Shown here: positions 1-20,000 of the stretch, piece by piece
Numbering within the stretch: position 1 is the first letter of the stretch
Layout of the letters: each line of letters starts with the position of its first letter
Origin: an uncultured virus (IMG/VR IMGVR_UViG_3300025605_000006)
Lineage: Duplodnaviria > Heunggongvirae > Uroviricota > Caudoviricetes
Direction: 5' to 3' (one strand)
IMG/VR virus record: IMGVR_UViG_3300025605_000006
DNA length: 20,000 bases
Notes under the pieces: generated by a model
Databases searched by the model: none
What the model saw: only the letters and a program-made list of their open reading frames with translations
What the model was told of the DNA's origin: nothing
Made by a program: the position numbers and the translations under genes

Positions 1-26
1 CACTCAGGCGGAGGTACAGTTACAGC

Positions 27-173
27 ATGCTCACCGAAACCAACCAGAACACCGGCCACCCCCTCACGCTGGATAACGGGGCCACCGTGCTCGGGTATAC
101 CGAGTTCGGCCCCTACATGGGATTTTTCTCTTATGTAGATTTGGAGAACGCATACAAGGAGGAAATGCAATGA
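27..173 (+). CDS. hypothetical 48-aa protein (MLTETNQNTGHPLTLDNG...), probably leaderless first gene of an operon
   Basis: TACAGT -10 at 15-20, ATG 6 nt later; stop overlaps next start (ATGA 170-173). Confidence 0.6.
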   Translation: MLTETNQNTGHPLTLDNGATVLGYTEFGPYMGFFSYVDLENAYKEEMQ

Positions 174-382
174 CGACTCTTGGATACGAGATTCGTGGGA
201 AGGACGGGTTTTATGTCCGTCGCCAGATTTCATCCAATACTTTGCAGTTGGTTGTCGGCCACGATAATGTTGCTGGGGGATTGTGGGTCGAGTGGGCTGA
301 GAATGAGAATGCCCACGAAATTCACAATCACGCCCGACGAATGATTCGCCAGGCACGAAAGGAAGGATTCGCAGATGCTTGA
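170..382 (+). CDS. hypothetical protein, 70 aa
   Basis: SD AAGGAGG upstream, ATGA coupling to previous ORF, overlaps next start. Confidence 0.7.
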   Translation: MTTLGYEIRGKDGFYVRRQISSNTLQLVVGHDNVAGGLWVEWAENENAHEIHNHARRMIRQARKEGFADA

Positions 383-755
383 CCCAAGAATCCACTACAC
401 GCAATTTCCGTGGGACCGATTCAAAGAATGTGTCCGTGCTACGAACGCTGAACTTTGGAACGGTCCATTCAGTCCAGGTTACTGGACCGAGGTAGATCCT
501 CTGGAGAGTTATGAGTGGAGAGGGTTTCAGAAGGCTCTCGATGATATTCGAGAGATGCTGGAGGATTTGCCTTCCACGATTTACGTCGATGAGGACGACG
601 AAATCATTGGAGAACTGGACCCGTATGAGAATCCCAACAACTGGGAGGACGATCCCGAACGAGAGGGAGAGTACCTTTACTACGGTCCGTGGGATTACTC
701 TGCTGTAAACGTAGCAGAAATTCTGCTACCCCGAGAAGTTTACACCCTGATCTAA
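375..755 (+). CDS. acidic, aromatic-rich hypothetical protein, 126 aa
   Basis: SD-like AAGGAAGG upstream, operon packing, D/E/W/Y-rich sequence. Confidence 0.75.
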   Translation: MLDPRIHYTQFPWDRFKECVRATNAELWNGPFSPGYWTEVDPLESYEWRGFQKALDDIREMLEDLPSTIYVDEDDEIIGELDPYENPNNWEDDPEREGEYLYYGPWDYSAVNVAEILLPREVYTLI

Positions 756-765
756 GGAGCAAAGA

Positions 766-1107
766 ATGCAACGAATCAACATCTTCGGAGCCAAGGGAGG
801 GGTTGGTTGCACGACCCTCTCCGTAATTCTTGGATACGAAATCTCCAAGTCTGGCGAGAGCGTGTATCTGAATGGTGGGACATACCATACCGCCAACGTC
901 GAAATGAATCGGGACCTACAAGCCGTGGCAGGAATTCCTGCAATGGTGCAGGATGCGAAGATTTCGGACGGAGCTACTGTTTCGTACAGCCTTGAAATCC
1001 CCGATGATGCATGGCGCATCATTGATAGGGGAACGAACTACGCTGTCATCTTCGACACCCCGAGAGTCCGAGTGCAACGCAACCCGGAACCCTCAGACCT
1101 CAACTAG
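766..1107 (+). CDS. truncated ParA/MinD/CpaE-like P-loop protein with degenerate Walker A
   Basis: SD TAAGGAG; N-terminal INIFGAKGGVGCTTLS matches deviant Walker A KGGVGKT with K->C; only 113 aa. Confidence 0.6.
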   Translation: MQRINIFGAKGGVGCTTLSVILGYEISKSGESVYLNGGTYHTANVEMNRDLQAVAGIPAMVQDAKISDGATVSYSLEIPDDAWRIIDRGTNYAVIFDTPRVRVQRNPEPSDLN

Positions 1108-1312
1108 GGCGGGATGTGCTTGCCCTCATGCCTGACGGGCTCATGGTCTGCGTGGCTGAAACCCAAGACACTCAGGCTGCAATGGTCGCAGCTCAAGCGG
1201 TGGAGGACACACTGGGACGCATCTTGGGGGACCTGAGGTCGTCCGTCCCTCGTCCGTCCGCTTAGGACTGGACGTGGGACAACCCCCCCCAGAGGGGGCC
1301 ATCCCTGTCCTC

Positions 1313-1459
1313 TCAGTCCTCCGGGTCGAAGGGGAGGAGCTGAAGGTCCTCACCGACGACCTTGTTGGTGAAGATGAGGAGCTGTCCTTCGTAGTCCTCC
1401 AGCAGCTCTGCTTCTGGGAGGAGGCCAAGGATTGCGTTGCGGAGTTCGGTGTAGGTCAT
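1313..1459 (-). CDS. acidic 48-aa protein MTYTELRNAILGLLPEAELLEDYEGQLLIFTNKVVGEDLQLLPFDPED
   Basis: minus-strand TTGACA(1494-1489)-17-TATAGT(1471-1466), ATG 6 nt later. Confidence 0.75.
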   Translation of the reverse strand: MTYTELRNAILGLLPEAELLEDYEGQLLIFTNKVVGEDLQLLPFDPED

Positions 1460-1501
1460 GACTTCACTATATCTGAGCAGTTGCTGCTTGTCAAGCAGTT
1501 T

Positions 1502-1600
1502 CTACTCATCCTCGCAGTCGTGACCGTAGGCCCATTCTTCCGCGTCGGTCTCGTCGGTGAGGTCGAAGATTCGGTTGCATTCGGTACATGTTGCGTTCAT
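1502..1600 (-). CDS. 32-aa Zn-finger-like microprotein MNATCTECNRIFDLTDETDAEEWAYGHDCEDE
   Basis: minus TTGACA(1636-1631)-17-TATTGT; leaderless ATG; CxxC...HxC. Confidence 0.7.
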   Translation of the reverse strand: MNATCTECNRIFDLTDETDAEEWAYGHDCEDE

Positions 1601-1607
1601 GGCTTGC

Positions 1608-1690
1608 ACAATACAGGAGGGGGAGCCTTCTGTCAACAGGAAAATCTTTTCCAAAAACCCCTTGACAGGGAACCTAAACCTCCCTATAGT
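1608..1690. promoter_or_regulatory. back-to-back divergent sigma70-type promoters
   Basis: minus TTGACA 1636-1631/TATTGT 1613-1608 and plus TTGACA 1662-1667/TATAGT 1685-1690, A/T-rich spacer between them. Confidence 0.85.
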
Positions 1691-1696
1691 GAAGGC

Positions 1697-2551
1697 ATGA
1701 GCAAGCGAGACGCCTACCAAGCAGTCACCGACCGAGTGCTGGCACTCATTGACGAGGGCGTCGCCCCATGGCGCAAGCCGTGGGCCGACCAGATGCCCCG
1801 ATCCATGAGCACCGGCAAGACCTACCGTGGGATCAACCTGTTCCTCCTGGATTCCGGGTGGTGGGGAACCTACAAGAAGATCGCAGAGATGGGCGGTCAG
1901 GTTCGCAAGGGGGAGAAGGGGAGCGTTGCAGTGTTCTGGCGCTTCATCGACTCCACCGATGCCGACGGCAACGAGAAGAAGATCCCCCTCCTGAGGTACT
2001 ACCGTGTGTTCCGGCACACTCAGGCCGACTGGGCCGACGGGATGCCCGAGAAGTTCAGTCAGTCGAACCTGCCCGGCACCGACAACGAGAGGATCGTGGC
2101 CGCTGAGCAGATCGTCACGACCTATCGCAAGTCGGAGAACGCCCCCCGGTTCGACGCTGAGGGGTGGGATCGTGCCTGCTACATCCCCAGCACCGATGCC
2201 ATTCAGATACCTGCACTGGAACAGTTCGAGGCTTCCGAGCACTACTACTCGACCATGTTCCACGAGATGGGCCACTCCACGGGTGCAGCCTCTCGACTCA
2301 ACCGAGAGGGCGTCACCGATACGGTGATGTTCGGGAGTCACCGCTACGCACGGGAGGAACTGGTAGCCGAGATGACCGCTGCCATGCTCATGGGGCAGTG
2401 CGGGATTGAGGATGCCACCATCGAGTCGTCAGCGGCCTACCTGAAGCATTGGCGAGACCAGATCGAGGCCGACCCCCGGCTCATCGTCAAAGCCGCAGGG
2501 GAGGCACAGAGGGCGGCAGATCACATCCTGGGAGTCACCTGGGATGACTGA
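1697..2551 (+). CDS. ardC: ArdC-like antirestriction/ssDNA-binding protein (DUF1738 N-domain plus zincin-like domain), 284 aa
   Basis: YQAVTDRVLALIDEGVAPWRKPW, TGKTYRGIN, GGQVRKGEKG, YYSTMFHEMGHSTG, YAREELVAE, SAAYLKHW motifs; true start is leaderless ATG 1697, not 1274. Confidence 0.92.
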   Translation: MSKRDAYQAVTDRVLALIDEGVAPWRKPWADQMPRSMSTGKTYRGINLFLLDSGWWGTYKKIAEMGGQVRKGEKGSVAVFWRFIDSTDADGNEKKIPLLRYYRVFRHTQADWADGMPEKFSQSNLPGTDNERIVAAEQIVTTYRKSENAPRFDAEGWDRACYIPSTDAIQIPALEQFEASEHYYSTMFHEMGHSTGAASRLNREGVTDTVMFGSHRYAREELVAEMTAAMLMGQCGIEDATIESSAAYLKHWRDQIEADPRLIVKAAGEAQRAADHILGVTWDD

Positions 2552-2629
2552 GGGAGCGCCCCCCGGAAAGATGAAACTTTTCGGGGGGAACCCCTTGACA
2601 ATCGAACCCAACTGCCCTACCATAACCTC

Positions 2630-3070
2630 ATGGCACTACAGGAACCAGAGGCTATCGGTCGAACCGGCTTTCTGGATGAAAGTCCGTACATCGAGACAAA
2701 GTTCCAGGACTTCGGACGACAGGACTGGGAGTCCTGGTTCACAGAAGGGCAATGCCACGCCCTAGCCATCGCCATCCATGAAGTCACCGGGTGGCGAATC
2801 TGGGCGGTAGGCACTGACGACTCGTTCGACTGTGACCTATGGGCGGGCCACCTGTTCATCCAGACGCCTACAGGCCACGCCCTAGACATCACCGGCATCC
2901 TCTCCATGGATGAGATGACCCAACGCTGGGATGACTACATCCCTATCCCCACCTATTCCTTCCCTACCGACCCGGATGCCATCCTTGACTACTGGCCGGA
3001 ACCCCTCATGGGGGTAGCAGAAGCCATGGTGAACTACACGCTCGCGAACGCTGGGCTAGAAAGGGCTTGA
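2630..3070 (+). CDS. hypothetical protein with putative Cys-His-Asp (transglutaminase/papain-like) triad; paralog A
   Basis: TTGACA 2595-17-TACCAT, leaderless; FTEGQCHALAIAIHEVTGW...GHLF...ALDITG. Confidence 0.75.
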   Translation: MALQEPEAIGRTGFLDESPYIETKFQDFGRQDWESWFTEGQCHALAIAIHEVTGWRIWAVGTDDSFDCDLWAGHLFIQTPTGHALDITGILSMDEMTQRWDDYIPIPTYSFPTDPDAILDYWPEPLMGVAEAMVNYTLANAGLERA

Positions 3071-3071
3071 C

Positions 3072-3509
3072 ATGCCGACCCATATGACGTACCATGAGTT
3101 CATGTCAAACCCCACCCCGGAACTACTGGAAGCCTTCGGATGGTGGGGAGTAGACGACTGGGAAACCTACTTCACAGAGGGCGAATGCCACGCCCTAGCC
3201 ATCGCCATCCACGAGGCAACAGGATGGGATATCTGGGCAGTGGGCACGGGGCCGGACTTCAGTGTAGAGCACTGGGAGGGCCACGTTTTCATCGCTACCC
3301 CCGACCTGCTCGCACTAGACATCACCGGACTTTCCACGTTTGAGGATCAGGAGCTACTGTGGTCGAACCTGGAACACGCCCCCTTCCTTACCTCGGTGGG
3401 GGTACTGGAAGCAGTATGGGATCCCCCAGACCTGGAAACTGCTCGCAGCATGGTCGAATGGACTCTATCCAACGCTGGCCTGGAAGTCCCCGCCCAAGCC
3501 GGTCCGTAA
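3072..3509 (+). CDS. paralog B of preceding gene
   Basis: FTEGECHALAIAIHEATGW...GHVF...ALDITG...TLSNAGLE; starts 1 nt after paralog A. Confidence 0.75.
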   Translation: MPTHMTYHEFMSNPTPELLEAFGWWGVDDWETYFTEGECHALAIAIHEATGWDIWAVGTGPDFSVEHWEGHVFIATPDLLALDITGLSTFEDQELLWSNLEHAPFLTSVGVLEAVWDPPDLETARSMVEWTLSNAGLEVPAQAGP

Positions 3510-3619
3510 GACTCCAAAGGCTGGACGCTCGGACTTGCGGACTCTCGGACTCTCGGACTTGCGAGAAAAACTTCAAGAAACCCCTTGACAATCGCAGCAA
3601 TCCACGGTAAGGTACACAC

Positions 3620-4195
3620 ATGAACATCACGACGAGCCACACCACCACCATCACCTTGGAGCACGAGAAGGTCGGGAAGGTCATCCTGCCCTACGAGCCC
3701 ACCGACCCCGACGACGTTATCATCTCCGACGACGGCAACACGATCACCTACGCTACCTTCGACCCGTGGCAGTTCGACTACGAGTTTCCTGAGGGCGTCG
3801 ACTTCGTGCAGGGGAACCCCGGCTACATCCACTACTGCAACAACGTGCAGGAGTGGATCGACTCCATCCACGAGACCCCCCACATGAACATCTTCCCAGT
3901 GGGCGTCTACGAGCACGGGAACATCGAATACTCCCTGGCGGGGGAGTCGATGTTCTCCTCCGACCAGTTCGACTACTGTGTGGGAGCGGCCATCGCCATC
4001 CCCGGAGGCCCCGAGGGCTTCACCGACCCGGAGGGGGCGGCACGGGCCATCCTGAGGGAGTACACCGACTGGTGCAACGGGGAGACCTACTCGATCGTCA
4101 CCCTCACCCGCAACGGAGACACCTGGGAGAATGACACCGACAGGGGAGTCATCGGATACCGCAACGCCCTGGAGGAGGTGGGAGCGGGGGCCTAG
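3620..4195 (+). CDS. phage-type hypothetical protein, 191 aa
   Basis: TTGACA 3585-17-TAAGGT, leaderless; strong GC3 codon bias; VYEHG and EYTDWCNGETY motifs. Confidence 0.85.
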   Translation: MNITTSHTTTITLEHEKVGKVILPYEPTDPDDVIISDDGNTITYATFDPWQFDYEFPEGVDFVQGNPGYIHYCNNVQEWIDSIHETPHMNIFPVGVYEHGNIEYSLAGESMFSSDQFDYCVGAAIAIPGGPEGFTDPEGAARAILREYTDWCNGETYSIVTLTRNGDTWENDTDRGVIGYRNALEEVGAGA

Positions 4196-4307
4196 CCCCC
4201 TCCCCTTCCCCGAAGGTCCGGACTGACCCTGGATCTACTTACTTAGTCCCGTCGTCCGTCCCGTCCCCAGGACCTCCTGTTGTCCGGTCCTAGGGTCCTG
4301 TCATCCA

Positions 4308-4338
4308 TCGAACGTCCGTTCCTCGAACAGGTGTTCTG
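4308..4338. promoter_or_regulatory. tandem LexA/SOS-box-like sites
   Basis: TCGAAC-GTCC-GTTC and TCGAAC-AGGT-GTTC match Gram-positive GAAC-N4-GTTC. Confidence 0.55.
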
Positions 4339-4371
4339 TCCGGTGGGACGCCCTCTCTCCCGACGTCTCCC

Positions 4372-4413
4372 TCAGTGGGGACTGTGTGTCGGTGGTTCCT
4401 GTGGATAACTCAT
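4372..4413 (-). CDS. possible 13-aa leaderless minigene MSYPQEPPTHSPH, overlapping a DnaA box
   Basis: minus TTGCGC-18-TAAGGT, ATG 7 nt later; TTATCCACA at 4408-4400. Confidence 0.3.
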   Translation of the reverse strand: MSYPQEPPTHSPH

Positions 4414-4501
4414 CGGGTAGACCTTACCATGAGGCTACTTCGTGGCGCAATAGGCAAAATAACCTATTGCGTAGATGCTCTCCAGCTTGTATAGTGAAGC
4501 C

Positions 4502-4792
4502 ATGAACAACGCCTTGAGCAGCAACCATTTCAGCACAGACATCCAGACCGGGGATGCGATGGAGTGGCTGAGGATCACTCACCCGGCCGAGTACCGCGGC
4601 ATCCTTCAGGAGTTCCCCGAGTACGAAACCCGCGTCATGAGCGGGGCGTGGTGGGACACCGACGAGATGGGAGTTGACTTCGAGTGGGGATCCTGGCTTA
4701 CCGATGCCGTCGAGGCCACCGGGCTCGTGTTCTGGGAGGAGGGCGAACCCTTCGCTCTCACCCGAGACGAGGAGGGGTCCCCGACCTTCTAG
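4502..4792 (+). CDS. acidic Trp-rich hypothetical protein, 96 aa
   Basis: TTGCGT 4467-17-TATAGT 4490, ATG 4502 leaderless. Confidence 0.8.
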   Translation: MNNALSSNHFSTDIQTGDAMEWLRITHPAEYRGILQEFPEYETRVMSGAWWDTDEMGVDFEWGSWLTDAVEATGLVFWEEGEPFALTRDEEGSPTF

Positions 4793-4915
4793 TTGACAGG
4801 ACCGGACAAGTGTGCTAGGTGTCCGGTCCCCATAGGACCTCCTTGAGGCTAGGTTGTTTCACCTAATCTCAAGAAACCACTTGACACACCCGCCCGACGG
4901 AGGTAAGGTGAACAC

Positions 4916-5119
4916 GTGAGCACGACACGTCAAGCCGTCAACAACGCGATCCTCCGACTGGAGCACACCCTTGACGCCCTCGGGGTGCAGCTAGTGGAGT
5001 TTCACACAGAGGATGGTAACCAGTGGTCAGAGATCTACCACGCCCTCCGAGACATCACCTACCGGATCGAGAACCTCTCCAGCCGGATGCTCGATATGGA
5101 AGACGAGCAGCAGGAGTGA
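4916..5119 (+). CDS. helical hypothetical protein, 67 aa
   Basis: TTGACA 4881-17-TAAGGT, GTG 6 nt later. Confidence 0.75.
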   Translation: MSTTRQAVNNAILRLEHTLDALGVQLVEFHTEDGNQWSEIYHALRDITYRIENLSSRMLDMEDEQQE

Positions 5120-5189
5120 GGGGGGCCGGGCGTCCAGTCCGAATGGGACAGGATGCTTGACAAGTGAAGATCCCTCGTGTAATGTGGGC

Positions 5190-5392
5190 ATCAATATTAT
5201 ATTGAGCCCTCCCGCAAAAGTGGGGAGGGGACGGCATGGCGTTAGGTGTCATGCGCCTCTGAAGTGGCGAGAACTTCCCCTAGGGGTCTCAGTTTCTGTT
5301 CGCAGAACCTGAGACCCCTTGATCGAGGGTGGCGGTACCCTGGTGCAACTGTCGGGGGGTGGCAAGTTCGAGGCCCCCACCTGGCCGGAGGA
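5190..5392 (+). ncRNA. candidate structured ncRNA 1 (chain of hairpins)
   Basis: TTGACA 5157-17-TAATGT with no start codon at +1; consecutive hairpins including AGGGGTCTCAGTTTCTG-TTCG-CAGAACCTGAGACCCCT. Confidence 0.5.
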
Positions 5393-5442
5393 CTGACAAC
5401 CTGACACCTTCATAGAGTGATGCTGTCCGGAAGGTAGACTGA

Positions 5443-5628
5443 GTGACGGTGGACGCACACTCTTACCGGGTCCGTTTCCAGGACGGGAGAGAGGTGTCCT
5501 TCGGGACGGACTATCTGTCCGCTGTCCGGTTCGTTTGGACTGTGCGGGGCACACTGTCGGAGTTCGACGAGGACGGGTGCCTGGTCGCTTCCTACGACTA
5601 CAGTGTCAGTCCTCTCCCCCTAGGATGA
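5443..5628 (+). CDS. hypothetical protein, 61 aa
   Basis: GTG with GGAAGG upstream; protein-like sequence. Confidence 0.45.
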   Translation: MTVDAHSYRVRFQDGREVSFGTDYLSAVRFVWTVRGTLSEFDEDGCLVASYDYSVSPLPLG

Positions 5629-5758
5629 CGACCACCGGCTCGTCGGGGTCGGTATTGGGGATGGGGATGTTGCCTTCCAGTTCGGTCAGCATGGCGGTCA
5701 TCTCCGGGGTGATGTCGTCGCAGCGGTCGACGTGGTCGAAGTGGTCTGTGTTCTGCAT
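5606..5758 (-). CDS. acidic 50-aa protein (MQNTDHFDHVDRCDD...)
   Basis: minus TTGACA 5794-5789, TTCAAT -10, leaderless ATG 5758. Confidence 0.65.
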   Translation of the reverse strand: MQNTDHFDHVDRCDDITPEMTAMLTELEGNIPIPNTDPDEPVVVILGGED

Positions 5759-5856
5759 GTGTCTATTGAACATCATGGTGGGGGAGCGTGTCAAGTGGGG
5801 TTTTTAGGTGATATAACCCACTTGACAGGAGTTGCTCATCTAGTATCATGGGGCAC

Positions 5857-5994
5857 ATGAAGAAGCGAAGCCCCGCCCGCGAGACGCCCCGATCCACGGG
5901 CAACATGCTGCGTATCAATCAGCGTGCTCACACGTTCAAGGATCGGAAGAAGGACGCGAGCCGCAAGGCTTGCCGAGGAAAGGTGTACGCATGA
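5857..5994 (+). CDS. basic 45-aa protein MKKRSPARETPRSTGNMLRINQRAHTFKDRKKDASRKACRGKVYA
   Basis: TTGACA 5822/TATCAT 5844 then ATG; close paralog at 11546-11671. Confidence 0.8.
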   Translation: MKKRSPARETPRSTGNMLRINQRAHTFKDRKKDASRKACRGKVYA

Positions 5995-6155
5995 CCGCCA
6001 GCAACGAGCGAGGCAAGAAGATGGGCAACTCCCGCAGCCTGGGGCTCTGCTCCTACGGGTGCTGTCGAGGAACCCGCACGGGAAGCAAGGCCCGAACCCG
6101 CAAGATCCTCCGGGCCCGCGAGAAGCGAGCCTGGCAGAAGCAGGCCAACGCCTGA
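5991..6155 (+). CDS. basic Cys-containing 54-aa protein
   Basis: ATGA overlap with previous gene; CSYGCC and RAREKRAW. Confidence 0.7.
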   Translation: MTASNERGKKMGNSRSLGLCSYGCCRGTRTGSKARTRKILRAREKRAWQKQANA

Positions 6156-6241
6156 AGGAATCTCGAAAAACCCCTTGACAAGGGGTGACACCCTCCCCCA
6201 TACTGAACACACACCACAAAGCACTCAGGAGGTGCCACGAA

Positions 6242-6406
6242 ATGACCATCATGTGGGATGACCCCGAACTTGACGACATGGCCGACGAGATCGCCATGCT
6301 GGAAGCGGGCCTCGACATCGACCCCGACGACCTACTTGACATGGAGATGGAAGCCCGACTGCGCGAGCGGCCGCACGGCTTCACCGACGAAGGGGAGGGG
6401 TGGTGA
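6242..6406 (+). CDS. very acidic 54-aa protein (MTIMWDDPELDDMADE...)
   Basis: promoter TTGACA 6175, SD AGGAGG 6227-6232, ATG 6242. Confidence 0.75.
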   Translation: MTIMWDDPELDDMADEIAMLEAGLDIDPDDLLDMEMEARLRERPHGFTDEGEGW

Positions 6407-6456
6407 CACCCCAAACCACCTTGACAACCGACGCCCACCTGTGGCACAATGACCAC

Positions 6457-6477
6457 ATGAACAAGGAGACCAAGTGA
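6457..6477 (+). CDS. leaderless 6-aa uORF MNKETK coupled to next gene
   Basis: TTGACA 6421-18-CACAAT, ATG 6 nt later; stop overlaps GTG start (GTGA); contains AAGGAG. Confidence 0.5.
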   Translation: MNKETK

Positions 6478-6686
6478 GACACGCGAGAATCAGCATCGAC
6501 CTGACGGAAGCCTGGGAGTCCTGGGACGTGCTCATCACTGACCCGGACGCCCCGGAGGACGTCACCTCCGAGTGGATGGAAGCAAACCCCGACGGGTGGG
6601 AGCTGCACGACATCCGAGACAGCGGCAGCAACGGGTGGAGCGACCTCGAAGTGGACGACTACGATCCCCGAGAGGTGGCATCATGA
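6474..6686 (+). CDS. acidic Trp-rich protein, 70 aa
   Basis: SD AAGGAG, GTG start, D/E/W-rich. Confidence 0.7.
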   Translation: MRHARISIDLTEAWESWDVLITDPDAPEDVTSEWMEANPDGWELHDIRDSGSNGWSDLEVDDYDPREVAS

Positions 6687-6913
6687 GGCTGGAAGGATGG
6701 GAAGGTGGGCGACTTGGGGAAACCATCGCCCTAACCGTCCTGGCACTAATCCTCGTCGCACCGATCGTCCTGATTGTGGTCCTGGCACTCGCCACCACAG
6801 GATGCCCCTGGTACCTGTGGGCAGCCCTAGCCGTCCTACTGAACGTCCTTTGGCTCAAAACCTTCTTCAGGTTCGACATTGAGTGGCACGACAAAAACGA
6901 CGAAACCTCTTGA
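6683..6913 (+). CDS. small two-TM membrane protein, 76 aa
   Basis: ATGA overlap with previous stop; two long hydrophobic segments. Confidence 0.7.
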   Translation: MRLEGWEGGRLGETIALTVLALILVAPIVLIVVLALATTGCPWYLWAALAVLLNVLWLKTFFRFDIEWHDKNDETS

Positions 6914-6945
6914 CAGGCACCCTCATGTTGGCGTAACATGACCAC

Positions 6946-7464
6946 ATGAGCAAGGCACCAGCCATAATCGTGGATCGGGACGGGACGCTAGCCTCGGTGG
7001 CACACGTCGCCCCCACCACAAGGGACCGGGACGCATGGAGAGAATACAACGCTGCTCTCCCATTCGACGCCCCAGTCCCCAACGTGGTCAACATGCTCAA
7101 CTGGGCACGCAGGACGCTCCCGGACGTCACGATCATCATGACATCGGGGCGGGCAGCGGGAGACTTCCCCGGAGATATCCGCAGGAAGCGCCACATGGAA
7201 GGGTGGATAGCGAAACACCGACTCCCCATAGACGTCCTTCACATGAGGGAGGGGGGGGACCAGCGTAGAGACTCCATCGTCAAAGCTGAGATGTTCCACT
7301 CCTTCATTGCTGACAAGTTCGACGTCCTCCTAGTCATAGACGACAGACCACAAGTCTGTGACCTGTGGAGAGACCTTGGACTTCCCCTCATCCAAGTGAA
7401 GGATCCGGGGATTCTTCCACCAATCGCAGAAATGTCTCGACAAGCGGCAACGGTAGCCCTATAG
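6946..7464 (+). CDS. HAD-superfamily phosphatase, similar to the 3'-phosphatase domain of T4 polynucleotide kinase (PseT)
   Basis: IIVDRDGTLA (DxDGT), TSGR, MREGGDQRRDSIVK, VIDDRPQV..LWR.LGL; leaderless promoter TTGACA 6910. Confidence 0.85.
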   Translation: MSKAPAIIVDRDGTLASVAHVAPTTRDRDAWREYNAALPFDAPVPNVVNMLNWARRTLPDVTIIMTSGRAAGDFPGDIRRKRHMEGWIAKHRLPIDVLHMREGGDQRRDSIVKAEMFHSFIADKFDVLLVIDDRPQVCDLWRDLGLPLIQVKDPGILPPIAEMSRQAATVAL

Positions 7465-7472
7465 TTACATAC

Positions 7473-7631
7473 ATGGAAACCAACACCGAGACCGAGACCG
7501 AAACCCTGTTCTGCGAGGGGTGCCAGGAGTACGTCGAAGTCACCCTTGGTGAGGACTTCCTCACCTACACCGACCCCGGCAGCGGAGAGGACTTCGGGTT
7601 CTGCCTCGACTGCCTGGAGCCGCCCGAGTGA
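7473..7631 (+). CDS. acidic Zn-ribbon microprotein, 52 aa
   Basis: TCGACA 7437-17-TATAGT, ATG 7473; CEGC...CLDC. Confidence 0.7.
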   Translation: METNTETETETLFCEGCQEYVEVTLGEDFLTYTDPGSGEDFGFCLDCLEPPE

Positions 7632-7815
7632 TCGAGAGCCCCTGCCTGCGGGTGGGGGCCACGGTCGTCCGTCCCACGACTAGGACATCCGTCCGGTCCT
7701 CAGGGACTTTTAGTCCGTCCCACGACTAGTTCGTCCCCCTGAAAATCTTGAAAAACTTCGAGAAACCCCTTGACTTCCCTTCCTCAGTGCCTTATATTGA
7801 ACTTGTAAGCAAGCA

Positions 7816-7877
7816 GCCGGAGAAATGGAAGGGCCAACCTGTAGAGAGGCTCTAGCAGTTCGATTCTGCTCCCGGCA
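7816..7877 (+). ncRNA. tRNA-like small RNA lacking a D-arm
   Basis: promoter TTGACT 7770-17-TATATT; GCCGG/CCGGC acceptor-like stem, canonical T-arm AGCAG-TTCGATT-CTGCT, central stem AGGGCC/GGCTCT; no encoded CCA. Confidence 0.55.
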
Positions 7878-8172
7878 CGTACTGTAACCCCTATAGCACC
7901 GTCACCCTCCTGCCGGGGTGCGTGACTTTGGACGGGCTGGGGCACTTGGCAGGGGCATGTTAGGGACGTCTAACATGTCGGACCAGCCTCCGGACCGTAC
8001 AGGTTCGGAGGCAGTCCGTTTTAGGGGGACTGGAGGACTTTCGGACTGGAGGACACTCGGACTGTCGGACTGTTGTGTCGTCCGGTCCGGTCGGGTGGGG
8101 GGCTGTGGGTTCACCCGAAGAAATCCAAGAAAAGGCTTGACATCCCCTCACTATCCATGGCATCATACTGGC

Positions 8173-8634
8173 ATGAACCCGAGCGACACCGATACCGTCA
8201 CCATCCGAGCGACATTCGACGCCTACGAGTGGGTCGACATCTGCACCTTCTGTGGATCCGAGAACATCTCGGAGCCTCGGGCAGGCACCGGCAAGGTGAC
8301 CTGCGAGAAGTGTGGGGGATGCGCCCTTCCTGACACGCACGACATCCCGCTGGAAGCTAACGGGTGGGTCGACCCGATGAACCCATGGGGCTCCTTGGAG
8401 CAGGATGGGTATGACGACTCCCGCGAGCCTGACTCGATCACGCTTCCTTTCGTGGAGGCCCTGGGGTTTCTTCTCGACTTCCCTGGGGGAGTGTGGGGCG
8501 TCACGGACTGCGAGGCTTCCACTGACTGGCGTACCGGCCGCTCCAAGCGTGTTACCGCCCACGTCGACGGTGACCCCAAGGTGGTCGACTTGCTGCTGCT
8601 GGCTTTCTGGGAGGTTTCCGAGCGGGTCGCCTAG
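8173..8634 (+). CDS. Zn-ribbon-containing hypothetical protein, 153 aa
   Basis: TTGACA 8137, CATCAT -10, ATG 8173; CTFC...CEKC. Confidence 0.75.
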   Translation: MNPSDTDTVTIRATFDAYEWVDICTFCGSENISEPRAGTGKVTCEKCGGCALPDTHDIPLEANGWVDPMNPWGSLEQDGYDDSREPDSITLPFVEALGFLLDFPGGVWGVTDCEASTDWRTGRSKRVTAHVDGDPKVVDLLLLAFWEVSERVA

Positions 8635-8844
8635 GGGCACCGGGGGGGGTGAGGCTCGCCCTTCCCCTCCGCTGGGGCAGGCACTCCAGCAGGGGGGGGA
8701 CGTGGGTTCTCGGGACTTTAGAAAGTCCGGACTTACCTCGTTCTTAGCTTATTGGACTGGGACCTGTCCGGTCCTGGTGTCCGGTCCTGGTGTCCGCACC
8801 CCGGACTCCCGATGTTAGGTTGCCCTAACATGGGGTGTGTGGCA

Positions 8845-9162
8845 TCACGACCACACTATGTCTCGGCCGTGGGCCTCCGCCCATCGGGCTGCGCTCAGGA
8901 GACTGGCAGCGCGGAGCTGCCAGTACCCCTCTATGGCATGGATGGGGGCGACCGCGTCCATGGCAGCCGCCCGTACCATGATGTCATCCGATGCCAGGAT
9001 GATGGTCGCTGGCACCTCGGATCCTGTCGGCTCGAATGGAACCTCAAGGATCTGCTCGAACATCGTTCGAGCGTTCCTGTTGTTCAGGTCGATGATGAGC
9101 CCTTCATCCCAGAGGTGGTCGAACTCATCGGCCCGGTAGGTGGGGGTGATCTGTGTTCCCAT
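8845..9162 (-). CDS. hypothetical protein, 105 aa (MGTQITPTY...)
   Basis: minus TTGACC-17-TATCTT, leaderless ATG 9162. Confidence 0.75.
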   Translation of the reverse strand: MGTQITPTYRADEFDHLWDEGLIIDLNNRNARTMFEQILEVPFEPTGSEVPATIILASDDIMVRAAAMDAVAPIHAIEGYWQLRAASLLSAARWAEAHGRDIVWS

Positions 9163-9363
9163 GCCATGAAGATACAGCACCTCACTAGAGCGGTCAAGTA
9201 GGCAAGATATCCCAATTTTGGGGCTTGTGTTGCGTTGTGAGGTTTGCTACCTTCTATGTCACCTTTCTCTCGTTAGGGGGGCTTCTAGGGGCCTCTCAGA
9301 GGATCCGAAGAAATCCGAAGAAATCGCTTGACCCCCACCACAACAAGGAGTACCGTTAGACAC

Positions 9364-9492
9364 ATGAACACCGAACACAACGGCCCCAAGCGGGGGCGAG
9401 GCTACTGGGGGCGGAAGGCAGAAGCCAAGGCCGTCAGCAAGCGTCAGCGTCGGATCAACGACCGCAAGGCCTGCAAGGAGGACCGCGACTGA
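9364..9492 (+). CDS. basic 42-aa protein MNTEHNGPKRGRGYWGRKAEAKAVSKRQRRINDRKACKEDRD
   Basis: TTGACC 9328-17-TACCGT, ATG 7 nt later. Confidence 0.75.
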   Translation: MNTEHNGPKRGRGYWGRKAEAKAVSKRQRRINDRKACKEDRD

Positions 9493-9671
9493 AGGAACCG
9501 GACACCACAAGAGAGGGAAGGGGGGTCCACCCCCCCCGACCCCGGACCGGACCCGGACCCGGACGTCCGAAGGGGACGTCCAGCCAAAAGGGGAGGGCTG
9601 TCCTGCGGACGTCCAGTTGTCCGTCCCGCGGACAGGACATGGGAACCCCCCTCCGGGGGGTTTCCATCCTT

Positions 9672-9872
9672 TCAGTAGTAGTCATCCTGTCGGGCGAGGC
9701 AGTTATCCACCATGGCCTCCTCCTCCCGACTGATGCAGGCGGGGCAGTACGCTTGTCGCTCATCCGGGCCATCCTCGCGGGAGCCGAGGAACATGAGGAT
9801 AGATTCCATCTCATCCTCCGGGGCAAGCTCCCCGCAGGAATCGCACTCGATGAGGTCGTCGTTGTTGTTCAT
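9672..9872 (-). CDS. acidic Zn-finger microprotein, 66 aa
   Basis: minus TTGACA 9907-17-CATCAT; CDSC...CPAC. Confidence 0.75.
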   Translation of the reverse strand: MNNNDDLIECDSCGELAPEDEMESILMFLGSREDGPDERQAYCPACISREEEAMVDNCLARQDDYY

Positions 9873-9938
9873 ACCCTAATGATGGGGCATGACGTTAGGA
9901 ATGTCAAGTAGAAATCCGAAGAAATCCGAAAAAGTTTG

Positions 9939-9958
9939 GATCGAACGAGTGTTCGATC
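9939..9958. promoter_or_regulatory. consensus actinobacterial LexA SOS box
   Basis: GA-TCGAAC-GAGT-GTTCGA-TC. Confidence 0.7.
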
Positions 9959-10080
9959 GGACGGCCCCTAGCAGGTCCTCGGCCAGGAGTCAAATCGGAC
10001 GGCCCCTAGCAGGTCCTCGGCCAGGAGTCAAATCGGACGGCCCCTAGCAGGTCCTCGGCCAGGAGTCAAATCGGACGGCC
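9956..10080. repeat. 38-bp tandem repeat, 3.3 copies
   Basis: unit ATCGGACGGCCCCTAGCAGGTCCTCGGCCAGGAGTCAA at 9956, 9994, 10032, partial 10070. Confidence 0.95.
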
Positions 10081-10082
10081 GA

Positions 10083-10098
10083 TCGAACACCTGTTCGT
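10083..10098. promoter_or_regulatory. LexA SOS-box-like site
   Basis: TCGAAC-ACCT-GTTCGT. Confidence 0.65.
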
Positions 10099-10160
10099 AG
10101 GCAAGACATCCCAAAGGTGGAGGCTTGACTCCCCTATGGGGGTGCTGTAACGTTACGGGT

Positions 10161-10366
10161 GTCGACAGGGAATCCCCCACTAGTGCGGGGGCTGGAGACT
10201 TGAGGGGTACTAGAGCCGCAGGGGCGGGCTATCAGCGCCCATAGGGGAGACACCGAAGTTCCCCACAAAAATGGCCGAGGTGGAGATAGCATCCCACCGC
10301 AGGAAAACGAGCCGGGCGCAGAGCAGCCAGCAACCGGAGCCAAGGTCTAACATCCCCCCGTCGAAC
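10161..10366 (+). ncRNA. candidate structured ncRNA 2 (multi-way junction with pseudoknot)
   Basis: TTGACT 10125-17-TAACGT, no ATG at +1; closing TCGAC/GTCGA; several GC hairpins; loop CTAGTGC complementary to GTACTAG 10207-10213. Confidence 0.55.
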
Positions 10367-10473
10367 GAGCTACCGGGCAGGGGGGCAGGGAGGGAGGCAG
10401 ACCCCCCCAACTTTCTCGAAAAAAAATCGGGAAAGGGGTTGACACCTCCAACCTTGCTAGGTATAGTGAAGAT

Positions 10474-10891
10474 ATCAAGAACGCCGGGGGTCACTGCCGA
10501 AAGGTAATCCCGGCCCCGAAAGCCCCACCGGGAAACAAGGGGATCCGGGGGGAGGGTAACCTCCCCCCACTAGCAACTTTACAACTGAATCTTGGAGGAA
10601 ACCTCGAACCTGTGAGGAACCATCTGGGGCGGGCAAGCTTGACCGCCACCCGACGCGAGAGCGTAGGAGTAACCCGATGAATCACCCCCTGACGACTAAC
10701 GACCACGACCATCGCCCTGGCAGCGGTGGCGATTCCTGAATGAAGGGGTGGGGAGGGCGAAAGACAAGGTGAGAGAAACAGGAGAACGGGACCCGCTCAA
10801 ACTGAGAGTAACCGGGGAGTGCGCACAATCCGGGGAGGGTAGGGGAGAGAGGGACCCGGTCGAGGTTTCCTCCAAGATTCGGTTGTAAAGT
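10474..10891 (+). ncRNA. candidate structured ncRNA 3: GNRA-hairpin leader plus 252-nt domain closed by a 32-bp stem
   Basis: TTGACA 10439-17-TATAGT, +1 is ATC; GAAA/GTAA/GAGA tetraloop hairpins; inverted repeat 10576-10607/10860-10891 with one U-G pair. Confidence 0.6.
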
Positions 10892-11134
10892 CCTTGACAG
10901 GACGCCAGGACAGTGCAACAATGAAGGACACCAAGAGGGGACGAGAGAACTTGTCTCGAAGTCCTTTTAGGACAGGACAAACGGGGGGAAAGATGTCCGT
11001 CCCCGGACCCGGACGTCCGCTCCGGACGTGGTGTCCCGTCCTCCATGTCCGTCCCAGGACTAGGACGTAGGTGGGGGCTGTGTCCGTCACTCCTAGCGGA
11101 CTTCACTCCACCGCAGGGGCGAAGTCCGTTACGA

Positions 11135-11443
11135 TCATGGGGCGGGAAACAGCTCCGGGAAGCAGTGAGGGCACCGCCAGCGGAGAGCCGGATCGAGCCA
11201 GACGAGCGGGTTGCCGTGGTGTCCGCAGCGAGGTGCGTAGGCGTTCGGGGTGTCCGGGGACGGGTCCGCGTACAGGCCGACGTTGTCCGTCCGGTCCTCC
11301 CCTCGGAGAAACCATGTGATGACGGTGTCCGCTGGGAACTGGGAGAGGAAGTCGATGACGTCCTCGCAGGTCAGCTGATGTCCGGTGGGGAGGTAGTCGG
11401 TGTATTCGACTCCCCCGTAGGTGTGTGCTGCGGTATCTGCCAT
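11135..11443 (-). CDS. hypothetical protein with C-terminal Zn-finger-like motif, 102 aa
   Basis: minus TTGACA 11478-17-TAAAGT, leaderless; CGHH...WRCPHC. Confidence 0.75.
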   Translation of the reverse strand: MADTAAHTYGGVEYTDYLPTGHQLTCEDVIDFLSQFPADTVITWFLRGEDRTDNVGLYADPSPDTPNAYAPRCGHHGNPLVWLDPALRWRCPHCFPELFPAP

Positions 11444-11545
11444 GCCCTTACTTTAGGGTATGTGGCTCCGATTGTCAAGGGGTTTTTTGAGAAATGTCCA
11501 GTCCTGGGGACGGACGTTGGACCCGCCTGGTCTGGTCCGGGGTGG

Positions 11546-11671
11546 TCAGTAGCGGACCTTTCCGCGGCAGGCCTTCCGGTTGGACTCCTTTTTGCGGTCC
11601 TTGAAGGTGTGTGCCCGCTGATTGACTCGCAGCATGTTGCCGGTTGCTCGGGGTGTCTGGTACTTGCTCAT
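11546..11671 (-). CDS. basic 41-aa protein MSKYQTPRATGNMLRVNQRAHTFKDRKKESNRKACRGKVRY
   Basis: minus TTGACA 11707, CACAAT; paralog of 5857-5994. Confidence 0.8.
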   Translation of the reverse strand: MSKYQTPRATGNMLRVNQRAHTFKDRKKESNRKACRGKVRY

Positions 11672-11771
11672 GTATGGATTGTGGCATGAGGGCGGGCTAC
11701 TTGTCAACTAGGTTGTATCACCTAAACAAAAGGTGTTGACAAGGGGTGAGGGGTGGAGTATCTTCTACTAC

Positions 11772-12038
11772 ATGAACACCGATGAGATCACCGCAGTCGT
11801 GCACCAGTGCACCACCAACGACCGCAACGGAAACCCGCGACGGGTCTACGTTGCACTCAATGAGTGCGGCCATATCCTTGGCACCGAGGACGAGGGCTAC
11901 GCTGGTACCCCTCAGTGGCTCCGCGACCTTCACGACCGGGGAGTCTGGGAGTTGAGAGTGGAGGTGACCCCCGCTCAGTACCGTCGAATGGTCAAGCTGG
12001 GGGACCAGCTGAGGGAGGTCATGGAAGCTCTCCCCTGA
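11772..12038 (+). CDS. hypothetical protein, 88 aa (NDRNGNPRRVY motif)
   Basis: TTGACA 11736-17-TATCTT, ATG 11772. Confidence 0.8.
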   Translation: MNTDEITAVVHQCTTNDRNGNPRRVYVALNECGHILGTEDEGYAGTPQWLRDLHDRGVWELRVEVTPAQYRRMVKLGDQLREVMEALP

Positions 12039-12091
12039 ACTTTTCTCGAAAACTACTTGACATCCCCGGAGAGGGATTGTAGAGTAGTGAA

Positions 12092-12260
12092 GTCAAAGCG
12101 GTTCACCGCTTCAAAAACCCAACCGTAGGGGATTCTGCGGAGGCTGCCCGGAGCGAAAGAACCGGGACGGGGCCTGGGCTCCGACAGGGTGACACGTATC
12201 GCACCCCCCAGGAATCTAGTTCGCCAGGACCTCCCGCAGGACACAACTTGCGGGGAGTCC
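12092..12260 (+). ncRNA. candidate structured ncRNA 4 (three-way junction plus 3' hairpin)
   Basis: TTGACA 12057-17-TAGAGT, +1 is GTC; stems AAGCGG/CCGCTT, GATTC/GAATC, CGGAG/CTCCG, CCCGG/CCGGG, GGGTG/CACCC. Confidence 0.5.
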
Positions 12261-12438
12261 GCTGTCCGGCCCTAGAAAAGTCCTTGACATTCCGCGCAGT
12301 CCATGCGAAAATGAGGACGATGAAGAAGGTGGATGTCCCCACGGACGTCCCTAGGGACAGGACAGTCCAGTCCGGTTGGATTCTCTGTCCGTCCCACCGG
12401 ACTGGACGTAGGACCCCGGAGGGTCCAGGGGGGGGCTG

Positions 12439-12732
12439 TCAGTCCTCCAGGGTGGCAGCCAAGGCAGCCAGCTTCAGCTTCCACGAGTCCCTCACTGCCC
12501 GCTCGGTGTCCTCGTCGGGAGTGACGTCGTCCAGTTCGCTGCGGAGGGATCCGACAAGGTGTCGGTCCCACTCCCCGGAGGTCATGGGTTCACCGTCCCA
12601 CCATCGGGGGGCTGAGGTCCCCTGCGAGAGGCCCCCTGTGGAGGCCACAGCGTACAGCATGGAAGCCTGTCCTCCGTGCCATCCGACCGCTAGGTCCCGT
12701 TCCTGTTCGGTTGCCGTGTAGATCGTTGCCAT
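12439..12732 (-). CDS. hypothetical protein, 97 aa (WHGGQASMLYAVASTG motif)
   Basis: minus TTGACA 12767-17-TATCTT, leaderless. Confidence 0.8.
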   Translation of the reverse strand: MATIYTATEQERDLAVGWHGGQASMLYAVASTGGLSQGTSAPRWWDGEPMTSGEWDRHLVGSLRSELDDVTPDEDTERAVRDSWKLKLAALAATLED

Positions 12733-12826
12733 ACGTGAAAGATACCGAACCCCGAGGGGGATGTCAAGTGAAAGAATCAGAAAAAACAGCTTGACACTCT
12801 AGCGGGGCGGGTGTTACTGTTACTGC

Positions 12827-12847
12827 ATGAGCAAGCGACACGTCTAA
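12827..12847 (+). CDS. leaderless minigene MSKRHV (or remnant of an ardC-like 5' end)
   Basis: TTGACA 12791-18-TACTGT, ATG 6 nt later, TAA after 6 codons. Confidence 0.4.
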   Translation: MSKRHV

Positions 12848-12949
12848 CGGAGCGGTGCTCTACGGGTGAGCTAGACGGGACGCTCCTACGGGGGCTGTCC
12901 TGGTGTCCGGTCCCAAGGGACGGACAAGGGACAGTGTTGACGTCCAACT

Positions 12950-12972
12950 CTAAACCTCTAGTTGAGGTTGAC
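12950..12972. promoter_or_regulatory. MerR/FtsR-like palindrome (further copies at 14942, 15597, 15671, 15787, 18504 and in the terminal repeat)
   Basis: CTAAACCTC-TAGTT-GAGGTTGAC; consensus CTCAACCTC-N5-GAGGTTGAG. Confidence 0.6.
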
Positions 12973-13106
12973 GTGGGACGGGACGTCCGCTAGAGTGCTG
13001 GCGTCCTGGCGGTGTGGACTGTCCGGTCCGAGTGTTGTGTGTCTTGTCCTTGGGGACGGGGACCCTCGCCCTCGATGGGGGGGCTGAGGTTGACGGGACC
13101 CTCTTG

Positions 13107-13244
13107 TCAGAGGTAGTATTCGTCCTCTGGCGGGGGTTCCTCCAGGTCCTCGTCGTAGGGGTAGTCCATGGGGTCCCCTTCTGCGAGGTAGCGGTCCTCG
13201 TAGTAGGCTTCCAGCCAGTAGTCCGCTGCCATGTCCTCGTCCAT
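13107..13244 (-). CDS. extremely acidic Tyr-rich 45-aa protein MDEDMAADYWLEAYYEDRYLAEGDPMDYPYDEDLEEPPPEDEYYL
   Basis: directly follows upstream gene (alternative GTG 13250 overlaps its stop). Confidence 0.7.
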   Translation of the reverse strand: MDEDMAADYWLEAYYEDRYLAEGDPMDYPYDEDLEEPPPEDEYYL

Positions 13245-13246
13245 GG

Positions 13247-13396
13247 TCACCAGTCCTCCGCCCAAAAGTCGTCGCAGGTGCCCCATCCGATGGACTCGAA
13301 GGCTGATTCGGTCTCGAACATGAAGTCCAGGTCCGGCTCGGGGTCGTACTCCCCGAAGTCGGGCTCGTATCCGTCGGGCTCGTAGTCGTTGCTCAT
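13247..13396 (-). CDS. extremely acidic aromatic 49-aa protein (MSNDYEPDGYEPDFGEYD...)
   Basis: minus TTGACA 13432, leaderless ATG 13396; no K or R residues. Confidence 0.75.
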   Translation of the reverse strand: MSNDYEPDGYEPDFGEYDPEPDLDFMFETESAFESIGWGTCDDFWAEDW

Positions 13397-13503
13397 GTGT
13401 CTAGCTTGCCATAGGTGGGGGTAGCTTGTCAACCCCTAATGTTGGGTTATATCACCTAAAGATTCCACTTGACGCGACCCCCACCCCGTAGTACCTTCAA
13501 GTC

Positions 13504-13701
13504 ATGACACCGATGGAGTATGTCAAGTTCAAGAAGGCCTTCATGGGGATGGATCTCCCCGAGGAGACTCGGGGGCTCATCCTCGAACGCTCCGCCCAAC
13601 TGCGGGAGCGGGGCCACTCCCCAAGCTCCGCACTCAAGCGAGCCACGATGGAAAAGCGGGTGGTCGTCACCATCCCTCCCTACGATCCCTGGGAGGAGTG
13701 A
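13504..13701 (+). CDS. hypothetical protein, 65 aa
   Basis: TTGACG 13469-17-TACCTT, ATG 6 nt later. Confidence 0.75.
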   Translation: MTPMEYVKFKKAFMGMDLPEETRGLILERSAQLRERGHSPSSALKRATMEKRVVVTIPPYDPWEE

Positions 13702-13748
13702 TGGGCGGGGGCTTGACACCCCCACCCCCAACATGGTACAGTCCACTC

Positions 13749-13919
13749 ATGACAGAACGATGTCAGTGGGAAAACTGTCCCCGACCAGCAACCTGGGAAG
13801 TCCACTATGAGGACTACTACATCACCCTATGCGACAAGCACAAGGTCCGCAACGAGCGGGGGGACCAGTTCCTCCACGGACTGTCCCTAGGGACCGTCCT
13901 GGGGGCCATCTTTCGTTGA
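13749..13919 (+). CDS. Zn-finger microprotein, 56 aa
   Basis: TTGACA 13713-18-TACAGT; CQWENC...LCDKH. Confidence 0.75.
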   Translation: MTERCQWENCPRPATWEVHYEDYYITLCDKHKVRNERGDQFLHGLSLGTVLGAIFR

Positions 13920-13951
13920 CAAGGTAGAACTACCCGGCTAGACTAGGCCAC

Positions 13952-14116
13952 ATGAACTGTTTCGTGACCAACTGTAACGCTAAGGGTGTTACCCTTGACA
14001 ACCGGGGGCGAGTGTGCTGCAACGACTGCCGAGACTTTCTCGACACCCCTAGCACTCCCCACCGAACAATCCGAGAAAAATTCGGAAAACTGCTTGACGG
14101 GATCCCCTGGCGCTGA
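13952..14116 (+). CDS. Cys-rich microprotein, 54 aa (MNCFVTNC...CCNDC)
   Basis: TTGACA 13916-17-TAGACT, ATG 7 nt later. Confidence 0.65.
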   Translation: MNCFVTNCNAKGVTLDNRGRVCCNDCRDFLDTPSTPHRTIREKFGKLLDGIPWR

Positions 14117-14128
14117 TAAGGTACACAC

Positions 14129-14341
14129 ATGAACAACTTCACCACCAAGAACACCAACCGCAAGGCCCACCGGGACCACTCGCAGAAGGGTGGCACCGAG
14201 CGCCGCGAGGCACTCGACGCCCGAAACGGACGACGGCTCCGGGGCGGGGCGTTCGGGACGGAGGACGCCAAGGTGTTCAACCGCCTGGCAGTCGGGACAA
14301 CCGGCACCCCCCGACAGGAGAAGTCCGGAGAGGCAGCCTGA
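14129..14341 (+). CDS. basic hypothetical protein, 70 aa
   Basis: TTGACG 14094-17-TAAGGT, leaderless. Confidence 0.75.
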   Translation: MNNFTTKNTNRKAHRDHSQKGGTERREALDARNGRRLRGGAFGTEDAKVFNRLAVGTTGTPRQEKSGEAA

Positions 14342-14342
14342 G

Positions 14343-14513
14343 ATGGACCCCAAGGAGGACCCAGCAGGGGACTCCAAGGGGTCCCTTGAGGACTGGCTTG
14401 AGAAAGCGGACCAGGCCATCCACGAGTCCCTCTCCAACATGAAGGACCCGGTGGGGGCCGAGGTCCGCTGGCGCAACGCAAGAAAAGCCAGAAAAACCTC
14501 GAAAACCCCTTGA
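14343..14513 (+). CDS. hypothetical protein, 56 aa (MDPKEDPAGD...)
   Basis: ATG 1 nt after previous stop, GGAGAGG upstream. Confidence 0.5.
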   Translation: MDPKEDPAGDSKGSLEDWLEKADQAIHESLSNMKDPVGAEVRWRNARKARKTSKTP

Positions 14514-14544
14514 CAAGGCTAGCGGGGTGAGGTAAGTTGAACAC

Positions 14545-14748
14545 ATGAACAACGACACCAACCCCTACGAGCTGGCAGCACGCAACCTCAAGGCGGGCAA
14601 GCTGGCAGCCTACCTCGCCCGCAACAACATGGCGGATGTCAACCCTGACTCCCTGCACTGGGATACCCTCGCCATCCTGGCAGGCACCAACCCCCCGAGC
14701 GAGGCCACCAAGCTGGTCGTCATGGAGATGCTCCGGGCAGGCAGCTGA
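14545..14748 (+). CDS. hypothetical protein, 67 aa
   Basis: TTGACA 14510-17-TAAGTT, leaderless. Confidence 0.8.
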   Translation: MNNDTNPYELAARNLKAGKLAAYLARNNMADVNPDSLHWDTLAILAGTNPPSEATKLVVMEMLRAGS

Positions 14749-15025
14749 CCCCGGACCGTAAGACCCCCCCAAGGGGGGGGGCAGGTCCCGTGTCCGTCCC
14801 AAGAAAAGTCCTTGACAGGCAGAACTGTCCCTGCCACAATAAGGACAGAGGGGGAGAGAGGGCAGTCCCAGCGGACTGTCCGGTCCCAGGGACTATTCGT
14901 CCCGTCCCGTCCGTAAAGGACTGCTCGTCCGCTATCGGACCCTCAACCTAAGGTTGAGGTTTAGAGTCGAGAAAGTTTCAGAAAACCCCTTGACAAGGTT
15001 GGCGGGGGGCTGTATCTTCCTACAC

Positions 15026-15379
15026 ATGGCACGACTCACCGCTACCACCTTCCCCGCAATCGACGCCCTTCTTCGTGGGGGCCGAGACAAGATCGGGCAT
15101 AACACGACCGCTCGGCACGAGGGGGGCGACATTCTCGTTACCCTTCACCGCTCCGACATCGTGCGCCTGACCCCCACCGGGGAGGTGTTCGTCAACCTGC
15201 ACGGGTGGCACACCATCACCACCCGCGACCGCTTGAACCAGTTCGTTGCGGCCAACTTCCGCAGCGACGGCAACAGGGGCACCATCATGACCCGTGTGGA
15301 GAGCGACGGCACCGTCAAGGTTCGCCCCATCGGGGCGGGCTGGCATCTGGTCGCCACCGCCACCGGCCCCCAGTTCTGA
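15026..15379 (+). CDS. phage-type hypothetical protein, 117 aa (GWHTITTRDRLN motif)
   Basis: TTGACA 14990-17-TATCTT, ATG 15026. Confidence 0.8.
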   Translation: MARLTATTFPAIDALLRGGRDKIGHNTTARHEGGDILVTLHRSDIVRLTPTGEVFVNLHGWHTITTRDRLNQFVAANFRSDGNRGTIMTRVESDGTVKVRPIGAGWHLVATATGPQF

Positions 15380-15432
15380 AAAACCCGCTGAGTCTCCACT
15401 GTGCAACAGGCTAGCCTGAGCACAGAGTGAGA

Positions 15433-15473
15433 GGAAGCCCCCCGAAACCCCCCACAGGGGACGGGGGGCTTCC
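15433..15473 (+). terminator. strong GC hairpin, probable terminator
   Basis: GGAAGCCCCCCG / CGGGGGGCTTCC 12-bp stem. Confidence 0.5.
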
Positions 15474-15856
15474 ACAAAGTCCGGTCCCAAGGGACAGGAC
15501 CTTGCAGTAAAGCAAGTTCTATAAATCCCTAAAAATGAACTCGAACCATTGACAGGACCAGGACATCCAGTCATCATGAGCCGTCCGCCACCCGGACCAA
15601 CCCTCAAGTAGAGGTTGAGACCGGACGGGACGTCCAGCTAGGGTCCAGCGTCCGGTCCCAGGACAAGGACCCAACCCTCAAGTAGAGGTTGAGAGTTGAA
15701 CCGGGACAGGTCCGCTCTTAGACTGTTTCCGTCCAAGGGACTCGGACGTCCACTCGGGTCCTGTAGTCCAAGAAGGGGACAGGACTCTCAACCTCAAGTA
15801 AAGGTTTAGAGTCCTGTCCGTCCCTGGACTAGGTCAAGCGGGGGGACTGAGGGGGC

Positions 15857-16207
15857 TCAAGGAACGATGAAGTCCTCCAGCCCAACCCTTGACACTCGAT
15901 AGGCACTGTTGAGAAGTCGGGACTTGAGGATGTAATCCGCCCCAACGGGGTTCGCAGTATGAGCGAAGATGCACCCGATGTCCAGAGGGTCCTCGAAAAA
16001 CACTTTCTCCTCCAAGAAGTCCACTACTGGACGTATCGTGTCCTCTCCTCCGAGGTCGTGATCCAAATAGAGGGCATCCCAGGACTTCTGGACTTCTGGA
16101 CTCTCGGACTGGAGGACTTGAAGGGCGTCCTTCGATGTGCGAACATGGTGGACGTCGTGGCCAGGCTTGACCAAAGTCCGCTCGTCGTCTATCACCAAGA
16201 TCCTCAT
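15857..16207 (-). CDS. cyclic-phosphate-processing receiver-like domain protein, 116 aa
   Basis: MRILVIDDER, LYLDHDLG, HTANPVG motifs; minus TTGACG 16243 promoter. Confidence 0.75.
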   Translation of the reverse strand: MRILVIDDERTLVKPGHDVHHVRTSKDALQVLQSESPEVQKSWDALYLDHDLGGEDTIRPVVDFLEEKVFFEDPLDIGCIFAHTANPVGADYILKSRLLNSAYRVSRVGLEDFIVP

Positions 16208-16882
16208 GGGTCCAACATACAGCGCCCAAGGGGTGTTCGTCAAGCAAAAAGGGCGTCCCCAGCCTCAAAAACGTTCAACTCTGCCCATTCCCCCGCCAAA
16301 ACGGACTGAAGTCAATGGAAATCACAGTGTCCGTCCGTGGATTCGAGCCTAAAAACACTTGAACGAGGGGTTTGTCAAGGGTAAAACTGTCCTCGACCGG
16401 CTCGAAACCCTTGAATCTTCAAGGACAGTCCGGGCAAAACCCTTGAAAAGGGTTGACAGAGGGGGGAGCGGGCGCTTATACTGCCCCCAGGAGCCCGGAA
16501 ACCCTAAAAACAGTCAACTTTCCTTGCGCTCCTCACTGAAAAGGGATACAAGGAGGCCTTGTTTGCAGTTTAGGGACTCGTTTTTGCTTCAAAAACCCTC
16601 AAAACCCTTGACTTTGTCTCTTTGATGAGCGATTATCGGACGAAACTTTACCGAAAACGGTAAAGTCCTTGACGCGAGAGGGGTGTCCAAGCTAGTTTGG
16701 ACTGTGTGGAGGGGTTTGGGGCCGGGATAGCGGTCCGGTCCTCGGGACTGGACTGTTCTGGGTGTCTTTATAGCGTCCAGATGTCCGGACCGTCGTCTCT
16801 ATAGTGATATTGTCCGTCCCTGTCCTTGGTCCGTCCGGGGGTCCTCTCGTCCAGGTGGGGGTTGTGGTGGGGTCCGCGGAGG

Positions 16883-16918
16883 ACCTGAGAGACCGAACAG
16901 GTGTTCGGTCTCCCAGGT
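16883..16918. terminator. hairpin after minus-strand gene with an embedded SOS box
   Basis: ACCTG-AGAGACCGAAC-AGGT-GTTCGGTCTCC-CAGGT. Confidence 0.5.
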
Positions 16919-16919
16919 G

Positions 16920-17078
16920 TCATAGATCGTGCTCCTCTGCGCATGACTGACAGGCGATCCCATGCTCGCCCGGATCATCCCAGGTTGCGTATGCGATCGT
17001 GTAGGTGATCATGTCATCCTCGTTGTGCTCCTCTCCGCACATCTCGCACTGACAGTAGATGATTCGCTCGGTTTCCAT
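16920..17078 (-). CDS. acidic Zn-finger microprotein, 52 aa
   Basis: minus TTGACT 17114, leaderless ATG 17078; CEMC...CQSC. Confidence 0.75.
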   Translation of the reverse strand: METERIIYCQCEMCGEEHNEDDMITYTIAYATWDDPGEHGIACQSCAEEHDL

Positions 17079-17139
17079 GACTACATCTAACCATGAGCGA
17101 CTGAGCGAAGTCAACCCCTAATGTCGGGATATCTTGCCT

Positions 17140-17187
17140 ACGAACAGGTGTTCGATTGTCGGGCGGGTCGGACGAACATTTGTTCGG
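17140..17187. promoter_or_regulatory. pair of LexA SOS-box-like sites
   Basis: ACGAAC-AGGT-GTTCGA and ACGAAC-ATTT-GTTCGG between divergent promoters. Confidence 0.65.
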
Positions 17188-17267
17188 TCCCAAGAGTCCT
17201 GAGCGTCCTCTCAGGGTCCTCACAGAAAGTCCTTGACAAGCGTCCTCCTATAGTCCAAGATAGGGAC

Positions 17268-17456
17268 ATGGCTTCCAACAAGTTCCCCACCTATTGCATC
17301 GACTGCGACCGACAGGTCGGAGCAGGACACGCCCCGCTCCTCAAGGCCAAGGGACGTTGGGTCGTTGCGTGTCGCAACCTCTCGACCATCCCCACCTACG
17401 GGTCGGACGACGGGTACGATGCGATCAAGGACCGCATGCTGGAGGGAGGATGGTGA
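17268..17456 (+). CDS. Cys-containing microprotein, 62 aa (MASNKFPTYCIDC...)
   Basis: TTGACA 17233-17-CAAGAT, ATG 6 nt later. Confidence 0.75.
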   Translation: MASNKFPTYCIDCDRQVGAGHAPLLKAKGRWVVACRNLSTIPTYGSDDGYDAIKDRMLEGGW

Positions 17457-17605
17457 TGGTGCTACGTCGGACAGTGTGTCGACTGACAGGACACTACTGG
17501 GAGGACAGCGAGGTCGGACTGGAGTGTCTCGACCGGACCGTCCCGGTCGTTTCCAAGTGTCGACGTTGCGGTACCACCCGGACCGACTTTCGTCCAAAGA
17601 AGTAG
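17456..17605 (+). CDS. DUF1660-like Zn-binding phage microprotein
   Basis: TGATG overlap, GGAGG upstream; CRLTGHYW...CRRCG. Confidence 0.65.
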   Translation: MVLRRTVCRLTGHYWEDSEVGLECLDRTVPVVSKCRRCGTTRTDFRPKK

Positions 17606-17680
17606 CGCAGGACCGAACCCCGAACAGTCCAGTCCTGCGTCCAGTCCTCAAGGACGAGGACCGATTAGGTCTGTCCTCCG

Positions 17681-18163
17681 CTAGGTGAAACATCCCACAA
17701 GAAAGTCCTTGCAATCGTGAAACGGGGGGTCCATAATAGGGACATGAACAACAACGACACCGTAACCCCGGAGCAGCTGGCCGAGGCCGAGGCCATCCTG
17801 GCAGCTTCCCATGGCCGAGTCGGGACCCTCCCCACCGAGGACCTTCTCCCCATCCAAGCTGAGGCCAAGCTCGTGCTTGCCAAGCTCCGCCATCCTTCCA
17901 TGACCCGCGAGCATGGCGAGCTTCTTCTCACCGGACTGGTGCACTCGATCATCTCCGCTGAGGTCCGCAACCTTCCCCAGGCCCGGACCGTGCGAGTCGG
18001 GTCGGGACGCCGCGGCTTGTTCGGGCGCTGAGAGACCGGGGAGGGACCTACCCTCCCCGTCCTCCGTCCCCAGAGACGAGGACCGACAGGATCGTCCTTC
18101 GTCACTAGGTGAAACATCCCACAAGAAAGTCCTTGCAATCGTGAAACGGGGGGTCCATAATAG
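17681..18163 (+). repeat. 59-bp identical direct repeat (17681-17739 and 18105-18163), each a complete promoter module
   Basis: CTAGGTGAAACATCCCACAAGAAAGTCCTTGCAATCGTGAAACGGGGGGTCCATAATAG occurs twice. Confidence 0.95.
17744..18031 (+). CDS. hypothetical protein, 95 aa
   Basis: TTGCAA 17709-17-CATAAT, leaderless. Confidence 0.75.
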   Translation: MNNNDTVTPEQLAEAEAILAASHGRVGTLPTEDLLPIQAEAKLVLAKLRHPSMTREHGELLLTGLVHSIISAEVRNLPQARTVRVGSGRRGLFGR

Positions 18164-18167
18164 ACAC

Positions 18168-18416
18168 ATGGAAACACCCACCACGAACCCACAGACCCTA
18201 GTCGCCATGGACTGGGATCGGACCGACCCGAGCATCCAAGGAGTCCTCGACTTTGTGGGCGGTGCGCTGCTCTCCCACGAGAGGACGGCAGTGAAGCACT
18301 GGAGGACGGGGGAGGACGTGCCGACACATCGGGTCACGTTCGACGCCAGGAAGGTCCGCAACACTGAGGTCCATGGCGTTGCGTTCAGGTCGGGCTTTGT
18401 GTCTCACATAGAGTGA
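18168..18416 (+). CDS. hypothetical protein, 82 aa
   Basis: TTGCAA 18133-17-CATAAT, leaderless. Confidence 0.75.
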   Translation: METPTTNPQTLVAMDWDRTDPSIQGVLDFVGGALLSHERTAVKHWRTGEDVPTHRVTFDARKVRNTEVHGVAFRSGFVSHIE

Positions 18417-18625
18417 GTGAACCTAGGACCGGAGACCACCTAGAGTGGTCCTATGTCCGAGTCCCCAGGACGCATCCACTGTCCGGTCCCTAAGGACAGG
18501 ACTCTCAACCTCAAGTAAAGGTTTAGGGTCCACCCCGGACGTCCTCGCAGCCCGCCACAGTCCCCGTCCAACTAGGTGAAACATTCTGCTTGACAGGACG
18601 GAGCGTCCCATGGTTAGATGTGTGC

Positions 18626-19375
18626 ATGGAAACGACAGCCACCCAGACAATCGACAAGGCCGAGGCTGGACCCCTCAAGTTCTGGGTCGTCGGTGGGGCC
18701 GTCCGTGACGGCATCCTCGGGACCACAGTCAAGGACGTGGACTTCGCTGTGGAAGCTCCGTCCTTCACTGCGATGGTCGAGGGACTGGAGGGACTTGGCT
18801 TCAAGATATTCCAAGTCCGCGAGTCCTTCCTGACAGTTCGGGCGGGGGTCCCCAACGGACACGCTCTCCGCAAGGTCACCAAGGACGCTGATTTTGTGAT
18901 GTGTCGTGCCGATGGTCCTTCGACCGATGGGCGACGACCGGACTTTGTCACCCCCGGTACCATCCTTGACGATCTGAAGCGTAGGGACTTCACTGTGAAC
19001 GCCATGGCCCAGGACCCGGACGGTGGGCTGCTGGACCCCCATGGGGGACTGAAGGATCTTCGATCAAGGACCCTGAGGTTCGTCGGGGACCCCATGGAAC
19101 GCATCACCGAGGACGGGCTGAGGGTCCTCCGAGGCTTTCGCTTTATGGTCACAAAGACCATGACCCCGGACCCCGCCACGGACGCCGCGCTGCGCTCTGA
19201 GGTTGCTGCCGAGATGCTGGCAACGATCCCAGTCGAAAGGGTCCGCGAGGAAGTCCTCAAGATGTTCGAGGGGGACCCCGTTGCTCCCATGACTCTCATA
19301 GCAGGACTTCCCTCAAGGACCCAGGACGCCATCTTTCGGGATGGGCTGAGGTTGACCCCTAGCCTCAAGCAGTGA
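18626..19375 (+). CDS. cca: class II tRNA nucleotidyltransferase (CCA-adding/poly(A) polymerase family), short 249-aa form
   Basis: VVGGAVRD...KDVDF, RRDFTVNAMA, DPHGG, EDGLRVLRGFRF, ERVREE; promoter TTGACA 18590. Confidence 0.9.
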   Translation: METTATQTIDKAEAGPLKFWVVGGAVRDGILGTTVKDVDFAVEAPSFTAMVEGLEGLGFKIFQVRESFLTVRAGVPNGHALRKVTKDADFVMCRADGPSTDGRRPDFVTPGTILDDLKRRDFTVNAMAQDPDGGLLDPHGGLKDLRSRTLRFVGDPMERITEDGLRVLRGFRFMVTKTMTPDPATDAALRSEVAAEMLATIPVERVREEVLKMFEGDPVAPMTLIAGLPSRTQDAIFRDGLRLTPSLKQ

Positions 19376-19437
19376 CCGCGAGAATAGGTCATATGACCTA
19401 GTTGACAGTCCGTCGGTTCTAGTGTTCAATGGTCTAC

Positions 19438-19629
19438 ATGGAACACCACATCGACCCCATCGACTCGGCCATTCTGAGGCTCCGCTTCAGTGGTCGTTCC
19501 CTCGACTCCACTGCCGAGGTCATGGAGTCGGACCCGCGACTGGTTCGACTTCGGGAGGCCAAGGCCATGAACGCTCTTCGGACCGCGGGTTTCTCCGATG
19601 GGGAGATTCGCGACCACTTCGGGCGCTGA
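19438..19629 (+). CDS. standalone sigma70 region-4-like HTH protein, 63 aa
   Basis: ILRLRF..RSLDSTAEVM....VRLREAKAMNALR resembles sigma region 4.2; TTGACA 19402-17-TTCAAT. Confidence 0.65.
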   Translation: MEHHIDPIDSAILRLRFSGRSLDSTAEVMESDPRLVRLREAKAMNALRTAGFSDGEIRDHFGR

Positions 19630-19721
19630 ACCCCGGCCCGATCCGGACAAGGCCGAAAGGCTAGACCGGATCGGGCTACCGTCCTGGCGCTAGGGGCGCT
19701 ACCGTTCTGGCAGGCCAGATC

Positions 19722-20000
19722 GTCCTGGTGTCCAGCCCGTAGGGACCCGGACGCTAACCCTCAAGTTGAGGTCGAGAGCGGACCGGGACGTCCCCTCGGG
19801 TCCTGGTGTCCAGCCCGTAGGGACCCGGACGCTAACCCTCAAGTTGAGGTCGAGAGCGGACCGGGACGTCCCCTCGGGTCCTGGTGTACAGTCCGTAGGG
19901 ACCCGGACGCTAACCCTCAAGTTGAGGTCGAGAGCGGACCGGGACGTCCCCTCGGGTCCTGGTGTCCAGCCCGTAGGGACCCGGACGCTAACCCTCAAGT
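19722..20000. repeat. 78-bp tandem repeat, at least 3.5 copies, running off the window
   Basis: units at 19722, 19800, 19878 (2 substitutions), 19956; each contains CTAACCCTCAAGTTGAGGTCGAG. Confidence 0.95.

Follow-up and report, generated by a model that had tools for sequence, protein, structure and literature searches.

The window analysed here, a stretch of 20,000 nt, is part of an element of ~150 kb encountered repeatedly in data from activated sludge and wastewater; the same proteins are found on contigs of a uniform 148–151 kb in many samples. Its coding share is 57%, leaving 43% non-coding. At the left end (1–1300, +) lies a block of four genes led by Shine-Dalgarno (SD) sequences, with 51% G+C and a ParA-like N-terminus at 766–1107; positions 113–1045 of this block are replaced in variants. 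The initial annotation had described an array of about 36 leaderless cassettes reaching from 15 to 19629. We find that the array begins at 1313 and excludes the SD-led block; it comprises 34 leaderless promoter-ORF units, two units in which a leadered gene has a promoter of its own, and ~10 consensus promoters without a gene, roughly 45 consensus promoters in all (~1 per 430 bp), where ‘promoter’ denotes a site predicted from its motifs. The leaderless genes are small, with a median of about 70 aa.

Units are leaderless unless stated otherwise. The array opens with genes of 48 aa (1313–1494, −; TTGACA-17-TATAGT-6-ATG, start at 1459, codon score 0.75) and 32 aa (1502–1636, −; TTGACA-17-TATTGT-7-ATG, start at 1600), followed by a unit of the A-tract class (1662–2551, +; TTGACA-17-TATAGT-6-ATG, start at 1697) for a 284-aa protein with ArdC-N and zincin peptidase domains, which is anti-restriction-like. 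A 146-aa gene with a hairpin adjoining its −35 box (2595–3070, +) precedes its 135-aa paralogue (3067–3509, +), whose −35 TTGACA incorporates the TGA that ends the gene before it (repeat D10). Next come a 191-aa ORFan (3585–4195, +), a 96-aa gene (4451–4792, +; palindrome 4451–4466, weak −35 TTGCGT, TATAGT-6-ATG, start at 4502) and a 67-aa gene (4850–5119, +; palindrome 4850–4865) starting with GTG at 4916. The palindrome at 5805–5820 is common to two divergent units: a 50-aa gene (5606–5794, −) and a 45-aa basic peptide (5805–5994, +; palindrome TAGGTGATATAACCCA), the latter a paralogue of the product of 11546–11671. At 6175–6406 (+) a 54-aa gene (ATG at 6242) is leadered, TTGACA-18-CATACT being followed by a 34-nt leader with AGGAGG; at 6421–6686 (+) a promoter precedes a leaderless mini-ORF of six codons (MNKETK and stop), which contains AAGGAG and overlaps the GTG (6474) of a 70-aa gene.

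The array continues with a 172-aa PNKP-type HAD phosphatase (6910–7464, +), a 52-aa gene whose promoter lies within the 3′ end of that gene (7437–7631, +), a 153-aa zinc-ribbon-like protein (8137–8634, +), a 105-aa gene (8845–9214, −; palindrome 9199–9214 adjoining the −35 box), a 42-aa basic peptide with phased GAAGAAATCC repeats upstream (9328–9492, +; D17), an acidic, Cys-rich protein of 66 aa (9672–9907, −) and a 102-aa gene (11135–11478, −). Positions 11141–11266 are 100% identical to unrelated contigs of 67.5% G+C. A 41-aa basic peptide (11546–11707, −) and an 88-aa gene (11709–12038, +) are divergent units with a common palindrome (11709–11724). Downstream lie a 97-aa gene (12439–12767, −) and, at 13107–13432 (−), a 49-aa leaderless gene with an SD-coupled second cistron (13244–13107, 45 aa); the palindrome at 13443–13458 is again common to divergent units, here with a 65-aa gene (13443–13701, +). 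Genes of 56 aa (13713–13919, +), 54 aa (13916–14116, +; upstream TGA stop inside the −35 TTGACA), 70 aa (14094–14341, +; basic) and 67 aa (14510–14748, +) lead to a 117-aa gene (14990–15379, +) with homologues in the terminal repeats of large phages and a 116-aa cREC receiver domain (15857–16243, −). The right end holds genes of 52 aa (16920–17140, −; palindrome 17125–17140) and 62 aa (17233–17456, +), two genes of 95 aa (17682–18031, +; palindrome and TTGCAA-17-CATAAT-6-ATG, start at 17744) and 82 aa (18106–18416, +; ATG at 18168) with the 66-nt head of the first repeated at 18105 (D18), a 249-aa CCA-adding tRNA nucleotidyltransferase with a palindrome (18573–19375, +) and a 63-aa protein with a weakly sigma-region-4-like HTH behind the perfect palindrome TAGGTCATATGACCTA (19385–19629, +). 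The initial description of nearly every gene as leaderless and lacking an SD sequence needs correcting at 6242–6406, 6474–6686 and 13107–13244 (−), which are leadered or SD-coupled.

Several promoters have no gene of their own. TTGACT-17-TATATT at 7770–8022 (+) is followed by a structured RNA candidate of ~215 nt (z −3.1) ending at a terminator (7986–8012). Orphan promoters 10439 (11/12 match, ATA in place of ATG) and 10894 lie in 10439–10960 (+), a predicted transcript region with a 30-bp duplex between 10576–10607 and 10860–10891 (z −4.6; repeats D19, I6). Two more, 12057 and 12284 (12057–12319, +), precede a promoter with a mini-ORF of six codons (MSKRHV and stop; 12791–12847, +) that repeats, in truncated form, how the ArdC-like cassette begins at its 5′ end (D19); both 10439 and 12791 look like decayed cassettes. 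TTGACA-17-CACAAT is followed by a hairpin-repeat spacer at 14812–14989 (+; D2), and strain-variable stretches contain an orphan promoter with a repeat-rich spacer (15549–15850, +) and another (11/12 match) with a structured transcript (z −3.5) and further promoter-like sites at 16608 and 16669 (16453–16770, +).

The promoter-ATG pattern described in the initial annotation is real and far above chance expectation. A sigma-70 scan of the window yielded 38 sites versus 4.3 ± 1.9 in 50 shuffles. Exact TTGACA occurs 43 times (8.2 ± 2.7, maximum 19, in 300 dinucleotide shuffles); in 27 of these an ATG lies exactly 35 or 36 nt 3′, with zero at the other offsets from 29 to 40. The composite TTGACN-17/18-nAnnnT-6/7-[AG]TG was found 29 times versus 0.21 ± 0.46 (maximum 2) in 300 shuffles. 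All 28 of the −35 positions listed initially (17 plus, 11 minus) read TTGACA with at most one mismatch, and 35–36 nt 3′ of each lies an ATG or GTG that opens an ORF no shorter than 30 aa. The set of 34 units was derived from 37 sites: five were removed, then 12284+, and three units with weaker −35 boxes (starts 4502, 17744 and 18168) were added. Rejected as units were 11878+, 17877+, 18999− and 15318− (no A2/T6 in the −10 box; inside or antisense to better genes), 16669+ (TAGTTT, GTG, 32 aa), retained as a doubtful orphan promoter, and 12284+, whose ORF is antisense to 12439–12732 and carries a +1 insertion in variants (behind 12427).

Within the 34 units the −35 box is exactly TTGACA in 24, the spacer measures 17 in 24, 18 in 9 and 16 in one, and the −10 box fits nAnnnT in 30 and TAnnnT in just 23. 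From the −10 box to the start codon, ATG in 33 of 34, the gap is 6 nt in 26 units and 7 nt in 8, and position −1 holds C in all but two units, which have T; with these features the initiating A of the ATG fits as +1. The 5′ ends are unstructured, their initial 36 nt folding at −2.9 compared to −8.6 kcal/mol inside genes (32/34 less structured, P = 1.6e-9), a reduction that is not specific to leaderless genes since leadered starts generally show it too. Of 41 genes, 16 are followed by a hairpin with z ≤ −2.

Upstream of the −35 box two classes can be distinguished. The A-tract/CCC signature initially ascribed to the array as a whole is carried by 13 of the 34 units; in 14 others a palindrome, TAGG-N8-CCYA, is found instead, centred at −44.5 or −54.5 relative to the ATG (−43.5 to −45.5 in 6 of the 14 served genes, −53.5 to −55.5 in 7, −58.5 in one). 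The case for the palindrome rests on these positions because overall the pattern is just ~2-fold enriched (22 versus 10.8 ± 3.1). The −10 box does not start with TA in 8 of 14 palindrome units versus 3 of 20 others (Fisher P = 0.023). The A-tract class, in which the −10 boxes are better and the phased A-tracts resemble UP elements, probably acts immediately and independently of other factors, and the palindrome class with its poorer −10 boxes would probably be switched by a dimeric DNA-binding protein.

The small ORFs carry a coding signal: the codon-usage score is positive for 41 of 41 model genes, and one more good ORF lies outside the model. Variants were compared over the differences listed, 40 of 550 SNPs and 12 of 46 indels. 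Among these, 11 of 13 SNPs in 2630–3070 fall on codon position 3, all 11 indels of non-3n length lie outside coding sequences and the lone indel within one measures 3 nt; the GTG at 4916 reads ATG in variants. The conserved ORFs in register with the 34 promoters appear to be under purifying selection. At promoter 4881 the −35 and −10 boxes are fixed among the differences listed, while the spacer has four SNPs and an insertion. In one variant the whole cassette at 3552–4307 is skipped or replaced, the joint 3551–4308 taking out exactly one cassette, and the spacers with orphan promoters are likewise skipped or replaced between strains. The modularity proposed initially, self-contained units of a host-type promoter and a small leaderless gene, is supported by the sequence, and strains differ from one another at the level of cassettes.

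We consider it likely that the window is a hypervariable accessory region, most likely early, of an uncultured tailed phage of ~150 kb, built from 34 leaderless modules with host-sigma-type promoters in two regulatory classes. Each small gene would be fused to its own housekeeping-sigma promoter (near-invariant TTGACA, 17/18-bp spacer, TAnnnT), RNA polymerase would begin transcription at the A of the start codon, with C or T just before it, and ribosomes would bind the 5′-terminal AUG of an mRNA that has neither leader nor SD sequence. As the first codon of a transcript alone is usable leaderlessly, each gene needs a promoter of its own. A G+C-rich hairpin closes many of the units and suggests autonomous promoter-ORF-hairpin modules that could be gained, lost or decay singly. 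The accessory content is in part counter-defence or RNA repair; a role in host takeover, as proposed initially, would be suggested by only 4 annotated genes of 42.

The initial annotation also raised the idea of a sink for SigA-RNA polymerase, in which the roughly 45 promoters titrate the host holoenzyme and the genes are secondary. The ~10 promoters without an ORF, among them two of the five best matches (10439 and 16453), the large non-coding share and the almost invariant −35 box would suit such a sink, but a single infecting genome offers tens of sites, few compared to the polymerase pool of a cell; moreover 34 promoters are exactly in register with conserved ORFs, and the orphan promoters vary most between strains, at least two looking like decayed cassettes. 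Our analysis yielded no evidence for titration, the leaderless layout already accounts for one promoter per gene more simply, and we regard a sink as unlikely. It also seems improbable that a phage-directed polymerase, through a phage sigma factor or a modified host enzyme, reads these promoters as a middle or late class. The loose −10 box beside a near-invariant −35, the small sigma-region-4-like protein and a palindrome class suggestive of factor dependence argue for it; against it, TTGACA-17-TAnnnT is a housekeeping-type consensus, genes of Big4 and Atuin, whose hosts belong to two different genera, are preceded by the same boxes, and a full sigma factor was not found in the window.

Two further readings concern the nature of the DNA itself. 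That it is a non-viral island of accessory genes in a large plasmid or integrative element of actinobacteria, with small genes leaderless by chance, is quite improbable. ArdC-type proteins are, by their Pfam name, typical of conjugative plasmids, a ParA-like N-terminus is present, and neither phage hallmark nor virion genes lie within the 20-kb window; yet 7 of 39 proteins have PHROG matches, relatives of the cREC domain were found in Streptomyces and Gordonia phages in 15 of 15 records and in no others, large phages encode relatives of both the CCA enzyme and the 117-aa protein, and the contigs are of uniform size across many samples. The element is phage-like in its ArdC-like protein, PNKP phosphatase, cREC domain and CCA-adding enzyme; the labels ‘phage’ and ‘early’ are used because of gene content and analogy. 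Least credible, indeed very improbable, is that copying of a small mobile or recombination element, one lacking promoter function, produced the repeats, the ATG spacing being inherited via duplication. Duplication is clear for some heads (the 66-nt D18 at 97% identity; D3, I3, I5) and dispersed hairpin repeats (D6) also contain promoter-like boxes, but the units share little beyond the functional boxes, with 2 bits of information in the −35 box and near 0 in spacer and upstream sequence, which argues for selection on function and against recent copying, and variants keep the boxes while the spacer changes.

Evidence on the host is weak; an actinobacterium is probable, against which stand the best relatives of the tRNA nucleotidyltransferase, from cyanophages, and ArdC and one cassette protein, which point to Caulobacter phages. 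The two RNA libraries in which this DNA is represented yielded low-depth contigs only; these span predicted promoters (e.g. 3277–3835 and 6446–7012), which counts against the leaderless reading, but may be DNA carry-over. Promoter-rich early or hyperplastic regions occur in large phages such as SPO1 and, as PeSL cassettes, the T4 type. Microbacterium phage Big4 has the same promoter-ATG geometry, with 38 strict sites versus 0 in the reversed control and, in its locus L121, annotated starts at 16 of 16 plus-strand sites. Arthrobacter phage Atuin also has an array with one promoter per microgene, but its units are leadered whereas those of the present array are leaderless. By this comparison the array would be an extreme leaderless variant of such regions, not new in kind and unusual in density.

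The window has a G+C content of ~60% (51% in its first kilobase) and is enriched in sigma-70-type promoters: a sigma-70 scan returned 38 promoter-like sites versus 4.3 ± 1.9 in shuffles, and exact TTGACA occurs 43 times versus 8.2 ± 2.7 in 300 dinucleotide shuffles. An ATG lies exactly 35 or 36 nt downstream of 27 of these 43 hexamers, offsets of 29–40 nt being otherwise unused. The composite pattern TTGACN-17/18-nAnnnT-6/7-[AG]TG, which spans promoter and start codon, was found 29 times compared with 0.21 ± 0.46 (maximum 2) in shuffled sequence. The initial annotation had described an array of cassettes in which nearly every small gene has its own promoter directly before the start codon; its promoter coordinates were confirmed in 28 out of 28 cases and the array observation stands. 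After curation (37 raw sites minus five, later minus 12284 on the plus strand, plus three units with weaker −35 boxes) 34 leaderless units were left, of which the plus strand carries 23 and the minus strand 11. The −35 box is exactly TTGACA in 24 of the 34 units, the spacer measures 17, 18 and 16 bp in 24, 9 and 1 of them, respectively, and the −10 box reads TAnnnT in 23 and nAnnnT in 30. The −10 box ends 6 nt (26 units) or 7 nt (8 units) before the start codon, which is preceded by C in 32 units and by T in two. The start codon is ATG in 33/34 units; the sole GTG (4916) is ATG in variant strains. A further C directly precedes the −35 box in 25/32 units, and at two places (3067 and 13916) the TGA stop of the upstream gene lies within the −35 TTGACA.

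At this distance from the −10 box, initiating RNA polymerase favors a purine as the +1 base with a pyrimidine just before it, so that transcripts of the units are predicted to start on the A of the AUG. Since the ATG follows 6–7 nt past the −10 box in all 34 units, no space is left for a Shine-Dalgarno (SD) sequence; the units have the arrangement that characterizes leaderless genes, i.e. a TANNNT −10 box at a fixed 6–7 nt from the start codon and no SD. Asn (11), Ser (6), Ala (5) and Glu (5) predominate among their 34 second codons, and their first 36 nt, rich in C (36%) and A (32%) with 21% G and 11% T, are nearly unstructured, with a folding energy of −2.9 versus −8.6 kcal/mol for windows within the same genes (less structure in 32/34 units, p 1.6e-9). 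In two RNA runs (X17 and X18), 30 and 23 contigs with a depth of 2–7 run across the predicted promoters; as these may stem from DNA carry-over, they speak neither for nor against the units.

The gene model comprises 42 genes with a median length of ~70 aa and covers 57% of the window, which is low for phage DNA. A codon-usage score trained on 11 longer genes is positive for 41/41 genes of the model, and outside the model only one further good ORF was found, an SD-coupled second cistron at 13244–13107. Differences in variant strains were evaluated for a listed subset, 40 substitutions out of 550 and 12 indels out of 46: among these, 11 of the 13 differences in 2630–3070 concern the third codon position, all 11 non-3n indels lie outside the model CDSs and the sole indel within a CDS is 3 nt long. 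In the same set both boxes of the promoter with its −35 box at 4881 are intact, and its spacer carries four substitutions and a 1-nt insertion. A leaderless mini-ORF of six codons (MNKETK*, 6421–6476) holds an AAGGAG and has a stop codon that overlaps the GTG of the gene behind it; the mini-ORF is possibly a device for leaderless-to-SD translational coupling.

The DNA upstream of the −35 box divides the units into two main classes. In 13/34 units A-tracts lie immediately upstream of the box, in 8 of the 13 with a second A-tract one helical turn further upstream; UP elements of E. coli occupy this position, a likeness of sequence resemblance only. At −7 to −5 from the −35 box, A is found in 19–21 of 32 units. 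A palindrome, TAGG-N8-CCYA, takes the place of the A-tract in 14/34 units, and 7/34 have neither. Eleven palindrome sites serve the 14 genes, three being common to divergent pairs; a lone extra site lies at 10098. The palindrome centers are found at −43.5 to −45.5 from the ATG in six cases, −53.5 to −55.5 in seven and −58.5 in one, spacings that place them on one helix face upstream of the core promoter. It is these positions that carry the argument, the bare pattern being only ~2-fold enriched. The −10 box does not start with TA in 8 of 14 palindrome units versus 3 of 20 others (p 0.023). The palindrome class has the layout of activator-dependent promoters, with a dimer-type site upstream of a weaker core promoter. 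Promoters of this kind, for instance Mu Pm with Mor at −43.5, have an inverted repeat centered one or two helical turns upstream of the −35 box and a weak core, as the palindrome units do.

A candidate binder of the palindrome site TAGGTCATATGACCTA, to be taken as a lead only, is the predicted 63-aa product of 19438–19629, whose gene is located behind a perfect palindrome site. The protein matches Pfam Sigma70_r4 over the whole model with E 0.065 and the NCBIfam model for region 4 of sigma ShbA with E 0.0098, and the Atlas clusters nearest to it consist of short HTH proteins that resemble sigma factors (score 0.94). A search of 5.8 billion proteins returned a single match, 66 aa long and 100% identical, which constitutes its own cluster. 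An AF2 single-sequence model reached pLDDT 88; Foldseek found no match to it in the PDB with E ≤ 0.001, and the best hits by VIA-align (Z 5.2) were unrelated helical proteins. Very basic peptides of 41–45 aa are encoded at 5857–5994, 11546–11671 (minus strand) and 9364–9492; two of them are paralogues (...NQRAHTFKDRKK..RKACRGKV) with promoters of the palindrome class and weak DUF7230 matches (E 0.01–0.04).

Hairpins with z ≤ −2 follow 16/41 genes and are mostly G/C runs without a U tract; only at about three promoters (1662, 2595 and 6175) does a hairpin overlap or adjoin the −35 box. The spacers also contain dispersed hairpin and palindrome repeats and are rich in GGAC/GTCC, which occurs 524 times versus 233 times expected from base composition, 2.6-fold denser in spacers than in coding DNA and equally on both strands, partly in 8-bp periodic runs (e.g. 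3523–3569, 8027–8073 and 4246–4306). A protein site, a modification target and a recombination scaffold are candidate causes of this excess. Several segments are skipped or replaced in variant contigs: an SD-led low-G+C block (113–1045), a segment of exactly one cassette from its A-tract through the GTCC repeat past the hairpin (3551–4308), and spacer or orphan-promoter segments at 5308–5363, 6025–6148, 15542–15718, 16409–16569, 16666–16760, 16826–16966 and 17570–17656. This variation marks the region as hyperplastic, and one exchange between strains, at least, has the size of a cassette. As far as the partial variant contigs extend, the joints lie at cassette or spacer boundaries, inside the periodic GGAC runs and not in promoters. 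A perfect 38-nt tandem repeat is present three times at 9956–10080 and has one copy fewer in variants (joint 10040–10079). The end of the window (19722–20000) consists of at least 3.5 copies of a 78-nt tandem repeat with 98% identity, in which a CCTCAAGTTGAGG-like palindrome is combined with a second one, GGGACGTCCC; dispersed copies lie at 12952–12999, 14932–14969, 15599–15814 and 18494–18531, and the near-identical metagenome contig L122 terminates within these repeats. They could represent iterons, a partition or packaging site, or a mere assembly breakpoint.

About ten consensus promoters stand without an ORF. At 10439 the usual 'gaagccATGaacaacgcc' is replaced by 'gaagatATCaagaacgcc', and the promoter at 12791 is followed by an ORF, MSKRHV*, that reproduces the beginning of the ArdC-like gene (1662–2551, plus strand) in truncated form; some orphan promoters, such as these two, look like the wreckage of cassettes. 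Behind orphan promoters three well-folding RNAs are predicted, at 7803–8022 (z −3.1, ending at a strong terminator), 10474–10960 (z −4.6, with a 30-bp duplex) and 16488–16770 (z −3.5). The segment 7770–8022 (plus strand) is composed of a promoter, a ~215-nt structured RNA candidate with a T-arm-like GCAGTTCGATTCTGC and a terminator with an 11-bp stem. An Rfam scan of the window gave nothing below E 0.38 and no match for this candidate; ARAGORN found no tRNA in the window at default settings and at a lax threshold made only 45 low-score calls, none at 7800–7890.

For comparison across genomes we counted the strict pattern TTGACA-17/18-TAnnnT-6/7-ATG, the reversed control of which gave 0 everywhere. 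The window contains 15 strict sites in 20 kb, Microbacterium phage Big4 38 in 192 kb, Streptomyces phage Daubenski 4 in 133 kb, Arthrobacter phage Atuin 3 in 194 kb and Mycobacterium phage Bxz1 1 in 156 kb; the Cluster O phage Corndog has none, and none were found in Bantam, JonJames and the Synechococcus phages B23 and S-CBWM1. In a 40-kb locus of Big4 (L121), each of the 16 plus-strand sites coincides with the annotated start of a gene, so the same geometry is used by an isolated actinophage, including the C before the ATG. However, Big4 has 0.2 sites per kb versus 0.75 per kb, about four times sparser than the window; its promoters are buried in the 3′ ends of the preceding genes, the operons being closely packed on one strand without spacer DNA, and it lacks both the A-tract and the palindrome class. 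Only the CCA-adding tRNA nucleotidyltransferase (249 aa, 18573–19375, plus strand) is present in both the window and the Big4 locus: the two are alike in design rather than by descent. Atuin is likewise a large actinophage and holds a homologue of the 117-aa protein of the unit at 14990–15379 (plus strand). Its left end resembles the window in carrying small genes on both strands with their own TTGACA-17-TAGACT-type promoters (12 units in 16 kb), but these have a conserved 25–35-nt leader (ACCAACCAAC), an AGGAGG box and then the start codon, and are thus leadered. The Atuin left end is a leadered version of an array with one promoter per microgene. A literature search returned no paper on the Atuin array or on the leaderless geometry of Big4.

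Comeau et al. 2014 reportedly deals with the PeSL (promoter-early stem-loop) cassettes of T4-type phages. As described by Arbiol et al. 2010 (PMC2839356), PeSLs are repeated promoters of sigma-70 consensus whose upstream part is A/T-rich, located before small ORFans in hypervariable regions, with G/C-run hairpins between units and a 3′ end formed by an SD sequence and start codon; indels and replacements of close strains occur at unit boundaries, and there are ~50 PeSLs per ~165-kb genome. The window shares the repeated (predicted) sigma-70-consensus promoter, A/T-rich ahead of the −35 box, and the G/C-run hairpins between units, and it probably shares the ORFan-rich hypervariable setting with strain differences at unit boundaries. 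In contrast, its −10 box adjoins the ATG, its units are leaderless without SD, the hairpin appears not to be integral to the repeated motif, ~46 promoters are packed into 20 kb, the variant joints seen fall in GGAC-rich spacers rather than promoters and the host is probably not an enterobacterium. On the SD feature the window falls outside the PeSL definition.

The host-takeover module of SPO1 (Stewart et al. 1998) is said to be a first-injected terminal region with about two dozen small early genes, SD-led and partly polycistronic, about a dozen strong host-sigma promoters, and host shut-off functions that have been shown. The window can be likened to it in its small genes with host-type promoters, here known from the sequence alone, although its units are leaderless. 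By analogy, the window may work like T4-type PeSL regions and the SPO1 module. Single leaderless SigA-like promoters occur in Cluster O mycobacteriophages, with 8–9 promoters per 70-kb genome of which only some are leaderless (PMC4351075). In the main texts searched no dense leaderless array was found in an actinophage, only these single promoters. Leaderless promoters of host genomes have a weak −35 box, whereas in the window the −35 box is the best-conserved element. An integron or CALIN cassette array was considered and rejected, as there is no integrase among the 42 proteins and each cassette has its own promoter; attC sites were judged from the repeat list. The array is a new, unusually dense and leaderless variant of promoter-rich phage regions, with a putative function.

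In a leaderless message just the 5′-terminal ORF would be expressed, so that each gene would require its own promoter, giving the observed layout. The smallest autonomous module would comprise ~45 bp of control DNA and an ORF, in many cases with a hairpin, and the insertion, loss or decay of such a module would have no polar effects. The cassette-sized variant, the duplicated heads (repeat family D18), the paralogues 2630/3102 and 5857/11546 and the dead cassettes fit autonomous modules of this kind. The A-tract class would fire with unmodified host polymerase and the palindrome class would need a phage protein; the reading of the promoters as a sink for host polymerase, proposed in the initial annotation, is not needed. 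A wider reading makes the array a leaderless PeSL counterpart with an extra regulatory layer. Its modules of promoter, AUG, ORF and hairpin would sit in transcribed, hypervariable GGAC/GTCC-rich spacers serving as a scaffold for cassette exchange, the phage's 63-aa sigma-region-4-like HTH protein would switch the second class via TAGG-N8-CCTA at −44.5 or −54.5, and orphan promoters would make structured non-coding RNAs or serve as decoys instead of being mere wreckage. That all these parts hold together we consider unlikely.

Gene callers tuned to ribosome-binding sites misplace or miss leaderless genes of this type, whose promoter is predicted to fix start site and start codon to the base. 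No autonomous expression unit can be smaller than a leaderless gene, and this compactness may explain the fast-turning accessory gene store of large phages in leaderless-friendly hosts; the decayed and truncated cassettes in the window show turnover. The two upstream classes lead to a testable two-step early programme, and some 34 natural, compact and graded promoter-start modules are offered for high-G+C Gram-positive hosts. Big4 (leaderless) and Atuin (leadered) are culturable analogues for the general phenomenon.

Curated family cut-offs are reached by 4 of the 42 proteins, namely ArdC-N plus zincin peptidase (anti-restriction according to the family description), a PNKP-type phosphatase, a cREC receiver domain and the CCA-adding enzyme; 38 have no such family match. 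The family descriptions of the latter three suggest RNA or tRNA repair. PADLOC returned nothing relevant for the window. Of ten window proteins looked up, nine have exact copies on contigs that reach 151,408 bp, and further members of their 90%-identity clusters are found on contigs of 148.5–151 kb; six contigs of 148–151 kb carry these proteins. Window DNA was found in runs of 13 activated-sludge or wastewater studies and in one freshwater run. Among metagenome contigs the same phage was recovered as L122 (99.99%), L123 and L127; L124–L126, L128 and L129 are short mosaic pieces matching the window, which may be recombinants or assembly chimeras. A near-DNA search of 50,697 phage records revealed no close relative. 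In viral contigs the CCA enzyme had no match, the 191-aa protein (3585–4195, plus strand) matched one unrelated locus (L001), the 15-mer GAAAACCCCTTGACA occurred in at least 119 stretches, none of them related by tblastn among the matches listed, and palindrome plus −35 pattern gave 50 loci, none related.

On thin evidence, the host is probably an actinobacterium. The leaderless design points to a host that tolerates leaderless genes. An architecture with the −10 box next to the ORF is known from Actinobacteria and, as the other phylum, Deinococcus-Thermus (PMC12340547). All relatives of the cREC protein are from Streptomyces and Gordonia phages (15/15 records), and the methyltransferase of L125, a contig tied to the window by a 126-nt identical segment only, is closest to Gordonia phages (27/31 records, 68–70% identity). 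The 117-aa protein has homologues in Atuin and in the terminal repeats of Caulobacter phages, and the CCA enzyme is closest to cyanophage enzymes (53% identity). A first scan of genome contigs for the window gave nothing. A Rhodocyclaceae-binned phage-like contig with 49% G+C was rejected as a host clue, as it shares only 250 nt, with L125.

Within positions 1–1300 lies a four-gene SD-led block of 51% G+C that is replaced in variants; its 126-aa protein (375–755) belongs to a 47-member cluster on many short contigs, NCBI records included, and is therefore far more widespread than the remainder of the window. The 126-nt segment 11141–11266 (CxxC...CxxC tail) is 99–100% identical to the otherwise unrelated contigs L124, L125 and L128 (54–67.5% G+C), which reflects a very recent exchange among phages that co-occur or else chimeric assembly; L125 carries TnpB-, HNH- and virion-like ORFs, as judged by eye.

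Follow-up and report, generated by a model that had tools for sequence, protein, structure and literature searches.

A candidate tRNA-like RNA among five promoter units lacking a start codon in the early region of an uncultured virus

Non-coding RNAs of phages are far less charted than phage proteins. Among the described ones, two small stable RNAs encoded in the tRNA cluster of phage T4, species 1 and 2 (bands C and D), have tRNA-like features and no assigned role, and probably mature through the enzymes that process tRNAs; T4 also carries tRNAs and RNA-repair enzymes. Structured segments of another kind, the RNase III processing stalks, are known from rRNA precursors and from sites in the T7 early transcripts. 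A convenient hunting ground for non-coding RNAs is provided by actinobacterial phages in which each small gene has a promoter to itself. Here we analyze a stretch of 20,000 nucleotides from an uncultured virus (IMG/VR IMGVR_UViG_3300025605_000006; hereafter, the window), in which a first-pass annotation flagged five promoters that appear to fire into structured RNAs instead of genes.

The five promoters were proposed to match one consensus, and they do. A scan with the strict pattern TTGAC-N17-19-TANNNT identifies 31 sites in the window vs 0.57 expected (maximum of 3 in 200 shuffles), and the sites at 5157, 7770, 10125, 10439 and 12057 (units R1 to R5, respectively; Table 1) are all among them. 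At 21 of the 31 sites, an ATG or GTG located 5-8 nt past the -10 element opens an ORF of 32-284 codons, a leaderless arrangement. The ATG is indeed missing behind all five flagged promoters, but five is an undercount: ten strict sites have no such start codon, the others being 12791, 12968, 13090, 16453 and 16669. A stricter two-hexamer scan of positions 4800-12500 yields 17 sites vs 1.8 expected, including 7770, 10439 and 12057; 5157 and 10125, with -10 hexamers that match TATAAT at 3 of 6 positions only, are absent from this list, and promoters of genuine genes, e.g., 3585 and 4881, are as weak as these two. The window appears to represent an early, host-takeover-type region of a phage of about 150 kb that probably infects an actinobacterium from activated sludge (the nearest portal proteins, with 39-45% identity, come from Gordonia, Brevibacterium and Streptomyces phages, which is taken as evidence of the host type). 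For nearly every small gene of this region, transcription would start from a separate host-type promoter and yield a leaderless mRNA, with the five flagged promoters belonging to the same set and yielding products, with predicted starts and ends, that are probably of mixed kinds.

Table 1. Features of the five promoter units and the RNA-end enzymes encoded in the window
Feature	Coordinates	Strand	Description
Promoter R1	5157..5191	+	TTGACA, 17-nt spacer, TAATGT; ATC at the leaderless-ATG position
R1 folded leader, ~130 nt	5192..5321	+	Several hairpins, one with a 10-bp stem (~5284-5319)
R1 gene 3' remnant	5325..5396	+	Source gene of 69 codons has a Shine-Dalgarno site and is intact in G001
PNKP-type phosphatase	6946-7464		RNA-end enzyme
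Promoter R2	7770..7804	+	TTGACT, 17-nt spacer, TATATT; A-rich element upstream
R2 tRNA-like module	7816..7876	+	Acceptor-like stem of 5 bp, T arm of 5 bp with TTCGATT loop
R2 domain 2	7882..7952	+	Long irregular hairpin; 18 pairs scored, 5 with double changes in L020
R2 hairpin 3	7957..7978	+	8-bp stem, 6-nt loop
R2 terminator	7986..8023	+	11-bp stem, 5-nt loop, T-run
Promoter R3	10125..10158	+	TTGACT, 17-nt spacer, TAACGT; A-rich upstream element absent
R3 non-coding stretch	10159..10438	+	Fold like shuffled; ends in C-run/G-run/C-run alternative hairpins
Promoter R4	10439..10473	+	TTGACA, 17-nt spacer, TATAGT; 11/12 consensus matches
R4 5' domain	10474..10575	+	Three hairpins, two with GNRA loops
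R4 inverted-repeat unit	10576..10891	+	32-nt arms 10576-10607, 10860-10891
Promoter R5	12057..12091	+	TTGACA, 17-nt spacer, TAGAGT
R5 non-coding stretch	12092..12283	+	Several hairpins, 12-position stem at ~12226-12259; fold borderline
Cyclic-phosphate receiver domain (cREC)	15857-16207	-	RNA-end enzyme
tRNA nucleotidyltransferase	18590-19375		RNA-end enzyme

The annotation saw no convincing ORF behind these promoters, and base composition agrees. The accepted genes of the window have a mean GC2 of 0.48 and a mean GC3 of 0.75 (from a table of 32 rows, 3 of which are mis-framed), vs GC3 of 0.46-0.69 for all frames in the five regions and GC2 of 0.54-0.74, except for a 16-codon frame behind 7770 (0.38) and a 47-codon frame in R4 (0.49). 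None of the 10 conceptual translations from these regions matches Pfam at E<=0.1. The frames from the ATC/GTC position run for 39, 68 and 209 codons before a stop, as might be expected if most units were debris, i.e., promoters left after loss or decay of small-gene cassettes, plus terminator and spacer DNA, with nothing but the promoters still looking alive; such open frames are, however, common, being matched by 39%, 21% and 2% of all positions, and their GC3 is not coding-like. An Rfam search produces no family match for any of the five units, in agreement with the earlier impression that they belong to no known family, and the proposed presence of RNA end-processing enzymes in the window is confirmed by a PNKP-type phosphatase, a cyclic-phosphate receiver domain and a tRNA nucleotidyltransferase.

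Scored as z relative to dinucleotide shuffles, the dense base-pairing claimed for all five units is found in R1 (5192-5442, z -3.77), R2 (7805-8110, z -4.61; -2.56 for the shorter 7805-8040) and the whole R4 unit (10474-10893, z -4.38), but R3 (10159-10425, z -1.00, with 30 of 200 shuffles folding equally well) and the R4 interior (10606-10858, z +0.09) fold like shuffled sequence, and R5 (12092-12275, z -1.97, 9 of 200 shuffles as good) is borderline. In windows of 150 nt, the flagged regions are unremarkable (z from +1.5 to -2.9), with 7801-7950, the tRNA-like part of R2, no stabler than shuffled sequence (z +1.47), and intergenic terminator hairpins account for the strongest windows. The GNRA/UUCG loops ascribed to the units are present in R4 (four hairpins) and R1 (one) but not in R2, R3 or R5; altogether, the flagged regions contain 5 such hairpins (>=4 bp) in 1,475 nt vs 1.4 per kb elsewhere.

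Promoter 7770 is predicted to drive a structured, conserved non-coding RNA that represents a family not described before, with a length (from predicted ends) of about 220 nt in the window vs about 300 nt in the sister genomes. The RNA would consist of an 11-nt leader, the acceptor/T-arm module, another hairpin domain, additional hairpins and, at its 3' end, an intrinsic terminator. In the module, a GG-bearing single strand occupies the place of the D arm, the central arm is two-step, an internal loop being topped by a purine loop of 6 nt, and the acceptor-like stem has 5-6 clean pairs only. This is the sole site in the window with a T arm and a flanking acceptor-like stem, against a background of 15 such sites outside annotated tRNAs in 4.08 Mb of strand-bases. 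Having its own promoter, no coding frame and its own terminator, the stem of which (11 pairs) is the longest among terminator-like sites in 4800-12500, R2 shows the generic makeup of a small-RNA gene.

A second phage contig, L020, with a PNKP 73% identical to that of the window, shows a promoter and an RNA homologous to R2 in the corresponding place. In these two diverged phages, R2 lies directly downstream from the PNKP phosphatase gene. In the structure scored against L020, 97% of the 33 pairs are paired and 10 are changed on both sides and still paired, compared with 0-1 in six slid controls and with 10 reached in 1 of 500 shuffles; two distinct sequences are compared here, and the structure was chosen after seeing both and hence leans towards pairing. 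Pairing of the T stem is kept through 2 double changes. RNAalifold alone reports 14 of 63 pairs as compensated, with no terminator because its input ended at window position 8000, omitting the 3' arm. Automatic alignment misaligned hairpin 3, counting the majority of its pairs as broken in L020; by manual pairing only, its counterpart is an 8-bp/6-nt hairpin of different sequence, and a manual reading also places a hairpin of different sequence at the terminator position. In the L020 region, the frames have GC3 of 0.59-0.70 vs 0.80 for PNKP, and none is coding-like. L020 and G001, a near-identical record of the window's phage, share a block of 53 nt with 87% identity (E 4e-13) and an 84-nt element that is missing from the window at 7979/7980. 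Searches of 1.10 Mb of PNKP-flanking phage loci, IMG/VR pattern scans and bacterial-genome scans detected no further R2 homologues. Among the five units, R2, the one compared with a diverged relative, is alone in showing compensated pairs, and the survival of pairing through ten double changes in so diverged a phage is unexpected of debris.

Three known RNA classes were considered for R2 and rejected. R2 is not a tRNA (RF00005), given that it has no D arm and no 7-nt anticodon loop and hence no cloverleaf; the one tRNA hallmark found is a 5-bp T arm (TTCRANN loop) stacked on the acceptor stem. ARAGORN detects no tRNA or tmRNA in the window, including R2 in standard and intron modes, and calls a D-armless, short-loop tRNA at R2 in the relaxed mitochondrial mode only. 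The Rfam tRNA profile has no match in the window at E<=1, and a search with 111 nt of R2 gives tRNA-Sec as the best hit, with 14.2 bits vs the gathering score of 47. Neither is R2 a tmRNA (no ARAGORN prediction at any G001 locus and no Rfam match) or a bacterial Y-like RNA (YrlA; no Rfam match), and the Ro60/TROVE and RtcB genes are absent from G001 (the TROVE search controls score).

The G001 genome encodes 36 tRNAs, located about 80 kb from R2, and an RNase P RNA (124 bits). The tRNA-like head of R2 may be recognised by tRNA-handling enzymes, namely RNase P and the phage CCA-adding-type enzyme, which would trim and stabilise the RNA. R2 might subsequently take part in the contest with the host over tRNA damage and repair, mimicking the target of elbow- or acceptor-gripping proteins or sponging these proteins up. 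Located next to an RNA-repair gene, a conserved tRNA-like RNA of this kind would be a concrete candidate for an RNA-based counter to tRNA-targeting defence. A far-reaching version of this scenario, which we regard as quite improbable, is that R2 founds a class of phage RNAs that mimic the tRNA elbow and acceptor, are tied to PNKP and decoy host tRNA-attacking proteins, with R4 as a second RNA weapon. Under this scenario, R2, made early from a host-type promoter, would misdirect toxins or nucleases that bind the acceptor end or elbow; the phage RNase P RNA, CCA-type enzyme and PNKP would keep R2 and the phage tRNAs intact; and R4 would be a stalk-held, purine-rich, Shine-Dalgarno-like sponge favouring the leaderless mRNAs of the phage.

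The 5157 unit is, judging by its comparison with G001, the folded leader of a small Shine-Dalgarno gene, the start of which has been lost by deletion in the window. Compared with G001, the leader shows 2 base differences and 1 indel, followed by a 145-bp deletion that removes the start of the 69-codon gene (GC3 of 0.78 for the G001 ORF). The longer, G001-like form is also present in runs X15 and X17 (RNA-library contigs). Both this beheaded gene and the 84-nt deletion inside R2 would fit the debris explanation. R1 and R2 are each dispensable to some extent, as both carry deletions that distinguish the window from G001.

For R1, R3, R4 and R5, the sole relative available is 98-100% identical, and because G001 is 99-100% identical across R3, R4 and R5, the comparison is uninformative for these three units; the two length differences in R4, both 2-nt indels, were counted towards its non-coding status. 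Promoter 10439 probably yields a non-coding transcript, the only robust feature of which is a 32-bp helix enclosing about 250 nt. The one mismatch between the arms corresponds to a U-G pair on the + strand, and the fold signal of the unit comes from this single inverted repeat, the 253-nt interior being purine-rich. On the minus strand, the repeat has a z of -3.63, and the helix is equally possible on either strand or in DNA. It may represent a processing stalk for a double-strand RNase. No special structure is demonstrable for the short non-coding transcripts that promoters 10125 and 12057 would produce; in R3, R4 and R5, all terminator-like hairpins seen are without T-runs. By eye, two features can be discerned in the R4 interior, a promoter-like site that is degenerate (TTGACC, poor -10) and, preceded by a Shine-Dalgarno-like site, a frame of 20 codons; along with the random-like fold of this interior and of all of R3, these would be compatible with debris, but a 32-bp helix with a U-G pair is unlikely to be kept without selection, and we consider it unlikely that debris accounts for most of the units.

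R3 is preceded by a CGAAC-N4-GTTCG palindrome 28 nt upstream of its promoter and contains a G-quadruplex motif at 10375-10394, at the 3' end of the stretch. Conceivably, the gene-free 1.2-kb segment 9908-11134 (R3 and R4) acts as DNA, i.e., as a transcription-primed origin or a regulatory hub, with the transcripts as mere means. It combines a 38-bp tandem repeat (3.3 copies, 9956-10080) located between two perfect CGAAC-N4-GTTCG palindromes, three promoters in series, the 32-bp inverted repeat and three of the six G-quadruplex motifs of the window, all on the non-template strand, and coincides with the 2-kb bin that has the highest purine content in the G001 genome (0.57); such features are shown by the R-loop-primed origins of ColE1 and T4. 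We nevertheless hold this possibility to be very unlikely: GC skew rises genome-wide with no origin signal, the tandem repeat is apparently single copy in G001 (from alignment offsets) and thus not a fixed iteron set, and no replication initiator gene was found beside the segment.

The first-pass annotation viewed all five units as an arsenal of independent functional small RNAs, decoys or binders. This reading has in its favor the consensus promoters and lack of a coding signal at all five, the conservation and structure of R2, the investment of the phage in RNA (tRNAs, RNase P RNA and RNA-end enzymes) and the near-identity of R3, R4 and R5 to G001 in a region where divergence reaches 20% in some of the neighboring genes. 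This identity is, however, patchy (mosaic) and hence no sign of constraint, the G001 counterpart of R1 is the leader of a gene, R3 and the R4 interior cannot be told from shuffled sequence by their folding (an outcome that the annotation itself had named as refuting), with R5 borderline, and the phage genome contains no antisense target of at least 15 nt with a significant E value, so that we give little credence to the arsenal as a whole. What is left of it is one good new RNA (7770) and one candidate (10439), with 5157 a leader and 10125 and 12057 weak. The mixed explanation, with an R2 RNA, an R1 leader, an R4 stalk transcript and short non-coding transcripts from R3 and R5, seems to us reasonably probable. 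More generally, a promoter without an ATG is insufficient to call an RNA gene, given that one of five turned out to be a deletion-exposed leader and two of five fold no better than shuffled sequence.

R1, R2 and R4 have counterparts among known systems. R1 resembles bacterial leader RNAs and 5' UTRs with Shine-Dalgarno sites in that a folded segment of about 130 nt lies between the promoter and the ORF in G001, but it matches no riboswitch or leader family, and in the window it runs into the beheaded remnant. By analogy, R4 is comparable to RNase III stalks, with a long helix that includes one wobble and joins sequences about 250 nt apart; unlike in those systems, what the helix encloses is no structured RNA, and the repeat folds on either strand or in DNA. 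R2 shares with tRNAs and with the tRNA-like domains of tmRNA and YrlA the TTCGAWT T loop, the acceptor-like stem and a conserved GG, here in place of the D arm. By description only, it is similar to T4 species 1 and 2 as a phage-encoded tRNA-like non-coding RNA in a phage with tRNAs and RNA-end enzymes, but it has neither a D arm nor a 7-nt anticodon loop, lies outside the tRNA array under its own host-type promoter and terminator, and possesses a second conserved domain.

The promoters of this phage follow a strict TTGAC-N17-19-TANNNT pattern, which occurs at 31 sites in the window compared with 0.57 expected and a maximum of 3 after shuffling (a looser script retrieves 43 sites). At 21 strict sites, an ATG or GTG located 5-8 nt past the -10 element opens an ORF of 32-284 codons, so that the respective mRNAs appear to be leaderless. 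All five promoters described in the first-pass annotation as driving structured non-coding RNAs instead of genes (5157, 7770, 10125, 10439 and 12057, with the downstream units denoted R1-R5, respectively) belong to the strict set, and none has a leaderless ATG, in agreement with that description. Three of these (7770, 10439 and 12057) also pass a stricter scan for hexamers; at 5157 and 10125 the -10 hexamer is weak, as it is at several promoters of real genes here. The number five is too low: no convincing leaderless ORF follows the strict sites at 12791, 12968, 13090, 16453 and 16669 either, and the looser sites at 10894, 12284, 14812 and 15549 show the same behavior, so that the phenomenon is wider than five promoters. 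One promoter subclass carries GTCC immediately before the -35 element, and its spacer and start site each contain GGAC or GTCC. Most of these promoters fire into gene-free stretches rich in GGAC/GTCC, two are antisense and directed at converging genes, and the module is kept in L020, a diverged phage contig.

Base composition marks the sequences downstream of all five promoters as non-coding. Accepted genes have a mean GC2 of 0.48 and GC3 of 0.75; in every frame of the five regions, GC3 is 0.46-0.69 and GC2 is at least 0.54 except in two short frames, and a Pfam search with 10 conceptual translations from these regions yielded no match, which upholds the claim that no convincing ORF is present. 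The possibility of concealed genes that begin at ATC or GTC was considered and rejected: the frames are open for 39, 68 and 209 codons, with non-coding GC3 and no Pfam match, and comparable openness is found at 39%, 21% and 2% of all window positions, respectively.

The window (G+C about 60%) matches, patchily and with 90-100% identity, the 148.5-kb IMG/VR contig G001, its nearest record (estimated completeness 92%). The last 38 kb of G001 holds 65 of its 84 promoter sites of this type, which places the window in an early-type region. The closest relatives of the G001 portal protein come from Gordonia, Brevibacterium and Streptomyces phages (39-45% identity), as would be expected of an actinobacterial host and leaderless translation; the latter is described as common in mycobacteria (PMC4633059, PMC3898074). 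Sequencing runs of activated sludge and wastewater, from 12 studies in all, contain this DNA. No match in cultured phages was obtained by blastn with 5000-12500 or by tblastn with two neighboring proteins, and nothing useful emerged from IMG/VR searches with the single PNKP-type phosphatase (PNKP) protein or with the portal; the nearest IMG/VR records found by PNKP alignment reach 61-62% identity and do not show the promoter architecture. When the five regions were compared by blastn with 80 metagenome loci, they matched only themselves. RNA end-processing enzymes are indeed encoded in the window, namely PNKP, a cyclic-phosphate receiver domain and a tRNA nucleotidyltransferase, as is an ArdC-like protein. 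G001 encodes 36 tRNAs and a class-A RNase P RNA; no paper on a phage-encoded RNase P RNA was among the matches listed in a literature search.

Units and other features (window coordinates unless indicated; fold z-scores against dinucleotide shuffles)
Feature	Coordinates	Fold z	Remarks
R1	5192-5442	-3.77
R2	7805-8110	-4.61
R2, shorter span	7805-8040	-2.56
R2 tRNA-like module	7816-7876		5-bp T arm, TTCGATT loop, adjoining 5-bp acceptor-like stem
R2 terminator	7986-8023		11-pair stem
R3	10159-10425	-1.00	equalled by 30/200 shuffles
R4	10474-10893	-4.38	minus strand, -3.63
R4 helix	10576-10607 with 10860-10891		32 bp; one U-G pair on plus strand
R4 interior	10606-10858	+0.09
Frame in R4 interior	10677-10739		20 codons after good Shine-Dalgarno-like site; GC3 0.67; unchanged in G001
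R5	12092-12275	-1.97	equalled by 9/200 shuffles
52-codon gene, paired-cysteine protein	7437-7631		ATG 7473
GTCC promoters	10894, 12284, 14812, 16669, 17233; L020 245, 1744
Tandem repeat	9956-10080		38 bp, 3.3 perfect copies
Perfect CGAAC-N4-GTTCG palindromes	9942-9955, 10084-10097, 16894-16907, 17141-17154, 17173-17186
G-quadruplex motifs	10375-10394, 10530-10556, 10832-10853, 3226, 8624, 8692		6 on +, 0 on -; first three inside R3/R4 non-coding stretch
GTCCGGTCC/GTCCGTCCC motifs, examples	4282, 7691, 8766, 8779, 12905, 14878, 15650, 16733
CTCAACCT..AGGTTGAG-type palindromic motif	12950-12967, 14950-14965, 15600-15620, 15790-15812; L020 350-365, 1855-1885		between genes in window
Small very basic proteins	5857-5994 (+), 9364-9492 (+), 11546-11671 (-)		45, 42 and 41 aa
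RNase P RNA	G001 locus L014, 14950-15297		outside window; bacterial class A; 124 bits, cut-off 100; within 36-tRNA array

The dense base-pairing attributed to all five units holds for R1, R2 and the R4 helix, has no fold support in R3 and the R4 interior, and is borderline for R5. Hairpins with GNRA or UUCG loops are mildly enriched in the five regions (5 in 1,475 nt, of which R4 contains four, compared with 1.4 per kb in the rest of the window), and the most extreme 150-nt windows of the whole window are intergenic terminator hairpins rather than the flagged bodies. As in the first-pass annotation, no known RNA family was recognised in the units: Rfam searches in E-value mode (whole window, 7790-7900, 10100-10960 and L020) and in gathering mode (all of G001) returned nothing relevant to them. 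No significant antisense targets were detected across the phage genome.

The strongest case is R2. Its tRNA-like module is the only site in the window that combines a T arm with an acceptor-like stem, and 15 such sites occur in 4.08 Mb strand-bases of unrelated phage loci outside annotated tRNAs. The module is not a tRNA, and there is no close parent among the 36 tRNAs of G001. The 1,918-nt contig L020, obtained from metagenomes by PNKP alignment, encodes a 73% identical PNKP and has promoters and motifs in the same style; just downstream of its PNKP gene, a promoter is followed by an RNA homologous to R2. In all, 19 PNKP homologues show 66-77% identity. RNAalifold recovers a fold made up of the acceptor stem, the T arm, a central arm and another hairpin domain; 14 of its 63 pairs are compensated. 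In a hand-drawn structure of 151 columns and 33 pairs, 97% of cells are paired and 10 pairs are changed on both sides, compared with 0-1 in six slid controls and a level reached by 1 of 500 shuffles, for two distinct sequences and a structure picked after both had been seen. According to a manual reading of the alignment, two more hairpins further downstream have the same shape and different sequences in the two phages; the automatic alignment misplaces the first and counts most of its pairs in L020 as broken, and for the second, the folded stretch stops short of the 3' arm. An 84-nt element common to G001 and L020 (53 nt at 87% identity, E 4e-13) is missing from the window at 7979/7980, and the R2 terminator has the longest stem among the terminator-like sites of the region. 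Pattern scans for R2 blocks, three of IMG/VR and two of bacterial genomes, gave no matches, and an R2 covariance model run on 1.10 Mb of PNKP-flanking loci and the window scored the training sequences alone, with no further homologue; its weak matches are to locus L117 (17 bits, E 0.05) and to L014 (12 bits, E 0.94), the latter inside an annotated tRNA-Tyr. G001 encodes neither Ro60 nor RtcB, so a Y-RNA partner for R2 was not found. R2 makes a good candidate for a new non-coding RNA of phage origin, one that is headed by a tRNA-like module and linked to PNKP. In the same neighborhood, the 52-codon gene is served by a promoter of its own, which lies within the 3' end of PNKP; the gene is absent at the corresponding position of L020.

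R1 is a gene leader rather than an RNA unit of its own. G001 matches the window up to 5321 and resumes at 5325. The 145 extra bases between these points provide a Shine-Dalgarno-like site and the beginning of an ORF of 69 codons (GC3 0.78), whose 3' end corresponds to window 5325-5396; the longer form is also present in contigs of sequencing runs X15 and X17. Because these bases are missing from the window, promoter 5157 fires across a folded leader of 130 nt into a gene deprived of its start.

At 99-100% identity of R3, R4 and R5 to G001, and with a mosaic pattern of identity over the window, the comparison is uninformative about constraint on these units. R3 and R5 are non-coding. The fold signal of R4 is due to its 32-bp helix. 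The two length differences between R4 and G001 are both 2-nt indels, one inside a hairpin loop, which fits non-coding sequence. A Shine-Dalgarno sponge was rejected for R4, its 2.4-fold enrichment being tied by other bins. R4 is a candidate RNA defined mainly by one long helix. Both R3 and R4 are situated within 1.2 kb of gene-free sequence, which also holds the tandem repeat, flanked by two perfect palindromes, and three of the six G-quadruplex motifs of the window; in G001, it belongs to the 2-kb bin with the highest purine content. A role of this stretch at the DNA level is conceivable; GC skew was uninformative as an origin signal. By alignment offsets, the repeat is apparently single-copy in G001.

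Runs labelled as RNA (X15, X17, X18 and X19) yielded sparse contigs with low cover and without ends; such assemblies cannot give ends, strand or level and may contain DNA. That X17 leaves 10-12 kb uncovered carries no evidential weight, and one 222-nt contig of X18 over 10163-10381 comes from what is probably a DNA run. Altogether, the original observation is confirmed in part, and its reading as non-coding RNA cassettes is likewise supported in part, for R2 and, as a candidate, R4; the functions of all units are predictions.

Several recurrent elements were also noted. Two of the small basic proteins (45 and 41 aa) have a long conserved core in common, and the third shares with them only a short DRKAC block; none matched PHROGs, and they may bind RNA or ribosomes. 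CGAAC-N4-GTTCG palindromes (5 perfect and 7 with at most one mismatch, compared with 0.79 expected) lie between divergent promoters, one also in L020, and resemble the actinobacterial LexA box. Both GTCCGGTCC (14 of 16 copies on the plus strand) and GTCCGTCCC (11 of 14) are strand-biased and clustered between genes throughout the window; this pattern resembles that of repressor sites in a fixed orientation (“stoperators”) or of signals at the RNA level.

Follow-up and report, generated by a model that had tools for sequence, protein, structure and literature searches.

A candidate orphan non-coding RNA with a ribosomal RNA-style closing helix in a large phage of activated sludge

We describe a segment of a large tailed phage genome in which two arms of 32 nt, lying downstream of a strong promoter, form a near-perfect helix around 252 nt. 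The best explanation that we can offer, to which we give an about even chance of being correct, is that the segment specifies an orphan phage non-coding RNA whose closing helix resembles those of ribosomal RNA (rrn) operons and would be cut by RNase III. This reading draws on a helix that is unique in the genome, the setting of its promoter, variation among strains that is compatible with pairing on the + strand, and a parallel in layout with the rrn operons of actinobacteria.

The window (i.e. the whole stretch of 20,000 nucleotides that was analysed) derives from a tailed phage of ~148 kb; a near-identical record (G001; 148,553 bp, IMG/VR, 92% complete) is 97-99% identical to most of the window. 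G001 encodes an HK97-type capsid, portal and tape measure proteins, a DnaB-type helicase, RecA, ThyX, a class II ribonucleotide reductase with inteins, an amidase with peptidoglycan-binding repeats and one protein of the mycobacteriophage L5 gp82 family, together with 36 tRNA genes, and the recognisable genes of the window specify an ArdC-type anti-restriction protein, a PNKP-type phosphatase, a cREC receiver domain and a CCA-adding enzyme. The portal and capsid proteins of G001 have 44-49% identity to their counterparts in phages of Gordonia, Brevibacterium and Streptomyces, which makes an actinobacterium the likely host; the phage RecA is 53-58% identical to RecA throughout many phyla, and does not permit a host assignment. 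No serine or tyrosine recombinase, integrase or resolvase family is represented in G001, nor is an RNase III gene of the phage's own, and the window stretch is present in activated-sludge or wastewater runs of 10 studies, 14 DNA runs containing at least 88% of its words. On the best reading, the phage is a large, lytic-looking actinophage of activated sludge.

The helix, its promoter and the enclosed segment

The features of the element and its immediate flanks, in window coordinates, are:

10419..10467, + strand: promoter, with an A-tract (10419-10426), a -35 TTGACA (10439-10444), a 17-nt spacer and a -10 TATAGT (10462-10467)
10474..10575, + strand: predicted 5' leader, with a putative start at A10474, hairpins at 10483-10514 (GAAA) and 10547-10568 (9 bp, GUAA), and a 7-nt spacer
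10576..10607, + strand: 5' arm of the 32-bp helix, unchanged in G001 and, over 10578-10607, in the X19 strain
10576..10590, + strand: boxA-like 15-mer ACTTTACAACTGAAT, the outermost part of the 5' arm, agreeing at 13/15 consensus positions
10608..10859, + strand: enclosed segment of 252 nt, with CCUGU (10609-13) opposite ACAGG (10778-82), hairpins at 10628-47, 10653-64 and 10711-33, and a G-rich tail
10499, 10556 and 10657, + strand: GNRA loops GAAA, GTAA (on the 9-bp stem) and GAGA; one more lies within the 3' arm, in a pairing that rivals the long stem
10665..10669 and 10677..10739, + strand: Shine-Dalgarno sequence AGGAG and, its ATG 7 nt downstream, a 20-codon ORF
10860..10891, + strand: 3' arm of the 32-bp helix, with the strain variant A10863G opposite T10604
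10894..10922, + strand: second promoter-like site (TTGACA, 17 nt, AACAAT, with TG), beginning 3 nt beyond the 3' arm and lacking a start codon at +1
10926..10968, + strand: terminator-like compound hairpin, GGAC (10926-29) opposite GUCC (10961-64) around CGAGAG-AACUU-GUCUCG (10942-58), then UUUU (10965-68)

A first, sequence-only reading had claimed a 32-bp stem at 10576-10607/10860-10891 with a single wobble, and this is borne out exactly. The arms are 31/32 complementary (97%), and the sole deviation, T10586/G10881, is a U-G pair on the + strand and a C-A opposition on the - strand. A scan of the window for the arm gives two matches (0 and 1 mismatch), where 0.00 would be expected from 200 shuffles. 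Throughout G001, only 2 exact inverted repeats of at least 16 bp have their halves within 1 kb of each other, the longer being that of the element and the other a 16-bp hairpin (G001 13459-13500), whereas 20 block-shuffled genomes held 0.05 such repeats per genome and none of at least 21 bp; Brevibacterium phage Cantare, the nearest cultured relative, has no local inverted repeat of at least 16 bp. The element as a whole folds at -191 kcal/mol (z -6.4), and the thermodynamically exceptional part is the long stem alone. A perfect duplex of 32 bp is unusual in a stable RNA, which counts against a non-coding RNA.

Promoter-like sites of sigma-70 type abound in the window (38, against 4.3 +/- 1.9 in shuffles), and 19/27 of the strongest place an ATG 7-8 nt past the -10 hexamer, the signature of leaderless mRNA; the leaderless ORFs found after other promoters include tiny ones of 32-56 codons. 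The promoter of the element (10439-10467) is strong, matching the consensus at 11/12 positions, and is 84% like the promoter of a leaderless gene at 4489-4513, with ATC in place of the ATG of that gene. No ATG or GTG stands 5-10 nt past its -10, a feature shared by 8/27 strong window promoters, and without an ATG at +1 it is not the driver of a leaderless mRNA. No credible ORF runs across the element region. A transcript would begin at ~10474, by analogy with the leaderless genes, whose ATG sits 7-8 nt past the -10, and its end at 10968 is a prediction only, given that terminator-like sites are mildly enriched in the window as a whole (27 vs 16.0 +/- 4.3).

The sequence-only reading had further seen a folded domain inside the stem, and here it did not hold: taken by itself, the interior of 252 nt is no more stably folded than shuffled sequence on either strand (z +0.08 with 107/200 shuffles as good on the + strand; z +0.09 with 105/200 on the - strand), and it matches no RNA family. 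The interior stems that it named are all present in the minimum-energy fold (GGCGG/CCGCC at 10628-32/10643-47, ACGC-GAGA-GCGT at 10653-64, CACCCC/GGGGTG, and ATCGCC/GGCGAT at 10711-16/10728-33). The GNRA hairpins that it placed before the stem are likewise real and above chance, 4 GNRA-capped hairpins falling in 10474-10968 against 0.35 expected, a count reached by 0/2000 shuffles. Window-wide, such hairpins number 27 on the + strand (vs 12.8 +/- 3.6) and 12 on the - strand. The leader hairpin region gives a fold of z -1.67, with 14/200 shuffles equally good.

Also confirmed is the short ORF led by AGGAG inside the stem (10677-10739, with AGGAG 7 nt upstream of its ATG), and it gives rise to a different explanation, in which the transcript is an mRNA for a 20-residue peptide and the helix clamps its ends, either stabilising the message or gating its translation. 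The ORF lies entirely within the helix, the interior is otherwise not specially folded, and tiny leaderless ORFs do exist in the window; we nonetheless judge this explanation unlikely. The sole variant within the ORF (C10717T, in X19) changes, by our reading, Pro to Leu, yet keeps the RNA pair as U-G, and the strong promoters of the window mostly (19/27) drive leaderless genes instead. Moreover, the element shows no excess of AGGAG-like words (GGAG/GAGG words: 16, vs 13.8 +/- 3.4, with 164/500 shuffles reaching 16), so that the one ahead of the ATG may be there by chance. The same count led us to reject an anti-Shine-Dalgarno sponge as a role for the element. The 20-residue peptide is hydrophilic.

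Strain variation and DNA-level alternatives

Strain variants, taken from runs X16 and X19, were compared with the predicted pairs of the fold, and within the element the differences between G001 and the window are confined to the apical loop of hairpin 10628-47 and one 2-nt indel. In two strains, T10613A is accompanied by A10778T, a compensatory change from U-A to A-U (pair probability 0.91) in the helix 10609-13/10778-82. Three further changes keep pairing on the + strand and leave a mismatch on the - strand, namely C10717T (X19), which lies opposite G10726 and turns C-G into U-G, A10863G in the long stem, which forms U-G with U10604, and A10925G, which forms G-U with an opposing U. Two changes break pairs, C10794A (pair probability 0.99) and G10938A, and count against a non-coding RNA, and the remaining strain changes fall in loops or unpaired stretches, including the loop of the 10628-47 hairpin that also differs in G001. 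Over 10578-10917, X19 carries 9 substitutions and one 2-nt insertion, and 1 of these changes is in an arm. As every sequence recovered is from a single phage species (95-100% identity), the evidence from covariation comes from very few events. Thin as it is, the variation consistently favours pairing in a + strand RNA over a palindrome acting as DNA. A + strand transcript is most likely, as opposed to a feature of the DNA only.

The inverted repeat could alternatively function at the level of DNA, as a protein-binding or cruciform-forming palindrome, as an origin-type element or as the ends of an invertible segment, an explanation that seems to us rather improbable. The arms are near-perfect and, at 13/32 G+C, poorer in G+C than their surroundings (~60%), and they lie in a neighbourhood filled with repeats, including a 38-nt unit present three times at 9956-10080 and bounded by a 25-nt inverted repeat; elsewhere in the window are a 78-nt tandem repeat (19722-20000) and a 118-nt inverted pair (5882-5999 / 11541-11658). 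The injection-stop region of phage T5 provides a precedent for such a stretch (10.1101/866236). However, both polymorphisms of the arms are transitions that maintain pairing on the + strand RNA only, neither the compensatory pair 10613/10778 nor the enrichment of GNRA hairpins on the + strand has a reason at the DNA level, and the promoter is directed into the element. Inversion of the segment, unless it is rare, is a reading that we rejected, in view of the absence of serine and tyrosine recombinases from G001 and the single orientation, that of the window, seen in 4/4 contigs spanning both arms (G001, L014, L015 and L016), three of which are 100% identical and so maybe not independent; Logan contigs break at the arms, and are hence blind to inversion.

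A mobile origin, with the arms as terminal inverted repeats, would require other copies flanked by target-site duplications. Such copies were looked for, and instead the element is single in G001, its flanks (CTAGCA / CCTTGA) bear no duplication, and the metagenome and genome collections contain no copies beyond this phage. In size and shape a non-autonomous, MITE-like insertion would fit well (316 bp in total, with 32-bp TIRs and arms unlike the interior in composition). Yet the 22-nt core of the arm recurs in the metagenome scan only in 3 contigs that are 100% identical to the window and in 1 single-arm chance match, gives 0 matches in genome_contigs, and the element is missing from no strain examined, so that we consider this explanation highly improbable and close to refuted.

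Contigs of RNA-labelled libraries from two studies lie over the element (X15, 10172-10858; X19, 10402-10528 and 10578-10917), and carry no information on strand, ends or level; the flag on X15 is 'RNA? (probably DNA)', that on X19 'not shown transcribed'. Within 8000-13000, X15 covers 10172-10858 only and X19 also 8832-9068, the uncovered parts being uninformative, and the contig depths (X15: 50.7 at 10639-10817 and 13.1 at 10172-10408; X19: 11 at 10578-10917) are not usable for ranking. Contigs of X16 break at 10576/10605 and 10862/10880, because an assembler working with 31-letter words there meets a 32-nt inverted repeat, and these breaks are consequently not RNA ends. None of the contigs placed on the element contains a joint across the stem. 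At one odd contig end in X15, 10796-10817 comes directly after 10858; this junction falls at an 8-nt direct repeat (GGGACCCG) away from the stem, as would result from template switching or from the duplication of 63 nt in a single strain. A circular product, which had been suggested for the RNA, thus finds no trace in these contigs, and G001 has no RtcB; we accordingly dropped an RtcB-type circular RNA as an identity for the element.

Relatives of the element were sought in several ways. No Rfam family matches at the element at gathering score in a scan of the whole window, and at E up to 5 the region 9900-11150 yields only a chance match on the - strand (10310-10430, E 1.6), so that the family scan put forward as a check returned nothing on the + strand at either setting. 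There is no tRNA or tRNA-like call in the element, and no homology to STnc100 or DicF. Searching 10400-10960 against 50,697 phage records (blastn, word size 11) gave no match, megablast of the whole window against phage records gave nothing beyond the trivial, and queries of viral_contigs with the exact arm word and two interior words were empty or trivial. The neighbouring 102-aa protein led to 29 pattern matches and 0 confirmed relatives; its homologues, among them proteins of 74-83% identity on ENA contigs, share only a mobile zinc-ribbon-like module, and therefore supply no syntenic relatives. Through the portal protein one identical contig alone was recovered.

Several known classes of element were also considered and set aside. 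A retron msr-msd was rejected for want of any RVT_1 match anywhere in G001, a Y RNA acting with Ro (Rsr) for want of a TROVE match in G001, an Rfam match or a tRNA-like call, and an antisense regulator of phage genes because complementary matches are of 12-14 nt only, at chance level or composed of promoter words.

The boxA-like arm and a proposed route of processing

The resemblance of the element to a ribosomal RNA precursor, first noted from the letters alone, turned out to be closer in layout than expected. A boxA motif was derived independently from the 16S leaders of 15 sampled Actinomycetota, and in 15/15 of them TCYTTGARAACTSAAYAG is what best matches their commonest shared word. In 13/14 Actinomycetota operons (the 14 being those with enough spacer sequence), the 16S leader-trailer helix has boxA itself as its 5' strand, the 22-nt boxA segment pairing at 19-22/22 positions with the spacer no further than 300 nt after 16S, and shuffled controls reaching at most 19/22. 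Signals for antitermination and for processing are consequently one sequence in the sampled Actinomycetota, and the boxA-like 15-mer of the phage opens the 5' arm just as boxA does in these 13 operons.

As a boxA in its own right, the phage site stands less well. It agrees with the motif at 13/15 positions and lies where boxA does in 13/14 operons, but has T where G is invariant in 15/15 real sites, and its score (13.2 bits, vs 19.2-25.5 for real sites) is within genome-wide chance, the best site of a shuffled genome averaging 15.3. Only one site in the window and seven in G001 have better scores. With 8 sites of at least 13.2 bits among 297,078 positions of G001, the probability that one falls inside the 5' arm by chance is, by our own arithmetic, ~5 in 10,000. 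According to PMC2724277, the rrn boxA of E. coli (UGCUCUUUA) has U where Actinomycetota have G. A search for the T-variant among Actinomycetota found it in 5/401 genomes (vs 6 control matches), with 0/5 within 1.5 kb of a 16S start, and the idea of a natural boxA with T for G was dropped, its matches being at control level and none near a 16S start. We rate a boxA function of the phage 5' arm as no more than possible.

Upstream of the arm the parallel continues, in that the 9-bp GUAA hairpin ends 7 nt before the boxA-like site, and rrn leaders, in the account given in PMC10250234, carry boxB at the corresponding place before boxA. Most of the sampled leaders likewise fold a hairpin before boxA, an observation made without a control. 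The same account gives the rrn order as boxB-boxA-boxC, followed by a leader-trailer helix with an overlapping RNase III site, and presents a tethering model. Within a limited search, the literature on boxA in actinophages describes no such cassette.

We therefore favour, at the even chance stated above, a non-coding RNA that would be made as follows. A host-type strong promoter would start transcription at ~10474, and the first 100 nt would fold into GNRA-capped hairpins. The boxA-like 5' arm would then pair across 252 nt with the 3' arm to give the 32-bp duplex, and the transcript would end at the 10926-10968 hairpin. Host RNase III could cut the duplex, releasing an RNA of ~260-290 nt with paired, protected ends and a leader fragment of ~110 nt. 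Less certainly, the boxA-like sequence may recruit host NusB/S10 and shield the untranslated transcript from Rho, and the NusB/S10 tether might retain the 5' arm at the polymerase up to the emergence of its partner, in line with what has been proposed for rrn operons. For the released RNA we assume an early role directed at the host, by analogy with the processed early RNAs of cluster A mycobacteriophages.

Another possibility is that the RNA, as an abundant early transcript, is a decoy. Its double strand and boxA-like site would then bind and occupy a dsRNA-sensing defence, Nus factors or host RNase III, and its interior would be irrelevant. This would account for the presence of a single such helix in the phage, and for a helix and leader kept among strains around an interior that is poorly folded and, in X19, poorly conserved. 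However, no defence or counter-defence gene is adjacent, direct evidence for a decoy is lacking, and the compensatory pair 10613/10778 suggests that the fold of the interior matters somewhat; we hold a decoy of this general kind to be distinctly unlikely.

A bolder form of the favoured non-coding RNA reading, which we advance tentatively and regard as unlikely, is that the phage copies the logic of host rrn operons for a non-ribosomal RNA, employing NusB/S10 and RNase III, or else decoys Nus factors and RNase III away from host ribosome synthesis. If true, and leaving aside the lambda nut paradigm, no phage RNA before this one would have been matured by the machinery of rrn antitermination and processing or have targeted it. 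Were the boxA-like arm to bind NusB/S10, the protection of an untranslated phage transcript from Rho would be explained, and the rrn route would be open to other RNAs. If, on the other hand, the helix only stabilises a message around a tiny ORF, or is a DNA repeat, the element is an ordinary one.

Comparison with known systems

The pre-16S region of rrn operons shares with the phage element the order of a strong promoter, leader hairpins, a boxA (in the phage, boxA-like) sequence and a long flanking helix, and the leader-trailer helix of E. coli, at 30-44 bp and with an RNase III site within it (PMC10250234), is of comparable length. The differences are nevertheless considerable. An rrn operon encloses rRNA, whereas the phage element encloses 252 non-ribosomal nt that belong to no RNA family and are not specially folded; rrn helices contain G-U pairs and mismatches, whereas the phage helix is near-perfect; and the boxA-like site of the phage lacks the invariant G of rrn sites, with no tRNA or 23S genes following downstream. 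A captured piece of a host operon was rejected as a source, since the element has no sequence similarity to the sampled rrn loci.

In phage T7, RNase III acts at a number of short intergenic hairpins that have internal loops. These too are substrates of the host enzyme within a phage transcript, whereas here one 32-bp helix, a putative substrate, spans 252 nt. A system of T7-type intercistronic sites was rejected for this phage, which has just 2 local inverted repeats of at least 16 bp in 148 kb. The injection-stop region of T5 (10.1101/866236) is untranslated and rich in repeats and palindromes, with a 131-bp inverted pair 3.2 kb apart. It is similar in being an untranslated, repeat-rich stretch towards the end of a large siphovirus genome that has numerous strong early promoters and tRNA genes, but its action is at the DNA level and DnaA boxes define it, whereas the variation of the present element indicates pairing in RNA.

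The closest parallel in function, drawn by analogy, is with the early RNA of cluster A mycobacteriophages, as described in the part of PMC5712189 on which we rely. L5, D29 and StarStuff produce an abundant untranslated early RNA of ~500 nt, which is processed to 100-400 nt and whose function is unknown. This Pleft RNA, at the right genome end, is like the phage element in having a strong early-type promoter, a length of ~500 nt (predicted for the element) and a position near a genome end, and both are untranslated, the element apparently so, with no ORF over ~30 codons (PMC5712189). The expression, processing and toxicity of the Pleft RNA have been measured (PMC5712189), whereas those of the element are predicted from its letters, and the long closing helix and boxA-like site of the element have no counterpart in the Pleft RNAs as described in that part of the source. 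The resemblance is one of kind only, blastn detecting no sequence similarity between the two. The Pleft RNA is nonetheless the nearest functional precedent, and as the abundant early non-coding RNAs of large actinophages lack a known function (PMC5712189, same part), the element offers a handle on them that can be tested at the bench.

Possible transcription at and upstream of the studied element

Upstream of the studied element, a predicted non-coding RNA on the + strand (10474-10968), lies a promoter-like sequence that is followed by a purine-rich stretch without an ORF; a contig from X15, one of two runs labelled RNA, covers 10172-10408. The promoter of the element itself is bridged by contigs of X15 and of the second run, X19 (10388-10542, 10402-10528). 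Given these bridging contigs and the upstream cover, the element may additionally be transcribed by read-through from upstream.

Features at and upstream of the studied element
10125-10153, promoter-like sequence TTGACT-17-TAACGT (region 10125-10440)
10375-10394, + strand, G-quadruplex-type motif
10530-10556, + strand, G-quadruplex-type motif
10832-10853, + strand, G-quadruplex-type motif

Within the element, a 93-nt X15 contig (10788-10858) joins position 10858 back to 10796-10817 at an 8-nt direct repeat, GGGACCCG. Either a 63-nt duplication present in a strain or template switching, with an abundant RNA as the template, could explain this joint, which does not run across the long stem (10576-10607 / 10860-10891). 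G-quadruplex-type motifs number six distinct cases on the + strand of the window, three of them inside or just 5' of the element, and none on the - strand of the window; that at 10832-10853 is retained in G001, a near-identical phage record, despite a 2-nt insertion.

Leaderless genes and further RNA candidates

Among the 27 strongest promoter-like sites of the window (1-20000), 19 have an ATG 7-8 nt 3' of the -10 hexamer, and the ORFs that these open span 6 to 284 codons. The region forms a series of leaderless genes with one promoter each. The regions 12057-12290 and 14812-15050 each comprise a further strong promoter where a start codon at +1 is absent and, 3' of it, 200 nt with a better fold than shuffled sequences (z -2.9 and -3.0, respectively); both are candidates for additional non-coding RNAs besides the studied element. 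The promoter-like sites at 10894 and 14812 have similar initial transcribed sequences (AAGGACA...AGAGGGG).

RNA-repair-type genes, inteins and boxA

The phage encodes a set of genes of RNA-repair type; neither an RNA ligase nor RtcB was found in G001. Inteins with LAGLIDADG or Hint domains interrupt three large G001 genes, ribonucleotide reductase and a ThyX-like gene among them.

RNA-repair-type and intein-bearing genes
6946-7464, PNKP phosphatase domain
15857-16243, - strand, cyclic-phosphate-processing receiver domain
18590-19375, CCA-adding enzyme
G001 13737-14546, RlaP nucleotidyltransferase
G001 40520-45964, 74888-79456 and 105381-107210, intein-bearing genes

In sampled Actinomycetota rrn operons (L099-L116), the boxA of the 16S leader (TCYTTGARAACTSAAYAG) is complementary to, and pairs with, a segment of the spacer in 13 of 14 cases, so that processing helix and antitermination signal overlap in Actinomycetota. 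A second boxA often lies 3' of the pairing spacer segment and 5' of the 23S gene.

Repeats of the window

Repeats in the window
9956-10080, exact 38-nt tandem repeat, three copies, between divergent promoters
9942-9966 / 10073-10097, 25-nt inverted repeat enclosing these copies
3523-3569, 8027-8073 and 16082-16120, GGAC runs, one per 8 nt
19722-20000, 78-nt tandem repeats continuing past the window end
5882-5999 / 11541-11658, 118-nt inverted repeat pair, 78% complementary

The layout of the repeats at 9942-10097 resembles an array of protein-binding sites or a group of operators, and the word TTCGTAGGCAAGAYATCCC occurs at 9196 and 10090, with an inverted copy at 17126. GGAC/GTCC words reach very high frequency in intergenic stretches (e.g. 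10990-11080). By arithmetic, a metagenome contig of 151 kb belonging to this phage terminates within the 78-nt repeats, which may therefore correspond to an end of the genome or to a break in the assembly. Finally, the members of the 118-nt pair, 5.5 kb apart, flank the studied element on both sides, and resemble the 131-bp inverted pair in the first-step-transfer region of phage T5 (10.1101/866236).

Follow-up and report, generated by a model that had tools for sequence, protein, structure and literature searches.

The 20,000-nt window that we analysed, the whole stretch of DNA taken from the record of this uncultured virus, contains nine full copies and one cut copy of a palindrome that resembles the operator of the division regulator FtsR. 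That these boxes are bound by the FtsR of the host is a well-supported prediction from sequence, and a function as a decoy for this regulator is plausible. With three or fewer mismatches, the pattern CTCAACCTC-N5-GAGGTTGAG matched nine times (starting at 12950, 14942, 15597, 15671, 15787, 18504, 19754, 19832 and 19910), while 0.01 matches were expected from 200 shuffles, none of which had nine, and the tenth copy runs from 19988 past the end of the window. The initial annotation had described palindromes both dispersed and tandemly amplified, and the counts, together with a 78-bp array of 3.6 copies, bear this out; its positions for the dispersed sites were right and those in the array were off by one base. 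It had also read the palindrome as two arms of nine nucleotides separated by five. The palindrome stands, but in its natural register it is an imperfect inverted repeat of 25 bp, AACCCTCAA-N7-TTGAGGGTT, and for the copy at 12950 the minus strand gives the better reading. An FtsR-type operator was defined as a 25-bp imperfect inverted repeat matching AACCCTnAAGTAnAGGTTGAGGGTn, as the window copies do, with scores of 17 to 24 of the 25 consensus positions. Most of them have no outer right arm (TTGAGaccg in place of TTGAGGGTT) and score 17-21/25, so the affinity of these copies for FtsR may be low. A single orientation is found in eight of the nine window copies and in nine of the ten clustered copies of a sister phage, G001 (148 kb).

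FtsR (Cg1631/Rv1828) is a MerR-family activator that acts at the ftsZ promoter in Actinobacteria, and a C. glutamicum study gives the ftsZ site as AACCCTAAAGTAAAGGTTGAGGGTA, a 25-bp imperfect inverted repeat supported by ChAP-Seq and EMSA, places the activating site at -73 and reports lower ftsZ expression upon loss of ftsR (PMC6683498). A resemblance to this site had been noted in the first description of the window and held when compared with the published motif. The window 21-mer AACCCTCAAGTAGAGGTTGAG differs from the C. glutamicum site at only 2 of 21 positions, the best window copy reaches 24/25, and the identical 21-mer is found directly 5' of ftsZ in Georgenia sp. and in a Solirubrobacterales genome, the likeness including the asymmetric centre GTAGAGG. 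Furthermore, the motif AACCCTNAAGTANAGGTTGAG was found at 44 loci across the genomes of 185,579 species, and 32 of these loci are followed on the same strand, after 362-526 bp, by an FtsZ signature. The 44 do not include the C. glutamicum representative, though its published site fits the pattern. In all three genomes examined for Pfam families the motif adjoins the single FtsZ/tubulin match. The phage boxes and the operator at ftsZ are the same 25-bp imperfect inverted repeat, asymmetric centre included, but the operator is single and stands before ftsZ, whereas the phage has about ten copies elsewhere, some in tandem, most of those in the window without the outer right arm and with no common promoter distance. 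Sites of IdeR/DtxR or HspR (HAIR) were also considered and set aside, since their arms are ordered and spaced differently.

The first box (12946..12972) is inverted with respect to the others (20/25 on the minus strand, 18/25 on the plus) and is the reverse complement of the G001 box at 144969-144993. Its right half forms the -35 of a predicted plus-strand promoter, TTGACG-17-TAGAGT (12968-12996), and a 497-bp segment (12463-12959), missing from G001, has its right edge in this box. The second box (14938..14968, plus strand; 25-mer 14938-14962, 19/25 on either strand) retains both outer arms, gACCCTCAA-N7-TTGAGGtTT. Its centre at 14950 lies 26 bp 5' of the -35 at 14990 and 76 bp 5' of the leaderless ATG at 15026, which starts a 117-aa gene (14990..15376 with its promoter TTGACA-17-TATCTT, plus strand) from PHROG families without a known function. 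No other gene has a box at a distance like that of an activator site. Three plus-strand boxes without a gene behind them in the window come next. The one at 15599..15623 (21/25, family D3) lies in a gene-free stretch, is the first member of a degenerate 74-bp tandem pair and is followed by TAGGGT at the same spacing as the -10 TAGAGT of the first box; that at 15673..15697 is the top-scoring window copy (24/25) and has a G001 counterpart with one mismatch; and that at 15789..15813 (19/25, family D2) sits within a 45-bp extended palindrome (15777-15821) with a hairpin z-score of -5.6, a property of this copy only. Another plus-strand box (18506..18530, 20/25) is placed about 108 bp 5' of the leaderless start (18626) of the CCA-adding enzyme gene.

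The remaining boxes belong to the 78-bp tandem array (19722..20000, plus strand; 3.6 copies with 98% matches), which is cut by the end of the window and has one box per unit, at 19756-19780, 19834-19858 and 19912-19936 (plus strand, 20/25 each, family D1) and, partially, from 19990. The box variant here is AACCCTCAAGTTGAGGTCGAG, and the units contain the -10-like element TCGGGT and the -35-like element TCGAGA. There is no gene behind the array within the window; in G001 a small gene begins about 190 bp past the array of that phage. The number of units (at least 3.6 in the window versus two in G001) and their sequences differ between both phages while the box is kept in both, and the G001 array boxes, at 146227 and 146305, match the consensus better (24/25) than those of the window array. 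All boxes sit within larger conserved modules, some 75-110 bp long, that contain GGAC/GTCC elements. In one example (12890..13007, plus strand; families D3, D4, D5 and D9; alignment A1), GTCCGGTCCC-AA-GGGAC is found upstream and GGACGGGACGTCC-N-CTAGAGT downstream. When ten paralogous copies were aligned with their flanks, 12 of the 16 invariant columns lay in the box core.

The sites had been described as lying mostly away from promoter cores, and this agrees with their placement: one overlaps a predicted -35, one is 26 bp 5' of a -35 and the remaining ones are in gene-free stretches or at least 65 bp from any -35. There is no common distance from box to promoter, the distance to the next gene start goes from about 40 to more than 190 bp, and the promoters near the boxes are already close to consensus (10-11 of 12 positions). 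The LexA boxes of the initial annotation were recovered as well, seven with one mismatch or less against 0.79 expected in the window, of which three perfect ones (CGAAC-N4-GTTCG at 16894, 17141 and 17173, region 16894..17186) flank a small minus-strand gene. These boxes, the leaderless genes and the capsid, whose closest counterparts are in Brevibacterium and Gordonia phages (46-49% identity), are actinobacterial signs, and the phage occurs in activated-sludge, wastewater and freshwater metagenomes from 12 studies (sequencing runs). Contigs from RNA libraries cover the region in patches, reveal neither starts nor strand and may derive from DNA, and neither the gaps that they leave at the boxes nor the greater depth of the 108-bp repeat contigs was used as evidence.

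G001 has 11 distinct sites scoring at least 19/25, ten of them inside 141152-147395, near the end of the record and beside AT-richer DNA and further LexA-type boxes. At a threshold of 16/25 it gave 52 matches, versus 6-20 in 20 block shuffles. With three or fewer mismatches to the 25-mer, four sites were found in G001, and among 401 sampled Actinomycetota genomes 393 had none, seven had one and one had three (the reversed pattern, used as a control, gave none in the same genomes). The three genomes examined with Pfam had one site each. G001 thus carries more sites than the sampled chromosomes, as a decoy array should. In addition, 33 other uncultivated phage contigs contain one FtsR-type box each, and the box appears in roughly 16 unrelated phage contexts, whose G+C content is 45-70%, its amplification being confined to the lineage described here. 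Other searches for relatives returned little. Among 50,697 phage records, megablast detected nothing similar to 12900-20000; blastn with distant settings, run on 17200-20000, matched two Synechococcus phages in their CCA-enzyme gene alone; and the CCA enzyme, used as a query against IMG/VR, led to no relatives. The exact variant CAACCTCAAGTAAAGGTTTAG was in no IMG/VR contig and the array variant in a single, unrelated one (L115). The 31-nt and 45-nt forms of the L035 box, compared by blastn with isolated phages, gave either nothing or chance-level intragenic matches (E of at least 0.06).

A MerR-family protein was sought in the phage as a possible binder of its own boxes. None was found among the 150 ORFs of G001 or the 51 of the window, and nothing scored above the cut-off in the six frames of G001. 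The only helix-turn-helix matches were weak, to an HNH homing endonuclease and to an HTH plus zinc-ribbon protein, and the searches turned up no other clear sequence-specific regulator, although a small phage protein of no known fold might bind the boxes. With no MerR gene detected in the phage, the FtsR of the host is the most likely binder. The single boxes of the 33 other phages, with nothing MerR-like among the 41 ORFs beside ten of them, also indicate a conserved host factor. What is established is that the boxes share their sequence with sites at ftsZ promoters, that they are clustered and in excess, and that no MerR gene is detectable in the phage.

Upon this basis we infer FtsR binding, titration and an effect on division. 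The reading that we tentatively prefer, and to which we give nearly an even chance, is that the boxes are FtsR-type operators bound by the FtsR of the host and that their net effect would be to draw FtsR onto phage DNA, lower ftsZ expression and hold division back. A host chromosome would have a single site as good as these, or a few at most, and the phage about ten in 6-7 kb, situated in a promoter-dense region of small genes and partly duplicated in tandem. Replication of the phage would then produce hundreds to thousands of sites competing with the single ftsZ site, and this competition for FtsR would reduce ftsZ transcription and delay division, while FtsR may also tune phage promoters through the one or two boxes near them. 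Titration would fit the number of copies, their amplification in tandem, the absence of any fixed geometry relative to promoters and the failure to find a MerR gene in the phage. That a lytic actinophage strips FtsR from the single chromosomal site by means of a sponge of at least ten copies and shuts division down, possibly with the help of the LexA-type boxes, appears somewhat unlikely. The benefit of lower ftsZ transcription within one infection cycle is uncertain, since transcription of ftsZ acts slowly on the level of FtsZ protein.

Some features argue against a pure decoy and would fit boxes that are only cis-regulatory operators, through which host FtsR activates or times early phage transcripts, much as LexA boxes tie phage genes to the SOS response, with titration as an incidental consequence. 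Orientation should not matter in a decoy and is nearly uniform here (descent by duplication could explain it), the box 76 bp 5' of a gene start (14938-14962) resembles the -73 site of C. glutamicum, and another box supplies a -35, with the copy at 15599 preserving the spacing to a -10-like hexamer. Single boxes of other phages are in non-coding control regions, one of them beside both LexA-type and DnaA-box-like repeats, and the LexA-type boxes of the region make wiring to host factors plausible. However, the adjoining promoters should not need an activator at 10-11 of 12 consensus positions, the distance from box to start is variable, and within the window no gene follows the trio at 15599-15813 or any part of the array, whose -10-like and -35-like elements read TCGGGT and TCGAGA. 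Such tandem amplification of operators without genes is hard to account for by cis-regulation, which we regard as an unlikely complete explanation.

Less probable still is a nucleoprotein module of the phage (an origin, a packaging site or an organiser of the early region) occupied by a phage protein, either by itself or together with whatever binds the GGAC repeats. The resemblance to FtsR sites would then be convergent, or would allow the phage protein to occupy the ftsZ promoter. The embedding of the boxes in GGAC/GTCC modules does suggest a multi-protein assembly and argues against a bare sponge. GGAC/GTCC is enriched 3-5 times over the final 16 kb of G001, the boxes of G001 cluster close to its record end beside AT-richer DNA and further LexA-type boxes, and the phage has many small early proteins without known fold. 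Single boxes in other phages stand beside iteron-like or DnaA-box-like repeats, one just past a gene of the DUF5906 primase-helicase type. Yet the phage yielded neither a MerR-type protein nor another clear regulator, about 16 unrelated contexts would all need the same phage protein whereas FtsR is conserved across hosts, and the shared asymmetric centre GTAGAGG is unexpected under convergence. That the boxes are structural or recombinational repeats (RNA or ssDNA hairpins, or short homologies for the exchange of gene cassettes) is very improbable, for although the 497-bp segment missing from G001 ends within the first box, the hairpin at 15777-15821 is strong and assemblies from other samples break at boxes as they would at repeats, the pairing register differs among copies, two of six segments fold like shuffles (z -1.1 and -1.2), sequence is conserved and pairing is not, and the identity with ftsZ promoters is left unexplained. 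No U-tract or terminator-like site was seen at the boxes, and the two Rfam matches were far below gathering scores.

Titration of FtsR by phage DNA would differ from the systems nearest to it. Phages carry LexA (SOS) or DnaA boxes of their hosts, in one or few copies at particular promoters or origins. These are likewise operators of a host regulator on phage DNA, bound by the host protein, but the FtsR-type boxes belong to a division regulator and are amplified. The stoperators of cluster A mycobacteriophages are many dispersed copies of one short asymmetric operator, mostly in one orientation, spread over the whole genome and bound by the repressor of the phage itself. In contrast, the FtsR-type boxes are clustered in 6-7 kb, match a host operator and have no cognate phage protein that we could find. 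Some phages block the division of their hosts with proteins directed against FtsZ or its partners. For arrays, a study of a synthetic yeast system describes tandem repeats with activator sites that sequester the activator and lower the expression of its targets (PMC3322331). That decoy is synthetic, and the phage array is natural, with a host regulator as its presumed target. No paper linking FtsR and phages was found; where the two words occur together this is incidental, judging by titles and the beginnings of abstracts.

The FtsR motif proposed for C. glutamicum is confirmed independently by this comparison across genomes. The presence of the boxes in at least 33 uncultivated phage contigs suggests a recurrent contact of phages and hosts at a little-studied actinobacterial division regulator. 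If the decoy reading is true, division would be blocked by an array of binding sites and not by a protein, which would be a different kind of takeover device.

The palindromic pattern described in the initial annotation matches the window nine times with up to three mismatches (at 12950, 14942, 15597, 15671, 15787, 18504, 19754, 19832 and 19910), against a chance mean of 0.01, and none of 200 dinucleotide-preserving shuffles reached nine. With a tenth copy cut by the window end, the claim of about ten dispersed and tandem palindromes was confirmed. The last copies are carried by a 78-bp tandem repeat (19722-20000, 3.6 copies, 98% matches), box units being duplicated in tandem at two periods, 74 and 78 bp, and before 12946 the window had no box copy scoring 16/25 or more. 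When ten paralogous copies were aligned with 30 bp of flank, mean column identity was 58% and the box core held 12 of the 16 invariant columns. A larger conserved module surrounds each box, with GTCCGGTCCC-AA-GGGAC upstream and GGACGGGACGTCC-N-CTAGGGTCC downstream, in a region three to five times enriched in GGAC/GTCC, and some further factor probably binds beside the boxes. The enriched words in the window are GTCCGGTC, GGACGGAC, GGACAGGAC and GGACGTCC.

The FtsR site at the ftsZ promoter of Corynebacterium glutamicum is reported as AACCCTAAAGTAAAGGTTGAGGGTA, an imperfect 25-bp inverted repeat centred at -73 that was discovered by ChAP-Seq and is bound in vitro by purified FtsR; according to the same report the ftsZ promoter of Mycobacterium tuberculosis has a similar sequence, and loss of ftsR reduces ftsZ expression in C. 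glutamicum (PMC6683498). The commonest form in the window, AACCCTCAAGTAGAGGTTGAG, differs from the C. glutamicum site at only 2 of 21 positions and the window copies score 17-24/25 against the 25-mer AACCCTCAAGTAGAGGTTGAGGGTT, so that the likeness to the FtsR motif holds against the published site. We scanned one genome per species of 185,579 bacterial species with AACCCTNAAGTANAGGTTGAG and obtained 44 loci, the majority in Corynebacterium, four in Georgenia and others in Solirubrobacterales and other Actinomycetota, with about 8 of the 44 from unrelated phyla; the representative genome of C. glutamicum was not among them. On the same strand, 32 loci have the FtsZ signature GGGTG[ST]G at 362-526 bp downstream, and within 1.8 kb the remaining 12 had none. 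In three genomes analyzed with Pfam, the sole gene with an FtsZ/tubulin domain lies 76-204 bp past the motif, and the exact 21-mer of the phage is found at ftsZ in one Georgenia and one Solirubrobacterales genome. Among 30 loci sampled across the phylum, 13 had a match of at least 17/25 in the 500 bp upstream of ftsZ and none in a control stretch inside the gene, indicating that this type of box is widespread, yet varies among taxa. By both sequence and comparative evidence, the assignment of the boxes as FtsR-type operators is strongly supported, and it is quite likely that FtsR would bind them.

Such sites are rare in the Actinomycetota genomes sampled. The three genomes analyzed with Pfam (2.7-4.1 Mb) contain exactly one stringent site each (up to three mismatches to the 25-mer), located at ftsZ, while the 148,553-bp IMG/VR phage contig G001, the closest record to the window, contains four. 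Only eight of 401 sampled Actinomycetota genomes (including three unpublished ones, all with zero counts) had stringent sites, seven with one and one with three, and a reversed-pattern control gave none; the FtsZ signature adjoins 3 of these 10 sites. The counterpart of the window in G001 is found at 126.8-146.4 kb (90-99% identity), and of the 11 distinct G001 sites that score at least 19/25, 10 are found in the stretch 141152-147395, with several further boxes beyond the point that corresponds to the window end. The 78-bp array has only two units in G001, where the box AACCCTCAAGTAGAGGTTGAGGGTG scores 24/25, so its copy number is unequal between two phages that otherwise share 94-99% identity. 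The array units also differ in sequence, GGTCGAG in the window replacing GGTTGAG, a variant also present ahead of ftsZ in some genomes of high G+C. The lone G001 site of at least 19/25 outside the cluster (33228-33252, AACCCTAACCTTCAAGGTGAGGGTT) has perfect outer arms and lies in the tail-gene region, apparently within an ORF. A 497-bp segment of the window (12463-12959), absent from G001 (139177/139178), carries a leaderless minus-strand gene of 97 aa and has its right edge inside the box at 12946-12972.

G001 codes for portal, HK97-type capsid (46-49% identity to capsids of Brevibacterium and Gordonia phages), tape measure protein, RecA, DnaB, peptide deformylase and glycosyltransferases, together with a class II ribonucleotide reductase and ThyX, with inteins. 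In the window, 12800-20000 contains 13 sigma-70-like promoters, where 1.3 are expected, and 15 or more small genes with the ATG 6-7 nt past the -10 element, i.e. leaderless messages, which are an actinobacterial habit. Several promoter-like sites and CCCTTGA repeats, with no convincing gene, are found at 16250-16700. The phage was detected in activated-sludge, wastewater and freshwater metagenomes from 12 studies. Both G001 ends (1-200 and 148500-148553) share one repeat family (GGCCCTGG / GGTGCTCGCCCTCGGC), so the contig may be circular or terminally redundant and broken within the repeat.

In six-frame searches, no part of G001 matched the MerR_1, MerR or HTH_17 model above the cut-off; the weak matches were an HNH homing endonuclease and a protein of 149 aa that combines a helix-turn-helix with a zinc ribbon (endonuclease VII or Lar type). 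No MerR-family or other clear operator-binding protein was found among 150 G001 ORFs of at least 100 aa (150 of the 167 picked) or among 51 ORFs of the window. A 229-aa HNH endonuclease with two helix-turn-helix motifs (43428-44117, minus strand) lies antisense within a 1814-aa frame of G001 (40520-45964, plus strand) with LAGLIDADG and Hint/intein domains. One box each was found in 33 other IMG/VR contigs (15 by exact search, 33 by a later search), in about 16 different flank contexts of 45-70% G+C; the motif falls within a coding repeat in one group of seven and in non-coding stretches in the others, and none of 41 ORFs beside ten of these boxes was MerR-like. Since the boxes are common to such different phages, a conserved host protein is the simpler binder. 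In one unrelated contig (L032), near locus position 1500, a full box has a LexA-type box, GAACATATGTTC, on one side and repeats of the DnaA-box-like word TTATCCACA on the other, a region that from its sites looks like a hub for host factors.

The distance from box to promoter has no common value in the window, and gene-free stretches hold the array and three of the boxes (15599, 15673 and 15789). Together with the tandem duplication and the variable array copy number, this fits a sink for FtsR better than promoter operators, and such a sink, with some local regulation allowed, would have a probability a little short of even. Several features count against a pure sponge: the centre of the box at 14938-14962 lies 76 bp ahead of the leaderless start of a 117-aa gene, resembling the C. 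glutamicum site at -73; a predicted promoter takes its -35 from the box at 12946-12972; the copies run almost all in one orientation; the outer right arm is missing from most copies in the window; and every box sits in its conserved module within the GGAC/GTCC-rich region. That the boxes serve regulation only is, given the variable distances and gene-free copies, rather unlikely. A phage-encoded binder or an origin-type module is improbable in view of the searches for such a protein, although the small early phage proteins belong to no known families and a novel binder may be among them. A role of the boxes as structural or recombinational repeats is very improbable. Function at the RNA level is unsupported, since the pairing register differs among copies, only a single copy is strongly structured and an Rfam search gave no match above the gathering scores.

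Other features were found nearby. LexA-type sites number seven in the whole window (0.79 expected); at 9941-10097 two of them, TCGAACGAGTGTTCGA and TCGAACACCTGTTCG, lie on either side of a perfect 38-bp tandem repeat of 3.3 copies, and three (16894, 17141 and 17173) are placed around a small gene on the minus strand. Two different small genes are preceded by copies of one 66-bp promoter region (17681-17746 and 18105-18170, 97% identity). G001 has hardly any GGAC/GTCC at 100-112 kb (1-12 per 4 kb, versus about 35-40 elsewhere), and the count reaches 113-187 per 4 kb, a three- to fivefold enrichment, at 132-148 kb. RNA-repair-type genes (window 6946-7461, 15860-16243 on the minus strand and 18590-19372; G001 13737-14546) comprise a PNKP-type HAD phosphatase, a cREC_REC receiver domain (cyclic-phosphate processing), a CCA-adding enzyme and, in G001, an RlaP nucleotidyltransferase; they may act in tRNA-repair counter-defence.

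Synthetic decoy-site arrays have been studied in yeast (PMC3322331). Full-text searching for papers that mention both FtsR and phage gave three, all with incidental co-mentions as judged by titles and the start of abstracts, and the literature searched contained no account of FtsR-type boxes in phage genomes. The circumstantial support for the decoy mechanism, proposed here as a hypothesis, is good: the phage boxes would act as a sink for FtsR that enlarges as the phage DNA replicates and, because FtsR activates ftsZ, transcription of this gene in the host would be lowered.
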